From positions 1,347-65,346 of the forward strand of contig JAXLTM010000014.1 of assembly GCA_046330055.1 (NCBI GenBank): a stretch of 64,000 bases of DNA, in the 5' to 3' direction. Origin of the DNA: Bacteroidia bacterium. GTDB lineage: Bacteria > Bacteroidota > Bacteroidia > AKYH767-A > 2013-40CM-41-45. The translations under genes were made by a program, and so were the position numbers. Shown piece after piece: positions 1-64,000 of this stretch; the first letter of the stretch is position 1, and each line of letters begins with the position of its first letter. The notes under the pieces were generated by a model, which was not told where the DNA came from, made no database searches, and saw only the letters and a list, made by a program, of their open reading frames with translations.

Positions 1-698
1 TGCGTGGAATGGATGAACTGAAAGACGAATTTCTCTATACAGTAACACATGAATTGCGAACGCCTCTGACTTCTATCCGGGCTTTGTCGGAAATCGTTCA
101 TGATAATCCCGACATGTCGGATGAGCAAAAGCAGCATTATTTGTCGACCGTCGTTCGCGAAACAGAACGGCTTTCGCATTTAATTACACAGGTGCTGAAT
201 CTGGAGCGATATGAATCAGGAAGGCAACGATTAAATCTAAATCCGGTTGAACTCAATGTACTTGTTAAAGAAGTTCTGGAGGCATTCGATCATCAGTTAA
301 CCTCAAGAAAGATTGAATTGCATCTGAATTTGCCTGATTCCATGCTGCTTGTTCGTTGCGACCGTGATCTGGTTCGTCAGGTCCTTGTGAATTTGATTTC
401 GAATGCCCTGAAATTTGTTCCGGACGATACCGGCAAGATTGACGTCAATGTACGGATGGATGATTCGGAAGTTTTCATAATGGTAGCAGACAATGGAAAG
501 GGAATAGAGCGCGAATTGCATGAGTTGATATTTGATAAGTTCTTCCAGGCGCGAAACCAGACGATCAAAAAGCCTGAGGGAAGCGGCCTCGGACTTGCAA
601 TCAGCCGCAAAATTGTTGAAATGCATGGAGGTAAAATCTGGGTGGAAAGTGAGCCCGGTAAAGGTTCACGCTTTATCTTTACGCTGCCGATGCAATAA
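1..698 (+). CDS. Sensor histidine kinase, C-terminal HisKA + HATPase_c portion (5-prime end lies outside the window)
   Basis: The frame is open from the window edge. It has an H-box ([13 protein letters not shown]), an N-box (LISNALKF) and G-boxes ([14 protein letters not shown]). Confidence 0.9.
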
Positions 699-709
699 GC
701 ATTTTTTTT

Positions 710-1072
710 ATGTCTAAAATTCTCATAGTAGACGACGATCCGAATATTCTCATGTCGCTTGAGTTCCTCATGAACAAAAGTGGTTATGAAGTACGCGTTG
801 CCCGAAATGGCAAGGAAGCGATCGAAATCGTTAACAAGGAGATTCCCGATTTGGTGCTCCTCGATATCATGATGCCTGATGTGGACGGTTATGCTATTTG
901 CAAGCATATCAAAGGCACGGCAAAGCTGAAACACATTCTCGTTGTTTTTCTCTCAGCTAAGACTAAGGAGAGTGATATTCAAAAGGGTTATTCAATGGGA
1001 GCTTCTCTCTATGTAACCAAACCATTCTCCACCCGCGACCTCATGAAAGAAATCAAATCACTTCTCGATTAA
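710..1072 (+). CDS. Stand-alone response regulator receiver domain
   Basis: It has VDDD, a phospho-acceptor Asp in LVLLDIMMPDVDG, FLSAK and TKPF, and no output domain. It starts 12 nt after the kinase stop. Confidence 0.9.
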   Translation: MSKILIVDDDPNILMSLEFLMNKSGYEVRVARNGKEAIEIVNKEIPDLVLLDIMMPDVDGYAICKHIKGTAKLKHILVVFLSAKTKESDIQKGYSMGASLYVTKPFSTRDLMKEIKSLLD

Positions 1073-1165
1073 ATCCGGGAAAAGATTTGATAAATGAAAT
1101 TCTCCGCACGTTTTCAATTTCCCGGTAAAATCGAATCATTCAAGAAAGGCTTTCTATCCCAAATC

Positions 1166-1305
1166 TAATTACTAATCACTAGTAACCGGTAATCAGTAAC
1201 CGGTAATCAGTAATCAGTAACCGGTAACCGGTAATCAGTAACCAGTAACCAGTAACCAGCAACCGGTAACTAGCAATCAGTAACCAGTAACTAATCTGCT
1301 AATTA
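1166..1305. repeat. Tandem heptamer array (TAACCGG/TAATCAG/TAACCAG, consensus TAAYCRG), about 20 units
   Basis: Read directly from the sequence. It is intergenic between the response regulator and prpE. Confidence 0.9.
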
Positions 1306-1340
1306 GATATACTTTTCTCCCCATCCACCCATTTGCGCCT

Positions 1341-1348
1341 TACATTTG
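1341..1348 (+). promoter_or_regulatory. Candidate Bacteroidota -7 promoter box TACATTTG (TAnnTTTG)
   Basis: It matches the TAnnTTTG consensus exactly and sits 21 nt upstream of the ATG at 1370. No well-spaced -33 TTTG was found. Confidence 0.35.
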
Positions 1349-1369
1349 TTTGTAGAAAAGCTCACTCAA

Positions 1370-3265
1370 ATGAATGCAAATGAAAATTATCAGAGTATTT
1401 ATCGCAGGAGTATTGAAGAGAAGGAATCATTCTGGTCAGAACAAGCCGGGGCGATAGACTGGTATCAGTTTCCGCAAACTATACTTTCCAAAGATCAGTT
1501 TGGACATGATCGCTGGTTTACGGATGGATGGCTGAATACTTCATATCTGTGCCTTGACAAACATATCGCTGACGGACGAGGTTCACAGACTGCATTGATT
1601 TACGATTCACCATCGACCGGAGCAAAGCGAAAGTATACCTATGCACAATTACTTGATCGCGTTTCGCGGTTTGCAGGTGGTATGAGAGAGCTGGGAATCG
1701 GCAAAGGCGATCGTGTCGTAATTTATATGCCAATGATTCCGGAAGCTGTTGTTGCCATGCTTGCCTGTGCAAGGCTCGGGGCAATTCATTCCGTCGTCTT
1801 TGGCGGATTTGCGCCGCATGAATTAGCCATGCGAATTGACGACGCCGAACCAAAGGCTATAATCACAGCTTCATTCGGAGTGGAATTTGATCGTATCATA
1901 CCCTACAAGCCAATGGTAGATCATGCTATTCAGGAAGCTAATTACAAACCGCAATACAAAATAGTTTTTCAGAGAAAAGAAAATTACGATGTTCTTAATG
2001 GTGTAGACGAAATAGATTTTTCAAATTTAGAGCTTTCATCACCTGTTGACGCAGTTCCTGTTTTAGCTACCGATCCTCTCTACATTTTATACACCAGCGG
2101 TACCACGGGAAAGCCGAAAGGTATTATACGGGATCATGGTGGTCACGCTGTTGCTTTGAAGTTTAGCATGACAAATATTTACAATGTCAAAGCCGGTGAT
2201 GTATACTGGGCAGCAAGCGATGTAGGTTGGGTCGTTGGTCATTCTTACATTGTATATGGTCCTCTTTTGCAAGGCTGCACAACGATTCTGTATGAAGGAA
2301 AGCCGGTGCGCACACCTGATGCCGGTGCTTTCTGGAGAGTAATTTCAGAATATGGAGTAAATGTTATGTTTACGGCACCGACTGCAATTCGTGCTATTCG
2401 AAAAGAGGATCCTGAAGGAAAATTGTTTTCAAGATATGATCTGACATCATTGAATTATTTTTTCCTCGCCGGTGAAAGATGCGACCCGCCAACATATAAA
2501 TGGCTTTACGAATTGATTCAACGGCCCGTTATTGATCACTGGTGGCAAACTGAAAGCGGTTGGCCAATGCTTGGAATCATGATGGGCATTGAACCTCTTC
2601 GTCCACGCGCAGGGTCAGCTGGTTTTCCTGTGTGTGGTTTTGATATCCGTATTTTGGATGAAGGTGGTCATGAAGTAGAAGCAGAGAAAGAAGGATATGT
2701 CGCCATTAAACTTCCTTTGCCTCCGGGTTGTCTTCCGAATTTATGGAGAAATGAAGAACGCTTTGTAAAAGGTTATCTCGAACATTTCCCCGGCTATTAT
2801 CAGGCCGGTGATGGTGGATACAAAGACAAGGATGGATATTTCTATATCATGGGACGAATTGATGATGTCATAAATGTCAGCGGACATCGATTGAGTACAG
2901 GCGAAATGGAAGAAATGGTTGCATCACATTCTGATATTGCAGAATGTGCTGTCGTTGGAATTTCAGATGAGCTGCGCGGACAACGCCCTGTAGCATTTGT
3001 TGTATTGAAAGACGGCATTCATACCGGTGAGCAGCAAATCGAAGATGAACTCGTTCATCTCATACGTGAGAAGATCGGTCCGATTGCATTTTTCAAAACT
3101 GCATTAGTCGTAAAGCGTCTTCCAAAAACACGCAGCGGAAAAATTTTGCGCAAGACTATTCGAAGCATTGTAGACGGAACTCCTTACATCGTTCCTTCAA
3201 CGATTGATGATCCATTGATCTTAGTAGAAATTGCTCAGTCGTGGGAGAGAAAAGTAGCCGTATAA
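1370..3265 (+). CDS. prpE: Propionyl-CoA synthetase-like short-chain acyl-CoA synthetase (Acs/PrpE family)
   Basis: It has YTSGTTGKPKG, IGAIHSVVFGGFA, ASDVGWVVGHSYIVYGPLL, WWQTESGWP, DDVINVSGHRLSTGEMEE and LPKTRSGKILR, and resembles PrpE end to end. I prefer the ATG at 1370 to the TTG at 1346, which overlaps the -7 box. Confidence 0.85.
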   Translation: MNANENYQSIYRRSIEEKESFWSEQAGAIDWYQFPQTILSKDQFGHDRWFTDGWLNTSYLCLDKHIADGRGSQTALIYDSPSTGAKRKYTYAQLLDRVSRFAGGMRELGIGKGDRVVIYMPMIPEAVVAMLACARLGAIHSVVFGGFAPHELAMRIDDAEPKAIITASFGVEFDRIIPYKPMVDHAIQEANYKPQYKIVFQRKENYDVLNGVDEIDFSNLELSSPVDAVPVLATDPLYILYTSGTTGKPKGIIRDHGGHAVALKFSMTNIYNVKAGDVYWAASDVGWVVGHSYIVYGPLLQGCTTILYEGKPVRTPDAGAFWRVISEYGVNVMFTAPTAIRAIRKEDPEGKLFSRYDLTSLNYFFLAGERCDPPTYKWLYELIQRPVIDHWWQTESGWPMLGIMMGIEPLRPRAGSAGFPVCGFDIRILDEGGHEVEAEKEGYVAIKLPLPPGCLPNLWRNEERFVKGYLEHFPGYYQAGDGGYKDKDGYFYIMGRIDDVINVSGHRLSTGEMEEMVASHSDIAECAVVGISDELRGQRPVAFVVLKDGIHTGEQQIEDELVHLIREKIGPIAFFKTALVVKRLPKTRSGKILRKTIRSIVDGTPYIVPSTIDDPLILVEIAQSWERKVAV

Positions 3266-3287
3266 TTTCACTGCATCTAAAAAGAAA

Positions 3288-3314
3288 ACCCGTACCGGCG
3301 ATACCGATACGGGT
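3288..3314. terminator. Hairpin between convergent prpE and the fasciclin gene (ACCCGTA..TACGGGT)
   Basis: A 7-bp stem with a 13-nt loop sits in an A/T-rich context between two converging genes. Confidence 0.35.
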
Positions 3315-3344
3315 TGGATAATAAATAAACAAACCCCAAACAGG

Positions 3345-3923
3345 TTATTTTGATGGTGCCAGCAACACCTGGTCAATCACGTGGATGATGCCATTTGAAG
3401 CTTGAATAGATGCTACTACTGTAGCTGTTCCATTCACCATGATTTTACCATCTTTTTTGGAGATCTTAATATTGCCTCCGTTAACCTGACCGAGGACTTG
3501 TCCGTCCTGCAATGCATCGGCCTGATATACTCCAACGGAAACATGATACTGCAGGATGTCCTGCAATGCTTCTTTTTTCTCAGGTTTGAGCAAACCTTCA
3601 ACTGTTCCTTTCGGAAGCGCATCAAAAGCAGCATTGGTTGGAGCAAAGACAGTGAATGGTCCTGCATTGCTGAGTGCGTCAACGAGTTCGGCAGCTTTTA
3701 CAGCAGCAACGAGTGTAGTATGATCTGCACTTCCTGAGGCAACCTGTACAATGTTTTTTGCAGAGACATCATCTTGTACACCTGATTGTCCTGTTGCTTT
3801 TTCCTGCGAAGCAGTCGCAGTTTCATTACCTGAATTAGTAGTTTGTTGATTGTCGCCCGAGCCACACGCACTGAAACACAAGGATAGCGCAGCAGCATAA
3901 AGTAAGGCGTTAAAATTTTTCAT
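3345..3923 (-). CDS. Fasciclin (FAS1) domain lipoprotein
   Basis: It has a lipoprotein signal (LSLCFSAC) and FAS1 motifs (TVFAPTNAAFDALP, NGIIHVIDQVLL). Confidence 0.9.
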   Translation of the reverse strand: MKNFNALLYAAALSLCFSACGSGDNQQTTNSGNETATASQEKATGQSGVQDDVSAKNIVQVASGSADHTTLVAAVKAAELVDALSNAGPFTVFAPTNAAFDALPKGTVEGLLKPEKKEALQDILQYHVSVGVYQADALQDGQVLGQVNGGNIKISKKDGKIMVNGTATVVASIQASNGIIHVIDQVLLAPSK

Positions 3924-4018
3924 GCGGTTTGGATTTTGTTTGTTTGCATGATAAAATTAGAATGGCTATGAGAGGGGATTTATGATTCGGATCATAAGTG
4001 ATAAGAGTCATGTTCTTG

Positions 4019-4053
4019 GGAGTAAGTAGTAATTAGTAAGTAGTAATTAGTAG
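4019..4053. repeat. Tandem AGTAAGTAGTAATT (GTAAGTA/GTAATTA words), about 2.5 units
   Basis: Read directly. A related array in inverted orientation lies at about 4324-4356. Confidence 0.8.
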
Positions 4054-4349
4054 GTGGAGAGGAAAAGGTTTTGGGGTCAAAGTTTGGCGAGCTTTTGTTT
4101 CTGGCTGCCATTAGTTAGGCTAATCGAAAAATCCAAGTTTATGAAGTAAGAATGTATGATAATCTATCTTCACTATTGCTTATTCTTTGAATACGCCTAG
4201 AAAATGCATCAGCTTTTAGAGTAGGACCGGAACTGAAGCAAGCTTGATGTCCATGAAAAAGTTCTTACTATGCAAGGCACAAAAACTCTAAATGAGAGTA
4301 GGTAGTGAAGCTGAGTATGCAGAACTACTTACCACTTACTACTTCCCGC

Positions 4350-4721
4350 TTACTTAAATATTTTCACCTGCATCACCGTCGCAATACTCATCGCTCTTTG
4401 CTTGGCGAGTTCGGCGTTGGAACCGGAGAAGAGGTGGTCGACTGTGGAGAGGAAAAGCCGGACCCATCTTTCGAAGTGTTGATGTTGGAAAGGAAGATGA
4501 GCATGAATCTTATCGTGGACCATGATGGGATTTCCCATGTATTTTCCGGAGAAGAAAATGGCATTATCCCAGAAATCATACATAATGTTGAGATGGTGTT
4601 GCCAGTCGCGTTTGACTGCTTCGGCAAAAAAAGGTTTGAGGCTTTCATCAGCCAGGACCTTTTCATAAAAAGAATTCACTAGTAATTCAATGTCGGATCT
4701 TTCCGCAATATCTCTTTTCAT
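4350..4721 (-). CDS. Group III truncated haemoglobin (bacterial globin family)
   Basis: The 123-aa sequence (LVNSFYEKV...PFF...HHLNIMYDFWDNAIF...Y.GNPM-like...HF.RWVRLF) is typical of Ctb-like trHbIII. It starts 18 nt downstream of nosY on the same strand. Confidence 0.8.
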   Translation of the reverse strand: MKRDIAERSDIELLVNSFYEKVLADESLKPFFAEAVKRDWQHHLNIMYDFWDNAIFFSGKYMGNPIMVHDKIHAHLPFQHQHFERWVRLFLSTVDHLFSGSNAELAKQRAMSIATVMQVKIFK

Positions 4722-4739
4722 TTGGCGACGCTAATATAA

Positions 4740-5507
4740 CTATAAATCCTTTTTCTGAAATTTAACTGTGGAACGCCACATAGGCAGGGCGGCCCAAAGT
4801 ACAAGTACTCCAAGTGAGATTAAAATTCCCTTGTGTGTTCCGAAGAAATCCTTGAACACAGCTCCCGTATATCCCATGAGTGCTGATATGTCGAGCCGGA
4901 GTAGAATGTTGATTCGCGTAAGGTCGATCGGATTCAGGGCACTCATTACCATCATCGGTTTCTCCAGCGGGTAATCTGAAAACTGGAATAACAGGAAGAG
5001 AACAATGGCATCGTAGATTACAGCAAAGTAGAGCCAAAGCAGGATGGCTTTTCCGATGCCACGCGCTTTATCTCTCGTTGTCACCGTAGCCAGCATGGAA
5101 ATGGCCGTGAAAACGATGGTCAGCAAACATCCGCAAACAACCATGACGAGCCCCGTGATGGACGGTTCGTTGAGAAGAATCACGATTCCGCTACCCAACA
5201 GAAAGGCTATGCAAAGTGAACTTGATAATCCTGAAAATACACTAAGCCAGATGAATCTTCTTCGTATTGGCTGACAAACAAGCAGGTCGATAAACTCTGA
5301 TGAGTTGTAAATATAAATAGAGGAGAAGATAATTGAAACCAACGGGACAATCAGGAGGATCACATTCATTAAACTGATCAGGCCTTTCGAAGTATTGTCA
5401 TCAAAACTGAAAATGCTAAGTGAAATAAGTAAAAGAAAAACCGTATAGAACAAGACGATTTTATTTCTTGTGATATCCACAATTACATATTTGATGATCT
5501 TGTTCAT
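4740..5507 (-). CDS. nosY: ABC-2 type permease, NosY-like
   Basis: It is a 6-TM hydrophobic 255-aa protein whose start overlaps the nosF stop. The call rests on its position in the nos cluster. Confidence 0.75.
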   Translation of the reverse strand: MNKIIKYVIVDITRNKIVLFYTVFLLLISLSIFSFDDNTSKGLISLMNVILLIVPLVSIIFSSIYIYNSSEFIDLLVCQPIRRRFIWLSVFSGLSSSLCIAFLLGSGIVILLNEPSITGLVMVVCGCLLTIVFTAISMLATVTTRDKARGIGKAILLWLYFAVIYDAIVLFLLFQFSDYPLEKPMMVMSALNPIDLTRINILLRLDISALMGYTGAVFKDFFGTHKGILISLGVLVLWAALPMWRSTVKFQKKDL

Positions 5508-6217
5508 GCGTTTTCAGTTGCAAAAATATTGGCCAGCACACCTGACAGTTTATTCTGCCCGGTTTCCTGACGAAGTGTATCCATGTTTTTATGCAGTACA
5601 ATCTTTCCTTCCTGCATATAAATTACCTGTGTGACCAACTCATCGAGCTCGCTGAGAATATGCGAAGTGATGATGATGAGTTTGCCTTTCTGTTTTTCCT
5701 TTACGATTTTTTCTTTCAGGATTTCAGCGGCGTGAGGGTCCAAACCCGCTGTCGGCTCATCCAAAATTAAGCAGGATGGATTAAATAAAAATGCAAGTGA
5801 AGCGCTGACTTTCTGGCGAGTTCCCCCTGAAAGTGTACGCATTCTTTTTTCAGTCAGCGTATCGAGTTTGAAGGAGTAGTAGAGCTCTTCATCTAATTGA
5901 GTAACGGAATTTTTCCGAATATCTTTCATCATGTGAAAGACCTGGCCAATCGTCATGTTATCGGGGTAACGTCCGATCTGCGGCATGTAACCGATGTGAC
6001 TTCTGTACTGCCAGTTGTTCCGGATTTCTTTCTCCATGAATTTTATGCTCCCTTCATCCGGAACAACCATGCCCAGTACAGATTTTATCAATGTTGTTTT
6101 TCCGCTTCCGTTTGGTCCGATCAACGCAATACATTCCCCATTGCCGCAATCCAGATTGATGGCATTAAGTGCTTTAAGTTTACCAAAGCGTTTGGATATG
6201 TTTTTTATCTCGATCAA
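5504..6217 (-). CDS. nosF: ABC transporter ATP-binding protein, NosF-like
   Basis: It has Walker A (GPNGSGKTT), the signature LSGGTRQK and Walker B (LILDEP). It overlaps nosD and nosY by 4 nt each. Confidence 0.85.
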   Translation of the reverse strand: MIEIKNISKRFGKLKALNAINLDCGNGECIALIGPNGSGKTTLIKSVLGMVVPDEGSIKFMEKEIRNNWQYRSHIGYMPQIGRYPDNMTIGQVFHMMKDIRKNSVTQLDEELYYSFKLDTLTEKRMRTLSGGTRQKVSASLAFLFNPSCLILDEPTAGLDPHAAEILKEKIVKEKQKGKLIIITSHILSELDELVTQVIYMQEGKIVLHKNMDTLRQETGQNKLSGVLANIFATENA

Positions 6218-7462
6218 AAGCCGGGTTTCATCAGTGGTTTGTCGTCTTTTAAATTTTCCGGTATCAAAGTTGGGACTACTTTCTCCGTTCTGTCTAGCAA
6301 TGATATTAGTACGCTTCGGAACAATATCATTGATTGCGGATTTGTTTCTATGATCATGGAGAACATACTGATCGGGCGGTAGGCCACATCTCCGTAATTG
6401 TCTTTGTTCAGATCGTATCCTTCGTATTTATCCCAATAATTTTCAGAAAAATAATTCAGCACCAGCGTTCCATTCGTTGCAACGTCGAAAGAGTTTGACC
6501 GGAAATTGCAATGTGTTACTTTAACATCCATGCAACTGGCCTGAATACGCATTGCCCAGCCATTATTTGTAAAAATATTTTTTGTCATTTCAATGCGCCT
6601 ATTCCTTCCATGTAAATGCCTGTGGTATTGCGGTTGAAATGATTTCCCTGAATATAACTGTCGCTGATTTCTTTTAAAAGTAACCCGTATGCTGCATCAC
6701 CCCAATTCAATTCAAAAGTGTTGTTATACATTCTTACGCCATGTGTGAACATCACTGCTACACCTGCACTGTTATTACTGAAGAAAGGCTAATGTATGAG
6801 TCATTATGAGAAAACATAAAATGTAAACCATAACGGATGTTTTTGCAGGAATTGTTCAACCAGATGAGGGAGTTGGTTACAAACTCAAAGTAAATCCCGT
6901 CGCGATGACCGCTGATCGTATTCCCGGTAATCTGCATACTGTCGGATTTCCAGCAGTGGATACCGTTGCCGATCTCCTGTTCCAGCTTGCCATGACTTGT
7001 CAGTCTGTTGTTTTTGATGATGTATCCGATGGCATACTGTGCGTAGATGCCAAAGAAAGTATCGTTCACAATGTTGTTGACGATTTGTAGTATTTCTCTT
7101 GAATCATAGATCTTTATTCCTGCGGGGTCTTGTAATGAGGCATATCCGGAATGCTGAATGGTGAAGCCTTCAAAAGTTACGCTGTCGGCCTTGATAGAAA
7201 TGATTTCACCCTTGCTCTCTCCGTCAATAATCGGATAGCCTTTTCCAATCAGATGAAGTTTTTTCGTGATTATAATATTTCCTTCCTTATAGATGCCCGG
7301 ATTTACAAGGATGGTATCGCCGTTTTTTGAATTTGAAATGGCAGCCGTAATTTTCTGAAAATCGCCATGGGCGCCAACCGTGAGTTGACGAGCTTGTGCT
7401 TTAAAGCAAAAGATCAGGAGTAAAGAGAAAATTAAAGTCAGGCTTTTTTCATGGTCACTCAT
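6214..7462 (-). pseudogene. nosD: NosD-like periplasmic beta-helix copper-binding protein, frame broken twice
   Basis: The ORFs 6758-7462 and 6214-6588 bracket an unlisted open middle piece (NNSAGVAVMFTHGVRMYNNTFELNWGDAAYGLLLKEISDSYIQGNHF). Shifts fall near 6782-6786 (CCTTTCTTC) and near 6600. Confidence 0.8.
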
Positions 7463-8318
7463 AAAGTGAATTCCATTTTATTTCTTCACCTGCAAGAGTC
7501 GATTGATAACTTTTCAGGCTGTCGTTGCTGCCAAATGCAGCGATATTGGAACCCATCGGGCTTCTTAAGGCATCACTCTTTAAAAAGAAGGATGATTGTA
7601 CATTGATTAAACTATTTTGTCCGCAAAAATCAGCGCTGTAAATTTCTTTGATGTCGGCTTTTTTGATTCCACCTTCTTTGATGTGCGAGAGCAGACAACC
7701 GATTTCATCATATTTATATATTTTTCCTTTTTTTGTAATTACTTCTGCACCGAATCGATTATTGGAAATCGTCATTGAGCAATAGCTGCAATTGTCTACT
7801 CCTAATTTTAATGCTTCCGGTTTTGTTGTACAACTGTTCATTGAGAAAAGTATGAAGCAAGAGACAACAGCAACCTTTAAAGATGCATTCTTTTTAATTT
7901 TACCTGCTCTGTATACCAAAACCAGAGAGAGAACCAGAAGTAGTCCGCTGGCGATAAAAAACCATCCGCCAATATCGGGAACGGAGTAGGCGCCGAAATT
8001 TAAAAGTTGTTTGAAGCCAATCAATGGTGGCTGGTATGCCATACCGGGAACGATAATGGCAGCATCCGGATTCAGATTGTGTCCGTAATTGTATTCCCAT
8101 TTCCAGAAGTCAATCATGGCGATTGTTCCAAACAGCACATAACAAATCAACAATACGTTGAGTAATTTCTTTTTACCTGCAATAGCAGTAACAAGGAAAA
8201 AAGCCGCAAAAAATCCAATGATGTAATTCAATATCGAAAACTCAATGAAGTCTTCCGTATGAAGTGTCTTCATACCGATGTAATGATTCGCCGTTGATGA
8301 TATCAACATTTCCCGCAT
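7455..8318 (-). CDS. nosL: NosL copper-chaperone domain preceded in frame by a 4-TM NosB-like membrane domain
   Basis: The C-terminal half holds a lipoprotein signal (KKNASLKVAVVSCFILFSMNSC) and the NosL motif CSYCSMTISNNRFGAEV...YDEIGC. No stop separates it from the upstream TM domain, and ATT stands where an ATG would be expected. Confidence 0.7.
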   Translation of the reverse strand: MREMLISSTANHYIGMKTLHTEDFIEFSILNYIIGFFAAFFLVTAIAGKKKLLNVLLICYVLFGTIAMIDFWKWEYNYGHNLNPDAAIIVPGMAYQPPLIGFKQLLNFGAYSVPDIGGWFFIASGLLLVLSLVLVYRAGKIKKNASLKVAVVSCFILFSMNSCTTKPEALKLGVDNCSYCSMTISNNRFGAEVITKKGKIYKYDEIGCLLSHIKEGGIKKADIKEIYSADFCGQNSLINVQSSFFLKSDALRSPMGSNIAAFGSNDSLKSYQSTLAGEEIKWNSLYE

Positions 8319-8478
8319 TTCTATTTGTATAGATAAGCAATCTCAATCCTTCCGGATACTGAGGTGCATCCAAATCAATTCTCCACATCGGAACAAACAT
8401 TACCCCCACCAACAACCCCGCTCCGATAATTAAGAACAGTTTCACTAATCCTCCAAACCCTGAATTTTCCTTTTGCAT
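8242..8478 (-). pseudogene. N-terminal fragment of the NosB-like membrane protein, joined to 7455-8318 by one frameshift
   Basis: ...NAGNVDIING in one frame continues as NHYIGMKTLHTEDFIEF in the next. The junction is near 8291-8295. Confidence 0.6.
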
Positions 8479-8497
8479 TTCAAATCCTTTCGAAAAA

Positions 8498-8530
8498 CTA
8501 ATTACTAATTACTACTTACTAATTACTAAC
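8498..8530. repeat. Tandem TAATTAC/TACTTAC heptamers
   Basis: Read directly. It lies between the nosZ stop and the NosB-like gene start. Confidence 0.85.
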
Positions 8531-10568
8531 AAAGTCCGGAAGCCCCCCGCTCTGTCATCAGGAGGCCTCCTGGACTAATCAACCTATTTCTTTTCTTCCG
8601 TTGCTGCCTGGCCGGTTGATTTTTTCCGGTGCTGAACGTCAATGGAACATTGCTGCCGGCAGGAGATACACGAACATATCCTTGCATTTCCTGATGCAGT
8701 GCACTGCAGAAATCCGTACAATACATTGGGAAAATTCCCACTCTGTCCGGAATCCATTTCAGTGTCTGAGTTTCACCCGGCATGATGAGAAGTTCACCAT
8801 TAATGGCGCTTTGATAGCAAAATCCATGCGGAACGTCCCAGTCTTGTTCGAGATTGGTGATGTGGAAGTATACTTCATCGCCCATTTTCACACCTTCACA
8901 TCCGGAGCGAAATGAGAGCGAATGGCAGTTGCATAAACATCAATGCGATTTCCTCGCGGCGTAACTTTAGTAGTTCCTTCACCTTTGGAAACGAATGGAT
9001 TTTCGTTGTCGTCAATCTTGAAAATCTTCAAGGAATTATTCTTGATCTTGTCGTCGCTACAGCTTGTGCATAGTGCGGTTCGCTTGTATGCGGAGAATCA
9101 ATTGCATTTTATCGCCGCTGATATCAAAGAGCTGAGCGCTTTGTGCCAATTCAGGTCCGGTAGGCAGGTAACGGTCTTTTGTAATCTTGTTATAAGCAAT
9201 CAGATATTTCGGATTCGGATTACGACTATCGCCACCCGGAACACACAAGTGACCGATGGAATAGAAGGTAGAAGCGCGGTCAAGAACTTTAAGGTCTTTA
9301 ATATTCCATTTCACTACTTCAGAAGAAACGAAGAATGAAGTGTACGCATTTCCTTTACCGTCGAATTCAGTATGCAGAGGACCAAGGCCCGGTTTTTTAA
9401 CTTCACCGTAGAGAACAGATTCATATTTCAGAACAGGAATGCCGTCGTATTCTCCGTCGAAATCTTTCTTCTCGATGGCAGCCTGCATTTTATCAAAACT
9501 GAATACAGGAATCAACGCTGCCAGTTTACCTGAGCCAACGATGTATTCTCCTGTTGGATCTACGTCGCAACCATGAGGTGATTTCGGACAAGGCATGAAG
9601 TAGCACAGCCCCGGAAGTTCTTTCGAATCAAGAACGGTTACTTCATTTTTAATTTCGCTTGTAGCAGAATGAGTTTTGTCGCTGTAAACATTGTGTGCAT
9701 ATTTCACCGCAACTTTCTTTCCTTTCCCTGCTTTGAGATATTCTTCTGCTTTCTTCCAGTTAACGGCAAGAATGAAATCCTTGTCGCGCTGAGAAGCATT
9801 TACTTCAAGCAAAGTGTTTGCCTGCTCTGTATTGTAGCAGGAGAAGAAGAACCAGCCATGTGATTTGGCTTTTCCGGCATGACTAAGGTCAAAGTTTACT
9901 CCCGGACACTGGATTTGAAAAGCGATATCCATATTGCCGGAAGTTTTGTCAACCGAAATAAAACTCAAAGTTCCTTTGAAATTCTTTTTATAAGTATTGA
10001 TAGGAACATCACCATTTGTATTATCTGGTGGAACGCTGAAACGTGTACCGGCTACGACGTACTCTGTGTTTTCAGTGATGAAAGGAGAAGAGTGATTACC
10101 TGCTGAATTTGGCAACTCGATAATTTCTGCGGTACGGAATGTTGTCAGATCAACGCGAGCTACACGTGGAGTGTTGTTGGCATTTCCAAAACACCAGCGA
10201 CCGTCGATTTCACCATTGGTCTGAGATAGTTCAGGGTGATGATAATCGTCCCACGGAACAAAGCCATGCGATGTATTCAACATTGCTTTGGTTTCTTCAG
10301 AATATCCCCATCCTTTTTCAGGATCCACACTGAAAACAGGAATGACACGAAGTAAACGTCCGGAAGGGAGACCATAGACAGAAAGCTGTCCGCTGAATCC
10401 ACCGCTGACGAAATTGTAGAACTCATCGTATTTACCCGGGGCTACATAAGCTTTTGCTGCAGCATCTCCGCTGATTGCCGAGCCTGCATTTTTGGGTTTA
10501 CACGAAGTAAAAGACAATGCTATGGAAAGTGCAGCCATAGCAAGCATACTGGTCTTAAAATTTTTCAT
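8526..10568 (-). pseudogene. nosZ: Clade II (Sec-type) nitrous-oxide reductase NosZ, with at least 3 frameshifts in 8890-9075
   Basis: It has a lipoprotein/Sec signal without twin-Arg (MKNFKTSMLAMAALSIALSFTSC) and a CuA motif (CTDFCSALHQEMQGY). Between the ORFs 9057-10568 and 8526-8891 the expected peptides EPHYAQAVA, KIKNNSLKIFKIDDNENPF...AIRSHFAPDVKV and VKMGDEV lie in different frames. Confidence 0.9.
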
Positions 10569-10597
10569 GGTATTGCGGTTATAGGTATTTGTAGAAA

Positions 10598-11080
10598 TTA
10601 TTTAACGCCGTCGTTTTTGCGCATGAATTCAAGAATGTTTCGCGCATCATCGTCTGAGAGATTCTGATTAGGCATTCTCACCAGACAGATTTCCAGCTGG
10701 GCCTGAGCTTTCGGGTCTTTGTTGAGCATTTCATCTGTATTGGTAACGAAGTTCATGATCCAAACCGGCTCATGACGACCTGTAACACCTTTCCATCCCG
10801 GACCTACTAATTTTTCATCTGTCAGTTTATGACATGCAGAGCATTTCACACCAAATACCTTCTCGCCTGCATCAGCTTTTGCGGCGTCGAGTCCGGCACC
10901 GATATCAACAGTGGTGAATTTTCCTTCACCGCGATTCGGATCATAGGAAGGATTTCCATTGGCAGTTGTGCTTTCAGAAGAAGGTTGAGAAGCTGCGTTT
11001 TCATTACCTGAATTTCCGCCGCAAGCGGAAGCGAGAATGATACCTGTCGAGAAAAGCAGGTAGAGGAATTTTGTTTTCAT
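10598..11080 (-). CDS. Mono-haem c-type cytochrome lipoprotein, first gene of the nos operon
   Basis: It has a lipobox (LASAC), a haem site (CSACH) and a distal MPNQ. There is a 29-nt gap to nosZ. Confidence 0.85.
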   Translation of the reverse strand: MKTKFLYLLFSTGIILASACGGNSGNENAASQPSSESTTANGNPSYDPNRGEGKFTTVDIGAGLDAAKADAGEKVFGVKCSACHKLTDEKLVGPGWKGVTGRHEPVWIMNFVTNTDEMLNKDPKAQAQLEICLVRMPNQNLSDDDARNILEFMRKNDGVK

Positions 11081-11268
11081 GGACGATTAGTTTGTTTATT
11101 TCCATGCAATATTAGAGGGGGCCTTCATCGCGATTTTATGCGCAGGATCATAATGACGAGAAACATGTTTTTCTCCGAATATTCATAGTGAGATAAAAAT
11201 GCTTACAAAAAGAAAATGCCTGAAAATTTTTCATTTAAGCAGAAATGCATAACTTTGCTTAGACGATT

Positions 11269-11282
11269 TTGATACGTGTCAC
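11269..11282. promoter_or_regulatory. Candidate Crp/Fnr-family box TTGAT-ACGT-GTCAC
   Basis: It differs by 2 of 10 half-site bases from the TTGAT-N4-ATCAA consensus (1 of 10 from the TTGAT-N4-GTCAA variant). It sits in the divergent region between the nos operon and the Crp/Fnr gene. Confidence 0.3.
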
Positions 11283-11354
11283 AGTTTTTACTGCGAAAAG
11301 TCATGTAAAATTCTGTTGGCAGTTTTGATTTATTAAGAAATCTTGCAGGCCGAA

Positions 11355-11948
11355 ATGATTAGCGTAGATTTATTACTCGCCTGGGGCGGATCCTACAAAA
11401 AATTTGAGGGCGGTGAATTGATTTTTGAAGAAGGATCAAATTGCTACTTCTATCATCAGCTTGTGTCCGGAAAAGTAAAATGGGTGAATGTAAATGACGA
11501 AGGAAAAGAATACATTCAAAATATAGTTGAGCCCGGAGAAAGTTTCGGAGAAATTCCGCTTTTCGATGACGGTCTGTATGTTGCCACAGCCATCGCAATT
11601 GAAGCATGTGTGGTGATACGCTTGCCGAAGAAAACATTTATACAAGTAATGATGGACAATCCCGATCTCAGTTTTGCATTCGGAAGATTACTTGCCCGTC
11701 GACTCCGTTACAAATTCATTATTCTTAAAACAAATGCTTTCGAAAATCCTGAAAAACGGATCACCGTTCTTTTAAATTACCTCAAGCAGGAAAAGCAAAT
11801 GCATGGTGACGAGCCTTTCTTAGTCGACCTCACCCGCCAGCAAATCGCCAACATGACCGGCCTCCGTGTCGAAACCGTCATCCGCACCATTCGCCAGATG
11901 AATGAAAGAGGAGAGTTGGTGATTGAGCATGGCAAGATTTTTCTTTAG
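11355..11948 (+). CDS. Crp/Fnr family transcriptional regulator
   Basis: It has a cNMP-binding-like barrel (GESFGEIPLFD) and a C-terminal HTH (LTRQQIANMTGLRVETVIRTIRQM). I prefer the ATG at 11355 to the TTG at 11343. Confidence 0.85.
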   Translation: MISVDLLLAWGGSYKKFEGGELIFEEGSNCYFYHQLVSGKVKWVNVNDEGKEYIQNIVEPGESFGEIPLFDDGLYVATAIAIEACVVIRLPKKTFIQVMMDNPDLSFAFGRLLARRLRYKFIILKTNAFENPEKRITVLLNYLKQEKQMHGDEPFLVDLTRQQIANMTGLRVETVIRTIRQMNERGELVIEHGKIFL

Positions 11949-11950
11949 AT

Positions 11951-12014
11951 GCTTGGTTGCTTGGTTGCTTGGTTGCTTGGTTGCTTGGTTGCTTGGTTGC
12001 TTAGTTGCTTGGTC
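11951..12014. repeat. Tandem octamer (GCTTGGTT) x8
   Basis: Read directly. It starts 3 nt after the regulator stop. Confidence 0.95.
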
Positions 12015-12019
12015 CCTTA

Positions 12020-12090
12020 ATTAGCACATTAGCACATTAGGACATTAGCATATTAGCATATTAGCATATTAGCATATTAGCACATTATTA
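12020..12090. repeat. Tandem octamer (ATTAGCAY), about 8.5 units
   Basis: Read directly. Confidence 0.95.
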
Positions 12091-12172
12091 GTGGATGTGG
12101 AAGTGGATGAAGAAGTTTTAAGTAATGAAAATTGTAGACGCGAAAGTCATGTGCCATCCAAATAGTTCGTGA

Positions 12173-12202
12173 TAATTAGCTAATCAGCTAATTAGCTAAT
12201 TC
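12173..12202. repeat. Tandem octamer (TAATYAGC), about 3.7 units
   Basis: Read directly. Confidence 0.9.
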
Positions 12203-12255
12203 CCTTATGATCTCAATCATACCCCTGCCCACCAAAATTTCAACTACTTTGCGCC

Positions 12256-13464
12256 ATGTTCAGTGAATACAAACCCTGGGTGCGGTTTGCAGTTTTTAAC
12301 TTGCTTATTGTGGCCGGGATTGGAGTGGTATTGCGATATAAGATTGCTTTCTCTCTTCCGTGGGTGGATCAGAAAAATTTATTGCAGAGTCATTCTCACT
12401 TTGCATTTGCAGGATGGCTGACGCAATTACTGATGACTCTGGTAGTGCGTTATCTGAATAAACACGGAATTGAACAGGCCTTGTTGCGTTACAAATGGGT
12501 GCTGATTGCAAATGGTGTCACAGCATATGGTATGCTGGTTACTTTTCCGTTTGAAGGATACGGTTTGTTTTCCATCATCTTCTCGACACTCAGCATTTTC
12601 GTGAGTTATGCTTTTGCTATCTTGGTTTTTTATGATGCGCATAAGTTGAAGAAGGGGACAGCATCTATGGCTTCAATAAAAGCATCAGTAGCATTTAATG
12701 CTATTAGTTCAATCGGTGCATTTAGTCTGGCTTATATGATGGCCACACATAATCATCACGAACGTTTGTACCTGATGGCGATTTACTTTTTCCTGCATTT
12801 TCAGTACAACGGGTGGTTTTTCTTTGCGAGTATGGGTCTATTATTTGATTTACTTTCAGATCTGAAACACAGGAGCGGGAAGCAGTGGGTCGCTTTCCGC
12901 TCTTTCTTCTACAGTTGTTTCCCTGCCTACTTTCTCTCTGTGTTATGGCTAAAACTTCCCGTCATCATTTATTCCGTTGTTGTGCTTAGTGCTTTCATTC
13001 AGTTAATTGCCTGGATAATTCTTTGGCCTCAATTAAGAGAGTGGTCTAGAAAAGTAAATACGGAAAATCGCACCGGATTTTGGTTGCTCGTTTTATCTGC
13101 ACTTGCATTCACGATTAAACTCCTTCTTCAGGCAGGATCAACTCATCCGTCATTGAGCCAACTCGCATTCGGATTTCGTCCGATCGTAATTGGTTACCTC
13201 CATTTGGTATTACTCGGTGTCATCAGCATTTTCCTTTTGGCTTATATTTATTCTGAAAGGCTATTAGCTGACAATAAATCTTTAAAAATCGGTCTTGTCA
13301 TTTTTATTTCCGGAATCATCATCAATGAAATTCTCCTCATGATTCAAGGTGTCTGCGGCATTCAATTGATCACGATCGATTCAATCAACTATTACCTCTT
13401 CGCCGCCGCGCTGATTATGTTCAGCGGTGTAGCAGTGGTAAATCGCAGCCAGATTTCGAATTAG
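12256..13464 (+). CDS. Polytopic (about 12 TM) membrane protein of unknown function; an NnrS-like role is suggested by context only
   Basis: It is a long hydrophobic ORF with conserved-looking His motifs (QSHSHFAFAGW, LHFQYNGW, GYLHLVLLG), downstream of the Crp/Fnr gene next to the nos cluster. Confidence 0.7.
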   Translation: MFSEYKPWVRFAVFNLLIVAGIGVVLRYKIAFSLPWVDQKNLLQSHSHFAFAGWLTQLLMTLVVRYLNKHGIEQALLRYKWVLIANGVTAYGMLVTFPFEGYGLFSIIFSTLSIFVSYAFAILVFYDAHKLKKGTASMASIKASVAFNAISSIGAFSLAYMMATHNHHERLYLMAIYFFLHFQYNGWFFFASMGLLFDLLSDLKHRSGKQWVAFRSFFYSCFPAYFLSVLWLKLPVIIYSVVVLSAFIQLIAWIILWPQLREWSRKVNTENRTGFWLLVLSALAFTIKLLLQAGSTHPSLSQLAFGFRPIVIGYLHLVLLGVISIFLLAYIYSERLLADNKSLKIGLVIFISGIIINEILLMIQGVCGIQLITIDSINYYLFAAALIMFSGVAVVNRSQISN

Positions 13465-13523
13465 CTAATGTGCAAATTAGCAGATTAGCAAATTAGCACA
13501 TCAGCTAATTAGCTAATTAGCCA
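13460..13523. repeat. Tandem octamers (ATTAGCNN) x8
   Basis: Read directly. It overlaps the stop codon of the membrane protein gene. Confidence 0.9.
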
Positions 13524-13560
13524 ATGATCGCAAGCAAGATCAATCCCCATGCATCTCTTT

Positions 13561-13588
13561 CAGAATTCAGAATTCAGAATTCAGAATT
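13561..13588. repeat. Tandem heptamer (CAGAATT) x4
   Basis: Read directly. Confidence 0.95.
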
Positions 13589-13590
13589 AA

Positions 13591-13621
13591 CTTCCGGCTT
13601 CTGACTTCTGGCTTTTGACTT
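13591..13621. repeat. Tandem heptamers (CTTCCGG/CTTCTGA/CTTCTGG/CTTTTGA)
   Basis: Read directly. Confidence 0.9.
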
Positions 13622-13652
13622 AAAAAAAAGCCCCCGTCTCCGGAGGCTCTTT
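13622..13652 (-). terminator. Putative intrinsic terminator of atpC
   Basis: On the minus strand GCCTCC-GGAGAC-GGGGGC forms a 6-bp stem with one G-U pair, followed by T8. Confidence 0.5.
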
Positions 13653-13673
13653 CTTAAATTAGTCTGTTGCATA

Positions 13674-13913
13674 CTACACCGACTCGGCGAGGATGATGAT
13701 TTTATTATTGAGGTTTTCTACCACTCCTCCTTTTACGTCGAACGTTTTTACGCCTTCTTTGTCTTTTACTTTCACTTTGCCGTTCAGCAGCGTGCTGATG
13801 ATCGGCGCGTGATTGTTGAGCATTTCAAAGCGGCCTTTGCTTCCGGGAACGGAAACAGAAGTAACATCGCCGGCGTAAACTTTTTTATCAGGAGTGATGA
13901 TTTCAAGTTTCAT
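13674..13913 (-). CDS. atpC: F1 ATP synthase epsilon subunit (short form)
   Basis: It is 79 aa with the N-terminal beta-sandwich sequence (LEIITPDK...VSVPGSKGRFEMLNNHAPII) and lies directly downstream of atpD. Confidence 0.9.
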   Translation of the reverse strand: MKLEIITPDKKVYAGDVTSVSVPGSKGRFEMLNNHAPIISTLLNGKVKVKDKEGVKTFDVKGGVVENLNNKIIILAESV

Positions 13914-13941
13914 GAGAAAGTTTGTTTGAGTGGTTCAATCC

Positions 13942-15471
<1,530 letters not shown>

Positions 15472-15641
15472 TTAAATTTCAGAGCGCGAAAGTAGGGTTT
15501 TTTCCTTGAAATCAGGCAGGCTGTTGGTAAAAATATGGCTGATTAATTATCGTCTTTTTACACCTCAGAATTCTTTGAATTTGGTGAAATTTCTCGGTTT
15601 TCCGATGCTTATTGAGTTCAGGAAATTGATACTTTTACCCC

Positions 15642-16946
15642 ATGACGGAATTGGAGAAAATCTATGCTGCTTATCTGCAAAACCATGCAGTTTCAACCGA
15701 TACACGCACGATTCTACCCGGATCGGTCTTTTTTGCACTGAAAGGCCCATCTTTTAACGGAAATGCTTTTGCGGAAAAGGCACTGGAGGCCGGGGCTTCC
15801 TTGGCAGTGATTGATGAAGAGGCGTATAAAAAAGACGATCGATTTGTGCTTGTCCCTGATGTGTTGAATGCCCTTCAGGATCTTGCCCGCCATCATCGTC
15901 GTCATCTTCAAATTCCTGTTCTTGCTGTTACCGGCTCTAACGGAAAAACGACAACGAAAGAATTAATTCGTTCAGTGATTTCAAAAAAATACAAGACGCT
16001 TGCCACGAAAGGCAATTTGAATAATCACATCGGAGTGCCATTGACAATTTTATCCATCACACCCGACATTGATTTTGCCGTAATTGAAATGGGCGCGAAT
16101 CATCAGAAGGAAATTGAATTGTTGTGTTCCATTGCTGACCCGGATTTTGGTTTGATCACCAACGTGGGCAAGGCACATCTCGAAGGGTTTGGTGGTTTCG
16201 AAGGTGTGAAAAAAGGAAAGGGCGAGATGTATGCTCATCTTTCTCAAAAAGGGAAACTTGCTTTTGTGAATGCAGACAATGCGCACCTGATGAGTATGAT
16301 GACAGTACACAAACCTTCCTCTGTTCTGACTTATGGAACATCGGACGGTGTGTATTGCAGAGGTGAACTGGTTACTTCAGAGCCAACTGTATGTATGAAT
16401 TGGAAATGTGAGAGTGCTTTCGGTGAAATTCAGTCGCAGATAATCGGCGCCTACAATTTTGAAAATATTTTAAGTGCAGTTTGCATCGGAAATTATTTCA
16501 GAGTAAAACCTGAAGATATTTCAGAAGCCGTTGCATCATATGTTCCGGATAACAGTCGTTCGCAGATTGTAAAGAAGGGAAGTAATACCATTGTCCTGGA
16601 TGCTTATAATGCCAATCCAACCAGCATGGAAGCAGCTCTGAAGAATTTCTCAAAGATGCCGGCAACCAAACGAATCATCTGCATTGGCGACATGGCCGAA
16701 CTTGGCGAAGAGAGCAAGCCGGAACATGAGAAAATTATAGCACAGTTGAAAGGAATGAATTTTGATTTGTTAATTTTAGTCGGAAAAAATTTCGGTGAAT
16801 TTGCTTCTGAAATTACGTGTAAACATTTCGCTGATTCTGCGCAGGCGTCGCACTGGCTGAAAGAATTTCATCCTGTTGACTCATTGCTTCTCATCAAAGG
16901 CTCGCGTAGCAGTAAGATGGAGTTGCTGGTGGATGCTGTTGTTTAG
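15642..16946 (+). CDS. murF: UDP-N-acetylmuramoyl-tripeptide--D-alanyl-D-alanine ligase
   Basis: It has the Mur ligase P-loop (VTGSNGKTTTKE), DAYNANPTSM and the N-terminal FFALKG motif. Confidence 0.9.
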   Translation: MTELEKIYAAYLQNHAVSTDTRTILPGSVFFALKGPSFNGNAFAEKALEAGASLAVIDEEAYKKDDRFVLVPDVLNALQDLARHHRRHLQIPVLAVTGSNGKTTTKELIRSVISKKYKTLATKGNLNNHIGVPLTILSITPDIDFAVIEMGANHQKEIELLCSIADPDFGLITNVGKAHLEGFGGFEGVKKGKGEMYAHLSQKGKLAFVNADNAHLMSMMTVHKPSSVLTYGTSDGVYCRGELVTSEPTVCMNWKCESAFGEIQSQIIGAYNFENILSAVCIGNYFRVKPEDISEAVASYVPDNSRSQIVKKGSNTIVLDAYNANPTSMEAALKNFSKMPATKRIICIGDMAELGEESKPEHEKIIAQLKGMNFDLLILVGKNFGEFASEITCKHFADSAQASHWLKEFHPVDSLLLIKGSRSSKMELLVDAVV

Positions 16947-17055
16947 TTGGTTGCATGGTTGTAAATATGGTTGATGTTTGATTGAAGTGTTTATTCATTG
17001 TCTCAGTTGCAATCTGTGCTAGAAGACCTGCCTCTTCAATTAAACCGTTTCATCA

Positions 17056-17510
17056 ATTCGGAAACATTTTCAAAATCAATTTCCATATCATGTGAACAAA
17101 TAGGTCGCCCCTCCGGGGCAGGGCCGTTGGTTGTGATGAATTATTATGAAATCGTTTCGTCGATTCGGAAAATATTTCAAAATCAATTTCCATATTATGT
17201 GAACAAACAGGTCGCCCCTCCGGGGCTTAATTATCATTGGTGCTGTTTTTTCTACGTACAGGTCGCCCCTCCGGGGCAGGGCCGTTGGTTGGAACGAATT
17301 GCTGACGGCAAATAAGATTGCGATGTGTTTTCTTTTATCAACGATTTGTGATTGAAATTTTCAAATCGAAATTCACCCTGTTAAATGAACCTGACGATTG
17401 CCTACTTCCGCCGCAGCCCCATCGGGGCTCCCTGTCAGTAGCAAAATAATATCGGCAAGAACAAAGCCCCGTAGGGGCGACCTGTTATACCATTCTGAAA
17501 TCATTTTCCG
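17056..17510. repeat. Cluster of 3 direct copies and 1 inverted copy of a 35-80 nt element carrying a GCCCC-NNN-GGGGC hairpin (REP/MITE-like)
   Basis: The copies lie at 17056-17133, 17163-17226, 17258-17292 (partial) and inverted at 17463-17510. The shared core is ACAGGTCGCCCCTCCGGGGC. A further AGCCCCATCGGGGCT hairpin lies at about 17416. Confidence 0.8.
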
Positions 17511-17823
17511 AATATGTTTTGAATTCCTCCCTCTCAAAATTATCCGGTAAATCCGAAATCAGATAAATCCCGGTATAATATCAGAATCGTTGTCAATAAT
17601 GGTACAGGATCGAATTATCCAATTGGTTCCGGCATTCTAATTAGTATGTCAAACGCATTTGAATTTCCGGCGCCTCATTAGTGGTAATAGTAAGGGTAGG
17701 CATTCAAAAAATCCGGTCAATTACAATTGTCATCATAAATCATTATCAAAAAATAAAATCCATAGGCAACAAAAAGTGTTTCTAAAAAAGCTAAGTTTCG
17801 CAAAGAAGCAAATCGCCTATCCA

Positions 17824-17953
17824 CCAACCAATCCACCAATCAACTAATCAACCAATCAACTAATCAACTAATCAACTAATCAACTAATCAACTAATTAAC
17901 TAATTAACTAATTAACTAATCAACTAATCAACTAATCAACCAATCAACCAACC
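17824..17953. repeat. Tandem octamer (TCAACTAA/TCAACCAA/TTAACTAA), about 16 units
   Basis: Read directly. It abuts the stop codon of the first Wzc gene. Confidence 0.95.
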
Positions 17954-17955
17954 AC

Positions 17956-20325
17956 CTACTTCCTTCTCCCAAAAACCCTCTTCTTACCCTTCTCCTCATC
18001 GTAATATCCATAGCCGTAATAGCCATAACTGTATCCGTAACCGTAACCATAGCGTTGGTTGGTGCCGGCGTCATTTAAAAGGATGCAGAGATTGTTTACC
18101 ATCCCCTGTGAATAATAATCGTTAATGGTTTTGATGTAATCTTTCTTTGAATAATTTTCGCGCAGAATGAAAACATTTACATCGGCAAGTTTCATTAACA
18201 TCATGGCATCACTGACAATTCCTACCGGCGGAGTGTCAATGAAAATGTAGTCGTATTTATCGCGTAGTCCTTCGAGTAAAATTTTTGTTTCCTTCTTGGC
18301 AAGCAACTCAGCCGGATTCGGAGGAATCGGTCCGGAAGGAATTATATCGAGTCCGTGAATCTTTGTGGAATGAATTACACTTTCCAACGTACTCTTCCCA
18401 ATCAGATAAGTACTCACACCAATTTCATTACTTACGCCAAGATCCTGAACAAGCTGTGGCTTGCGAAGATCCATCCCAACGATAATTACACGATGGCCTT
18501 GAAGAGAAAGTACAGTTGCAAGATTAAGTGTAGAGAAAGATTTTCCTTCACCACCAACACTGGAAGTGATGAGAACAATTTTATGCTGATCAGCCAGACC
18601 GAAGAACATCAGATTAGCCCGTATCGAACGGAAGGCTTCTGCAATAGATGATTTCGGTTTCGTTGAAACAACCAGACGTTCGTCGCCATGCAAATGTCCA
18701 ACTACTCCGATAATCGGAATCTTCGTCAACTTCTCAATGTCGTCGCGATTGCTGATGGTATTCTTAATATAGCCTTGAAGTAGAACTACAACTACAGGCA
18801 CAATCAAGGCCAGCATAAGTGTGATGATGAAAACAGCTTTCTTATTAGGTATTACCGGAATATCATTAGCGGCAGCATTGTCGAGCACTTTGTTGTCGGA
18901 CACTGCAGTTGCTTTGGCAATACCTGTCTCTGCTTTCTTCTGCAGCAGGTAGAGATAAATGTTTTCGTTAACAGTAAAGTTTCGCTGTATGCCCAGGAGC
19001 TCGCGTTCGATATTCGGGATTTTACGAATAGAATTTTCATAAGAGTTCAACTGATTGTTGATTCCTGCGAGATTAGTCTTGGTGAGATTCCGGATGTTGT
19101 TGATGTTCTCAATCAACGCTTTTTTCGTCTGCTCAATTTGTTCATCTATGACTTTCACTGCCGGTGATTGACTTGGAGCAGATCCGTACGACAAACTCTT
19201 TCTTTTCGACTGAAGTGTTTTTAATTCAGTGATGAGATCAATCAGCAGAGGATCGGGAGCGCCGAGGCTGGATGGCGCCAGAGCCTCTAAATCCTTGTTG
19301 TTTGTTACGTAATTGTAAAGGTAGTCGAGTGATTTCAAATCAATCTCAGCCTTCACGCGGTTTTCGTCAACAGCGGTAACGCGTTCCAGGTAGGCTTTCG
19401 ATTCCTCGCTCAGGTCAACCGTTCCTTTTTGCTCCTTGAACTTCTGCAATTCAAGTTCAGTCGTGTTCAGTGTTTTTGAAATTTCTTCGAGTTGTTCATC
19501 TACAAATTTCAAGGTAAGTGCAGCAACGGAAGATTTGTCTTTAACATCACGGTTGATGTAGACTTTACCAAGTGTATTCAGAAAGTCAATAGCTCTTTGT
19601 TTTACTTTGTCCTGAACACTTACATTGACGATCGTTGCATCCTTGTTCATTGGTTCCACTTTCAGCTTCTCATTGTAATAGTTGAGAAGTGTGGTCATGG
19701 AATTGATAGTGAAAATGAATTCGTCGTTGGCATCGGTTCCTGCAGAGTCATTCTGAGTGATGACTATACTAAAATACGGCGTCTTAATTTCTTCACCGAA
19801 GCGATGCGTTCCTTTGTAAGAGTAATTCAGTTGATGATTGCTGATGTCTGTTTCAAGAGTGAAATGATCTTTATCGGTTTTCTTCAGTTCGAATTTCTCA
19901 TCATAAATTCCTTCGGAAACAAAATTCGGAGTAACGGAGAATGGTGAATTCTTATAAACGGGATAATTGAAGAAGGTCGATTTGCCAAAGTAACTGACTC
20001 CCAGATTCAGTTCGTTTATCGTTTCTTCCAGTATCGTACGGGAGCGGAGGATGCCGATTTCCGTAGCCACATTTTTTGTGTTACCAAAGAGGTCGCCGGT
20101 GAGAATGTCTTCGATGTTCTTTGAAGTATTCTTTGAGTCTTTGATCAATACGCTGCTTGACGCCTCATAAACCGGAAGCGTTAATTTGATATACAGAAAC
20201 GCTCCGATGAAGAACAGAAAAAAGGACACAAGAAAATAATGCCACTTTTTACGGATGTTGTAAAAGAGCAAACGCAGATCGATTTCATCATCGTGCTTTC
20301 TTTGCGTTTCAGCGTTCGTTCTCAT
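17956..20325 (-). CDS. Polysaccharide co-polymerase / tyrosine autokinase (Wzc/GumC-like)
   Basis: It has an N-terminal Wzz domain with two TMs, a coiled coil, a kinase P-loop (SSVGGEGKS), Walker B (IFIDTPP) and a Tyr-rich tail (YGYGYGYSYGYYGYGYY). Confidence 0.92.
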   Translation of the reverse strand: MRTNAETQRKHDDEIDLRLLFYNIRKKWHYFLVSFFLFFIGAFLYIKLTLPVYEASSSVLIKDSKNTSKNIEDILTGDLFGNTKNVATEIGILRSRTILEETINELNLGVSYFGKSTFFNYPVYKNSPFSVTPNFVSEGIYDEKFELKKTDKDHFTLETDISNHQLNYSYKGTHRFGEEIKTPYFSIVITQNDSAGTDANDEFIFTINSMTTLLNYYNEKLKVEPMNKDATIVNVSVQDKVKQRAIDFLNTLGKVYINRDVKDKSSVAALTLKFVDEQLEEISKTLNTTELELQKFKEQKGTVDLSEESKAYLERVTAVDENRVKAEIDLKSLDYLYNYVTNNKDLEALAPSSLGAPDPLLIDLITELKTLQSKRKSLSYGSAPSQSPAVKVIDEQIEQTKKALIENINNIRNLTKTNLAGINNQLNSYENSIRKIPNIERELLGIQRNFTVNENIYLYLLQKKAETGIAKATAVSDNKVLDNAAANDIPVIPNKKAVFIITLMLALIVPVVVVLLQGYIKNTISNRDDIEKLTKIPIIGVVGHLHGDERLVVSTKPKSSIAEAFRSIRANLMFFGLADQHKIVLITSSVGGEGKSFSTLNLATVLSLQGHRVIIVGMDLRKPQLVQDLGVSNEIGVSTYLIGKSTLESVIHSTKIHGLDIIPSGPIPPNPAELLAKKETKILLEGLRDKYDYIFIDTPPVGIVSDAMMLMKLADVNVFILRENYSKKDYIKTINDYYSQGMVNNLCILLNDAGTNQRYGYGYGYSYGYYGYGYYDEEKGKKRVFGRRK

Positions 20326-21089
20326 TAGTTTTTATTGTTGGTGATAATGAAAGTCATCACAACAACGGCCGTTGTGAGAATGGATGTGAAAATGGTAACG
20401 GAAGGAGAGATATTCTGAAAATTTCTTCGAGTGACCGGTGAGATGTAAATCACATCATCAGGATGAAGAAAATAAACATCAGGCGTAAGTGATTTTGCAT
20501 TCGTTAGGTCAACGCTGAATTCTTTTGTAGAATTATTTTCTGTGCGAATTATTCTCACTGTCTTGCGATCGCCGAATTGAGACAGATCACCGGCCAGTCC
20601 GGAGTGCTTCGAGCAGCGTTACCCTTTCATTCATGATCGGGTAAGTTCCAGGTTGTTTACTTCACCGAGTACGGTAACTTTGAAGTTAAGTTTTTTAACT
20701 GTCACGATCGGATCGTTGATGTAAAGCTTAAATTTTTCTTCGATGAGTGATGTGGCCGCGGGAATTGTAAGTCCGGTCAGATTGACGGCTCCGATCAGAG
20801 GTAATTTTAATTCGCCTTTATCATTCAGCACATAGCCTTTTTCATAAGGCGAACGATTGTCGCTCACCGGCTTTTCCATTCCGCCGGCCAGATATGGAAA
20901 GGCCTCGCTGTTGATCGTGAAGATGGAAACGGAGAGAATGTCGCCCGGATAAATTCTGACAACGGAATTACTATCGGCTTTCAATGCCGGAATTTCTCCC
21001 TGGAAGTAAATGACGTTTTTCTGTGATGTACACGAAAAAGCAAATACGATGGAAAGAAGAATGAAATATCGGAACAATTGAATTTTCAT
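20325..21089 (-). pseudogene. Wza-like polysaccharide export outer-membrane protein, two frameshifts
   Basis: The ORFs 20631-21089 and 20325-20558 are bridged by PGTYPIMNERVTLLEAL and GLAGDLSQFGDRKTV in other frames. The shifts fall at short C runs near 20630 and 20590. Confidence 0.8.
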
Positions 21090-21122
21090 TTGTTCAGTTG
21101 AGGTGCAATTTTTAAAAGAGAA

Positions 21123-22265
21123 TTATTTTCCCAGGATAGTGCGGGAGATAACGATTTTCTGTACTTCGCTCGTTCCTTCATAAATCTGAGTGATCTTCGC
21201 GTCACGCATCAATCGTTCAACGTGGAATTCTTTTACATAGCCGTAGCCGCCGTGAATCTGAACGGCTTCAACCGTAGTTTCCATGGCAACGCGGGAAGCG
21301 AAGAGTTTCGCCATCGATGCTGAAAGTCCGTAGTCGAGGTGCTGATCTTTCATCCATGCCGCTTTCAGACAGAGCAAACGGGCTGCTTCAATTTCAGTGG
21401 CCATATCAGCTAACTTAAATTGAATAGCCTGATGCTGGCTGATCGGAACGCCGAAAGCTTTTCTTTCTTTCGAATAGGCGAGTGCTAATTCATACGCACC
21501 TGATGCAATACCGAGAGCTTGTGAAGCGATACCGATTCTTCCGCCGGTCAATGTCTTCATTGCGAATTTGAACCCGAAGCCATCTTCACCTATACGATTT
21601 TTCTTCGGCACTTTCACATCGGTAAACATCAGAGAGTGTGTATCACTGCCGCGAATACCGAGTTTGTTTTCTTTAGGGCCGATAGTAAATCCCGGAGCTC
21701 CCTTTTCGACGATCAACGCATTGATTCCTTTGTGGCCTTTTGCTACATCGGTTTGCGCCATAACTAAATAAACGGAAGCATTTGAACCATTGGTAATCCA
21801 ATTTTTTGTTCCGTTCAGAATATAGTGATCACCTGCATCAACGGCAGTGGTATGCTGTGAAGTTGCATCGGATCCTGCTTCCGGTTCAGAGAGGCAGAAC
21901 GCTCCGATGATTTCCCCTTTCGCAAGAGGAACGAGATATTTTTGTTTTTGCTCTTCAGTGCCGAAAGCTTCAAGGCCCCAGCAAACAAGTGAGTTGTTTA
22001 CTGACATCACAACTGAAGCAGAAGCGTCCACTTTGGAAATTTCTTCCATGGCGAGTACGTAGGAAATCGTGTCCATTCCGCCGCCGCCGTATTGAGGACT
22101 CACCATCATTCCGAGAAAACCGAGCTCGCCCATTTTTTTGATTTGCTCTGCCGGGAATTTTTGGTGTTCATCACGTTCGATGACTCCCGGTTTTAATTCA
22201 TTTTGTGCAAAATCACGTGCCGCATCGCGGATCATAATGTGCTCTTCACTCAGCTCGAAATTCAT
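21123..22265 (-). CDS. Acyl-CoA dehydrogenase (short/medium-chain type)
   Basis: It is conserved over its full 380 aa, including the catalytic-base region YEGTSEVQ and GGYGY. Confidence 0.95.
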   Translation of the reverse strand: MNFELSEEHIMIRDAARDFAQNELKPGVIERDEHQKFPAEQIKKMGELGFLGMMVSPQYGGGGMDTISYVLAMEEISKVDASASVVMSVNNSLVCWGLEAFGTEEQKQKYLVPLAKGEIIGAFCLSEPEAGSDATSQHTTAVDAGDHYILNGTKNWITNGSNASVYLVMAQTDVAKGHKGINALIVEKGAPGFTIGPKENKLGIRGSDTHSLMFTDVKVPKKNRIGEDGFGFKFAMKTLTGGRIGIASQALGIASGAYELALAYSKERKAFGVPISQHQAIQFKLADMATEIEAARLLCLKAAWMKDQHLDYGLSASMAKLFASRVAMETTVEAVQIHGGYGYVKEFHVERLMRDAKITQIYEGTSEVQKIVISRTILGK

Positions 22266-22480
22266 AATAGGGTAATGTTGAAAGATCAGGGATGAACCCT
22301 TGATCCGGTGTTGATATTCGGATTAATTTAGGACGACGAAGCTACACGAATAAATCGTCATTCCCAAGCGAAAAGTGAATGCCTTTGTGCTTGGGAATCA
22401 GTAGAATAGTGTCGCAGGAAGTCGGTTGTAAAGTCAACTTTTCATCTTCCCTGCATTCGTAAAAGAGCTTTGTAAATCAG

Positions 22481-23544
22481 ATGAAACAAATCTATCGGGT
22501 TTTAGGAATCATGTCGGGTACTTCACTGGACGGAGTGGATCTGGCCTTTTGTGAATTTAGTTTTGATGGCAAATGGTCGTTCAGCCTGGTCGGCGGAGAA
22601 ACGATATCTTATTCGCAGGACTGGTACAGTCGATTGTCATCGGCGCATCTTCTCACCGGTGAGGAATTGATATATCTTCATACCTCTTACGGTAGCTATC
22701 TGGGAAAATTGTCATCAGAATTTTGCCGGAAGAATAAGTTTGTTCCTGAATTGATTTCTTCTCACGGGCACACCGTCTTTCATCAGCCGCACCGTGGTTT
22801 TACGCTTCAGATAGGAGACGGCAATTCACTTGCTGCCTCTGCCGGAGTAAATGTGGTGTCGAATTTCAGAATGCTGGATGTGGCACTCGGAGGACAAGGT
22901 GCGCCATTGGTTCCGCTTGGTGACAAATTACTTTTTCCGGAAGCCGATTATTGCCTCAACCTCGGAGGGATTGCAAATATTTCTTTTGATGACAACGCAA
23001 AGAGAATTGCTTTTGACATTTGTCCGGCGAATATGATTTTGAATTTTCTGGCTGCTAAAACCGGAAAGAAATACGACGAAGGAGGACAGATGGCTGCTTC
23101 AGGAAATTTAATTCCGGAAATGTTATCTGCATTAAACACACTTGACTACTACCAAAAAAGTTTTCCGAAATCACTGGAAGAGAAGATGTGGAAAAGAGAT
23201 GTTTACCGATTATGAATACTGAAAAATTTTCTGCCAATGATATTTTACATACGTTTTGTGTTCACATAGCTCAGCAGGTCTCTTCAGTCTTGAAACGAAA
23301 ATCAAAAGGCACACTTCTCGTCAGTGGTGGCGGAGCATTAAACAATTTTCTGATTGAGTGTTTACAAAAAGAATGTCAGGCGAACATTATCGTTCCTTCA
23401 AAAAGCATTATCAATTTCAAAGAAGCGATCATCTTTGCATTCCTCGGTGTTTTGCGAATGAGGAACGAAGTGAATTGCTTATCGTCGGTTACGGGAGCGG
23501 AGAGGGATTGTGTGGGGGGGGATACGCATTTTATTAGTGAATAG
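22481..23544 (+). pseudogene. anmK: Anhydro-N-acetylmuramic acid kinase, one frameshift near 23197
   Basis: It has GIMSGTSLDGVD at the N-terminus and LVSGGGALN in the second ORF (23188-23544). The junction lies at a T3 run (GATGTTTACCG). Confidence 0.85.
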
Positions 23545-23597
23545 TAATTAGTAATTAGTAAATTAGTAATTAGTAATTAGTAATTAGTAATTAGTGA
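23543..23597. repeat. Tandem heptamer (AGTAATT), about 7.5 units
   Basis: Read directly. It starts inside the anmK stop codon. Confidence 0.95.
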
Positions 23598-23613
23598 CTA
23601 GAGCGATACATTC

Positions 23614-23641
23614 TAATTACTAATCACTAATTACTAATCAC
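23614..23641. repeat. Tandem heptamers (TAATTAC/TAATCAC) x4, inverted relative to 23543-23597
   Basis: Read directly. With the preceding array it can form a stem of about 28 bp with a 16-nt loop. Confidence 0.9.
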
Positions 23642-23666
23642 AAAAAAAGCCGCTAATGCGGCTTTT
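23642..23666. terminator. Bidirectional intrinsic terminator (A7-AGCCGC-TAAT-GCGGCT-T4)
   Basis: A perfect 6-bp GC-rich stem is flanked by an A-run and a T-run, between convergent genes. Confidence 0.7.
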
Positions 23667-23684
23667 ATTAATATCGGAATGATC

Positions 23685-24165
23685 TTAGAAATCATCTTCG
23701 TCATCTTCGTCGAAGTCATTCATTGGTGCTCCGTCATCAAAACCTTTCATGTCGTCCATGGGCATGTCATCGTTGTTGTCCATTGAATCATTATCCATTG
23801 GAGTGATTTCGATGATTTTCGGTTTCACGGATCATGACATCCGGTTCGTCCATCATCAGAGAAGTCTGAACAGGTTTTGCTGTGGTTTAGGAGCAGATTG
23901 TTTTGCAGCCGGTTTAGGGGCGGCTTTTTTAGGACTTGCAGCTTTTTTGGCCGGTTTTTAGGAACCCGGTTTCTTTGCTGCGGGTTTTTGTTGCTACTTT
24001 TTTGCCACTGCTTTTTTGCTAGTTTTTTTGCTTTTAGGTTTCTTTTTGCTTTTTTCGCTGCAAGTTTTTCGCTGCAAACCTTTTTTTAATATACCGGCTT
24101 TTTTAGCGGGACTTTTTTGGCAGTTTTTTAGCTGATGGTTTTTTAGTAGCTTTTTTAGTTGCCAT
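23685..24165 (-). pseudogene. Lys/Ala-rich histone H1-like basic protein with an acidic C-terminal tail; frame broken at several A-runs
   Basis: The minus strand starts MATKKATKKPSAKK..., continues in shifted frames as ...AKKAGILKK...KKKPKSKKTSKKAVAKK... and ends ...DDMKGFDDGAPMNDFDEDDEDDF-stop. The shifts fall at A5-A7 runs. Confidence 0.6.
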
Positions 24166-24386
24166 GGCGTGACGTCTGGTTTGTGACTGTGGTACATTAT
24201 TAAAAGAGTTGCTTTCAAAATTACAATATGATTCTTTACACTTCCAAATAAAAGATGAGTATTTTTATGAGGGGAAAAGCTGACAAAAGACAATGTGGAT
24301 GATCGTCGCCTGGGAGCGTCACGGTCGGTCCTCGGAAGGTGCGAAGAATCATGGTCTTCAGGAGTTGACATGTGCTCTGAATTACG

Positions 24387-24394
24387 TACTTTTG
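24387..24394 (+). promoter_or_regulatory. Candidate -7 promoter box TACTTTTG
   Basis: It matches TAnnTTTG exactly, 11 nt upstream of the ATG at 24406. Confidence 0.3.
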
Positions 24395-24405
24395 CGGCCT
24401 GTTTT

Positions 24406-25671
24406 ATGAGAATGAAAGCAACGACCCATCACTACAGAGACCACCCGTTTACGTGATCTGATCCGGTAAATTCGAAGGAAAACGTCCTGAAATCGTATTT
24501 GAATGGAAAGATAGCGAGACCAAGGGCGAAGGCGGATCGTTGATGATTCACTCCGCGGAGGCTCAGCCGGCGGCGATGCCCGTATGCCGTAAGGGCTTGA
24601 TAAACGAGAGGTGGAATCGCTGGCCAAGACCATGGAGGTGAAGTTCTCCATCAGTGGTCACTCAATCGGTGGCGCCAAGTCGGGATCGATTTTGACCCTC
24701 GGGATCCCCGGAAGAAGGGAGGTATTGGAGCGCTGGTTCAAGGCGATCGCGCTTTATTAAAGAACTATTACGGCGCAGCATTAGTCTGGTCGACGAGATT
24801 CACGATGTTATTCCGATCACTGAGAAACTGGGCCTGAAACACCCGCAGGAAGGAACAGTAGTGGCTCACTGAATGTTTCGGATGAACAAAAGGAACGTAT
24901 TATTAAGCAACTCCAGACCGGAGTTAAAAAACGCCTCGACAATCCGGCATTTTCTCCGAATGTAGATCTCAATATTACTGTTGCGGATATGATCACCGGT
25001 TATGGCGTGGCTGAATCAGTGGGTCATTATTATGATCTTTATTCCGGCGATATCAAGGGCAAGAGAGCAATCATTCAGGGATGGGGAAATGTAGGTGCTG
25101 CTGCAGGTTATTACCTGTCTCAGATGGGTGTTAAAATTGTCGGTATCATTGATCGTTTTGGCGGTGTTTTAAAGCCCGAAGGATTTTCTTTCGAAGAAAT
25201 TCGTGGATTATATCTTGACCGTAATGGAAATCAGTTACAGTCGAAGGATCTGATTCCATTTGATGAAATCAATCGCAAAATCTGGGAAGTCGGTGCTGAA
25301 ATCTTTATTCCTGCTGCTGCATCCCGTATCGTTAAAGCCGATCATCTGAAAGAAATGATCAACCATGACCTCGAAGTTATCGCCTGCGGAGCAAACGTAC
25401 CTTTTGATGATCCGGAGATTTTCTTCGGGCCTACCTCAGAGTTGGCTGATAGTGCCGTGAGCGTGATTCCTGATTTTATTGCCAATTGCGGTATGGCCGT
25501 GTATTTCATTGTCTGATGAATGATCAGACTCCGATTACAGATCAGGCTATTTTTTCTGATGTGTCTTCCTGTGTTAGTTCCGGCAATGAAAGCTGTTCGT
25601 GAACAGAATTCATCCCGATTGAATATCTCTCAGACTGCCTTGAAATGACCTTGGCAAAGCTCGTTAAGTAA
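24406..25671 (+). pseudogene. Glu/Leu/Phe/Val dehydrogenase family gene, many frameshifts
   Basis: Recognisable peptides are spread over all three frames: FEGKRPEIVFEWKDSETKGEG, KTMEVKFSISG, IGGAKSGI, RWFKAI and DEIHDVIPITEKLGLKHPQEG. An open block follows at 24989-25516 (GWGNVGAAAGYYL Rossmann motif), then LMNDQTPITDQAIF / AMKAVREQ / EMTLAKLVK in shifted frames. Confidence 0.8.
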
Positions 25672-25737
25672 TAGATCAGAACAGGTAAAATATTCATTTC
25701 TCCGCATAAATTCCGATACTCTTTTAAGGAGGTGGAA

Positions 25738-26826
25738 TTAATCTTTTTTAAGGTAGACTGTTGTGCTCGGAAAGGCAAATTCAGCACCGTGTTTTTGGAC
25801 TATTTCCATAATCCTGAAATTAATCTCCTCCGTAATGATAAGGAAAACATTCATGTCGGAAGTTTTCACAAAGAAGATGACTGAAATATCCATCGAACTT
25901 TCTGCAAACCGTCGAAAGCGCACGGTTGGATTCTCTTCAAGCAAACTTTGTTGAGAGAGGTATGTTCTCAGATCGTTCAGTATTGCTTTCATCTGAGTTT
26001 CGGTAGTAGCATAAGAAAGATTGAGTACGAACGATGAGCGGCGTGAAATTCTCATTGTATCGTTGATCAACTCCGCGTCAGTCATTTTTTTATTTGGAAC
26101 AATGACCAACATTCTGTCCAATGAGCGAATCCGTGTAGAGCGAAAGCCGATACTTTCTACCTGGCCTTCTATTGAGCCGACTTTCACGGAGTCACCGACA
26201 ATAAAAGGTTTGTCCAGGAATAATGTGAAGGAGCCGAGAAGATTTTCCAGCGTTTCTTTAGCCGCTAAGGCAAAGGCAAGTCCGCCGATTCCAAGTCCGG
26301 TAACCAGACTTACAATATTCAGGTTGAAGACAACGCCGATAAGAAGCAAAAATCCAAAGCTTGCCACCAGAACTTTTACCGCCTCTTTTAAAAAAGGAAC
26401 AAGTTGATCGTCCATTTTAGATTCGGTTCGTTTTGCTTTTTCAAGCAAAACCAGTCCGGCGAAATCAATTAATCGCACTAAGATCCAGATAATGGAAAAC
26501 AGAATGAGCGCTTCAAAAAATCTGAAAATGACTAAGCGCACACCAAATTCATTAGTGGGAACCAGATTCCATTCTTTCGGAAATTCAAGTCGGTCGAAAG
26601 CAAAATAAACGATCACAACCATTACAAAAAGCTGGAATGGTCTGTTCATTAATTTGAGAAATTTCTCTACGCCTACTGACTTTCCATACCGTTTGAACAA
26701 GGCATAAATGAGCCTTGTAATCAATGAAGAAATCACCCTCTTCAATAAAAACCCCACACAAAGAATCCCGAAAAACCAGATGTAGCTTTCGATTGGATTG
26801 CCCAGGAAGGAGGAAGAGAGGGACAT
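25738..26826 (-). CDS. MscS-family mechanosensitive channel
   Basis: It has TM helices followed by the MscS beta-domain (FIVGDSVKVGSIEGQVESIGFRSTRIRSLD). I prefer the ATG at 26826 to the TTG at 26853, which lies inside a heptamer array. Confidence 0.88.
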   Translation of the reverse strand: MSLSSSFLGNPIESYIWFFGILCVGFLLKRVISSLITRLIYALFKRYGKSVGVEKFLKLMNRPFQLFVMVVIVYFAFDRLEFPKEWNLVPTNEFGVRLVIFRFFEALILFSIIWILVRLIDFAGLVLLEKAKRTESKMDDQLVPFLKEAVKVLVASFGFLLLIGVVFNLNIVSLVTGLGIGGLAFALAAKETLENLLGSFTLFLDKPFIVGDSVKVGSIEGQVESIGFRSTRIRSLDRMLVIVPNKKMTDAELINDTMRISRRSSFVLNLSYATTETQMKAILNDLRTYLSQQSLLEENPTVRFRRFAESSMDISVIFFVKTSDMNVFLIITEEINFRIMEIVQKHGAEFAFPSTTVYLKKD

Positions 26827-26840
26827 GGAAGATTTTTTAA

Positions 26841-26870
26841 AGTCAGAATCCAAAAGTCAAAAGCCAAAAG
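26841..26870. repeat. Tandem heptamers (AGTCAGA/ATCCAAA/AGTCAAA/AGCCAAA), the inverse of the CTTYTGR family
   Basis: Read directly. Confidence 0.85.
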
Positions 26871-27046
26871 GATCTTTGCAAATCTTTAAACAAGAAGAGT
26901 TAAAGAAAAATAAAGATAAATCCCATTTCAAGACATTCCGGTTCATTATTCAGTCAATGCATTTTTATGATAATCGAGTAGTCTTAAGAATTTTCCAATC
27001 AATGCTCTTTCTGCATCTTCATAACTTTTCGACTTATTTTATCTTA

Positions 27047-27091
27047 TTTCCGGCTTCCGGCTTTTGACTTCTGACTTTTGGCTTCTGACTT
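27047..27091. repeat. Tandem heptamers (CTTCCGG/CTTTTGA/CTTCTGA/CTTTTGG), about 6.5 units
   Basis: Read directly. It is inverted relative to 26841-26870. Confidence 0.9.
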
Positions 27092-27530
27092 AGTTAGTGA
27101 TATACAACGTCTGCGACACCTGAGAATAATCCACTCTATATGATTTCATGGGAGCAGTCGCCGGACCATGAAGAATGGAGCCGTCGTACAGATTGAATTT
27201 GCTTTGGCAATGGTAGTCGATCATGGCAACTGATGAGGAGTCGACATCCAGTATAGCATCGCCAGTATAAGGGTCGTACGGGCAGGCGCGGTCGTAGGCA
27301 ACGAATTCGTCAAGCGAACGTCGGTAGATGACGATTCCTTTATATCCAACACCGTCGATAAGGACATTATTTCCGATACTATTCAGAGTGGTGTAGGGGT
27401 AAACGGTAAGGTAGATCGTTTTACTGACGGCTACATATGGAAAGCCTTTGTTCACTTCATTTTTCTTGCAGGAAGAAATTAAAAAGATAGCCAATGTTGA
27501 AAATAAGATTTTGATGAATGTCGTTCTCAT
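27090..27530 (-). CDS. Lipoprotein with a degenerate Rieske-like fold
   Basis: It has a lipobox (FLISSC). CPYDPY...(19)...HCQSKFNLYDGSILHGPATAPMKSYRV resembles the Rieske C-x-H...C-x-x-H...GPA pattern with substituted ligands. The start could instead be 27566. Confidence 0.6.
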   Translation of the reverse strand: MRTTFIKILFSTLAIFLISSCKKNEVNKGFPYVAVSKTIYLTVYPYTTLNSIGNNVLIDGVGYKGIVIYRRSLDEFVAYDRACPYDPYTGDAILDVDSSSVAMIDYHCQSKFNLYDGSILHGPATAPMKSYRVDYSQVSQTLYITN

Positions 27531-27566
27531 GGAGAGGAGCTTATCTTTGTTTGAAAATACAATCAA

Positions 27567-27788
27567 ATGAAACGAATACTATTTCTGATAGCAATAGGCA
27601 GTCTGACCGTATTTGCGTGTAAAAATAGTCAAAACAATTCGGATTCTTCTTCAAAGGATTCTCTGAGTACGGAAAGTTCTCAAAATGCGCCTAAAACCGA
27701 GTACACGTGTCCGATGCATCCTGAAGTAGTAAGTGATAAGCCGGGAACTTGTCCCAAGTGCGGCATGGACCTGCAGGCGAAAAGCTGA
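27567..27788 (+). CDS. Small secreted/lipoprotein with a heavy-metal-binding CPMHP...CPKCGM motif
   Basis: It has a signal with LTVFAC and the motif [24 protein letters not shown], as found at the N-termini of metal-efflux adaptor proteins. Confidence 0.8.
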
Positions 27789-27789
27789 T

Positions 27790-27908
27790 GATCAGCGATC
27801 AGCGATCAGCGATCAGCGATCAGCGATCAGCGATCAGCGATCAGCGATCAGCGATCAGCGATCAGCGATCAGCGATCAGCGATCAGCGATCAGCGATCAG
27901 CGATCAGT
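27790..27908. repeat. Perfect tandem heptamer (GATCAGC) x16 plus one variant unit
   Basis: Read directly. It begins 2 nt after the stop codon at 27786-27788. Confidence 0.98.
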
Positions 27909-27932
27909 AAAAAAAGCCATACAAAGTACAAA

Positions 27933-27974
27933 ATTTCTAATTTCTAATTACTAATCACTATTCACTAATCACCA
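27933..27974. repeat. Tandem heptamers (ATTTCTA/ATTACTA/ATCACTA) x6
   Basis: Read directly. Confidence 0.9.
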
Positions 27975-27984
27975 ATTCCTCCCA

Positions 27985-28299
27985 ATGCGTTTCCTGCAAA
28001 ATTTCCTCCTAATCATTTTCCTGACCATTGCAGGAGGCCATTGCATGGCGCAGGATCTGGATGCACGATCACCGCAGCATAAAGCTTCAACCGGTAAGCA
28101 GGCAGATGCAGAAAAGAAAAAAGCGAAACAGCAGAAGGATTTTGATAAGGCAGTTAAAAAGGCAAAAAAGCAACATGAAAAGTTGCAGACAAAAAATACG
28201 AGAAAGATGATGCGCAAAAGTCGTCATCAACCGGGCCGCTGGGATCAGGACCGGAAAGAATTTTTTTTGAAGAGATGGTTTAGGAAAAAGCACAGGTGA
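27985..28299 (+). CDS. Small secreted Lys/Arg-rich protein, function unknown
   Basis: It has a signal peptide (MRFLQNFLLIIFLTIAGGHCMA) followed by a highly basic low-complexity region. Heptamer arrays flank it on both sides. Confidence 0.55.
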   Translation: MRFLQNFLLIIFLTIAGGHCMAQDLDARSPQHKASTGKQADAEKKKAKQQKDFDKAVKKAKKQHEKLQTKNTRKMMRKSRHQPGRWDQDRKEFFLKRWFRKKHR

Positions 28300-28381
28300 T
28301 TAATGGTAATTACTATTCACTAATTACTAATTACTAATTACTAATTACTAATCACTAATCACTAATCACTAATTGCTAATG
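28300..28381. repeat. Tandem heptamers (TAATTAC/TAATCAC), about 11 units
   Basis: Read directly. Confidence 0.95.
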
Positions 28382-28742
28382 GAATTTGCATTTATCCATA
28401 CCGTATTTTCATTTCTTCTAACTGGTGCCTTAATTTTTATTGATGATATTTTTAGTTTGCATGGTATTTTAAGAGGGAGATTCTTTTTTTAAAAACTGTA
28501 AGATTATTCGAATAATTGATTGCCTCTTTTTAAAAGTCTCCAATTGGCCCGTCAGATGCGGGTTTCAGAGGCATTGGTTTTTATAATAAAATACACAAAA
28601 TGAAGTAATATAGGCAAAAGCCGCTATTGATGAGGCTTTTGGGCTTGTGTGGTTTTTAAAAATTTACCATGCGTATTTGAGTGTTCACCAAAATTAAACT
28701 AAGCTTTAACCTAAAAATATGGGTCTTCACCCGTTGTCAGGG

Positions 28743-28750
28743 TACTTTTG
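28743..28750 (+). promoter_or_regulatory. Candidate -7 promoter box TACTTTTG for the giant surface-protein gene
   Basis: It matches TAnnTTTG exactly, 25 nt upstream of the ATG at 28776. Confidence 0.3.
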
Positions 28751-28775
28751 CTTTAAACTGACTCAATTTATTAAC

Positions 28776-31700
28776 ATGTACACACTTACAACACTTAAGG
28801 AATTTTTTTCCGGCCCGTCGCTGTCACACACACGCAGCAAAGGGAGCAGTGCTTTCAATTCATTTTTACTTTTGTCAGCGCTACTGCTTTTATCAGGCAG
28901 TACTGAGGCTGCCGTTAGTAACTATGGTTTTTCGCAAAGCAGTGGAACATACAGTACGGTTTCCACAGGAACAACTTTGGGGAGCACAAGCAGTGATGAA
29001 CAGGTCTTCATCAGCAGTACTTCCGGGACAACACCATCAGGAACATCCGTCTCAGGTACGGGTTTTTCAATCGGGTTCACGTTCAATTACAACGGAACGA
29101 ATTACAGCAATTTTGCTGTCAGTACAAATGGATTTATCGTATTGGGAAATGGTACTTTTTCGATAGCCGGAAATTCTAGCGGTTTTACAACACCGATCAG
29201 CAGTTCTCAAACGACAGGATTGGTAAGCACAATTTCCGGATTCGGCATGGACCTTCAAGGCCAATCAGGGTCAACTCTGCGTTATGCCACAATCGGTAGT
29301 TCTCCTAACAGAACACTGGTAGTTCAATGGGCAGGATTCAGGAGATACAATACAAGCGGTGAAAATATCAATTTCCAGATTCGCCTGAATGAAACAACGA
29401 ATATCGTTGAGGTTGTTTATGGATCTTATACAATTTCTGGTTCGACTGTAAAGACTGCAGAAATTGGAATTAGAGGAACGACCAACGCCGATTACAACAA
29501 TCGTTTAATCACCAGTGGTACGAATACGTGGAGTACAAGTTATGATGGAACTGCAAATAGTTCGACTTGTGATTTGAAAAACACATTGGTACCATCAAGC
29601 GGACAAACATACAAGTGGAATCCTTGTACAACTTTACCATCGGCTCCAACTGTTAGTGACGGTACGGCTTGTGGGTTATCGACGGTAACTTTGTCCGGAA
29701 CAGCGGGAGCAGGAGGAACGGCTGTAAATTGGTACGATGCTTTGACAGCAGGAAACTTACTCTCGACCAGTTCATCATATACAACGTCTGCTTTTACTTC
29801 AACATCAAGTTCTACTTTTTATGCTGAGACATTCGATGCCTCAACAGGATGTTCAAGCAGTCCAAGAACAGCAGTGACTGCAACTTCGCTGCCAACAGTT
29901 ATTTTCGACGATGGCACAGCATCAGTGACTGCACCAACAGCTTCACAGACATCTGTCTGTCCCGGTGGATCTTCTACATTAAGTATCAGTCCGGCAAGAA
30001 AATTTGTTAACACGCCGTCATCGGCGGTTTCCATTCCAGATAATAATTCAACCGGTGTCTCTTTACCTTTAACTGTTTCCGGATTGTCTACCTCAATCAA
30101 TGGGACAACTGTTAAAATTGCTTACGTAAAGGTGAATATTACACACTCGCGAGTAGGTCAGTTGTCAATTACACTGATAGCACCGGATGCAACCACTTGT
30201 AATCTCTCAAGTAACAATGGTGGTAATAACGCCAATTATCAAAACACTTTTTTCAGAACCGGAGCTGCTACGAATGTAACCGCCGGTTCTGCGCCATTTA
30301 ATGGCAGCTATGCTCCGGAGCAGGCTATGTCAGTATTCAACTCTAAAAATCCGAATGGTACCTGGACACTAAAAGTTGCCGATGGTACAAATAGTACGAC
30401 AGGAACTATTTCCACCTGGGAAATTGCCTTTATTGATGGTAACGGGTTAACTTACCTCTGGTCAAACGGATCAACCTCTGTTTCGCCGACTGTTACGCCA
30501 TCTACTACTACATCCTATTCAGTAACAGTAACCGCACCGGCAGGAAACTGTCAGGCCACAAGCGGAACAGTAACAGTAAACGCCGCTTTGCCTACAGCAT
30601 ACAATGTTACAGGTGGCGGTTCGTACTGTACCGGTGGATCAGGTTTTGCTGTTGGGCTCAGTAACTCCCAAACCGGAAATACCTATCAGTTATTATTGAA
30701 CGGTGTAAACAGCGGATCTCCGGTTTCCGGAACAGGTTCGTCAATTACATTTGGAACGCAGACATCTGCGGGAAGCTATACTGTAGTAGCAACCAATACT
30801 GCCGGAGGTTGTACAAATACAATGAATGGCAGTGCAACGATAACAGTAAATAGCCTTCCAAATCAATTTTCAGTGACAGGCGGAGGTGCTTTTTGTTCCG
30901 GAGGCAGTGGAGTAGTGGTAGGGTTATCAGGGTCGGAAAATGGAGTTAACTACCAATTGAAAGCCGGAGCTTCAAACGCTGGTTCGCCGGTTGCCGGAAC
31001 GAGTTCTTCGATTAGTTTTGGCAATCAGACTACCGTTGCTACATATACAGTTGTTGCTACAAATGCATCCACATCATGTAGTGCGACAATGATCGGTAGT
31101 GTTAGTGTAAGTACAAATCCATTGCCTACTGCTTATAACGTAAGCGGAGGTGGTTCGTACTGTAGCGGCGGTTCCGGTGTAACGGTCTCATTGAGTAACT
31201 CAACTTCGGGATTCAGTTATCAATTACAGCTTGACGGAGTAGATACAGGATCACCTGTTTCCGGTACGGGGTCTTCCCTTTCATTTGGCAACCAAACGTC
31301 AGCAGGAACATATACGGTAATTGCAACCAACCCCTCAACCGGTTGTACAAATTCAATGAACGGTAGTGCAGTTGTTACCATAAAACCTGTTCCTACGGCA
31401 AATGCCTCTGCAACAAATACACTCATCTGCGGTTCCGGAACAACCAGTCTCTCATCAAGCGGCTCTTCAAATTCAACGTCATTGCAGACACAAAGTGTTA
31501 CTGTAAACACCGGTATTCCAAATGTTAGTTCTGCCGGAATTACTTCTACAATAACCATTTCAGGTGCGCCTGTTTCAATGGCATCAGTGACGAACATTTC
31601 TGTGAAAGTAAATATCACTCACGGAGATGATCAGGATATAGAAGTTTACCTCATTCGACCGGGCGGAACTATTTCAACCAGTTCAAATGGTTCGTACTTC

Positions 31701-33158
31701 AATACAATTAGTGCAGGGGGGTCAATTTGTTTAGTTGCTGATGCCGGAGGATCCGGAAATAACTTCACAAATACTGTATTCTCAGACGCAGCAAGCGGCA
31801 CTGCCGTTGCGACCGGTTCCGCTCCTTTTACAAATACTTACAAACCGGAAAATTTATTTAGCACATTAACCGGTAATCCTAACGGAACATGGACCATCAA
31901 AGTACTAGATGATGCAAACAGTAGCAGCAGCGGTACATTTTTGAATTGGTCGTTGTCAATGGATTTATCGGATGGCGTAACTTATACGTGGACATCTTCG
32001 CCGGCCGGATTTAACTCATCTCTTCAAAATCCCGGTGTAGTTTCACCAAGTGTTTCTACCAATTATCTGGTTACGGTTGCTAACCCGACTAATGGTTGTT
32101 CTACTCAGGCTTCAGTTGCAGTTACAAAGGACCCGCTCCTGAATGCCTCTTGTGTTGTAACGACTTCTGAAAGTTGTGCCGGTGCAGGTGATGGTTCAAT
32201 TACAGTAACCGCTAGTGGCGGAACTTCTCCTTATTCGAATGATGGTTTGTTTAGCGGCCTCACTGCAGGTACATATAGTTATACAGTTACCGATGATTTA
32301 GGTTGTCAGGCCTCTTGTTCTTCTACGATCAATGTTGTCGATAATGTATTCCCGACAATCAACTCTTGCCCTTCAAACATCTCATTAAACACTTCAGGTG
32401 CTTGTAATGCAATTGCAACCTGGACTGCTCCAACAGCTTCAGATAATTGTGCAGGCGTCACACTGACTTCCAACTACAATTCAGGAGATGCATTCCCGAT
32501 CGGAACAACCACTGTAACATATACTGCAACTGACGCCTCAAACAATGTGTCAACATGCAGCTTTACGGTAACTGTTGCTGATAATGAAAATCCTGTGATC
32601 ACTTGTCCTGCAAACATGTCGGTATCGGCAGATGCAGGTCAGTGCGGTGCAGTAGTGAACTTCGCAGTAAGTGCAACAGACAACTGTTCAGCTACGGTCG
32701 TTTCAACTCCTGCCAGCGGATCATTCTTCGCTCTTGGTACAACAACAGTAACCTCGACTGCAACAGATGCAAGTGGCAACACAACTTGTTCATTCGATGT
32801 AACAGTTTCAGATAACGAAAACCCTGTGATCACTTGCCCGCAAACATGTCGGTATCGGCAGATGCAGGTCAGTGCGGTGGTGGTGAACTTCGCAGTAAGT
32901 GCAACAGACAACTGTTCAGCAACAGTCGTTTCAACACCTGCCAGCGGATCATTCTTCGCTCTTGGTACAACCACGGTAACTTCGACTGCAACGGATGCAA
33001 GTGGTAACACTTCTACTTGTTCATTCGATGTAACAGTAACTGATAATGAATTCTGTAATCTCCGGTTGTTCTCCTGTATATCTGCCATCTGTTGGTTGCG
33101 GTTCTACTGCAACATGGTTGCTCCGACAGCATCTGATAATTGTGGAACACCAACCTGA
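28776..33158 (+). CDS. N-terminal open segment of the giant surface protein
   Basis: It has a signal (LLLSALLLLSGSTEA). P-domains lie at about 30.0-30.4 kb (...NPNGTWTLKVADG...ISTWEIAF) and about 31.5-31.96 kb (...NPNGTWTIKVLDD...FLNWSLSM). Four roughly 80-aa repeats (YNVTGGGSYC.GGSG...) and the first HYR units follow. Confidence 0.85.
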   Translation: MYTLTTLKEFFSGPSLSHTRSKGSSAFNSFLLLSALLLLSGSTEAAVSNYGFSQSSGTYSTVSTGTTLGSTSSDEQVFISSTSGTTPSGTSVSGTGFSIGFTFNYNGTNYSNFAVSTNGFIVLGNGTFSIAGNSSGFTTPISSSQTTGLVSTISGFGMDLQGQSGSTLRYATIGSSPNRTLVVQWAGFRRYNTSGENINFQIRLNETTNIVEVVYGSYTISGSTVKTAEIGIRGTTNADYNNRLITSGTNTWSTSYDGTANSSTCDLKNTLVPSSGQTYKWNPCTTLPSAPTVSDGTACGLSTVTLSGTAGAGGTAVNWYDALTAGNLLSTSSSYTTSAFTSTSSSTFYAETFDASTGCSSSPRTAVTATSLPTVIFDDGTASVTAPTASQTSVCPGGSSTLSISPARKFVNTPSSAVSIPDNNSTGVSLPLTVSGLSTSINGTTVKIAYVKVNITHSRVGQLSITLIAPDATTCNLSSNNGGNNANYQNTFFRTGAATNVTAGSAPFNGSYAPEQAMSVFNSKNPNGTWTLKVADGTNSTTGTISTWEIAFIDGNGLTYLWSNGSTSVSPTVTPSTTTSYSVTVTAPAGNCQATSGTVTVNAALPTAYNVTGGGSYCTGGSGFAVGLSNSQTGNTYQLLLNGVNSGSPVSGTGSSITFGTQTSAGSYTVVATNTAGGCTNTMNGSATITVNSLPNQFSVTGGGAFCSGGSGVVVGLSGSENGVNYQLKAGASNAGSPVAGTSSSISFGNQTTVATYTVVATNASTSCSATMIGSVSVSTNPLPTAYNVSGGGSYCSGGSGVTVSLSNSTSGFSYQLQLDGVDTGSPVSGTGSSLSFGNQTSAGTYTVIATNPSTGCTNSMNGSAVVTIKPVPTANASATNTLICGSGTTSLSSSGSSNSTSLQTQSVTVNTGIPNVSSAGITSTITISGAPVSMASVTNISVKVNITHGDDQDIEVYLIRPGGTISTSSNGSYFNTISAGGSICLVADAGGSGNNFTNTVFSDAASGTAVATGSAPFTNTYKPENLFSTLTGNPNGTWTIKVLDDANSSSSGTFLNWSLSMDLSDGVTYTWTSSPAGFNSSLQNPGVVSPSVSTNYLVTVANPTNGCSTQASVAVTKDPLLNASCVVTTSESCAGAGDGSITVTASGGTSPYSNDGLFSGLTAGTYSYTVTDDLGCQASCSSTINVVDNVFPTINSCPSNISLNTSGACNAIATWTAPTASDNCAGVTLTSNYNSGDAFPIGTTTVTYTATDASNNVSTCSFTVTVADNENPVITCPANMSVSADAGQCGAVVNFAVSATDNCSATVVSTPASGSFFALGTTTVTSTATDASGNTTCSFDVTVSDNENPVITCPQTCRYRQMQVSAVVVNFAVSATDNCSATVVSTPASGSFFALGTTTVTSTATDASGNTSTCSFDVTVTDNEFCNLRLFSCISAICWLRFYCNMVAPTASDNCGTPT

Positions 33159-36100
33159 CTTCAAATTATAATTCCGGTGACTTCTTTAATATAGGTACAA
33201 CAACAGTTCTTATACAGCAACTGATGCATCCGGTAATGTAACTACCTGCTCATTTGATGTAGTAATAACTGATAATGAAAATCGATCACTTGTCCTGCAA
33301 ACATATCGGTATCGGCAGATGCAGGTCAGTGTGGTGCAGTGGTGAACTTCGCAGTATCAGCAACAGACAACTGTTCAGCAACATCGTTTCAACTCCTGCC
33401 AGCGGATCATTCTTCGTTTGGTACAACAACGGTAACTTCGACTGCAACGGATGCAAGTGGTAACACGGCAACTTGTTCATTCGACGTAACTGTAAGTGAT
33501 AACGAAAATCCGGATCACTTGTCCTGCAAACATGTCAGTATCGGCAGATGCAGGTCATGCGGTGCAGTGGTGAACTTCGCAGTATCTGCAACAGACAACT
33601 GTTCAGCTACAGTCGTTTCAACCTGCCAGCGGATCATTCTTCGCTCTTGGTACAACAACAGTGACTTCAACTGCAACGGATGCAAGCGGTACACTGCTAC
33701 TTGTTCATTCGATGTAACAGTTTCAGATAACGAAAATCCTGTGATCACTTGCCCTGCAAATATGTCGGTATCGGCAGATGCAGGTCAGTGCGGTGCAGTG
33801 GTGAACTTCGCAGTAAGTGCAACAGACAACTGTTCAGCAACAGTCGTTTCAACACCTGCCAGCGGATCATTCTTCGCTCTTGGTACAACCACGGTAACTT
33901 CGACTGCAACGGATGCAAGTGGTAACACTTCTACTTGTTCATTCGATGTAACAGTAACTGATAATGAATTCCCTGTAATCTCCGGTTGTTCTCCTGTCAT
34001 CACTCTGGCGCCATCTGTTGGTTGCGGTTCTACTGCAACATGGATTGCTCCGACAGCATCTGATAATTGTGGAACACCAACCCTGACTTCAAATTATAAT
34101 TCCGGTGACTTCTTTAATATAGGTACAACAACAGTTACTTATACAGCAACTGATGCATCCGGTAATGTAACTACCTGCTCATTTGATGTAGTAATAACTG
34201 ATAATGAAAATCCTGTGATCACTTGTCCTGCAAACATATCGGTATCGGCAGATGCAGGTCAGTGTGGTGCAGTGGTGAACTTCGCAGTATCAGCAACAGA
34301 CAACTGTTCAGCAACAGTCGTTTCAACTCCTGCCAGCGGATCATTCTTCGCTCTTGGTACAACAACGGTAACTTCGACTGCAACGGATGCAAGTGGTAAT
34401 ACTGCTACTTGTTCATTCGACGTAACAGTTTCAGATAACGAAAATCCTGTGATCACTTGCCCTGCAAACATGTCGGTATCGGCAGATGCAGGTCAGTGTG
34501 GTGCAGTGGTGAACTTCGCAGTAAGTGCAACAGACAATTGTTCAGCAACGGTCGTTTCAACACCTGCAAGCGGATCATTCTTCGCTCTTGGTACAACAAC
34601 AGTAACCTCGACTGCAACAGATGCAAGTGGCAACACGGCAACTTGTTCATTCGATGTAACAGTTTCAGATAACGAAAACCCTGTGATCACTTGTCCTGCA
34701 AACATGTCGGTATCGGCAGATGCAGGTCAGTGTGGTGCAGTGGTGAACTTCGCAGTAAGTGCGACAGACAACTGTTCAGCAACAGTCGTTTCAACACCTG
34801 CAAGCGGAAGCTTCTTCTGCTCTGGGTACAACAACGGTAACTTCGACTGCAACGGACGCAAGTGGTAACACGGCGACTTGTTCATTCGACGTAACGGTCT
34901 TCTGATAACGAAAATCCTGTGATCACTTGTCCTGCAAACATATCGGTATCGGCGGATGCAGGTCAGTGCGGCGCAGTGGTTAATCAGCAACTGCTACTAT
35001 CGATAATTGTTCGGCAAACGTGGTTTCTTCACCTGCGAGTGGTTCATTCTTCACTGTAGGTACAACAACAGTAACTTCAACAGCTACGGATGCTGCCGGT
35101 AATACTTCTACATGTACATTTGATGTAACAGTAACTGACGGTGAAAATCCTGTGATCTCTTGTCCTGCAAACATGTCGGTATCGGCGGATGCGGGTCAGT
35201 GCAGCCAGTGATACTTCAGTAACTGCAACTGATAATTGTTCAGCAAACGTGGTTCTTCACCAGGCAAGCGGTTCATTCTTCGCTGTAGGTACAACCACTG
35301 TAACTTCGACTGCGACAGATGCGGCGGGTAACTCAGTAAGCTGTTCATTCGATGTAACAGTAACTGACGGTGAAAACCCTGTAATCTCTTGCCCTGCTAA
35401 CATGTCGGTATCGGCGGATGCAGGTCAGTGCGGAGCAGTGGTTAACTTCTCGGTAACTGCTACTGACAACTGTTCAGCAAGCGTAGTTTCATCTCCTGCA
35501 AGTGGATCATTCTTCACTGTAGGTGACAACAACAATAACTTCAACAGCTACTGATGCTGCCGGTAATACTTCTTCTTGTTCATTCTGATGTAACAGTGCA
35601 ATCTGATGGTAGAAAATCCTGTGATCTCTTGCCCTGCAAATATGTCGGTATCGTCGGATGCAGGTCAGTGTGGCGCAGTGGCGTTAACTTCTCGGTAACT
35701 GCAACTGACAACTGTTCAGCAAACGTAGTTTCAGTTCCTGCAAGTGGTTCATTCTTCGCTGTAGGTACAACAACAGTAACTTCTACAGCTACTGATCGCT
35801 GCCGGAAATACATCTACTTGCTCATTCGATGTAACAGTAGCTGACGGTGAAAACCCTCGCGTGATCTCTTGCCCTGCTAACATGTCGGTATCGGCGGATG
35901 CGAGGTCAATGTGGCGCTGTAGTTAACTTCTCAGTAACTGCTACTGATAATTGTTCAGCAAACGTGGTTTCTTCACCAGCAAGCGGTTCATTCTTCTGCT
36001 GTAGAGAGTACAACCACTGTAACTTCGACTGCGACAGATGCGGCGGGTAACTCTCAGTAAGCTGTTCATTTGATGTAACAGTAACTGATGGTGAAACCGG

Positions 36101-39100
36101 TGATCTCTTGTCCTGCTAACATGTCGGTATCATCGGATGCAGGTCAATGTGGCGCAGTGGTTAACTTCTCGTGAACTGCAACTGACAACTGTTCAGCAAA
36201 CGTAGTTTCATCTCCTGCAAGCGGTTCATTCTTCACTGTAGGAACAACAACCGTAACTTCTACAGCTACAGATGCTGCCGGTAAGCACTTCTACTTGTTC
36301 ATTCAATGTAACAGTAACTGACAGTGAAAATCCTGTGATCTCTTGTCCTGCAAACATGTCGGTATCGGCGGATGCAGGTCAGTGTGGCGCAGTGGTTAAC
36401 TTCTCGGTAACTGCAACTGACAACTGTTCAGCAAACGTAGTTTCAACTCCTGCCAGCGGATCATTCTTCGCTGTGGGAACAACAACCGTAACTTCAACAG
36501 CTACGGATGCTGCCGGTAATACTTCTACTTGTTCATTTGATGTAACAGTAACAGACGGTGAAAATCCTGTGATCTCTTGTCCTGCTAACATGTCGGTATC
36601 GGCGGATGCAGGTCAGTGTGGCGCGCAGTGGTTAACTCTCAGTAACTGCTACTGATAATTGTTCAGCAAACGTGGTTTCAACTCCTGCAAAGTGGATCAT
36701 TCTTCACTGTAGGTACAACAACTGTAACTTCAACAGCTACGGATGCTGCCGGAAATACTTCTACTTGTTCATTCGATGTAACAGTAACAGACGGTGAAAA
36801 CCCTGCTGATCTCTTGTCCTGCTAACATGTCGGTATCGGCGGATGCAGGTCAGTGCGGCGCAAGTGGTTTAATCAGTAACTGCTACTGATAATTGTTCGG
36901 CAAACGTGGTTTCTTCACCTGCGAGTGGTTCATTCTTCACTGTAGGTACAACAACAGTAACTTCAACAGCTACGGATGCTGCCGGTAATACTTCTACATG
37001 TACATTTGATGCGTAACAGTAACTGACGGTGAAAATCCCTGCGGATCCTGTCCTGCAAACATGTCGGTATCGGCGGATGCAGGTCAGTGCGGTGCAGTGG
37101 TGAACTTCTCAGTAACTGCAACTGATAATTGTTCAGCAAACGTGGTTTCTTCACCAGCAAGCGGTTCATTCTTCGCTGTAGGTACAACCACTGTAACTTC
37201 GACTGCGACAGATGCGGCGGGTAACTCAGTAAGCTGTTCATTCGATGTAACAGTAACTGACGGTGAAAACCCTGTAATCTCTTGCCCTGCTAACATGTCG
37301 GTATCGGCGGATGCAGGTCAGTGCGGAGCAGTGGTTAACTTCTCGGTAACTGCTACTGACAACTGTTCAGCAAGCGTAGTTTCATCTCCTGCAAGTGGAT
37401 CATTCTTCACTGTAGGTACAACAACAGTAACTTCAACAGCTACTGATGCTGCCGGTAATACTTCTTCTTGTTCATTCGATGTAACAGTAACTGATGGTGA
37501 AAATCCTGTGATCTCTTGCCCTGCAAATATGTCGGTATCGTCGGATGCAGGTCAGTGTGGCGCAGTGGTTAACTTCTCGGTAACTGCAACTGACAACTGT
37601 TCAGCAAACGTAGTTTCAGTTCCTGCAAGTGGTTCATTCTTCGCTGTAGGTACAACAACAGTAACTTCTACAGCTACTGACGCTGCCGGAAATACATCTA
37701 CTTGCTCATTCGATGTAACAGTAGCTGACGGTGAAAACCCTGTGATCTCTTGCCCTGCTAACATGTCGGTATCGGCGGATGCAGGTCAATGTGGCGCTGT
37801 AGTTAACTTCTCAGTAACTGCTACTGATAATTGTTCAGCAAACGTGGTTTCTTCACCAGCAAGCGGTTCATTCTTCGCTGTAGGTACAACCACTGTAACT
37901 TCGACTGCGACAGATGCGGCGGGTAACTCAGTAAGCTGTTCATTTGATGTAACAGTAACTGATGGTGAGAATCCGGTGATCTCTTGTCCTGCTAACATGT
38001 CGGTATCATCGGATGCAGGTCAATGTGGCGCAGTGGTTAACTTCTCGGTAACTGCAACTGACAACTGTTCAGCAAACGTAGTTTCATCTCCTGCAAGCGG
38101 TTCATTCTTCACTGTAGGAACAACAACCGTAACTTCTACAGCTACAGATGCTGCCGGTAATACTTCTACTTGTTCATTCAATGTAACAGTAACTGACGGT
38201 GAAAATCCTGTGATCTCTTGTCCTGCAAACATGTCGGTATCGGCGGATGCAGGTCAGTGTGGCGCAGTGGTTAACTTCTCGGTAACTGCAACTGACAACT
38301 GTTCAGCAAACGTAGTTTCTTCACCTGCGAGTGGATCGTACTTCACTGTAGGTACAACAACAGTAACTTCAACAGCTACGGATGCTGCCGGTAATACTTC
38401 TAATTGTTCATTCAATGTAACAGTAACTGACGGTGAAAATCCTGTGATCTCTTGTCCTGCTAACATGTCGGTATCGGCGGATGCAGGTCAGTGCGGTGCA
38501 GTGGTGAACTTCTCGGTAACTGCTACTGACAACTGTTCAGCAAGCGTAGTTTCTTCACCAGCAAGTGGTTCATTCTTCACTGTAGGTACAACAACAGTAA
38601 CTTCAACAGCTACTGATGCTGCCGGTAATACTTCAACTTGTTCATTCGATGTAACAGTAACTGACGGTGAAAACCCTGTGATCTCCTGTCCTGCTAACAT
38701 GTCGGTATCGGCGGATGCAGGTCAGTGCGGCGCAGTGGTCAACTTCTCGGTAACTGCAACTGACAACTGTTCGGCTACGGTCGTTTCAACTCCTGCCAGC
38801 GGATCATTCTTCGCTCTTGGTACAACGACGGTAACTTCAACTGCAACGGATGCCAGCGGTAACACTGCTACTTGTTCATTCGATGTAACGGTAACAGATA
38901 ATGAATACCCTGTTATTTCAGGATGTCCGGGAAATATTACCTCTAACATTCCGGTGGTAAGCTGGACAGCTCCGGTTGCTACGGACAATTGCTCAGCTAC
39001 CTTATCTTCGAACTACAATCCGGGTTCGACATTCCCGCTGGGAACAACGACTGTAACCTATACTGCAACTGATGCTGCGGGAAATCAAGCTACTTGCACA

Positions 39101-39120
39101 TTTGATGTAACGGTAGTTAA
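32338..39120 (+). repeat. About 29 tandem 234-bp (78-codon) HYR-domain coding units in two subfamilies
   Basis: The 234-bp phase shows up as identical shadow ORFs at 37786, 38020, 38254, 38488 and 38722. Type A runs about 32.58-34.9 kb and type B about 34.9-38.7 kb. Confidence 0.95.
33339..34868 (+). CDS. Internal open segment consisting of HYR units (type A)
   Basis: It repeats ENPVITCPANMSVSADAGQCGAVVNFAVSATDNCSATVVSTPASGSFFALGTTTVTSTATDASGNT.TCSFDVTV. Confidence 0.7.
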   Translation: MVNFAVSATDNCSATSFQLLPADHSSFGTTTVTSTATDASGNTATCSFDVTVSDNENPDHLSCKHVSIGRCRSCGAVVNFAVSATDNCSATVVSTCQRIILRSWYNNSDFNCNGCKRYTATCSFDVTVSDNENPVITCPANMSVSADAGQCGAVVNFAVSATDNCSATVVSTPASGSFFALGTTTVTSTATDASGNTSTCSFDVTVTDNEFPVISGCSPVITLAPSVGCGSTATWIAPTASDNCGTPTLTSNYNSGDFFNIGTTTVTYTATDASGNVTTCSFDVVITDNENPVITCPANISVSADAGQCGAVVNFAVSATDNCSATVVSTPASGSFFALGTTTVTSTATDASGNTATCSFDVTVSDNENPVITCPANMSVSADAGQCGAVVNFAVSATDNCSATVVSTPASGSFFALGTTTVTSTATDASGNTATCSFDVTVSDNENPVITCPANMSVSADAGQCGAVVNFAVSATDNCSATVVSTPASGSFFCSGYNNGNFDCNGRKW

Positions 39121-40984
39121 TCCTTCAACTGCTGCATCATCAATAAACAGCACGGCAGGATTGAATATCTGCAGTGGAACAACGACTATTCTTACTCCGA
39201 TAGGAGGAACATTAGGCGGAGGTGCACAATGGGTATGGTATGCAAATGCATGCGGTGGCAGTCCGATTGGAACAGGGCCATCACTCACAGTAACTCCATC
39301 GGTTACGACAACTTATTATGTTCGTGCAGAAGATGCCTACTTTACTACTGCCTGTGCTTCAGTGACGATTACACTTACAACAGGTTTGCCTGGCGGTAAT
39401 GTGAATATCGTTGGTGGTATTGCGAATGCATGTAACGGAACTACAGCAGTATTCTCAGTAAATAGTGTTCCGAACACAACAGCTTATGTATGGACAGCTC
39501 CTTCAGGAACGCTGATTAATGGTCAGTCGGGTACTGTAGCGGTAACAGATACTTTCGTAACTGTAAGCTTCGGTACATTGCCAATTGGCGTTTCAGGATA
39601 TAACCTGTGTGTTTATGCATCAAATCCTTGCGGTTCAACACTCAGTAAATGTTCATGGGTACGTGGTCAGCTCAGTACTCCGACATTCTTCACAGCTCCT
39701 GCTGTAGTGTGTCTAAATACACCGGTAACCTTCTCTGTACAAACTCAATCAGGTGCTTCTGCCTATACATGGACTGCAACCGGTGGTGCAACCATCTCCG
39801 GTAACGGTAACCCAACGGTTACCATTACCTTCCCGAACGGTTTCACAACCGGTACTGTATCTGTGACAGCATCACTGCCATGTGGTAATCCAAGTCCGGC
39901 ACGTTCAATTACGGTAACAAGTGCTCCGGCATTACCGGGTGCGATGTCAGGACCACAAGTAGTTTGTCCTGGTTCAACTCAGAACTACAGCATCGTTGCT
40001 GTGCCGGGAGCTTCAACTTACACATGGACTGTTCCTGCAGGCTGTACCTTCACAGGCAGCGGAACAAGCATCAGTGTTACATTCCCTGCAAACTTTGTAT
40101 CAGGAAGCGTATGTGTAACAGCAGGAAGTTCTTGTGGTACAAACAGTGCTCAGCGTTGTAAATCAGTTTCAACAGGTAAGCTCCCGACTCCGGGTAACAT
40201 TACAGGTGATCCTACAACCGGTGTTTGCGGTGCCTTGTATCAATACTCAATTCCTTCACTGGCAAATGCAACACTCGGTTATACATGGACAATTCCTGCC
40301 GGTGTAACGGTAGTTGGTCCGTCAAACAGCAACAGTATCACGCTGCAATTCCCAAGCAATTTCGTTTCAGGTACGCTTGCCGTACATGGTAACAACGATT
40401 GCGGAGCAGGATATGATCGTACGATTTCTGTATACGGTAATCCATCCACTCCTGGTGCTATCAGCGGTAACCAAAGTGTTTGTAACGGAAGCGTGGAACT
40501 CTATACATGGGCTCCGGTGCCGGGCGCAACTCAATACCAGGTATTCGCTCCTGTAGGCGCAACGATCCTCAGCGGTAACGTAACTACAAGCACGTTCACA
40601 CTGATTCAGTGGGGTGCAACAGGTGGTAACGTAAGTATCAAAGCCGTGAATGGTTGTGGTGTTTCCGGAACACGCGTGCTGGCTTGTTCAATCACTTGCC
40701 GTATGTCGAATCTTAACACGAAAGAAGAAGTAGCAGCAGTAGAAGCTTATCCGAATCCGAACCATGGTCAATTCAAGGTAAGCATCGACAGCAAAGTGGA
40801 AAGAAAATATTCACTTTCACTCCTCGATCAGGCCGGCCGGGTGCTTCGTCAAATCGATGTGAATGCAACCGAAGGCCTCACCGTTCAGGAATTTGACCTC
40901 GATGGTATCGCAGCCGGAATGTACTTCCTCCGTGTTGAGTCACTTGGTCTTGAAACCATCAATAAGCAAATTGTTATTCAATAA
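37061..40984 (+). CDS. C-terminal open segment: 8 HYR units, Ig/PKD-like repeats and the T9SS sorting domain
   Basis: It is a 1307-aa ORF with perfect 78-aa periodicity up to about 39.1 kb and ends with the CTD. Confidence 0.85.
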   Translation: MSVSADAGQCGAVVNFSVTATDNCSANVVSSPASGSFFAVGTTTVTSTATDAAGNSVSCSFDVTVTDGENPVISCPANMSVSADAGQCGAVVNFSVTATDNCSASVVSSPASGSFFTVGTTTVTSTATDAAGNTSSCSFDVTVTDGENPVISCPANMSVSSDAGQCGAVVNFSVTATDNCSANVVSVPASGSFFAVGTTTVTSTATDAAGNTSTCSFDVTVADGENPVISCPANMSVSADAGQCGAVVNFSVTATDNCSANVVSSPASGSFFAVGTTTVTSTATDAAGNSVSCSFDVTVTDGENPVISCPANMSVSSDAGQCGAVVNFSVTATDNCSANVVSSPASGSFFTVGTTTVTSTATDAAGNTSTCSFNVTVTDGENPVISCPANMSVSADAGQCGAVVNFSVTATDNCSANVVSSPASGSYFTVGTTTVTSTATDAAGNTSNCSFNVTVTDGENPVISCPANMSVSADAGQCGAVVNFSVTATDNCSASVVSSPASGSFFTVGTTTVTSTATDAAGNTSTCSFDVTVTDGENPVISCPANMSVSADAGQCGAVVNFSVTATDNCSATVVSTPASGSFFALGTTTVTSTATDASGNTATCSFDVTVTDNEYPVISGCPGNITSNIPVVSWTAPVATDNCSATLSSNYNPGSTFPLGTTTVTYTATDAAGNQATCTFDVTVVNPSTAASSINSTAGLNICSGTTTILTPIGGTLGGGAQWVWYANACGGSPIGTGPSLTVTPSVTTTYYVRAEDAYFTTACASVTITLTTGLPGGNVNIVGGIANACNGTTAVFSVNSVPNTTAYVWTAPSGTLINGQSGTVAVTDTFVTVSFGTLPIGVSGYNLCVYASNPCGSTLSKCSWVRGQLSTPTFFTAPAVVCLNTPVTFSVQTQSGASAYTWTATGGATISGNGNPTVTITFPNGFTTGTVSVTASLPCGNPSPARSITVTSAPALPGAMSGPQVVCPGSTQNYSIVAVPGASTYTWTVPAGCTFTGSGTSISVTFPANFVSGSVCVTAGSSCGTNSAQRCKSVSTGKLPTPGNITGDPTTGVCGALYQYSIPSLANATLGYTWTIPAGVTVVGPSNSNSITLQFPSNFVSGTLAVHGNNDCGAGYDRTISVYGNPSTPGAISGNQSVCNGSVELYTWAPVPGATQYQVFAPVGATILSGNVTTSTFTLIQWGATGGNVSIKAVNGCGVSGTRVLACSITCRMSNLNTKEEVAAVEAYPNPNHGQFKVSIDSKVERKYSLSLLDQAGRVLRQIDVNATEGLTVQEFDLDGIAAGMYFLRVESLGLETINKQIVIQ
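40742..40981 (+). other. T9SS (Por) C-terminal sorting domain
   Basis: The sequence is EAYPNPNHGQFKVSIDS...LLDQAGRVLRQIDV...LDGIAAGMYFLRVES...NKQIVIQ. Confidence 0.85.
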
Positions 40985-41011
40985 TCAGTAAAAATATTTC
41001 TTACGGGGAAA

Positions 41012-41044
41012 GGGTCTCGCAGATTTCGCGGGATCCTTTTTTTT
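41012..41044 (+). terminator. Intrinsic terminator of the giant gene
   Basis: GGGTCTCGC-AGATTTC-GCGGGATCC forms a 9-bp stem with 2 G-U pairs, followed by T8. Confidence 0.6.
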
Positions 41045-41113
41045 GTAAGTAGTAATTGGTAAGTAGTAATTATAATTAGTAATTAGTAATTAGTAATTAG
41101 TAATTAGTAATTA
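41045..41113. repeat. Tandem heptamers (GTAAGTA/GTAATTG/TAATTAG), about 10 units, inverted relative to 28300-28381
   Basis: Read directly. Confidence 0.95.
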
Positions 41114-41130
41114 TGGGATTTTTGGAAATT

Positions 41131-41166
41131 TAGAATTCAGAATTCAGAATTCAGAATTCAGAATTG
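41131..41166. repeat. Tandem heptamer (AGAATTC), about 5 units
   Basis: Read directly. Confidence 0.95.
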
Positions 41167-41208
41167 ATCTCCCCAGGCCGCCAAACAATAATTCAAAAAA
41201 AATCTGCG

Positions 41209-41243
41209 CACATCTGCGTGAGTAATCTGCGAAATCTGCGTGA
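41209..41243. repeat. Irregularly spaced ATCTGCG words (4 copies)
   Basis: The sequence reads AATCTGCGCACATCTGCGTGAGTAATCTGCGAAATCTGCGTGA. Similar TCTGCG words recur at 59942-59980. Confidence 0.7.
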
Positions 41244-41285
41244 AATAAATTTCCTGTAATCAGTACCAAATTGGCTAGTGGTTTT

Positions 41286-41313
41286 CAGAATTCAGAATTC
41301 AGAATTCAGAATT
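41286..41313. repeat. Tandem heptamer (CAGAATT) x4
   Basis: Read directly. Confidence 0.95.
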
Positions 41314-41404
41314 ACCTTCCGTGCAACTGCACAATATTCCCCATTTTTCCGAAACCTTTTCAACCTATTCAAGTAGATATTTATTACCCCGTACTACGGG
41401 TTGG

Positions 41405-42185
41405 ATGTATCGAAAAATGAAAAAAATCAAGTTTGTAGGTTTTTTAGTAGTGGTCATTGTCGGTTTAATGTCGTCCTGCACGCCTTATAAACGGATTACA
41501 GTTTTTCAGGCCGGTAAGTATGACACGTTATTTCAGGCAGTCGACACAACCTACATGCCTATCATTGCCCCAGAATGACATCTCCGACATTTTTCATGAA
41601 GAAGACAGCCTGAAGCAGTAAAGATCAACGCGGCGAGAGTCAGATACACACATGTCTGGTGGCTAACGAGCTACCTGTCGATGTCTACGGGTGAAATGGT
41701 GCGATTTCTCTGGGGTTTCCGAAGAAGAAACAGGACTAACCTCTGCCGCAGCACGCGATACGGTTCACAGCCGAATGGCGAAATATCTGGTCAATCCTTC
41801 CGTTAAACTCAGCATCAGAAACTTTAAAGTAACAGTGATGGGTGAAGTCATACACCCCGGAATCTTTACGGTTCAAAATGAAAAACTGACATTGCCTGAA
41901 GCTATTGCTTTGGCCGGTGATTTCAGTATATATAGTGTGCGTAATGATGTCATGGTTATCCGCGACAGCGCCGGCTATAAAACCTACAATCACGTAGATC
42001 TTACGAATCGCGGTGTCTTCACTTCGAAATTCTATGCCCTTCATCCAAACGATATCGTTTATATAGCCCCTTCCAAGAAGAAGCGCTTCCAGGGAGAAAA
42101 CTACTATCGTGTATATCCTCTTATTCTCAGTACGGTGACATTGGTGATTTCACTGGTACAAATCTTTAAACCATCAGGAAATTAA
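41405..42185 (+). pseudogene. Second Wza-like polysaccharide export protein, several frameshifts in about 41570-41740
   Basis: It has a lipoprotein signal (VIVGLMSSC). The open C-terminal part runs 41691-42185 (KVTVMGEV..PG.F......TL.EAIALAGD). The intervening peptides (YLVDVYGE..., AGLTSAAARDTV...) lie in different frames. Confidence 0.8.
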
Positions 42186-44635
42186 TGTCTGCCGAAGAAA
42201 CATACAACGGTAACGATTTTAACAACGAGTCAGAGAAGATTGATTTCAAGCAAATCTTTTTCGATTACTTCGTTAAATATTGGTATCTCTATGTAATGAG
42301 CCTGATCATCTGTTTGATGATCGGTTATTATTATGCCTGGTATGCCACACCTATTTATGGTGCCAGAGCTACGGTATTGATTAAACTTACCAAAGGCGGC
42401 ACCGGACCCGGCGGAGTTCTGGATGACTTAAGCAGCTTTACCGACGACAGAAATATTCAGAATGAAATTGAAGTACTCAAGAGCCGTTCACTCATCAGTA
42501 AAACATTGAAGAGTCTTGAATTTGATATCTCGTATTTTCAGGTTGGAAATATGAAGATTCGAGAAATCTATCAGGACTGCCCTTTTAAAGTAATCGACGA
42601 CTCACTCAAGTTCAAATCGCTCCCTTATCCGGTTCAGATTCATATCATCAACGATAAGAAGTTCCGTTTGACCTACAATAATCCGAAAACCAATGCTGAG
42701 TTTTCTCAAATCTATGCTTTCGGAGAATTGATTACGAATGACCTTGGTACCTTCAGAGTAGAAAAGAGGGGCTTTTTTAATTCCAAAGCTTTCAACAATC
42801 CGAAATACGAAAAAAGAAATTTCGAAGTCCGCTTTGCCAACGTTGAATCGCTCGTTGACCGTTACATCGATCAGTTAAATATTACCGTTCTTAGTAAGCA
42901 ATCGTCAATTCTCTCTATTTATATAGAAGATAAAGTGCCTACAAAGGCCGTCGATTTCATTAATAAGCTCATCGAAATATGGATGCAAAGCAGCATTGAG
43001 CAGAAAAATGAGCTTGCCAGCAATTCATTGAAATTTATCGATGAACAAATTCTCCTCATTTCAGAGGATCTGAATAGTGTAGAGCAGGAATTCGAACGTT
43101 TCCGTTCTGAAAAAGGAATCACAGATGTAAGTACGGAAGCACAAGGCTATGTTGCCAGCGCGCGGGAATATGATATTCGTCTCTCTGAAATTGACCTTAA
43201 ACTTAGCTTCCTCCAGTATCTGGAAAATTATGTGAAGGAAGATAAAAGCATCAGCGGTATGTCACCGGCAAGTATCGGTATTGATGATGCACTCTTGCTG
43301 AAACTCATCAGTCAGTTAAATGATCTGGAAAGTCAGAGAGAAATTCTCAAAGCCGGTGCGACGGAAGAGAATCCGAAAATTCAGGAGTTAAATCTGGCCA
43401 TACTCAACACGAAGAATGACCTGATTGAAAATATCAAAAGTATAAAAGCCGGATTAACGGCTTCAAAAACTGAAGCAGCATCACAACTTAACCGTATCGA
43501 AGGTCGCATTACTATGTTGCCGGGTACTGAGCGTGTGATTGTAAATATCAAACGTCAGATGGAAGTGAAGGCTAATCTCTACACCTATCTGATGCAGAAA
43601 CGTGCCGAGACAGCCATCATTCTGGCAAGTACAACTTCAGATAATCGTCAGATCGATAAAGCACACGCTACTTTTAATCCGATTCGTCCTGTTAAAAGTC
43701 AGATTTATACCATCGCTTTCTTCATTGGGCTCATTCTTCCGGTGGCATTCATTTACCTGAAGTCGATGTTGAATGATCGAATTCTGGATCGTAATGAGAT
43801 TGAAAAGCTGACAAAAATTCCTGTCATCGGTATCATTGGTATGAGTGAATCTGAAAATGAATTCGTAATTCAGGAGAATACGAAATCATTCATCGCTGAA
43901 GCATTTCGTTCAATTCGTACCAATCTGCAATACTTTATCCGGAATCAGAATGAAGCGAAGACCTTCCTGGTCACGAGTTCGATTTCAGGCGAAGGAAAAA
44001 GTTTCTGTTCACTCAATCTCGCGGCCATATTTGCTCTCGGCGGCAAGAAAACAGTGCTTGTCGGATTCGACTTACGTAAACCAAAATCAATGTCGCATCT
44101 GAATCTCAAAGGAGAATTGGGTGTTACAAATTACCTGATCGGATCCAGCAATGAGAAGCAAATCATTCAGGCATCAGGTATTGCCAATCTGGATATCATT
44201 CTAACCGGACCAAAGCCTCCGAATCCATCCGAGTTGCTTTTGGGAGAAAGAGTAGACGAGCTTTTTGCTTATCTGAAACAAAACTACGAGTACATTATTC
44301 TCGACTCGCCGCCACTGGGGTTGATATCCGATCCATTGATTCTTGCCAAATATTCTCAGGCCGTTATTTATATCGTTCGTCAGAATTTCACACGTCGTCT
44401 GCACATGGAAATTCTAAATAAGATTTCCCGTGAAGGTCGAATTCGTAACATCGGTATTATCCTGAACGCCGTTCAGAAGAAAACGATGCCTTATGGTTAT
44501 GGTTACGGCTACGGTTATGGTTACGGATATGGCTACGGTTACGGAAAAGCGACGCAGGGATATTACGAAGATATTCTCGATGAGAAGAAGTCGAAGTCGT
44601 GGCTGAAGAAAATTAAAAAGAAGAAGGATAAATAG
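42185..44635 (+). CDS. Second Wzc-like polysaccharide co-polymerase / tyrosine autokinase
   Basis: It has a Wzz domain, a P-loop (SSISGEGKS), Walker B (IILDSPP) and a (YG)9 tail (PYGYGYGYGYGYGYGYGK). Confidence 0.92.
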   Translation: MSAEETYNGNDFNNESEKIDFKQIFFDYFVKYWYLYVMSLIICLMIGYYYAWYATPIYGARATVLIKLTKGGTGPGGVLDDLSSFTDDRNIQNEIEVLKSRSLISKTLKSLEFDISYFQVGNMKIREIYQDCPFKVIDDSLKFKSLPYPVQIHIINDKKFRLTYNNPKTNAEFSQIYAFGELITNDLGTFRVEKRGFFNSKAFNNPKYEKRNFEVRFANVESLVDRYIDQLNITVLSKQSSILSIYIEDKVPTKAVDFINKLIEIWMQSSIEQKNELASNSLKFIDEQILLISEDLNSVEQEFERFRSEKGITDVSTEAQGYVASAREYDIRLSEIDLKLSFLQYLENYVKEDKSISGMSPASIGIDDALLLKLISQLNDLESQREILKAGATEENPKIQELNLAILNTKNDLIENIKSIKAGLTASKTEAASQLNRIEGRITMLPGTERVIVNIKRQMEVKANLYTYLMQKRAETAIILASTTSDNRQIDKAHATFNPIRPVKSQIYTIAFFIGLILPVAFIYLKSMLNDRILDRNEIEKLTKIPVIGIIGMSESENEFVIQENTKSFIAEAFRSIRTNLQYFIRNQNEAKTFLVTSSISGEGKSFCSLNLAAIFALGGKKTVLVGFDLRKPKSMSHLNLKGELGVTNYLIGSSNEKQIIQASGIANLDIILTGPKPPNPSELLLGERVDELFAYLKQNYEYIILDSPPLGLISDPLILAKYSQAVIYIVRQNFTRRLHMEILNKISREGRIRNIGIILNAVQKKTMPYGYGYGYGYGYGYGYGYGKATQGYYEDILDEKKSKSWLKKIKKKKDK

Positions 44636-44640
44636 TCGTC

Positions 44641-45327
44641 GTGAAAAAAGTAGCGATACTGCAGTCCAATTACATCCCCTGGAAAGGCTATTTCGACATT
44701 ATACGCCGCGTAGATGAATTTATATTCTACGACGAAGTTCAATACACAAAAAACGACTGGCGTAATCGTAATCGGATTAAAACACCGCAGGGTCCGCAAT
44801 GGCTGACGATTGCCGTGCGTCAAAATAATCTGTCACAGAAAATTTCCGAAACACTCGTTACGCAGACCAATTGGGCAGAAAAGCACTGGAAGACGCTTTC
44901 GCTTAATTATCGCAAAGCGCCTTTTTACAATGAGTATTCCGGAATTTTTGAGAAGTTCTACCTGGGAGTCACTACACTTAATCTTAGTGAAATTAACCGT
45001 TCGGCAATCGAACTAATTAATTCAATTCTGGGTATAAATACAAAATTGTCCAATTCATCGGATTATGGTTTGATCGAAGGGAAGAATGAACGTCTCGTCG
45101 ATCTTGTAAAAAAGGCCGGAGGAAATTATTATCTCAGTGGTCCATCTGCAAAATCATATATCGATGAAAAGGTTTTCAATGATGCAGGCATTGAAGTAGG
45201 CTGGATGTCATATGCAGGTTATCCCGAATACCCTCAATTGTTCCCGCCTTTTGAACATGCTGTCAGTGTCATTGATCTGATCTTTAATACCGGCCCTGAA
45301 GCTCTAAGGTATTTTAAACAGTCATGA
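44641..45327 (+). CDS. WbqC-family protein
   Basis: The N-terminus (VAILQSNYIPWKGYFDII...FYDEVQYTKNDWRNRNRIKTPQGPQWLTI) is the characteristic WbqC signature. It has a GTG start. Confidence 0.85.
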   Translation: MKKVAILQSNYIPWKGYFDIIRRVDEFIFYDEVQYTKNDWRNRNRIKTPQGPQWLTIAVRQNNLSQKISETLVTQTNWAEKHWKTLSLNYRKAPFYNEYSGIFEKFYLGVTTLNLSEINRSAIELINSILGINTKLSNSSDYGLIEGKNERLVDLVKKAGGNYYLSGPSAKSYIDEKVFNDAGIEVGWMSYAGYPEYPQLFPPFEHAVSVIDLIFNTGPEALRYFKQS

Positions 45328-46247
45328 AGAAAATAAGTGTAGTCACCACGATGTATTATTCGGCAGCTTACCTGCCCGAATTTTATCGTCGTACCCGCGC
45401 CGCCATAGAAAAACTCGGTGCCGACTACGAATTTATTTTCGTCAACGACGGTTCTCCTGATAATTCACTCGATGTTGCTCTGAATATCAGGGAGGAAAAT
45501 CCGAAAGTGAGCGTTGTGGAATTGTCACGCAACTTCGGGCATCACAAAGCGATCATGGCCGGCTTACGGGAGGCGAAAGGCGATTACGTTTTCCTGATCG
45601 ATTGTGATCTGGAAGAAGAGCCGGAACTCGTCACGGATTTTTACGCACAGATGCAGAAGAACAATACCGATGTGGTATTTGGAATTCAGCAGGAGAGGAA
45701 GGGCAAATGGCGCGAGCGCATTACCGGACAAATTTTTTATAAAGTCTTCAATCATTTCGCTGATCGCCCGATTCCGGAAAACATCATCATGGCCAGACTG
45801 ATGACGAAAAATTATGTCGATCAGTTGGTGCAGTACGATGAAAAGGAATTCTTTCTCGGGGCAACATTTATGGAAGTCGGCTTTCGTCAGGAGTCGGTTG
45901 TTGTTAACAAAAAGGACAAAGGTTCTACAACCTACAATCTGAGCCGGAAGGTTGCTCTGATGGTTAATGCCATCACTTCCACATCAAACAAACCGCTGAT
46001 TTATGTCTTCTACTTCGGTGCGCTGATTAGTTTTGTTTCTTTTGCATTCATCATAGGTCTTTTAATCCGGCATTTTTTCTTTACCAAACTCATGACCGGA
46101 TGGCCGTCGCTGATTGTTTCGATCTGGTTTTTGAGCGGATTAATCATTCTTTGTATTGGATTATTGGGCATTTACATGTCCAAAATCTATATGGAAACGA
46201 AACACCGCCCTACGGTGATCGTTAGAAAGAAGTACGAATCCCGCTAA
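45324..46247 (+). CDS. Family-2 glycosyltransferase with C-terminal TM helices (ArnC/GtrB-like polyprenyl-phosphate glycosyltransferase)
   Basis: It has VVTTMYYS..., FVNDGSPDNS, LIDCDLEE and two C-terminal TM segments. An ATGA overlap joins it to the upstream gene. Confidence 0.88.
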   Translation: MKKISVVTTMYYSAAYLPEFYRRTRAAIEKLGADYEFIFVNDGSPDNSLDVALNIREENPKVSVVELSRNFGHHKAIMAGLREAKGDYVFLIDCDLEEEPELVTDFYAQMQKNNTDVVFGIQQERKGKWRERITGQIFYKVFNHFADRPIPENIIMARLMTKNYVDQLVQYDEKEFFLGATFMEVGFRQESVVVNKKDKGSTTYNLSRKVALMVNAITSTSNKPLIYVFYFGALISFVSFAFIIGLLIRHFFFTKLMTGWPSLIVSIWFLSGLIILCIGLLGIYMSKIYMETKHRPTVIVRKKYESR

Positions 46248-46876
46248 TGGATCAAAAGCACATCCAGGAGTCTATTTCTTATTATCAGGAAAAAATCAAA
46301 AAATTCGGCAGTAGTGCCGAAGGAATGGATTGGAAAAATGCAGATACGCAGTATTTGCGTTTCGACATTTTATCCCGTTACATTGATTTTTCCCGGAAGC
46401 CGTCTGTTCTCGATGTTGGCTGTGGCAATGGGGAGTTTCTCAACTATTGCCGTTCCCGAAATCTGGATTTGAATTACTATGGTGTTGATGCCGTTCCTGA
46501 AATGGCAGCTATGGTGAACGACCGCTTTGGAATGGGCACAGCAGAGTGTTGCGAATTCCTTTCCTGGCAAACCAACCGGAAGTTTGACTTCGTTATCGCT
46601 TCCGGAACATTCAATGCAAAGCTGAATACTACGGAAGAGGTATGGCAAAACTATTTTCATGACAACATCCGCAAAATGTTTTCATTGGCTTTAACCGGAG
46701 TGGTGTTCAACTGCATGACATCTTTTGTGGATTATCGTTACGACAGATTGTACTATCCTACGGTACAGGAATTGTCAGAATTAGCCGTGAAAGAATTATC
46801 AAGACGATTTGTGATCGATCATTCGTATCCATTGTACGAAATGACGATGGCCATATACAGTTTACCGAATGCGTAA
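46247..46876 (+). CDS. Class I SAM-dependent methyltransferase
   Basis: It has motif I (VLDVGCGNGEF). Confidence 0.8.
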   Translation: MDQKHIQESISYYQEKIKKFGSSAEGMDWKNADTQYLRFDILSRYIDFSRKPSVLDVGCGNGEFLNYCRSRNLDLNYYGVDAVPEMAAMVNDRFGMGTAECCEFLSWQTNRKFDFVIASGTFNAKLNTTEEVWQNYFHDNIRKMFSLALTGVVFNCMTSFVDYRYDRLYYPTVQELSELAVKELSRRFVIDHSYPLYEMTMAIYSLPNA

Positions 46877-47528
46877 TTTAATCATTGTTGGAACGGGCGA
46901 TTATGCCCTGGTAGCGTATCAGTTCTTTCTGAAAGAAGGGAAGTATCGTGTGATTGGTTTTGCGGAAGAACGTCCGTTTCACGCAAAGCGGAAAGTGGAA
47001 GGTTTGCCGAATTTGTATTTTGAAGAATTGGAATTCAAAGCTCCGCCTGATGACACAACGCTTTTCATTGCCATCGGGCCAAATAAAGTGAATTCAGTTC
47101 GTCAGCGAATCTATGAGTTGGCAAAATCAAAAGGATATTCATTCGCCAAATACATCAGCCCGGAAGCTTCAGTGTGGGATGCCAATGCCATCGGAGAAAA
47201 TTCATGCATTTTCCCACGGAGTGTAGTGGAGCCATTTGCCACTGTCGGCAATAACAGTGTTTTATGGTCAGGCGCCATTGTAGCGCATCATTCTTCAGTA
47301 GCTGATCATTGTTTTTTGGCACCCGGTGCATGCATTAGCGGGCGTACCACCATCGGTGCAAATACTTTTATCGGAATCAATGCGACGGTGCGTGATAATC
47401 TTAAGATTGGAGAGCGTGTTATCATAGGCGGTGGCGCAGTGATAAAGAAAGATTGTGAAAACGACGGAGTGTATTCAGCACCGGGAACCGGATTGTACAA
47501 CAAGGATAGTTTCAACACGAAAGTCTGA
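46869..47528 (+). CDS. NeuD/PglD-type sugar N-acyltransferase (left-handed beta-helix)
   Basis: It has an N-terminal Rossmann-like IIVGTGDYA plus hexapeptide repeats (IGENSCIF...VGNNSVLW...IGANTFIG...IGERVIIG). Confidence 0.88.
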   Translation: MRNLIIVGTGDYALVAYQFFLKEGKYRVIGFAEERPFHAKRKVEGLPNLYFEELEFKAPPDDTTLFIAIGPNKVNSVRQRIYELAKSKGYSFAKYISPEASVWDANAIGENSCIFPRSVVEPFATVGNNSVLWSGAIVAHHSSVADHCFLAPGACISGRTTIGANTFIGINATVRDNLKIGERVIIGGGAVIKKDCENDGVYSAPGTGLYNKDSFNTKV

Positions 47529-47532
47529 AAAG

Positions 47533-49422
47533 ATGAATATTTTCAAATCCTATCATTCGCTCATCGGCCGGTTGTACGACAAGAAAATTGACGCAACCGG
47601 TTTGGCGCTTTTCAGAATTGCTTATTTCATCGACTTATTCTGCGAAGTGTCACGATTGTTTCGCTTCCGCCATCTGTTGTTTGAAAACATTGCCGGAATG
47701 GAGCACAATTCGCTCGCTGTATCCTTCATCCTCATCGCATGGATGATAGTTATTGGATTCTTAACTATCGGAATGTTCACACGGTTCTCAGCCGTGCTCA
47801 ACTATATTTTCGGTGTCATCATCCTGGCAAAAGCGGATTACTATGCTTACCACATGTATTACGTTTTTTGCGGAATGAATCTTCTCATTTTATTTTTGCC
47901 TGTCAGTCGTGTGCTTTCGATTGATCGTCTTTTCGGGAAGTTGAAATATTCCAATACGCGTTTCCAGTACGAGCCGACAACCAAAGTTACTGCTCTTGCT
48001 TATCTGGTACCTGTAATGGTCGGCATTGCATTCGTGTATTTCGATTCCATTTTTTACAAATTTGTTTCATGGTATTGGCTACATGGATTAGGAATGTGGC
48101 TTCCGTCGTCGTTGCCTTTTGTAACGATATCGGATACATCTTTTGTGCTTAACAGCGAGTATCTGATGAAATTCATCGGTTATCTCACACTCGTCTTCGA
48201 ATTCGTTTTCCTGTTTTTCTTCTTCCGCAGAAAATGGAGAGTTCCGCTATTGATAGTTGGAGTAGGACTGCACCTTGGAATCTTAATTGAATTCCCGATT
48301 CCGTTTTTTGCAATTGGAGTTGTGGGCCTTTATCTGCTCCTGGTTCCGGTAAAATTCTGGGGAAAATTCAATGTCACATCGCCTCCTGTATTCCGCTTTT
48401 ATTACGATGCGGAATGTCCGCTTTGTGTGAGAACTAAAATTGTAGTCGGACATTTTGATCTTTTCAAAAGAATAGATTTTGTAAGAGTACAGTCTGCGTT
48501 TGGAAATGATGATCGGATCAAAAGCATATCTTACGACGATCTCTTAAACGATATTCACGGTGTCGACAGAAATGGGAAGATCCACAAGGGATTTTACGCC
48601 TACCGTGCCGCTCTCTCAGCGATGATTTGGGCAAAACCAATTTCATGGTTGCTGTACATTCCGGGTGTCACTCATCTCGGCAAAATTGTGTACGGGTTTA
48701 TTGCCCGTAATCGCGTCACTGAAAGATGTACGGAAGAAACCTGTGGCTATACACCACCTGTAATTCCGGGTCCGGAATCGGAGATGAAATTGTTACACAC
48801 GTTTTCTCTGCGTGATCTGAAAGTAAGCGGACTCGCGTGGATGATTGCTATACTTACTATTCTTCAGATTTCAGTTTCGCTGAATGGTTCACTTCTGAGA
48901 AGAGTGCGACGATATGGGCCATTGAAGGAGACTTTCGTCGACAAAGGACTCACATGGTATTCTTCAAAAGTCAAAAGTGTCGCAAAACCTTATCTGGGAA
49001 TTACCAATCATCCGGTGTTTATGGATTATCACTTCAAAGGGTATAACCATATCGTTAGCGTAGTTTATGACGGTCCGGATGGTAAGAAATTTTTACCGAT
49101 CATTGACGTCAACGGTCAGCCGGGAGAATATTTGCTTGGGCCGACTTTCGTCAACTGGACTTTCCGTGTTAATAATGCCATTGCAGATACAACTAAAATT
49201 TCTGAAGGAATAAAGAGTTACTCCGCTTTCTGGGCATATGAACATCATTTGCCATTACGTGATTTGCATTTCTGGGTGATGGTCAAAAAGATTGACGATT
49301 ACACAGGATGGCAAAAGGATTTTCTAAAAAATCAAATGGCTAAACCGTGGAATGTAGCCGGTGAAGCAGAGTGGAAGGATGGAGTGTTTCATTCTAAGTT
49401 AAAGGATATTGAAAAAATGTAA
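47533..49422 (+). CDS. Fusion protein: HTTM (vitamin-K-dependent gamma-carboxylase-like) membrane domain + DCC-type CxxC thiol-disulfide oxidoreductase domain + C-terminal domain of unknown function
   Basis: The HTTM start signature is KIDATGLALFRIAYFIDLF, followed by about 8 TMs. The DCC motif is FYYDAECPLCVRTKIVVGHFD. I prefer the ATG at 47533, because the ORF extension back to 47455 overlaps the acyltransferase. Confidence 0.8.
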   Translation: MNIFKSYHSLIGRLYDKKIDATGLALFRIAYFIDLFCEVSRLFRFRHLLFENIAGMEHNSLAVSFILIAWMIVIGFLTIGMFTRFSAVLNYIFGVIILAKADYYAYHMYYVFCGMNLLILFLPVSRVLSIDRLFGKLKYSNTRFQYEPTTKVTALAYLVPVMVGIAFVYFDSIFYKFVSWYWLHGLGMWLPSSLPFVTISDTSFVLNSEYLMKFIGYLTLVFEFVFLFFFFRRKWRVPLLIVGVGLHLGILIEFPIPFFAIGVVGLYLLLVPVKFWGKFNVTSPPVFRFYYDAECPLCVRTKIVVGHFDLFKRIDFVRVQSAFGNDDRIKSISYDDLLNDIHGVDRNGKIHKGFYAYRAALSAMIWAKPISWLLYIPGVTHLGKIVYGFIARNRVTERCTEETCGYTPPVIPGPESEMKLLHTFSLRDLKVSGLAWMIAILTILQISVSLNGSLLRRVRRYGPLKETFVDKGLTWYSSKVKSVAKPYLGITNHPVFMDYHFKGYNHIVSVVYDGPDGKKFLPIIDVNGQPGEYLLGPTFVNWTFRVNNAIADTTKISEGIKSYSAFWAYEHHLPLRDLHFWVMVKKIDDYTGWQKDFLKNQMAKPWNVAGEAEWKDGVFHSKLKDIEKM

Positions 49423-49424
49423 TT

Positions 49425-50561
49425 ATGATTCCGTTTAATAAACCATTTCTAACCGGTAAGGAGACGGCCTACATTAAGCAGGCAGTTGAATCAGGAAAAA
49501 TTTCGGGCGACGGAATTTTCACTAAGAAGTGCCATGCCTTTTTCGAATCGAAATACGGATTCAGAAAAGCATTACTCACCACTTCCTGTACCGATGCTTT
49601 GGAGATGGCAGCTCTTCTGCTCAATATTCAGCCCGGAGATGAAGTGATAGCACCCAGCTATACATTCGTTTCAACGGTGAATGCATTTGTTTTACGCGGA
49701 GCCAATATCATTTTCGCAGATAGCAGCAAGGATAGTCCGAACATCGATGTCACAAAAATCGAAAGTCTGATAACTCCTCGTACGAAAGCAATTGTGCCAG
49801 TTCATTACGCCGGTATTGCCTGCGACATGGATGCAATCATGGACATTGCAAAGCGCCACAATCTCTATGTAGTTGAAGATGCAGCGCAGTGTATTGATGC
49901 CTACTACAAAGGTCGCCCCCTTGGTTCCATCGGACATCTTTCGGCTTTCTCTTTTCACGAAACGAAAAATATTATTTCCGGCGAAGGTGGAATGTTAGTG
50001 ATCAATGATCCTTCATTTATCAATCGTGCAGAAATTATCCGTGAAAAAGGAACCAATCGTTCCGCATTTTTCAGAGGAGAAATTGATAAATACGGTTGGG
50101 TTGATATTGGATCTTCATTTCTTCCGTCAGAAGTTATTGCCGCCTTCCTTTATGCTCAATTGGAAAATCTGAGTAAAATTCAGGCAAAGAGAATGTTTGC
50201 CTGGGAAACGTACCATGAGCAATTAAAGCCGCTGGCTGCAAAAGGGTATTTTGAAATGCCTTTCATTCCGCCATATGCTACCAATAATGCACATATCTAT
50301 TACATTGTTTGCAAGAACCCGAAGGACAGAGAAGGAATAATTTCAGCTTTGAAAAAAGAGGAAATTTATGCAGTCTTTCATTATCTCTCATTGCATAAAA
50401 GCGTTTACTATCAGGAAAAGCACAGAGGCGAAGAATTGCCGAATGCCGATCATTTCTCTGACTGCCTGATTCGATTGCCGATGTACTATGATTTGAGTGA
50501 ACGTGATATCATGCAGGTAGTAAAAGTGATTAAAAAATATTTCAACGGAAGCGCGCAATGA
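49425..50561 (+). CDS. DegT/DnrJ/EryC1 aminotransferase, WecE/RffA-like (dTDP-4-keto-6-deoxyhexose 4-aminotransferase type)
   Basis: It has MIPFNKPFLTGKETAYIKQAVESGKISGDG and a PLP-Lys region (SFHETKNI). Confidence 0.9.
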   Translation: MIPFNKPFLTGKETAYIKQAVESGKISGDGIFTKKCHAFFESKYGFRKALLTTSCTDALEMAALLLNIQPGDEVIAPSYTFVSTVNAFVLRGANIIFADSSKDSPNIDVTKIESLITPRTKAIVPVHYAGIACDMDAIMDIAKRHNLYVVEDAAQCIDAYYKGRPLGSIGHLSAFSFHETKNIISGEGGMLVINDPSFINRAEIIREKGTNRSAFFRGEIDKYGWVDIGSSFLPSEVIAAFLYAQLENLSKIQAKRMFAWETYHEQLKPLAAKGYFEMPFIPPYATNNAHIYYIVCKNPKDREGIISALKKEEIYAVFHYLSLHKSVYYQEKHRGEELPNADHFSDCLIRLPMYYDLSERDIMQVVKVIKKYFNGSAQ

Positions 50562-52171
50562 TACAATCGCCGGTGAAAGCCCTCATGGTAACATTGTTCG
50601 TTCTCTTCCTGGGATACGGCTTGTTTCTGCCACACTATCCTGTAGTCAATGCCGATGAGTTGTGGGAGACATCGCGTGGTTATTATCTCAAAACGCATCA
50701 TCGTCCGGGAGAGCCGCTTCTGCCGGAGTCGGTAGCACCATTCTATTCTTCCATCGGAAATATGGGTTGGAAGAGCTGGTGCATTCTCACTGTGAAAACA
50801 GGAACCTTTGCAGCGATGATGACGGTTTTGCCGGTTGATGAATTGTCTGCCATGCGTTACGGAATGTTTTTCTGGAGCTTGCTTTTTCTCTTCCTGACGT
50901 ATCTTCTGGCAAGAAAACTGAAGGTTGAAAAGTGGCCTTCTATGCTGGCCGTTGCGCTGATGCTCTTTGTTCCCGACTTCTTTGCACAGATTCATCGAGA
51001 GCGTTCCGAAATTCTTATCGGAGCCTGCCTGCTGGCGGGCTTGTTGCTTTTTCTAAAGGGACGAGATTCGGAGAAGAAAAGTGAAAAATTACTCTGGTAT
51101 TTCATCGCCGGACTTTTTTCCTGGATGCCATCGTTGTTGATTCATCCTTCTGCCATTCTAATCCCCGGCGTAATTGGTGTATTGTATTTGGTCTATGAGC
51201 GCAAGAATTTGTTTTCATTTCAAACCATCATACTCGGGATTGGACTTGCAGGCGGCGCCATTTTCTTTCTTTACATCATGAATGCAATGAAAGAATACGC
51301 CATTGCAGCCGGCGGAGGAAATTATTTTCAATATCAGGGTCCGCCGATATTGATGAAAGGCTGGAAGTATCTGATCTCTTTGCCTTATGCATTTTACAAT
51401 CGCTTTCTGCCGGCGAATATTCTTTCGCGTCCGGTGTCTTTTGTTTTTTATGCTTTCGCATTTGTTCTGATTCTTCTTGGACTGAAGAAAAAGAACAATT
51501 TCTTTACCGGTGAAATGCTCACGATCGGCGGGGTAAGTATTCTGGTTTCACTCGCTGTTCTTTATTTGCTCTCCGGAAGTTTTGGAAATTATAACGTCAT
51601 CATTCTTCCATTCGTGACGATTTTTATTGCGGAGCGACTTTCAAATTGGAATGTGCCTTCGCAACAAAAGACATGGATTCCTGTAGCTGTTCTTCTCCTG
51701 CTTTTCTTCTCCAATATTCCCGGCTTTGCGGAAGATGGGAGAAATGCAAAAGAATACAGCCGCCTGACATCGCGAGTGCAGGAAAAAGTAGATCGTAACT
51801 CTCCGATACTTGGTTTGGCATTATACTACAATCCTTTTAAGGACAATACTTATTACTCAAATAGCTGGTTCAATCCATATGCGGGAAGAATTGAACAATC
51901 GTTCGACGATGCCGTGAAGGTTCTCGGAGTGAAATATGTCATCGTTGACGATGCATTTGTAGGTCGTGCATTACTGGACAGAGGAAGAGGGTGGACCGAT
52001 TCAATGTTTGTTACCCTTCAAACAAAGGGAGAAGTGGTGGATTCATTTCCTGCAAATTATTTTGTCGGTAATCGCGTTCCGGCGCCTTCGTTCTTTCCGG
52101 ATTACTGGAGATACGATGGGCAGGAAAAGGCTCATATTCGTCTTGTGAAAATATATCATCTGAAAGACTGA
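50558..52171 (+). CDS. GT-C fold membrane glycosyltransferase (ArnT/PMT-like) with a C-terminal periplasmic domain
   Basis: It has about 11 TMs, an acidic motif (NADELWE) just after TM1 and a soluble tail of about 130 aa. Confidence 0.7.
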   Translation: MIQSPVKALMVTLFVLFLGYGLFLPHYPVVNADELWETSRGYYLKTHHRPGEPLLPESVAPFYSSIGNMGWKSWCILTVKTGTFAAMMTVLPVDELSAMRYGMFFWSLLFLFLTYLLARKLKVEKWPSMLAVALMLFVPDFFAQIHRERSEILIGACLLAGLLLFLKGRDSEKKSEKLLWYFIAGLFSWMPSLLIHPSAILIPGVIGVLYLVYERKNLFSFQTIILGIGLAGGAIFFLYIMNAMKEYAIAAGGGNYFQYQGPPILMKGWKYLISLPYAFYNRFLPANILSRPVSFVFYAFAFVLILLGLKKKNNFFTGEMLTIGGVSILVSLAVLYLLSGSFGNYNVIILPFVTIFIAERLSNWNVPSQQKTWIPVAVLLLLFFSNIPGFAEDGRNAKEYSRLTSRVQEKVDRNSPILGLALYYNPFKDNTYYSNSWFNPYAGRIEQSFDDAVKVLGVKYVIVDDAFVGRALLDRGRGWTDSMFVTLQTKGEVVDSFPANYFVGNRVPAPSFFPDYWRYDGQEKAHIRLVKIYHLKD

Positions 52172-53520
52172 TGTTCGGATTAAAGAAAAGACTCGACTCA
52201 CAAAGTAAACTGCTGATAAAAAACAGCGGGTGGGTATTCTTTTCCAATTTTTTCAGCACAGGTCTGGCTTTTCTTCGCTCAGTAATTATTGCCCGTGGTC
52301 TTGGTCCGGGGATCTTCGGTACTTATGCAATAGTTGTTTCATTCGTTGGCCTGGTTCAGGAGTTTTTAAATCTGAATGTCGGAACAGCTGTGATTAAATT
52401 TGGTGCAGCTTACCACAGCGAAAATCGGAACGATAAATTACTTGCTCTAACCAAAGGTAGTGTCTACGTCAGTTTGATAATGGCGTTGATATCTGTAATA
52501 GTAATTGCACTGCTGAGTTTCTTTTCATATTCATCATTCATCGATCAACCGGATCTGGAGTGGTTCATTATTGCATATGCTTTTGCGGCAAGTATTACCT
52601 ATGTAAATTCCATCAGTAAAGGATTGCTGAGGCTATACTACAAATTCCGCATCAGCTCGATCATTCAAATGATCATGGATGTCATAGAAACAGGAGCCAT
52701 TGCTATTGCAGTGTTCTTTTATCCGAAAGATTTAAATGTTTTTTTCGTTGCCATTATCATCACACGATTCCTCAACGGGTTTATCTGCAATCTGATGTCG
52801 TATTATGAATTACGGCATGAGTTAAATCCGTATATAAATACTCCCGTGAAAATTCTGGAGCCTGAGAAAAAAAGCATTTTCGGATTTGTATTCGGAAATT
52901 CACTGGGAAATTCTCTGAAGACGGTCATCAGTCAAGGCGATGTATTGTTACTCGGGATTCTTTCCAATGCCTCGCAGGTCGGCTTTTATTCAGTGGCAAA
53001 GAAGCTCGCTTATTCCATTCTCACGCTAACTGATCCGTTGGTACAGTCAATCTATCCGCAGCTTTCCAGGTTGGTAGCAGAGCGGAAGTACGGAGAAGTC
53101 AGGCAGATGCTGGTAAAAATCACCACGCTGGCCATGATTCCCGGATTAGTCTTTCTGTTGATCACTTTTTTCCTTAACCATTGGATCATTGTAACCGTAT
53201 ACGGGCCGGAGTACGAGCCGGCATCGGCTGCATTTTACTATTTCCTAATTGGAGCGGTACTTAGTTCCGCTACCTTCTGGACGTTGCCATTGGTGCAGAG
53301 TCTGGGCATTGTGAGAGTCAGGATAAAAGTATACGTGCTGACAATACTACTCGGATCGCTGCTGGCCTGGTGGCTGGTTCCAACGATGCAGAACGCCGGA
53401 ATGTCGCTCGCACTGCTGATTACGAATATTCTCAATATGGTCATCTTCATTTATGTTGCCGATAATCGTCTGCGTTCAGCCGATAGAATCGCACATGAAG
53501 AAGACCCGTTAGCAAAATGA
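52171..53520 (+). CDS. Wzx-like polysaccharide flippase (MOP superfamily)
   Basis: It is 449 aa with about 12 TMs and the typical N-terminal LIKNSGWVFFSNFFSTGLAFLRSVIIAR. Confidence 0.85.
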   Translation: MFGLKKRLDSQSKLLIKNSGWVFFSNFFSTGLAFLRSVIIARGLGPGIFGTYAIVVSFVGLVQEFLNLNVGTAVIKFGAAYHSENRNDKLLALTKGSVYVSLIMALISVIVIALLSFFSYSSFIDQPDLEWFIIAYAFAASITYVNSISKGLLRLYYKFRISSIIQMIMDVIETGAIAIAVFFYPKDLNVFFVAIIITRFLNGFICNLMSYYELRHELNPYINTPVKILEPEKKSIFGFVFGNSLGNSLKTVISQGDVLLLGILSNASQVGFYSVAKKLAYSILTLTDPLVQSIYPQLSRLVAERKYGEVRQMLVKITTLAMIPGLVFLLITFFLNHWIIVTVYGPEYEPASAAFYYFLIGAVLSSATFWTLPLVQSLGIVRVRIKVYVLTILLGSLLAWWLVPTMQNAGMSLALLITNILNMVIFIYVADNRLRSADRIAHEEDPLAK

Positions 53521-53524
53521 AAGT

Positions 53525-54268
53525 ATGATTGTACAGTTCAAAAAAACTTCGTTCATCGGACATCCGTTTGCCATGATGAATTTTATGATGGGGAAGAAGG
53601 AAATGCTGCACGATGTAATGATGTTACGTGCTGCTGAAATTTTAATGGGCGAAAAGTACAATCGTAGCGAAGCACAGAGATATATCAATGAAATTCACTC
53701 CGGCGATTTTGTGCCGATGAATCGAATCGAAGGCGTCACTCTTCCGGGAAATCGTCCTGATCATCTCTTCGGAAAATTTCTCTACTTCATCATTCGCTGC
53801 TTCAAGCCGCAGGTCATGATTGAAACCGGTGTTGCCCACGGAGTTTCTTCATGGACGATATTAAATGCCATTCATAAAAACGGAGGAGGAAAGTTGTACT
53901 CTATCGATCTTCCGAATCTCGATTTGAAAAGTTACAATCCGCAGAATATTTCTCAGCAAAGCGGTTGGGTTGTTCCCGATACTCTGAGAAAATACTGGGA
54001 GCTGCAATTAGGCTCAGCAAAAGAATTACTGCCTGCACTCGTCGGCAAGCTCAATAACATCGACGTTTTCTTCCACGACAGCGATCACAGCTATGAACAC
54101 ATGATGTTCGAGTTCAATTGCGTTTATCCCAAACTCAAAAAGTCAGGACTCATCATCTCCGACGACGTCCACAAAAACACATCCTTCGCCGAATTCACCA
54201 CCGCCCACAAAATGTCCGGCTTCCAGTTCCTTACCAAAGGCGGAGCAGCAGTTAAAGTGGGAGAGTAG
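53525..54268 (+). CDS. Class I SAM-dependent methyltransferase (Methyltransf_24/CmcI-like)
   Basis: It has IETGVAHGVSS, KLYSIDL and FFHDSDHSYEH. Confidence 0.8.
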   Translation: MIVQFKKTSFIGHPFAMMNFMMGKKEMLHDVMMLRAAEILMGEKYNRSEAQRYINEIHSGDFVPMNRIEGVTLPGNRPDHLFGKFLYFIIRCFKPQVMIETGVAHGVSSWTILNAIHKNGGGKLYSIDLPNLDLKSYNPQNISQQSGWVVPDTLRKYWELQLGSAKELLPALVGKLNNIDVFFHDSDHSYEHMMFEFNCVYPKLKKSGLIISDDVHKNTSFAEFTTAHKMSGFQFLTKGGAAVKVGE

Positions 54269-54306
54269 TGGCTTGGTGGTATAAGGTTATGATCGGGCAT
54301 TTTTAA

Positions 54307-54352
54307 AATTCTGAATTCTGAATTCTGAATTCTGAATTCTGAATTCTGAATT
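54307..54352. repeat. Tandem heptamer (AATTCTG), about 6.5 units
   Basis: Read directly. Confidence 0.95.
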
Positions 54353-54442
54353 GATCCCATTGGTCTAAAGGAGGGGCAGAAATTAAAGTTGGAGAGTAGT
54401 TGCCTGATGGTCTAATTGCATGGCCGGGCCTTTTTTATTAAA

Positions 54443-54474
54443 AATTCAGAATTCAGAATTCAGAATTCAGAATT
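54443..54474. repeat. Tandem heptamer (AATTCAG), about 4.5 units; exact inverted complement of 54307-54352
   Basis: Read directly. Confidence 0.95.
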
Positions 54475-54545
54475 TCCCCCTGTTTATAAGACAAGTTTGG
54501 TAGTCCCCTCGTAACCCATCATCCCAAAATTGAGTAAAATACCCC

Positions 54546-55639
54546 ATGCTACCCATTTACCAGCCGTGGCTTCCGGCCTCTTGTCTGAAGTATGCACACG
54601 ATGCATTGGATTCAACCTGGATCTCTTCGCAAGGCGTTTATATTGATAAAGCAAAGGACAAGCTGAAAGAAATTCTCGGCAGCCGGTATATTGTATTAGT
54701 CAATAACGGTACGTGCGCTACGCACATGCTTGCATTGGGTTTGAAGTTTCGTTATCCGAATCTCAAAAAAATTATCGTTCCCAATAACGTTTATGTTGCT
54801 GCATGGAATAGTTTTCTTTTCAGCGGTGGTTTTGAATTTGAAGTGATCGATGCCCGATTGGATACATGGAATATTGATCATTCAAAAATTCAGGGAACAG
54901 GTAAAGACACGGCTTTGCTGGTTGTCCATAATCTTGGAAACATCATCAACGTTCCTGCGCTGAAGAAAAAATATCCGGATCTTCTCATTGTGGAAGATAA
55001 TTGTGAAGGTTTGTTCGGAAAGTATGACGGGAAATATTCAGGCACGGCATCGTTAATGGCATCGCTTTCTTTCTTCGGAAATAAAACCATTACCAGTGGT
55101 GAAGGCGGAGCAATACTGACGCAGGACGAAGATCTGTTTGAATACCTGAATTCGGTTCGCGGACAAGGTCAATCCAGTGTGCGTTATGTGCACGATAAGC
55201 TTGGTTACAATTACCGGATGACAAACATTCAGGCTGCACTTCTCTACGGTCAGCTCGAAATGCTCGATGAAATCCGTTCCAGAAAGGCAGAAGTATTCGC
55301 TTTATACAAAAAGGAATTAGAGAGCGCTGAAGAAATCCGTTTCAGGAAATTGAAGCCGGCACTGAACATGCGCAATGGATGTTCGCCGTTCGCTTCGATG
55401 GATTTGATCTGAATCGTAAACGAATGCTCGAGCTTTTCCTTTTCGAAAATAATATTGAAACGCGGCCGATGTTTTACAGCATCAATCAGCATGCTCACCT
55501 GAAATCAGTCAAGAGCGATAATACAGTGGCTGATCAGCTGAATCATCAGTGCCTCATTCTGCCGAGTTTCCCTGAGCTGACGCGCAGTCAGATTCTCACG
55601 GTGACGCGAAAAATAAAAGACTTCCTTCGTACAAAATAA
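54546..55639 (+). pseudogene. Second DegT/DnrJ/EryC1 aminotransferase, one frameshift near 55343
   Basis: The ORF 54546-55412 has a PLP-Lys region (SFFGNKTITSGEGG). EEIRF then continues as (Q)EIEAGTEHAQWMFAVRF... in ORF 55379-55639. The junction falls at TTTCAGG, where one C appears to be missing. Confidence 0.85.
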
Positions 55640-55645
55640 GCATCA

Positions 55646-56740
55646 ATGAGTATCGTCAAAGAAAAACCGGTAATTCTGACCGCAGCCGACAAAGCCGCGT
55701 GGGATGCCTGTTTCAATTCTTTGCCGGCCGCTCTTCGTGATATCAATTACAGTTACGATTATCACATGATGTATCAGAGTAACGGTGACGGAGAAATTCG
55801 TCTCTTCTATTATGAGCGAGACAAAGAAAAATTCTTCTATCCGTATCTGCAGCGAAGAATTTTTGTCGGAGGAAATGCTTCTCCGTACAACGACATTGAA
55901 TCAGCCTACGGTTATACCGGACCGCTCAGTACAACTACAGATGATAATTTCCTGCGTGAAGCGGATGAAGAATTTCGTCGTCATTGCAAGGAAGAAAATA
56001 TTGTCACCGAGTTTATTCGCTTCAATCCTTTGCTGTCAAATGAAACAGTCTTTCACAGCAGCGAAACGATGGATGTGATTCCACTCCGCGACTATGTGAC
56101 CGTTGAACTCACCAGCAGTGCTGAGGAATTATTCCTCGGTTTCAGTCCGCAGAACAGAAATAAAATCCGCAAAGCCGAAAAAACCGGTGTTCAGATTCGT
56201 TTTGATAGGGAAGCAACTGACTTCGATTCTTTCGTGTCAATTTACCTTGAAAATATGCGTCGCCTCAATGCGGCTAAAATGTACTTTTTCTCTGATTCGT
56301 TTTTTAAATCATTGAAGCAACTCGTGCAGCAAAACGGAACATTCTGTACAGCTATGCTCGATGGAAAAATTATTGGTGCAACCGTGTTTCTTCGGGGAGA
56401 AACAATTGCACATTATTTCCTTTCATCAGCCGATGAAGAAGGAAAAAAGAACGCCGTGAGTAATCTCATGCTTCATCACGGCATTCAATGGGCAAAGAAG
56501 CAGGGTCTGGAACAAATGCACCTCGGGGGAGGAGTAACCGGCGCGGCCGACGATCCGCTGCTGGTATTTAAACAGAATTTTTCCGAAAAGACTGTCAGGT
56601 ACTGTATCGGAAAGAGAATTCACAACAGCAGAGTGTACGAAGCTCTGATTAAACAGTGGGAAGAACAATATCCCGACAAAGCAGTGCAATACAAACCAAT
56701 TCTTCAGCGTTACAGGCTCACAAAGGAGGACATGCAATGA
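55646..56740 (+). CDS. FemAB-family / GNAT-fold aminoacyl- or acyl-transferase
   Basis: It is 364 aa. The layout and motifs (YGYTGP..., FRRHCKEENIVTEFIRFNP, NRNKIRKAEK, GATVFLRGETIAHYFLS) resemble FemX-like peptidoglycan-bridge enzymes. Confidence 0.65.
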   Translation: MSIVKEKPVILTAADKAAWDACFNSLPAALRDINYSYDYHMMYQSNGDGEIRLFYYERDKEKFFYPYLQRRIFVGGNASPYNDIESAYGYTGPLSTTTDDNFLREADEEFRRHCKEENIVTEFIRFNPLLSNETVFHSSETMDVIPLRDYVTVELTSSAEELFLGFSPQNRNKIRKAEKTGVQIRFDREATDFDSFVSIYLENMRRLNAAKMYFFSDSFFKSLKQLVQQNGTFCTAMLDGKIIGATVFLRGETIAHYFLSSADEEGKKNAVSNLMLHHGIQWAKKQGLEQMHLGGGVTGAADDPLLVFKQNFSEKTVRYCIGKRIHNSRVYEALIKQWEEQYPDKAVQYKPILQRYRLTKEDMQ

Positions 56741-57273
56741 GTACAAGTGAAACAATCCGACTGCGTGCATTAACGCTGGAAGATGCCCGTCATACCTGGA
56801 AGTGGAGAAATCAGGACGAAGTCAGAAATGATTTTTCCGGTCACCCTTTTCCTGTCAGCTATGAAGAAGAGCTCGACTGGTATGAAAAGAATTGCAAAGT
56901 AAATTTTCCGAATACTTCTTTCGGTGTGGAAACGCTTGCCGGAAATCAATTAGTAGGGATGACATTTTTGAAGAACATCAATCTCATTCATCGTCATGCC
57001 GAATTCGCCATTCTCATCGATGCAGCGCAGAAGGGGAAAGGCTATGGCAAGGAAGCATGCTATAAAACTGTTCAGTTTGCCTTTGAAAATCTAGGGCTGA
57101 ATCGCGTATATCTTAAAGTCAGAAAAGAAAATATTGCTGCGATTCGCATTTATGAAAATTGCGGGTTCAAAATTGAGGGAACATTGAGAGAAGATGTATA
57201 TAAGCAAGGCAAATTTTCAGACCAGCTATTTATGGCCGTTCTTGCAGCAGAATTCCCGGGTAACCGGAAATAA
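56737..57273 (+). CDS. GNAT family N-acetyltransferase (RimJ/RimL-like)
   Basis: It has IRLRALTLEDA...WRNQ and an acetyl-CoA site (QKGKGYGKEA). An ATGA overlap joins it to the upstream gene. Confidence 0.85.
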   Translation: MSTSETIRLRALTLEDARHTWKWRNQDEVRNDFSGHPFPVSYEEELDWYEKNCKVNFPNTSFGVETLAGNQLVGMTFLKNINLIHRHAEFAILIDAAQKGKGYGKEACYKTVQFAFENLGLNRVYLKVRKENIAAIRIYENCGFKIEGTLREDVYKQGKFSDQLFMAVLAAEFPGNRK

Positions 57274-57282
57274 TGATTTTGA

Positions 57283-58479
57283 ATGAACGATCAGCAGCCG
57301 AAACGCTTTTATATTCTCTCGCCTTTTTGTCTTCTCCGGCCGACAACCAACCGTATTTTTGACATGCGTATGTGCGACGCTCTCGCCGGAAACGGTGCTG
57401 AAGTCGAAATCATTTATCCGTATGTGTGGATGAAAGACAATATTCGCCGGTCGGAAATACCTTCTTCCTACGCAGTAGAAAATTCTTTCCGGGCAACGAT
57501 GCAATTTACACCGTTGTGGGAAAACACACCGGCAATTTTGGCATTTATCATCATGATGATGGCCTCAACGATCACTGCACTTCGGATTGTGCTTGTTCAG
57601 TTATTTAGCCGTCAACCTGCCGTTGTCTGGACACGCGACTCAAAATCTTTGTATCCTGTACTTTTGTTGAAGAAAATATTCGGCAAATCACTTCGGCTGA
57701 CGATCATCTTCGCCGCTGCAGAAGTCACGAAGCGTAAAATGTTCCGCTATGCCATTTCAAATTCTGACGGAGTTTTCGCCGGTGTAACAACCACTCGCGA
57801 AGCAATTCGGAAAGTGGTAAATATTCCCGATGAAAAGTTCATGCTTTCATTGGCTCCCGTTCCCGAATATAAAAATGATTGCAGCAGGGAAGAAGCGAGA
57901 AAGAAAATCAACTATACTTCAGAAAAGCCATTGATTGTATACACCGGGAAATTGGGTTTGGATGTAAATGAATTGAAATATATTCTTCAGGCTGCTGCTC
58001 TTGTTCCTGAGGCAGAATTTATATTCACCGGCGGCAGAGCAAGCGCTGTTGAAGCGGTAAAGAAATACTGTGCTGAACTTGGTGCAATAAATTGTCATTT
58101 CACCGGCTTCTTCAACGAATCTTCTGCTGTCAGAAATTACCAGCTTGCTGCTGACATCCTTGTAAGCTATTACACAGCCAAAGATCACATGATTGAATTC
58201 AATTATCCTCAAAAGGTAAATGAATACATGTCGACCGGTAACGTCATCATCACCCCAGACTTCCCCGCTACACAAGACGTTCTAAATTCAAACAACGTCT
58301 TCTTCGTACAGCCGGATTCCCCCGAAGCTTTAGCAAATGGTCTGAAACATCTCCTCCAAAACGCGGATCTTCGCACCCAATTAGCCCAACAAGCACTAAA
58401 AGACATCCAACCACTCAGCTTCAAAAGCAAAACAAGAGAGTTGATGGAGTTTGCAAGTAAGCTCGGCGAGGGAAATTGA
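57283..58479 (+). CDS. Family-4 (GT-B) glycosyltransferase
   Basis: It has the C-terminal Glycos_transf_1 pattern (PLIVYTGKL...FTG...YPQKVNEYMSTGNVIITPD). Confidence 0.8.
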   Translation: MNDQQPKRFYILSPFCLLRPTTNRIFDMRMCDALAGNGAEVEIIYPYVWMKDNIRRSEIPSSYAVENSFRATMQFTPLWENTPAILAFIIMMMASTITALRIVLVQLFSRQPAVVWTRDSKSLYPVLLLKKIFGKSLRLTIIFAAAEVTKRKMFRYAISNSDGVFAGVTTTREAIRKVVNIPDEKFMLSLAPVPEYKNDCSREEARKKINYTSEKPLIVYTGKLGLDVNELKYILQAAALVPEAEFIFTGGRASAVEAVKKYCAELGAINCHFTGFFNESSAVRNYQLAADILVSYYTAKDHMIEFNYPQKVNEYMSTGNVIITPDFPATQDVLNSNNVFFVQPDSPEALANGLKHLLQNADLRTQLAQQALKDIQPLSFKSKTRELMEFASKLGEGN

Positions 58480-58512
58480 ATATTGAATATTGAATATTGA
58501 ATATTGAATATT
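58475..58512. repeat. Tandem heptamer (ATTGAAT), about 5.4 units
   Basis: Read directly. It contains the GT4 stop codon. Confidence 0.95.
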
Positions 58513-59916
58513 TGACCTAGCCTGAAATAGGTTGACTTTTTCAATGGTTGATATTACTATAGTTTTTTCTTTTTTGCTACTTTTTTCTTTTTTGTTAATA
58601 ACAGGCGATTCTGTTAGTATCGGATGTTTCCATTTAAATATCCTTAATTTGGGGCGTTCTTTCACTGGTAAATTGTTGATACTTTGTTCGTATTGAGCAG
58701 GCGTTAGCATACCCAATTCTCTATGGGGTCTTTGGTGATTATAAAGATATCTAATGGATTTTATTTGACTTTTTAAATTTACTTCTGTTAGTTCCTTCTC
58801 GAAAAGGTATTCATACTTGAGGGTGCCTGTACTCGCTCAACATAGGCATTTTCCTGTGGCAACTTACACATACTTGGTCTTAGCTTATGCTCTCCAACTA
58901 TCTTTTACTAAGTCACTAATGTACTGAGTACCCCTGTCAGTATGAAAGATACATCCTTTCACAGATTGATTTTTTTCGCTCTGCAACTGCTTCTAACAAC
59001 GCCCTTCCGGTCTGTATTGCTTCAAGCGAACAGGAAGTGTACAGCGATAGTAAATAGCGGAATAAATATCGATAATACTGACACCGTAGTAATTTTTACC
59101 CTCTACAGGCAGGTAAAAAATATCCGATTGCCATGCTTGATTTATTCCATTAATGATTGACCCCTCCAGTAAATTCGGATACACTTCAACCCTTTGTGAC
59201 CAGGTCGTCTTGATAGTGTTTCGTTTTATCTTTACTTTAAAACCACTATCAAATCCTATCTGCTCAAAATATCTCGCCCAAGCGGGATCGAATCTTGAGC
59301 CATAACGTACATCTTACGGCAACTCATCCGTTTGTGGTCTTTTCGGATTACCTGACATGCATCAATGACCTGCTCTCTCACCATTCTCATGTATTGTTTC
59401 CTCCGGCGATACTTTAACAAGGATTGCTTGAAGATTTAACCCAATCAAATAGAGATCCTTCATCTTGTAAGTATGATTTATCCCTTTGAAGAGTCGGAAC
59501 CATTCGAGCGATTCTTTGATAAATTTTTTTAAGTCAGTCTTGTACTCAGTATTCCCGAAGTCAATAATCCTATTGAGCAGATCAATTTCCATTTGCTTTC
59601 TGCCAATGATGGCTTCCAGGCTCTTTGATCTTCTTTTCAAGCTCCCGGCTTTTATAGGTTTTCTGCTATTATCCTCAACAACCATACGTCGATTTTTCTT
59701 TAAATATCGACTAAATTATGAATCCATCCATAAATTGCTTGTTGAGATACCTGCAGTTCATCTGCAGCTTGGCCTACAGAACACTTCCCGGATTCAATGT
59801 CACGGACCGTTTGACGACGAATTTCCAGACTGAAAATTCGCTGTTGGCGTAGAGTAATTTTTCGTTCTTTGGTTTTCATAGGTCGATTTTTGGTCAACCT
59901 ATTTCAGGCACGGACA
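58513..59916 (-). mobile_element. IS3-family insertion sequence (1404 bp) with a degraded transposase
   Basis: The terminal inverted repeats are TGACCTAGCCTGAAATAGGTTGAC (58513-) and the complement of GTCAACCTATTTCAGGCACGGACA (-59916). ATT flanks both ends. OrfA carries an HTH (59700-59897). OrfB fragments carry a DDE region (NQAWQSDIFYLPVEGKNYYGVSIIDIYS) and a C-terminal LTPAQYE, spread over several frames. Confidence 0.85.
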
Positions 59917-59933
59917 ATTGAATATTGAATATT
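59917..59933. repeat. Tandem heptamer (ATTGAAT), about 2.4 units; continuation of the array split by the IS
   Basis: Read directly. Confidence 0.85.
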
Positions 59934-59994
59934 CTCTCCTTCTCTGCGCAAGTCAATTTTCTTGTCTGCGCCGATCTGCGGGAAACGATAAAAG

Positions 59995-60090
59995 ATTGAA
60001 TATTGAAAATTGAATATTGAAAATTTCAGAATTCAGAATTCAGAATTCAGAATTTGCTTTCTAGCTTCTGGCTTTTGGCTTTTGGCTTTG
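59995..60090. repeat. Three abutting arrays: (ATTGAAT/ATTGAAA) x4.4, (CAGAATT) x4 and (GCTTCTG/GCTTTTG) x5
   Basis: Read directly. Confidence 0.95.
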
Positions 60091-60099
60091 AGCGCAGCC

Positions 60100-60861
60100 T
60101 CACTCTACCACAACATACGACTGATAGTGACTAAACTCACTCCTCCGTATACTGAATTTATCAAGACCCAGCACTTCACGAAGAGCAATCGTCTCACCCG
60201 GGAATTTAGGTTGATTGAGTTCATCGAAACCGATCACGGTTCCTTTCGTGATGTGTGGTTTAATAAGCTCCAGACACTTTTTCGTTGGCTCATAAATATC
60301 AAAATCAAAATAGGCGAGAGAAATGATGGTTTCAGGATGTGTCTTAAGATATTTTTCAAGTTCCACTCCTGCATCGCCTTTAACGAGTTCAAATTTCTGC
60401 ATGTGCTCAAGCGGACTCTCTTTTTCAAGATTTCTGAGCACACTCTCTAAGTATTCTTTATAATTGGCCGTTACATTGTATCCGCCTTGAATGGCATAAC
60501 GTTCCGCACCATCCTTTTCATGAACGGAAGGAAAGCCTTCCCACGTATCAAAACCGACAATGCGGCGACTGTAATTGAAGGGTTCGTAAATCGACCGCAG
60601 GCTTTGAAACAGGTTGAGGTTTTGTCCCCATCTCACACCGAATTCCATGATCACTCCATGGATACCGATGTTTTTTCTGTACAGATCGTTTACAAAGAGA
60701 AATTTGCGCAAGTCGGCCGGGTTCAGGAACAAACCCAGGTTTCGCATCATTTCTTCGTCCGGCAGCGGATTGTTTTTGAAAAGGTCGATCATCTCCTTCC
60801 GGTTATTCGCCTGATTGGAGTTGACCACACTAGGTGCAATGTTGATGTCTTTGTTTTTCAT
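60100..60861 (-). CDS. TylF/macrocin-O-methyltransferase-family SAM methyltransferase
   Basis: It has GVIMEFGVRWGQN, VGFDTWEGFP and AYFDFDIYEPT...GTVIGFDEL. Confidence 0.85.
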   Translation of the reverse strand: MKNKDINIAPSVVNSNQANNRKEMIDLFKNNPLPDEEMMRNLGLFLNPADLRKFLFVNDLYRKNIGIHGVIMEFGVRWGQNLNLFQSLRSIYEPFNYSRRIVGFDTWEGFPSVHEKDGAERYAIQGGYNVTANYKEYLESVLRNLEKESPLEHMQKFELVKGDAGVELEKYLKTHPETIISLAYFDFDIYEPTKKCLELIKPHITKGTVIGFDELNQPKFPGETIALREVLGLDKFSIRRSEFSHYQSYVVVE

Positions 60862-61097
60862 AATGCCGGACTTAGCTTATCCTCGTTGAACAGCGTGTTT
60901 TTCGATAGGTTTCAGTAAATTGAAAATATTAACAGGTAACAGTCGGATAGTTGCCCGTTTTGTAACATTTAAGCCGTTTTTTCATATAAAATTTATTCCT
61001 TCAAAACGAAAAGGGGTGAAGTGAAATGCTAATTTCACCGGGAGATAGAATTTCCGTCTCAAACTTCCGTCGTTCTTGAAAGAAGGAGAGCTTGCGT

Positions 61098-62111
61098 ATG
61101 TGGTCGGCACAAAACCGGACTTATTTTTTAAATCGATATATCAACGGTGGATATTTCACTCCATCCGGCGGAATGCTTTCGGTATTCTTTCCGATGAAAT
61201 TATTCAGGAAGAATTCCCGCGTGATGTCAAGAATGTATTCACGGAAACTTATTCAGTCGCCACAGGAGCAGATGAGCATTGATTTCCCGGCTTACACGGG
61301 AAAAAATGAGCATATCATCTTACTCAAAAATGAATTACAGTCGATTCGTCGTCACCTGGCAGGTGCTTTCGTTCATGGTAGCTTTGCAACAGGCGAAGAG
61401 ATTTCCTACAGCGACTTCGACGGACTAATCATTCTTTCTCAGTCTACGCTGGCTGATGAAAAGCAATTGTCGGAAGTGGCTTTCACATTGCACACATTGA
61501 GAAGATACATGCACCGAATCGATCCGTTTCAACATCACGGATGGTTTGTTCTGGCTGAAAGTGATCTGGAAAATTATCCGGAATGGTTTCTTCCCGTAGC
61601 AGTTCTCAAACATTCGCGTTCACTTCTTGGTGAAATGTCTTTATTGCTTCGCGTCCAGGAAAAGCCTGACGTGGATTTCAGAAAATCATTCTTCCGCTTT
61701 TGTGAAAGCCTCCAACGAAAACTTTCTGATCGTCATCGTAACTGGAATTTGTATCAGCTTAAAGCGATCTTCAGTGAGTTTATGATGCTTCCTGCTTCTT
61801 ATGTTCAGGCGAGAGATCGTAAAGGCATCTTCAAAAAATACAGCTTTCAGGAAATGAAGCGTGACTTTGGCGATGAAGAGTATGCCGTAATGGATGAAGT
61901 TTCTTCCATTCGAAACAACTGGGTAGTGGATCTGTCTGCAGGTGAGAGGGCATTTCTGGAACGGCTCGATTTCATCAGTTGGAAAAGAAGACAAACGATT
62001 TCACTCGAAGTTCCTGTCTTCATTCAGTCATTGATCAGCAATGGTCTGTTTACCCGTATGAACAATTTCACCGCCCTGGCTCGGCATAAAATTCAACTGT
62101 TGCCGTCATGA
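61098..62111 (+). CDS. Pol-beta superfamily nucleotidyltransferase with a helical C-terminal domain (start uncertain: 61098, 61194 or 61224)
   Basis: It has the NTase motif HGSFATGEEISYSDFDGLIIL. Confidence 0.7.
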   Translation: MWSAQNRTYFLNRYINGGYFTPSGGMLSVFFPMKLFRKNSRVMSRMYSRKLIQSPQEQMSIDFPAYTGKNEHIILLKNELQSIRRHLAGAFVHGSFATGEEISYSDFDGLIILSQSTLADEKQLSEVAFTLHTLRRYMHRIDPFQHHGWFVLAESDLENYPEWFLPVAVLKHSRSLLGEMSLLLRVQEKPDVDFRKSFFRFCESLQRKLSDRHRNWNLYQLKAIFSEFMMLPASYVQARDRKGIFKKYSFQEMKRDFGDEEYAVMDEVSSIRNNWVVDLSAGERAFLERLDFISWKRRQTISLEVPVFIQSLISNGLFTRMNNFTALARHKIQLLPS

Positions 62112-63085
62112 AGTCAGGAAAATATACTCTGATCGATATTCCTGTTTACGTTTCACCCGAATGGTATGAGGTAAATGTCAATGCTGTCTGTTCTGCTATT
62201 ATGAATCATGGCAAGATCAGAAGCGTGTATCGTATCGGCAGTGTGACCACACCGGGTATTTCAGACCTTGATTTGATTGTTGTGTTCAAAGACGAAACAT
62301 CCACTGCTTATGATCCGCTGGCAAAAGTGGACGAGCGCGGGAAGTATCTTTTTGTTCATCCGCTCTTTGGTGTGTGTGAAAGGCATTTTACTGAAATCGC
62401 AAAGCTTACTCATTTCCATAACTATCGTTTGATCGGAGGTGATGATGTTTATCCGAAGGAAACGATCGACAGTAAAACAGACGATCTGATACGCCGGCAA
62501 ACGGCAACGGAGTTCATGGTGAAATTGTATTTCGTGATGTCAATGCAGATGAAATACCGTATCATCAAAGTGCGAACCTTCCTGCTTGAAGCGCGTGCAC
62601 TTCACTATGACCTGGAGTTTCTTGGAGTAAAAGACGGAGAATTGCATTCGCTGGTTGATGAGGTTATTGCATTACGTTCAAAATGGTTTTTAAATCCGGG
62701 AGTGCAGGATGGTTTTGTGCCGTTGTTTGAACGGATTTATTTTTCACTCGAGAAAAAGCTGAGAGTGTTGTTGAAATCGTCACCGATGTTTACTCCCGGA
62801 TTGACTTCCGGAAGTTTTTCTGCCAATGTTAAATGGCAGGCTTCAGCCGATCTGAAAATAGTAAGCAGTGGTTTTCCTTTCCCTTCTTTTCCTGCGGGAA
62901 TGTTTAAACGTCGTTATTTCAACTTCCTGAATCGTTCTCATAAATTTACTTTGCATCTGCCTGTTAATTCCTCTCCTCCTGAAATGGTGTTGCGCAGATT
63001 TGAATTAACCAAAGAAATCACAGAGTACAACAAGAAGTTCATTCCATATTTTACTCCATTGGCTTCCAGCCTCAGACTGCAATAG
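62108..63085 (+). CDS. Second Pol-beta superfamily nucleotidyltransferase paralogue
   Basis: It has the NTase motif IGSVTTPGISDLDLIVVF. An ATGA overlap joins it to the upstream paralogue. Confidence 0.7.
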   Translation: MKSGKYTLIDIPVYVSPEWYEVNVNAVCSAIMNHGKIRSVYRIGSVTTPGISDLDLIVVFKDETSTAYDPLAKVDERGKYLFVHPLFGVCERHFTEIAKLTHFHNYRLIGGDDVYPKETIDSKTDDLIRRQTATEFMVKLYFVMSMQMKYRIIKVRTFLLEARALHYDLEFLGVKDGELHSLVDEVIALRSKWFLNPGVQDGFVPLFERIYFSLEKKLRVLLKSSPMFTPGLTSGSFSANVKWQASADLKIVSSGFPFPSFPAGMFKRRYFNFLNRSHKFTLHLPVNSSPPEMVLRRFELTKEITEYNKKFIPYFTPLASSLRLQ

Positions 63086-63088
63086 AAA

Positions 63089-64000
63089 ATGAAAATTCTC
63101 TGGCAAAGTAAAAGTCCTAATGTGGCTCTTGCATATTCGCAGGGGTCGGATTCAGCTTTTATCAACGGAGGGAATGCCTATGATGTGGAAGCAGTCAGAG
63201 TGCTTTCACAGAATTTTGATATTGGCGTGGATAATTTCACCATCCGACGAAAGGGGGAGTCTGTTCTGAAATATTGGTGGAGAATGTCGCGCTATAAGGC
63301 TCCTGCAGAATTATTGATCATGGAGCCGTTTCCTATCGTTTATGGAAATCGAAGCGATGCTCAGAAATCCATTGCCATGATTCATCACATCGATCCTGTG
63401 ATCATGAATGATGGCATCTATCACCGATGGTATTTCAACCGTCTGCTTCGCAGAGCCAGATATTGTGATATGATCGTCACCGTTTCCGAGTACTGGAAAA
63501 ATTATTTCGTACAGCAGGGTTCAACACATGTAGAGGTGATCTATAATTCATTCGATCCGGAAAAGTATGGTGCGGTGAAGGAGTCTGAAACTTCTTTTCG
63601 TCAGCGTCTGGGAATTCCGACCGACAAAAAAATTGTGTACATTGGAAATGCTCTCAAAGAAAAAGGAGTGTACGAAGTCTACGAAGCTTTGAAATCTTCG
63701 CCATATCATCTGGTCATGACCGGTAAGGAAAATAAAGCACCCGGACTTCCGGTGCAGCATTTGAATTTGTCGAGAGAAGATTATCTTTCTTTGTTAAAAT
63801 TTTCTTCGGTGGTCATTTCATTTTCATTGATGGTAGAAGGGTGGAACAGAATTGCACACGAAGCTTTGCTGAGCGGCACACCGGTTATTGGCAGCGGTTC
63901 CGGCGGCATGCATGAGTTACTTTCCGGCGCAGGACAGCCCATCGTAGATGCTCAGGAGAATCTTGCTTCTGCAGTGGAGCAGGTTCTTGCCTCAAGAGAG
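63089..64000 (+). CDS. Family-4 (GT-B) glycosyltransferase, 3-prime end outside the window
   Basis: I translated the frame from ATG 63089 and it stays open to the window end; it is not in the ORF track because it has no stop. It has EGWNRIAHEALLSGTPVIGSGSGGMHELL. Confidence 0.8.
   Translation, partial: MKILWQSKSPNVALAYSQGSDSAFINGGNAYDVEAVRVLSQNFDIGVDNFTIRRKGESVLKYWWRMSRYKAPAELLIMEPFPIVYGNRSDAQKSIAMIHHIDPVIMNDGIYHRWYFNRLLRRARYCDMIVTVSEYWKNYFVQQGSTHVEVIYNSFDPEKYGAVKESETSFRQRLGIPTDKKIVYIGNALKEKGVYEVYEALKSSPYHLVMTGKENKAPGLPVQHLNLSREDYLSLLKFSSVVISFSLMVEGWNRIAHEALLSGTPVIGSGSGGMHELLSGAGQPIVDAQENLASAVEQVLASRE

Follow-up and report, generated by a model that had tools for sequence, protein, structure and literature searches.

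The window analysed here, a 64-kb stretch of DNA from an uncultured Bacteroidota bacterium, carries 28 blocks of tandem 7- or 8-nt units (about 30 arrays, by Tandem Repeats Finder and direct reading) across 14 intergenic spacers. The arrays are genuinely chromosomal. They form a new, dense case of a repeat class already on record and not a new kind of element, and they share a vocabulary of words while individual arrays turn over. We think it probable that slippage drives them and that they are selfish or neutral satellite DNA, of one type with STRR or long simple-sequence repeats; on this reading a sequence-specific function need probably not be invoked.

Periodicity and placement at gene ends

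A sequence-only reading of this DNA had announced more than 30 arrays. Each array that it listed was found with its word (that at 26841 as the reverse complement of CTTYTGR), our own count of period 7 or 8 being the one just given. Together the blocks make up about 1,398 nt, or 15.7% of the true spacer DNA in the window. A stricter detector returned from the window 17 arrays of period 7, three of period 8 and one of period 6; periods 4, 5 and 9-12 were not represented. The single period-6 array is coding and specifies a Gly-Tyr repeat. True spacer is only 13.9% of the window, yet it held 20 of these 21 arrays (binomial p = 1.4e-16), and dinucleotide-shuffled spacers (n = 200) contained a mean of 0.19. 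The expected enrichment over shuffled intergenic sequence therefore holds, with the real arrays concentrated at gene 3' ends. Both the dominance of periods 7 and 8 and the near absence of arrays from shuffled spacers support the satellite reading. The preference for 7-8 nt would be the general prokaryotic one, which Mrazek et al., as summarised in later papers, ascribed to polymerase slippage.

The arrays had been described as punctuating gene boundaries, and this was true of gene 3' ends but not of boundaries generally. Spacers containing a gene 3' end carried arrays in 14 of 17 cases, compared with none of the five divergent promoter spacers. Of the 17 spacer ends on the stop side, 11 had an array overlapping them or at most 10 nt away, against 1.86 expected from random placement inside the same spacers (none of 100,000 simulations reached 11), whereas one of 11 start-side ends was contacted. 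Eight of the 11 contacted stops had the array within 3 nt or overlapping, so that the reported tendency of arrays to begin inside or within 3 nt of a stop codon was borne out. This bias towards 3' ends and stops argues for the satellite reading: if arrays persist only in weakly selected DNA, which in this compact genome would be the stretch from a stop codon to the next terminator or promoter, they should lie flush against gene 3' ends, or a few codons into them, and be missing from divergent spacers. Selection on coding sequence would then set their limits.

The first block (1166..1291) consists of two CTAATTA/CTAATCA and then 16 AGTAACC/GGTAATC units, its arms being imperfect inverted repeats centred on ACTAGT, and it lies 108 nt past the stop of a response-regulator gene and 78 nt ahead of the acs start. 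The stop of a globin-like gene (4350-4721, minus strand) shares 5 nt with 3.9-4.4 ACTTACC/ACTACTT units (4324..4354), of which 4.6 AGTAAGT/AGTAATT units at 4021..4052, 97 nt from a fasciclin gene start, are the exact inverted partner. At 8497..8529, 4.7 copies of ACTAATT contain the TAG stop of nosZ (minus strand). Eight copies of TGCTTGGT (11950..12013) begin 1 nt past the stop of a Crp-like regulator gene; 8.5 copies of ATTAGCAC/ATTAGCAT follow (12020..12087) and, 54 nt upstream of the nnrS-like start, 3.6 copies of TAATTAGC (12173..12201). The NnrS-like gene has its TAG stop within the first of 8.4 copies of AATTAGCN (13459..13525), and the protein, its stop thus supplied by the array, ends 4-11 residues before nine homologues. 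Further on lie 4.3 copies of TTCAGAA (13559..13588) and, as their imperfect reverse complement, four of CTTCTGR (13590..13621), then a bidirectional atpC terminator hairpin.

The 15.5 copies of CAACTAAT/TAACTAAT at 17825..17948 end 7 nt from the stop of a Wzz/tyrosine-kinase gene (minus strand). The anmK stop is overlapped by 8.9 copies of ATTAGTA (23533..23595), whose exact inverted partner, 4.1 copies of CTAATTA/CTAATCA (23613..23641), is followed by a terminator hairpin (23645-23666). An array of 4.6 AAAGTCA/AAAGCCA units (26839..26870), 12 nt from the start of an MscS-like gene (minus strand), is the exact inverted partner of the array at 27061, within a block of 2.3 TTCCGGC and then 4.4 CTTTTGA/CTTCTGA units (27048..27091) that overlaps the stop of the gene at 27090-27530 (minus strand). 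The 16.9 perfect copies of GATCAGC at 27790..27907 begin 1 nt past the stop of a gene for a 73-aa heavy-metal-binding-domain protein. The next block (27932..27976), 3.4 copies of AATTTCT plus 4.7 of CTAATYA, ends 8 nt before the following start codon and is the sole array in the window to contact a start; 10.6 copies of TAATTAC, shifting to TAATCAC, lie at 28307..28380, 7 nt past a stop codon.

Ten copies of GTAATTA (41045..41113) stand directly past the terminator hairpin and T-run of a gene for a giant HYR/T9SS protein, near 5.6 copies of AATTCAG (41127..41165) and 4.3 of TTCAGAA (41284..41313). The 6.6 copies of AATTCTG at 54307..54352 lie 38 nt past the stop of a methyltransferase gene and have an inverted partner in 4.6 copies of AATTCAG (54443..54474); between the two is a module of about 95 nt that duplicates the 3' end of the methyltransferase gene. 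A glycosyltransferase gene has its TGA stop within the first of 5.4 copies of ATTGAAT (58475..58512), and the other half of this array, 2.4 copies, is found at 59917..59933, separated by an IS3-like insertion. Finally, 4.4 ATTGAAT/ATTGAAA units (59995..60025) adjoin 4.3 copies of TTCAGAA (60025..60054), whose imperfect inverted partner, 3.7 GCTTTTG/GCTTCTG units (60064..60089), ends 10 nt from the stop of the gene at 60100-60861 (minus strand).

Shared words, inverted pairs and folding

With rotation and strand merged, 26 heptamer arrays fell into 12 classes and formed 35 identical-word pairs against 0.36 expected, so the claim of a small vocabulary recurring at distant loci stands. A single word reaches up to six loci. 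Each of the four word families that reach at least three loci is quasi-palindromic (TAATTA plus C or G, GAATTC plus A or T, AATATT plus G, and TAATTAGC, which is fully self-complementary). The 6-bp palindromes that had been pointed out thus characterise the widespread families, but palindromes were not significantly enriched across all 12 heptamer classes in the window. Quasi-palindromic words may form slipped hairpins and in this way come to reach many loci. If the existing pool of arrays seeds new ones, a lineage would retain its vocabulary while individual arrays turn over. Slippage alone, however, leaves unexplained the 35 identical pairs at distant loci and the equal copy number (4.3) of three CAGAATT arrays, and these count against the satellite reading in its simplest form.

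Such recurrence could also reflect MITE- or REPIN-like mobile elements, modules of about 30 nt copied by a transposase or other enzyme encoded elsewhere and possibly exchanged between phyla. Besides the reach of single words and the equal length of the three CAGAATT copies, two of which (13559 and 41284) have 8 nt of 3' flank in common, a composite of CAGAATT and CTTYTGR arrays stands at both 13.6 kb and 60.0 kb, and in decayed form at 41.3 kb. We nevertheless consider mobile elements very improbable. An all-against-all comparison of the spacers found no homology outside the arrays except those few bases, the arrays have neither terminal inverted repeats nor target-site duplications, and no RAYT/IS200-type transposase was present among the window ORFs scanned. 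Moreover, strains differ by gain or loss of units in place and not by presence or absence of whole modules; the sole presence/absence difference, flanked by ATTGAAT arrays, is an IS3-like insertion into an array.

Six of ten tested arrays or adjacent pairs folded far better than shuffles. The fold of 1166..1291 reached -30.7 kcal/mol (z = -3.95), the hairpin of the 13559 and 13590 arrays -19.6 kcal/mol (z = -3.56), the inverted pair at 23530-23645 -32.5 kcal/mol (z = -6.1) and the self-fold of (GATCAGC)17 -52.4 kcal/mol. Same-word inverted pairs occur in 4-6 spacers of the window, and inverted pairs of one word also bracket GC-rich hairpins in contigs of Acidobacteriota and others. These data would fit functional 3' UTR RNA elements, either long hairpins of 7-nt period formed by single arrays or inverted pairs, or binding sites for a cold-shock-domain or S1-like protein at about 7 nt per monomer, which we regard as unlikely. 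Their proposed action, to shield upstream mRNA from 3' exonucleases or to tune termination like enterobacterial REP elements, seems to us equally doubtful. Because arrays stand directly past stops and often ahead of a terminator, they are probably transcribed, and heptamer-reading RNA-binding proteins have been proposed for TAACTGA arrays (MacGregor 2015, PMC4679880). But several long arrays cannot fold (CAACTAAT x15, with no secondary structure and an MFE of 0; TAATTAC x10.6, z = -1.65), and word orientation relative to the upstream gene is inconsistent: on the sense strand, four gene ends show a GTAATTA-type word (GTAATTA or GTAAGTA), one shows TAATTAC. Nor did we see a consistent position relative to terminators: the hairpin comes after the arrays at 13.6 and 23.6 kb and before them at 41.0 kb. 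The excess of inverted over direct similarity within spacers (35% vs 15% of pairs) is modest, from a small sample, and confounded by palindromic words. Finally, a two-fold difference in copy number among strains speaks against an RNA element. An Rfam search, which had been proposed, gave no match for the units. The lack of a fixed terminator position, good folding in no more than six of ten cases, the unstructured CAACTAAT array and the absence of an Rfam match are in keeping with the satellite reading.

Copy number among strains and relatives

The same arrays, mostly unit for unit, were present in independent megahit/SPAdes and Logan contigs assembled from Illumina reads of more than ten samples. 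The window itself has indel errors that split nosZ, nosD, nosL, anmK, a DegT-family gene and the giant HYR gene, all intact in the short-read contigs, and its homopolymer lengths differ from theirs. Such errors might have hinted that the arrays arose in sequencing or assembling the window, an explanation to which we give practically no credence and which is refuted by their presence in independent short-read contigs of the same species.

In same-species contigs (about 99% identity), several arrays differed by whole units, as the suggested comparison across strains had asked. Copies of GATCAGC numbered 17 in the window, 11 in L230 and 8 in L231; the CAACTAAT array at 17825 had 15.5 in the window and 14.5 in L081/L082, GTAATTA at 41045 had 10 and about 13 (L377), AATTCTG at 54307 had 6.6 and 7.6 (L232), and TTCAGAA at 60025 had 4.3 and 5.3 (L241). 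The array at 59995 was 14 nt shorter in L241, the one at the anmK stop (23533) 8 nt, or about one unit, shorter in L375, and that at 41284 had about one extra copy and different flanks in L378. The 54307 array changes internally from AATTCTG to AATTCAG in L234/L235, and L232 has a third module-plus-array copy at the 54443 locus. The site of 1166-1291 holds about 17 CTAATYA and about five AGYAACC units in L224/L225, a reciprocal swap of the two adjacent arrays. Other arrays differed little or not at all: the one at 4021 was identical in L081, where a flank SNP was the only difference in the compared stretch, those at 8497 and 11950 each differed from L081 by one SNP, and the arrays of 13459-13621 were identical in eight assemblies, which is steadier than a purely slippage-prone tract might be and counts against the satellite reading. 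Between L224 and L225, a copy-number difference also shifts the point at which a gene is predicted to end; this, the shortened NnrS-like protein and the unit-sized polymorphism support the satellite reading. Judging from these unit-sized differences, slipped-strand mispairing and unequal recombination may add and remove units. Side effects would include copy-number polymorphism, trimmed or altered protein C-termini, altered upstream spacing of some genes and broken short-read assemblies.

Polymorphism of this kind would also suit a DNA-level role, whether the arrays bind nucleoid or regulatory proteins or act as contingency (phase-variation) loci that reset promoter spacing and expression. The radically different block 78 nt upstream of acs, the block ending 8 nt before a start codon (27932-27976) and the 6-bp palindromes in the commonest words, typical of sites for dimeric DNA-binding proteins, would fit, and 7-bp promoter repeats are reported to tune hmw1A expression in Haemophilus influenzae. 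We judge this role improbable. Most arrays lie downstream of genes, with divergent spacers free of them and a single start end contacted, and the adjoining genes are ordinary housekeeping and polysaccharide-synthesis genes that form no coherent regulon. A 7-bp spacing would place successive sites on different helix faces, and palindromes were not enriched in heptamer arrays of other organisms (4/59).

The arrays are not confined to the window. About 9.4 kb to the left of its left end, L224/L225 have ATTAGC-type octamer arrays, with 4 vs 7 copies of TAATTAGC, and arrays were present in the same-genus genome L385 (AtpD 95%, Wzz 89% identity). There the orthologous globin and Wzz stops carry 4.6 copies of AATTAGCT and 5.3 of ACCACTT, words different from those of the window, and orthologous array-poor spacers are much shorter (62 vs 307 nt, 54 vs 426 nt). 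The same gene ends with different words would fit a position-dependent, sequence-independent RNA role; together with the shorter spacers they also support the satellite reading, as does stop contact by heptamer arrays in unrelated metagenome contigs (18 vs 6.9 expected). Two of four L385 array words, however, belong to the window vocabulary, and TAATTAGC is among the words present there, an overlap that slippage alone does not explain. CAGAATT arrays occur in at least 120 metagenome contigs of 34-68% GC, one of them Acidobacteriota; the AT-rich units appear even inside contigs of 62-68% GC, a spread that could favour mobile elements, and the heptamer units co-occurring with CAGAATT average 43% GC whatever the GC of the genome, which again counts against slippage alone. 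Taken together, word recurrence, the equal copy number of three CAGAATT arrays, the L385 overlap and the spread across GC suggest active seeding or transfer, or selection on words.

Comparison with known repeat systems

In 1990, Mazel et al. reportedly described STRR, short tandemly repeated repetitive heptamers of heterocystous cyanobacteria. The likeness to STRR that had been proposed holds in kind (head-to-tail intergenic heptanucleotides, few words at many dispersed loci of one genome) but not in membership: the STRR words CCCCAGT, TTGGTCA and CAACAGT are never tandem in the window, and the host lies outside the cyanobacteria. The window arrays also mix in 8-nt units, comprise at least 12 heptamer classes, have AT-rich words and lie flush against stop codons. 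The three heptanucleotides of Calothrix are mentioned in PMC4692102. An excess of heptamers among prokaryotic simple repeats is attributed to Mrazek, Guo and Shah (2007). According to the summaries in PMC4679880 and PMC4692102, their long simple sequence repeats of 5-11 nt units (LSSR5-11) are likewise longer than chance, dominated by heptamers, mostly non-coding and found in free-living bacteria, with polymerase slippage proposed. That work was a statistical survey, its top-ranked genomes as summarised include no Bacteroidota, and the summaries describe neither shared vocabularies nor stop-codon contact.

REP, BIME and REPIN elements of enterobacteria and pseudomonads resemble the arrays as short hairpin-capable repeats downstream of genes, often in inverted pairs and at many loci, that may stabilise mRNA (REPINs: PMC3116915). 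A REP, however, consists of one imperfect palindrome that has no 7-nt period inside it and is spread by a RAYT transposase, whereas the window arrays are tandem and gain or lose whole units, several of them are unable to fold, and the window ORFs scanned include no RAYT. Closer are the GGGAATC and GGGGAYT repeats of Xanthomonas and Nostoc (Rehm et al. 2015, PMC4692102), intergenic heptamers 0-50 bp from the neighbouring ORF whose paired inverted arrays can form stem-loops and whose position is kept between related genomes while length and sequence vary extensively. Those units are G-rich and quadruplex-forming, which the AT-rich words of the window cannot be, and neither is tandem in the window.

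The sequence-only reading had known of no equivalent in Bacteroidota, but MacGregor (2015, PMC4679880) reported arrays of TAACTGA and of other heptamers between the genes of five Bacteroidetes, and also in Beggiatoaceae and Cyanobacteria. There, too, one word spans unrelated phyla, several kinds of heptamer array share spacers in Gramella, Aequorivita and Elizabethkingia, the spacers of close relatives are shorter and array-free, and contigs break in repeats; stop codons inside the word limit array overlap with a gene end, to which we liken the contacts seen here. TAACTGA itself is never tandem in the window, and the Beggiatoaceae repeats lie just upstream of starts, for which translational control was proposed (PMC4679880), whereas the window arrays follow stops (11 vs 1). 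That heptamers of Xanthomonas and Nostoc (PMC4692102) and of Beggiatoaceae, Cyanobacteria and Bacteroidetes (PMC4679880) show the same traits, namely an intergenic location near ORFs, variable length and inverted pairing, further supports the satellite reading. Heptamer arrays of Bacteroidota were thus already known, and comparable arrays occur in cyanobacteria, Xanthomonas and Beggiatoaceae.

Tandem heptamers and octamers in the spacers of the window

The window comes from an unremarkable part of the chromosome, has 43% GC and carries a two-component pair, acs, a gene for a Crp-like regulator, an NnrS-like gene, atpDC, a Mur ligase gene, a clade-II nos cluster (nosZ, L, D, an ABC transporter and a cytochrome c), two Wzz/tyrosine-kinase polysaccharide loci and the gene for a giant HYR/PKD protein with a T9SS sorting domain. 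tRNA and Rfam scans of the window returned no tRNA and no Rfam match. We assigned the host to the Bacteroidota from the T9SS sorting and HYR/PKD domains of the giant protein, from the best AtpD matches (in the species-representative collection, Bacteroidota MAGs at 90-92%, the best at 92%) and from a syntenic relative annotated as Bacteroidetes bacterium. The giant surface protein contains about 27 copies of a 234-bp unit (78 aa, one HYR domain) with 82% identity at 32578-38913, and PKD-like domains and the T9SS C-terminal sorting domain close it (37061-40984).

Some genes broken in the window (4740-10568, 22481-23544, 54546-55639 and 28719-40984) are whole in same-species short-read contigs. 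NosZ has 666 aa in contigs L081 and L224 versus 503 + 119 aa in the window; anmK (354 aa in L375) and the gene for a DegT-family aminotransferase (364 aa in L238) are likewise interrupted there, as are nosD, nosL and, apparently, the giant HYR protein gene. Homopolymer lengths also differ between the window and the short-read contigs. These splits look like indel errors of a long-read assembly rather than real pseudogenes, and copy numbers in the window should therefore be read with that caution.

The sequence-only reading had claimed that STRR-like tandem repeats with a small shared vocabulary mark the gene boundaries. Tandem Repeats Finder returned an array at every place it had named, and direct reading confirmed the words. 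The total came to 28 array blocks, spread over 14 spacers and comprising about 30 period-7 or period-8 arrays with 2.3-17 copies each, about 1.4 kb of sequence; five arrays were built of 8-nt units. A stricter detector retained 17 arrays of period 7, three of period 8 and one coding hexamer, and found none at periods 4, 5 or 9-12 in the window. True spacer DNA, a total that excludes pseudo-spacers created by frameshifts, amounts to 8.9 kb (13.9% of the window), and 20 of the 21 strict arrays lie inside it (p = 1.4e-16), where arrays make up 15.7% of the sequence. The spacers held these 20 arrays against a mean of 0.19 and a maximum of 2 in 200 dinucleotide shuffles. The arrays have the three features by which we compared them with long simple sequence repeats of 5-11 nt units (LSSR5-11): a head-to-tail unit of 5-11 nt, an excess over composition, heptamer dominance, and non-triplet units only in non-coding DNA.

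The 26 heptamer arrays fell into 12 classes when rotations and strands were merged, with 35 identical pairs versus 0.36 expected from spacer composition, so that the claim of a shared vocabulary held. The multi-locus heptamer families were the TAATTAC class (six loci), CAGAATT (six) and ATTGAAT (three); the octamer ATTAGCNN/TAATTAGC was found at three loci inside the window and at a fourth about 9.4 kb beyond it, which shows that the arrays are not confined to this stretch. All four multi-locus families are quasi-palindromic: their units are a 6-bp palindrome extended by one base, except for TAATTAGC, whose array is perfectly self-complementary, and in the quasi-palindromic words the opposite orientations differ by one base per unit. 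The earlier remark that many words contain palindromes thus applies to these four families, but not as an enrichment across all 12 classes (3/12 versus about 11% by chance, not significant), nor was there enrichment among 59 other heptamer arrays from metagenomes (4/59). This suggests, from a small sample, that palindromy is tied to the spread of words within this genome.

We considered how the words might have been dispersed. If they travelled as MITE-like modules, homology between loci might be expected to reach beyond the repeats; an all-against-all BLAST of the spacers found that it ends at the array edge, the exception being about 8 nt common to the copies at 13559 and 41284, and dispersal of this style was rejected. 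A role in restriction-modification decoy or avoidance was also dropped, because, outside the arrays, the frequencies of GAATTC, TAATTA, AATATT and ACCGGT showed no avoidance (observed/expected 0.70-1.12). On whether the words are favoured globally, a viral collection gave a mixed answer: CAGAATT x3 occurred in 10 contigs versus 3 and 1 for two scrambled controls, and TAATTAC x3 in 54 contigs versus 77 for its scrambled control. Separately, short clusters of ATCTGCG adjoin CAGAATT arrays at two distant loci (41201-41243 and 59950-59985); at 41.2 kb four copies fall within 40 nt, and at 59.95 kb the words are the related TCTGCGC/ATCTGCGGG. ATCTGCG is only mildly over-represented window-wide (14 versus 7.7 expected).

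Position at gene ends and predicted folding

The arrays were located mostly behind genes. In a spacer-type tally compiled from array-to-gene distances, 14 of the 17 spacers bordered by one or more gene 3' ends held arrays, versus none of the five divergent (start/start) spacers. Within array-bearing spacers, 11 of 17 stop-side ends had an array within 10 nt of the stop or overlapping it, when random placement within the same spacers gave 1.86 and none of 100,000 simulations gave 11; only one of 11 start-side ends had an array within 10 nt. Five genes have their stop codon within a repeat unit (ATTAGC at 13462, ATTGAAT at 58477, and the nosZ, globin and anmK stops). Compared with all nine aligned homologues, the NnrS-like protein is 4-11 residues shorter at its C-terminus, and an array appears to have taken the place of a non-conserved tail. 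Heptamer arrays of unrelated metagenome contigs touched 18 stops versus 6.9 expected and 5 starts versus 5.0, a stop bias weaker than that of the window and counted on crude gene models for GC-rich contigs.

This placement bears on whether the arrays act at the DNA level, as binding sites or contingency repeats. Judged by position, the candidates for contingency switches would be just two blocks, 1166-1291, located 78 nt upstream of acs, and 27932-27976, located 8 nt before a start codon; the remaining arrays lie mostly past stop codons.

A second possibility is that the arrays are 3' RNA elements. Six of ten tested arrays or adjacent pairs folded much better than their shuffles: the 23.5-kb pair (-32.5 kcal/mol, z = -6.1), GATCAGC x17 (-52.4), 13555-13625, 1160-1300, 41040-41170 and ATTGAAT. 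Fold prediction gave zero structure for CAACTAAT x15, and TAATTAC x10.6, the TGCTTGGT/ATTAGCAC pair and the 60020-60092 pair did not fold above shuffles. As terminators, the arrays were rejected: a terminator-like scan gave 18 hits versus 15.3 in shuffles, and arrays lie on both sides of clear terminator hairpins, upstream at 13.6 and 23.6 kb and downstream at 41.0 kb. Inverted pairs of arrays were found, four exact and two near, and inverted similarity was 35% within spacers versus 15% between spacers. Because this excess is modest and is confounded by the palindrome-plus-one words, a rule of inverted pairing is suggestive only.

Variation among strains and a same-genus relative, and arrays in other lineages

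Same-species contigs (99.1-99.7% identity) from more than 10 independent samples were retrieved by exact-protein look-up. These independent assemblies carry the arrays, which are thus real and not an artefact of assembly. Copy numbers differed between strains: 15.5 versus 14.5 for CAACTAAT; 17, 11 or 8 for GATCAGC, with more diverged flanks in the 8-copy contig L231; 6.6 versus 7.6 for AATTCTG; 10 versus about 13 for GTAATTA; 4.3 versus 5.3 for CAGAATT, with ATTGAAW differing by 14 nt; and 4 versus 7 for TAATTAGC outside the window, where the predicted gene end shifts. At 1166-1291 the window has two CTAATYA and 16 AGTAACC units, against about 17 and about 5, respectively, in other strains. 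Units were thus gained and lost frequently among contigs mostly about 99% identical, as is expected of contingency repeats. Six array blocks showed no strain change; arrays at 4021, 4324, 8497, 11950-12201 and 13459-13621 were unchanged or differed by one SNP in the stretches compared, and the 13459-13621 block was the same in eight assemblies. Short-read contigs repeatedly end inside arrays, which indicates that the arrays break short-read assemblies.

We also asked whether arrays serve as recombination substrates. A 1.4-kb presence/absence difference between ATTGAAT arrays was rejected as a case, since it is an IS3-like insertion and not an inter-array deletion. The sole remaining candidate is at 54.3 kb, where a module of about 95 nt plus array is present in two or three copies by strain. 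This unit comprises the last ~50 nt of a methyltransferase gene, a terminator-like GC stem and a heptamer array (54240-54474; 10715-11087 in contig L232), and has two copies in the window and three in L232; in contig L234, which is without the internal module, AATTCTG units are joined straight to AATTCAG units.

The IS3-family element (58513-59916, 1.4 kb) lies within an ATTGAAT array. Its terminal inverted repeats are 18 bp long (TGxCCxxGCCTGAAATAG), and its OrfA and OrfB frames, on the minus strand, are fragmented. The window, L237 and L241 carry the element; L238 lacks it and has an uninterrupted array. In one sample (L087, 332-1432), an ISXO2/IS66-like transposase gene with a faint DDE_Tnp_IS66 match lies directly 3' of atpC, in place of the terminator and arrays found at 13459-13655 of the window.

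We then compared the window with the syntenic NCBI MAG GCA_016721305.1 (L385), treated as a same-genus relative because its AtpD is 95% and its Wzz 89% identical. Gene order from acs through the acyl-CoA dehydrogenase gene is kept. This genome also bears arrays: (AATTAGCT)2.5 lies 3 nt past the acs stop, (AATTAGCT)4.6 fills a 54-nt spacer up to the globin stop, (ACCACTT/ACTACTT)5.3 overlaps the Wzz stop, and there is a (TTGAACT)7.7 array. The globin and Wzz stops have arrays in both genomes, although the window words differ (ACTTACC and CAACTAAT, respectively). Two of the four words of the relative, TAATTAGC and ACTACTT, also belong unchanged to the window vocabulary; we estimate the probability of this by chance at ~1e-5 from window class frequencies. 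Its spacers are far shorter where arrays are few or absent, as between crp and nnrS (62 versus 307 nt) and between the fasciclin and globin genes (54 versus 426 nt). Single arrays therefore turn over fast, and array-prone positions and the word pool are longer-lived.

A second, unrelated repeat family was seen at 17039-17486, in the long spacer ahead of the CAACTAAT array. It consists of tandem units of about 107 nt, each closing with a GC-rich hairpin, AGGTCGCCCCTCCGGGGC, of which an inverted copy lies at 17464-17486. The segment 17102-17291 aligns twice to L081-L083, same-species contigs that apparently have about 158 nt more repeat there, as read from alignment coordinates. A comparable 50-nt x3.5 repeat with an CGACCCCAACGGGGTCG hairpin is found in the relative (14606-14777).

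Outside the genus, 80 AtpD loci of other Bacteroidota held only 20 period-7/8 arrays in about 1.3 Mb, some 20-fold sparser than the window; period 7 was again dominant, and several arrays lay directly past atpD. Such post-atpD heptamer arrays, each with a lineage-specific word, occur in several unrelated Bacteroidota (Saprospiraceae, Pedobacter and others), for example at L065 11524-11652 (an inverted pair, AGTTATG / CATAACT), L057 11540, L052 11577, L061 11562, L030 3887 and L070 1972. (CAGAATT)3 was present in at least 120 metagenome contigs. The 80 loci kept range from 34 to 68% GC and hold 59 further heptamer arrays; period 7 accounts for 147 of their 168 arrays. One contig (L119), placed in Acidobacteriota/Thermoanaerobaculales by UvrC matches of 79-93%, has nine AT-rich heptamer arrays in 14 kb, and in Acidobacteriota and other metagenome contigs inverted array pairs flank GC-rich hairpins. 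In this sample, chosen for the presence of CAGAATT, the accompanying heptamer units average 43% GC (3 of 7 bases) in loci of about 40% or about 61% GC alike, and the arrays are therefore strongly AT-shifted in GC-rich genomes.

Origin of the arrays and comparison with known repeats

Among the long simple repeats of free-living bacteria, heptamer arrays are the most frequent kind. The anatomy described here fits satellite DNA that expands and contracts through slippage and unequal exchange. Arrays would survive only where sequence may vary, selection would trim them at the coding boundary, and the most successful words would be the hairpin-prone ones. The arrival of words at new loci and the persistence of the pool are left over by this reading, which gives room to RNA elements, DNA-level binding and mobile modules; we rank all three below satellite DNA.

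A further reading, which we regard as improbable, is that the arrays are actively propagated cross-phylum elements and not passive products of slippage. The lineage would then possess a pool of ~30-nt, often hairpin-forming, 3/7-GC modules, copied just past stops by an enzyme or by horizontal transfer, and either read there by a heptamer-binding protein or serving as register-flexible 3' hairpins. Such propagation would explain CAGAATT in contigs of 34-68% GC from both Bacteroidota and Acidobacteriota, the constant 43% unit GC, a genus vocabulary that outlasts single arrays, and the same gene ends bearing different words.

Whether by slippage or otherwise, the lineage provides an unusually dense and tractable case, in which arrays take up a sixth of the spacer bases and accompany nearly all gene 3' ends, and the vocabulary is small. 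Because the species and its same-genus relative occur in many metagenomes, turnover, copy-number polymorphism and transcript ends could be measured from existing data. Judging by MAG names, the relatives probably derive from wastewater or activated sludge. The arrays shift predicted stop codons and protein C-termini, and they would suit strain typing of this organism.

The units of STRR1-3 are CCCCAGT, TTGGTCA and CAACAGT. The likeness to STRR proposed earlier stands in that tandem heptanucleotides occur here with one unit at many dispersed intergenic loci, but it does not extend to the words or the host: none of the three units occurs even twice in tandem on either strand of the window, and STRR hosts are heterocystous cyanobacteria whereas the present host belongs to the Bacteroidota. 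REP, BIME and REPIN elements likewise share with these arrays an extragenic position downstream of genes and frequent inverted pairs. They are, however, single imperfect palindromes of 20-40 nt, whereas the window elements have a strict 7- or 8-nt period, change by whole units and are in some cases foldless; no RAYT (IS200/IS605-like Y1) transposase domain was found in the 40 window ORFs scanned, with about 84 kb of the genome read.

The heptamer excess of prokaryotes, STRR, TAACTGA arrays and the G-rich heptamers of Xanthomonas and Nostoc have been described (PMC4679880, PMC4692102, which also summarise Mrazek et al. 2007 on simple repeats, the form in which we draw on that study). The sequence-only reading knew of no described equivalent in Bacteroidota, but one exists: the report on TAACTGA arrays includes five Bacteroidetes whose spacers hold heptamer arrays of several words (PMC4679880). 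Described heptamers and those of the window have in common an intergenic position near ORFs, inverted pairs, variable length, contigs that break in the arrays, and relatives with shorter spacers free of arrays. In the Beggiatoaceae genome, the TAACTGA arrays of MacGregor 2015 lie a few nt upstream of starts in forward orientation, in contrast to the window arrays (1/11 starts versus 11/17 stops), and TAACTGA itself has 26 single occurrences and no tandem one in the window. None of the specific described words is tandem in the window, so we conclude that this is a new, unusually dense case of an already known repeat type, to which it adds the quantified contact with stop codons, the palindrome-plus-one vocabulary and a vocabulary that outlives single arrays.

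Follow-up and report, generated by a model that had tools for sequence, protein, structure and literature searches.

Small indels that fragment a giant HYR-repeat gene in a Bacteroidia contig very probably reflect leftover sequencing errors and a polishing artifact

Large adhesins secreted through the type IX secretion system (T9SS) of Bacteroidota carry tandem Ig-like domains, as in the SprB-type gliding adhesins and the CHU_C-associated giant proteins. Repeated sequences are, in addition, the setting of a documented class of assembly artifact. When polishing admits one alignment per read, reads are placed preferentially on the error-free instance of a repeat, so that the erroneous one is left uncovered and uncorrected (Wick & Holt 2022, PMC8812927). 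Here we describe a locus that touches on both subjects, a tandem HYR array within the gene for a predicted T9SS-secreted surface protein, in which the reading frame is broken by dozens of small indels. We conclude with high confidence that this fragmentation stems from leftover sequencing errors combined with a polishing artifact and not from decay or phase variation.

In the following, the window denotes the whole stretch of DNA analyzed, 64,000 nucleotides in length. The gene and its C-terminal domain were placed as follows:

28719-40984, forward strand: gene for a predicted giant surface protein (ORF list, frame map, Pfam, read-through translation)
40748-40975, forward strand: Por_Secre_tail, the T9SS sorting domain, at the extreme C-terminus (Pfam PF18962)

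According to the ORF list and frame map, the gene appears in the window as three large ORFs, at 28719-33158 (1479 aa), 33339-34868 (509 aa) and 37061-40984 (1307 aa), accompanied by several small ORFs of 60-130 aa each. Taking the indels out restored a single 12,279-nt ORF with 4,092 codons (the earlier note had estimated about 4,070), in which every repeat unit translated as a clean HYR unit and the sole internal stop resulted from a GT/TG swap at 36172-36173. A continuous, conserved frame that returns on indel removal, here with this one dinucleotide-swap stop, is what an artifact predicts. In the middle ORF, 33339-34868, the indels at 33384-33691 compensate one another in threes, and this ORF owes its open state partly to luck.

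Pfam assigned one Ig_7 and two proprotein-convertase P domains (P_proprotein) to the first ORF and five PKD_6 domains, besides HYR, to the last. In the three large ORFs, 3, 5 and 9 stretches matched HYR (lowest E-value 2.9e-123), and these repeated profile matches exceeded the gathering score of the family (PF02494). The sorting domain that marks T9SS cargo scored 40.2 bits (the cut-off for PF18962 is 27) and occupied residues 1230-1305 of ORF 37061-40984. Near the N-terminus of the read-through protein, a hydrophobic stretch (FNSFLLLSALLLLSGSTEA) is visible as a candidate leader. Such a layout of Ig_7, P domain, HYR, PKD_6 and Por_Secre_tail is usual for type-IX-secreted cell-surface proteins of Bacteroidota. 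The underlying gene is almost certainly one real, intact gene of ~12.3 kb that encodes a predicted T9SS-secreted HYR/PKD surface protein. It is surrounded by housekeeping genes and by genes for capsule/EPS (Wzc-like, WbqC, GT2).

The repeat region of this gene was resolved into an array with clean stretches and indel-bearing, hereafter dirty, ones:

32345-39132, forward strand: HYR tandem array, made up of 28 units with a nominal length of 234 nt (240 nt in two of them) and a divergent unit at its end (TRF, repeat families, unit segmentation, translations)
32832-33746, forward strand: dirty upstream copy of a 4-unit block (alignment, event list, Illumina contigs)
33747-34688, forward strand: clean downstream counterpart of this block, its four units in frame and 240, 234, 234 and 234 nt long (segmentation, 294-nt unitig)
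34689-37045, forward strand: second dirty zone, comprising unit 11, the upstream copy of an 8-unit block at 34925-36811 and the unit at 36812-37045 (alignment, event list, contigs)
37046-38917, forward strand: units 21-28, all eight clean and exactly 234 nt long (translations, unitigs of short-read run X1)

TRF reported a 234-nt unit repeated 27.1 times at 32578-38913 (score 6704), and segmentation against the clean units gave 28 units over 32345-38917 followed by a divergent terminal HYR unit that extends to about 39132, in agreement with the 'about 29' units counted in the earlier note. HYR units comprise 78 aa with conserved cysteines, and unit 1 of the array is truly divergent. Unit lengths are exact (234 nt, or 240 nt in the linker-bearing unit) at 33747-34688, 36341-36574 and 37046-38917, and units outside these clean stretches measure 221-240 nt; the strict 234-nt phase previously described thus holds for the clean stretches 33747-34688 and 37046-38917 and breaks down elsewhere.

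Two higher-order duplications were recovered by alignment. In the first, 32705-33759 and 33620-34701 share 97.0% identity with 24 gaps, and the core (32846-33460 versus 33762-34400) shows 0 substitutions and about 14 deletions. In the second, 34950-36835 and 36835-38705 share 97.6% identity with 32 gaps; the differences are almost exclusively indels up to about 36300, with 1 substitution versus about 17 indels in 35264-36170. These alignments agree with the earlier observation that the higher-order copies differ almost only by small indels, which have sizes of 1-4 nt, and all anchor and example strings quoted for it were present where that note had placed them. Once the indels are removed, the first duplication has a true period of 942 nt (4 units + 6), units 3-6 being equal to units 7-10, and the second has one of 1872 nt (8 units), units 12-19 being equal to units 20-27. 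The presence of two duplications was correctly recognized before, while the offsets of 918 and 1886-1887 nt reported for them were distorted by net indels. Similarly, the downstream copy that had been called perfectly open is clean over 37046-38917, but its first unit, 36812-37045, is also dirty. Units 21-27 represent the clean counterpart of units 13-19; units 11, 12, 19 and 20 are without an exact clean paralogue, and few contigs could be placed there.

With unit 1 left out, the event list for the array contains 61 events, of which 36 involve 1 nt, 15 involve 2 nt, 5 involve 3 nt and 5 involve 4 nt. Block 1 (32782-33691) features about 20-21 deletions of 1-4 nt and 1 insertion, the latter pairing with a deletion to give a synonymous serine-codon difference, which leaves no true insertions in this block. 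Block 2 (34758-37045), in contrast, features 27 insertions and 12 deletions. This difference between a block with only deletions and one with mostly insertions is unaccounted for by the artifact model presented below.

To compare the dirty copies with accurate data, we used Illumina-derived Logan contigs, not raw reads, of runs X1, X2, X7 and X3 from three studies. The samples are public activated-sludge, wastewater and soil metagenomes, a type of data set in which the organism is present in many runs; none of them is known as the source sample. For the per-indel test, only the dirty copies were offered for contig placement. For each of 22 listed indel sites (11 + 11), 100% of the covering contig depth corresponded to the clean version in each run listing the site, as judged from contigs that drop rare variants and that a minority indel-bearing subpopulation could therefore escape. 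In block 1, where the Illumina contigs restore the missing letters, sites 32781, 33052, 33077, 33079, 33080, 33083, 33117, 33153, 33208 and 33690 were contradicted, as were 33511 and 33512 when contigs were placed on the whole 31.5-40 kb. In block 2, contigs of X1, X2, X7 and X3 omit the extra letters at the contradicted sites 35263, 35525, 35586, 35598, 35602, 35611, 35796, 35858, 35902, 36051 and 36285. All contradicted positions coincide with indels derived from the alignment of dirty with clean copies. Substitutions between copies at 35535, 36286 and 36323 were likewise contradicted, fully so in X1 and X7. The sole exception was site 36092, where half of the X1 depth fits the window. Accurate reads of the same organism, as represented by these contigs, thus do not reproduce the differences apart from this half-supported site, as expected for an artifact. 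The earlier note had proposed a check against reads and had listed noisy reads spanning the repeat among its alternatives; with every listed indel but one contradicted by the short-read contigs of four runs, the outcome of that check bears this alternative out.

Outside the dirty copies, the contigs and the window agree. The unique flank 28700-32400 is present word for word in X1, X2 and X3, and over 31500-32607 and 38860-40000 the window and the flanking contigs show 0 differences. When both copies were offered for placement, no X1 contig fell on 33204-33487, 35476-36327 or 36612-36895, with the flank at 119-130x. Because a single-copy segment at ~120x could not be missing from the X1 contigs, the dirty copies as written are absent from the populations sampled here. 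Placement on 36640-37240 alone pulled in paralogous contigs, and 36871-36912 was without support. Indel correction predicted 82% of the 31-mers of the array to be genuine, and at most 45% were recovered in any run from an index that evidently under-represents short repeat unitigs; this share was therefore set aside as evidence. Joints in the contig placements were considered as mis-joins and rejected; they had very short sides or a true unit outside the stretch and were read as mapping effects.

Contig depths also inform on the copy number of the blocks. The divergent unit 'CSPVITLAPS...', confined to unit positions 4 and 8, is covered by a 294-nt unitig that matches 33932-34225 exactly and has a depth of 253 in X1 (2.0x, flank 119-130) and of 20.4 versus about 10 in X3 (1.9-2x). 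Other unitigs in X1 reached 1.9-2.8x (137 nt), 2.4x (174 nt) and 2.3x (143 nt) of the flank, those specific to the 8-unit block ranged from 1.9x to 2.8x, and a 186-nt unitig stood at 3.6x, with half of its sequence common to four units. X1 unitigs on 37046-38917 showed 0 differences at depths of 241-446 (1.9-3.6x flank), and clean units among the contigs on 31.5-40 kb had depths of 230-555 in this run. In X1 and X3, the depth on the clean paralogous copy hence accounts for two copies, a further mark of an artifact. Since clean-type contigs reach ~2-3.6x the single-copy flank, both higher-order duplications are, as far as depth can tell, real, and both copies consist of clean sequence.

These depths bear on the best-surviving alternative, in which the duplications themselves are assembly artifacts, with noisy reads laid down twice and a real gene of 16-24 units. 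Values near 1x were obtained in X4, where a 329-nt contig over 33899-34227 stood at 1.1x flank, and in X8, where about 1x was measured for the HOR1 contig and for the majority of the HOR2 contigs, so that single copies may exist in some populations. Both runs, however, have a depth of only 5-6x, which makes their ratios noisy, while block-specific unitigs in X1 and X3 are at ~2x or more, including that of the divergent unit 'CSPVITLAPS...' (2.0x in X1, 1.9x in X3). We therefore regard this scenario as improbable, and the suggestion in the earlier note of a mis-joined or artificially expanded assembly is not supported. A different reading of the same depths is that the array is length-polymorphic in nature, with the blocks present twice in some wastewater or soil populations (X1 and X3) and once in others (X8 and, in part, X4), and with unequal recombination tuning the length of the stalk. 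We put this forward tentatively, as a possibility that is not the expected one; if true, the length polymorphism would represent very recent in situ tuning of a T9SS adhesin stalk, while the noise from the indels would continue to be regarded as artifactual.

For the indels, we propose the following course of events. Because a 6.6-kb array of near-identical 234-nt units is not assemblable from short reads, the 67,953-nt contig presumably rests on long reads; only long, error-prone reads could have spanned the array. The consensus would then have been corrected with accurate short reads, a platform and polishing route that we infer. Within each duplicated pair, short reads would favor the copy with fewer errors, which would thereby become perfect, and the other copy, left without reads, would retain the raw consensus errors, mostly indels of 1-4 nt. 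The occurrence of one perfect and one riddled copy in both pairs would follow from the preference of reads for the error-free instance (PMC8812927).

Repeats are not the only affected sequence. The contig is also noisy in a patch without repeats at about 23.19-25.64 kb, where a frameshift near 23190-23215 divides AnmK and a glutamate dehydrogenase gene is broken up between 23749 and 25516. Over 23650-25639, one X3 contig, with a depth of 9.15 (flank about 10), departs from the window by 56 substitutions and 55 gap letters, and over 25640-27530 it is identical to the window; X7 agrees. The region 22.3-27.75 kb was sought in the X1 and X2 contigs and was absent, and these runs clearly contain a different strain. 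The segment is thus strain-variable, and its consensus was probably degraded by low coverage or by a mixture of strains. The location of the patch in unique DNA indicates that unpolished stretches are a general property of this contig. As polishing bias leaves the patch unexplained, there must be a further cause, for example, such low coverage or strain mixing.

Strain differences are also the starting point of a second alternative, in which the indels are real and the assembled strain has a recently inactivated, decaying adhesin gene that is intact in the strains of the public runs. Large adhesin genes are often pseudogenized, and strains do differ nearby, as seen from X1 and X2 without 22.3-27.75 kb. 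Against this stands the spectrum of changes: indels number about 60, substitutions are nearly absent and the event list of the array contains no nonsense substitution, which is unlike pseudogene decay. The earlier note had made this point from the dominance of indels, and the near-absence of substitutions supports it. In each duplicated pair, moreover, the indels wholly avoid one copy. X3, although equal to the window at the strain-variable 25640-27530 and in the flank, still contradicts the indels, and the glutamate dehydrogenase gene, a housekeeping gene on the same contig, is similarly damaged. The disabling mutations, including nonsense changes, that would define a pseudogene in the DNA of the organism were not found, and we consider real decay very unlikely. 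Slipped-strand, phase-variable on-off switching of the adhesin by frameshifts, raised earlier as slippage-driven variation, can be dismissed even though repeat-bearing surface adhesins are classic contingency loci, as the events are scattered, number dozens in one gene and lie off homopolymers and simple-sequence tracts (an identical base adjoins only 8 of the 36 single-base events), and as no run lists an indel-bearing version or the mixture of tract lengths typical of contingency loci at the listed sites, save for 36092 at half of the X1 depth.

With leftover errors and polishing bias as the preferred explanation of the fragmentation, annotation of this metagenome-assembled genome (MAG) will show at least three fragments or pseudogenes in place of one predicted adhesin of 4,092 aa, in addition to a broken AnmK and a broken glutamate dehydrogenase. 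Such artifacts raise pseudogene counts and conceal a very large surface protein. The signature of one clean and one dirty copy is readable from sequence alone and could serve to flag polishing blind spots in long-read MAGs.

Searches for the gene in other organisms returned distant relatives. The best full-length relative in the protein search showed 42% identity over 39% of the N-terminal part, and no high-identity protein match was found besides the window's own fragment. Exact-product look-ups returned no record, and the 90% cluster of AtpD comprises a single member. Scanning GTDB species genomes for the same gene yielded only a 42%-identical fragment, and the corresponding scan of JGI metagenome contigs reached 50% identity at best. 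Names nearest in the protein search were Haliscomenobacteraceae, Chitinophagales and Flavobacteriales, which together with the T9SS features indicate Bacteroidota. Relatives with the same pre-array module have another repeat, of 33 aa. We had expected the contigs of relatives to break at HYR arrays and rejected this idea, as they end inside the 33-aa repeat instead.

Compared to the repeats described in PMC8812927, the array shares an error-free and an erroneous instance, accurate reads that fit the clean one and small indels that break ORFs. In contrast to the dispersed repeats of an isolate genome studied there, it is a tandem domain array in a metagenome-assembled contig. The error density of 2-3.5% per unit lies far above usual residual homopolymer errors, and, unlike in the published case, the noisy unique patch shows that read misplacement is not the sole cause.

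With respect to T9SS adhesins, the predicted protein has in common the candidate hydrophobic N-terminal leader, arrays of Ig-like domains (HYR, PKD_6, Ig_7), Por_Secre_tail and a length of >4,000 aa. It differs from the SprB-type and CHU_C-associated proteins in being without a close orthologue. The units clearly belong to the HYR family PF02494, given that the 9 units in the last ORF score 402.9 bits where the cut-off is 21.7, and are distinguished within it by near-identical DNA, up to 100% between higher-order copies, which points to very recent tandem amplification. Beneath the indels, the gene is thus predicted to encode an ordinary, though large and recently amplified, adhesin-like T9SS HYR-repeat protein.

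In the public metagenome runs, used as Illumina-derived contigs, those contigs that belong only to the duplicated blocks of the HYR tandem array (window 33899-34227 and 37081-38199) had a depth, taken relative to the single-copy flank beside the array, that varied by run. These contigs stood at about 2x flank in runs X1 and X3 and at about 1x flank in X8, and those of the 4-unit block at 1.1x flank in X4, the coverage of both X8 and X4 being only 5-6x. A possible reason for these run-to-run depth ratios is that populations are polymorphic in the copy number of the HYR array.

The error spectra of the two noisy array blocks were opposite, with almost pure deletions at 32782-33691 (21 deletions, 1 insertion) versus a predominance of insertions at 34758-37045 (27 insertions, 12 deletions). 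A second error-rich patch was located in non-repeated DNA upstream of the adhesin gene:

23190-25637: second error-rich patch, non-repeated DNA
22481-23544: AnmK gene, frameshifted
23749-25516: fragments of a shattered glutamate dehydrogenase (GDH) gene

Compared with a single X3 Illumina contig, this patch contained 56 substitutions and 55 gap letters, and the contigs from run X7 likewise differed. The adjoining sequence at 25640-27530 exactly matched the same X3 contig that differs across the patch. Essentially no contigs from X1 or X2 were found for window positions of about 22300-27750, a segment present in X3 and X7; the flank of the HYR gene occurred word for word in X1 and X2, at about 120x. 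The segment, which lies a short way upstream of the adhesin gene, thus appears to vary between strains.

The module that immediately precedes the array is shared, at 47-50% identity, by metagenome relatives on three contigs:

L002, 3334-4705: metagenome relative with the pre-array module
L003, 6011-7371: metagenome relative with the pre-array module
L005, 10001-11647: metagenome relative with the pre-array module

After the common module, all three have another kind of tandem repeat, with a unit of about 33 aa (CDSYxWxxNGQTYTxSGTYT...), within which these short-read contigs stop. This arrangement suggests that repeat arrays are swapped as modules on a common N-terminal scaffold.

Throughout the window, nearly every intergenic region contained tandem arrays in which a unit of 7 or 8 nt is repeated up to 17 times; two of these arrays form an inverted heptamer pair about 12.7 kb apart that brackets the adhesin gene:

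28307-28380: (TAATTAC)x10.6, upstream of the adhesin gene
41045-41113: (GTAATTA)x10, reverse complement of TAATTAC, downstream of the adhesin gene
1181-1291, 11950-12201, 13459-13621, 17825-17948, 23533-23641, 27790-27907, 28307-28380, 41045-41313, 54307-54474, 58475-58512 and 59995-60089: examples of intergenic 7- or 8-nt arrays

Because such arrays are common in the window, the inverted placement could be coincidence. Their units include GATCAGC (x16.9, 100% identity), CAACTAAT (x15.5), AGTAACC (x15.9) and TTCAGAA, the last found at three loci. Intergenic heptamer arrays have been reported in Beggiatoaceae, cyanobacteria and a few Bacteroidetes (PMC4679880), but the window has a notable variety of units.
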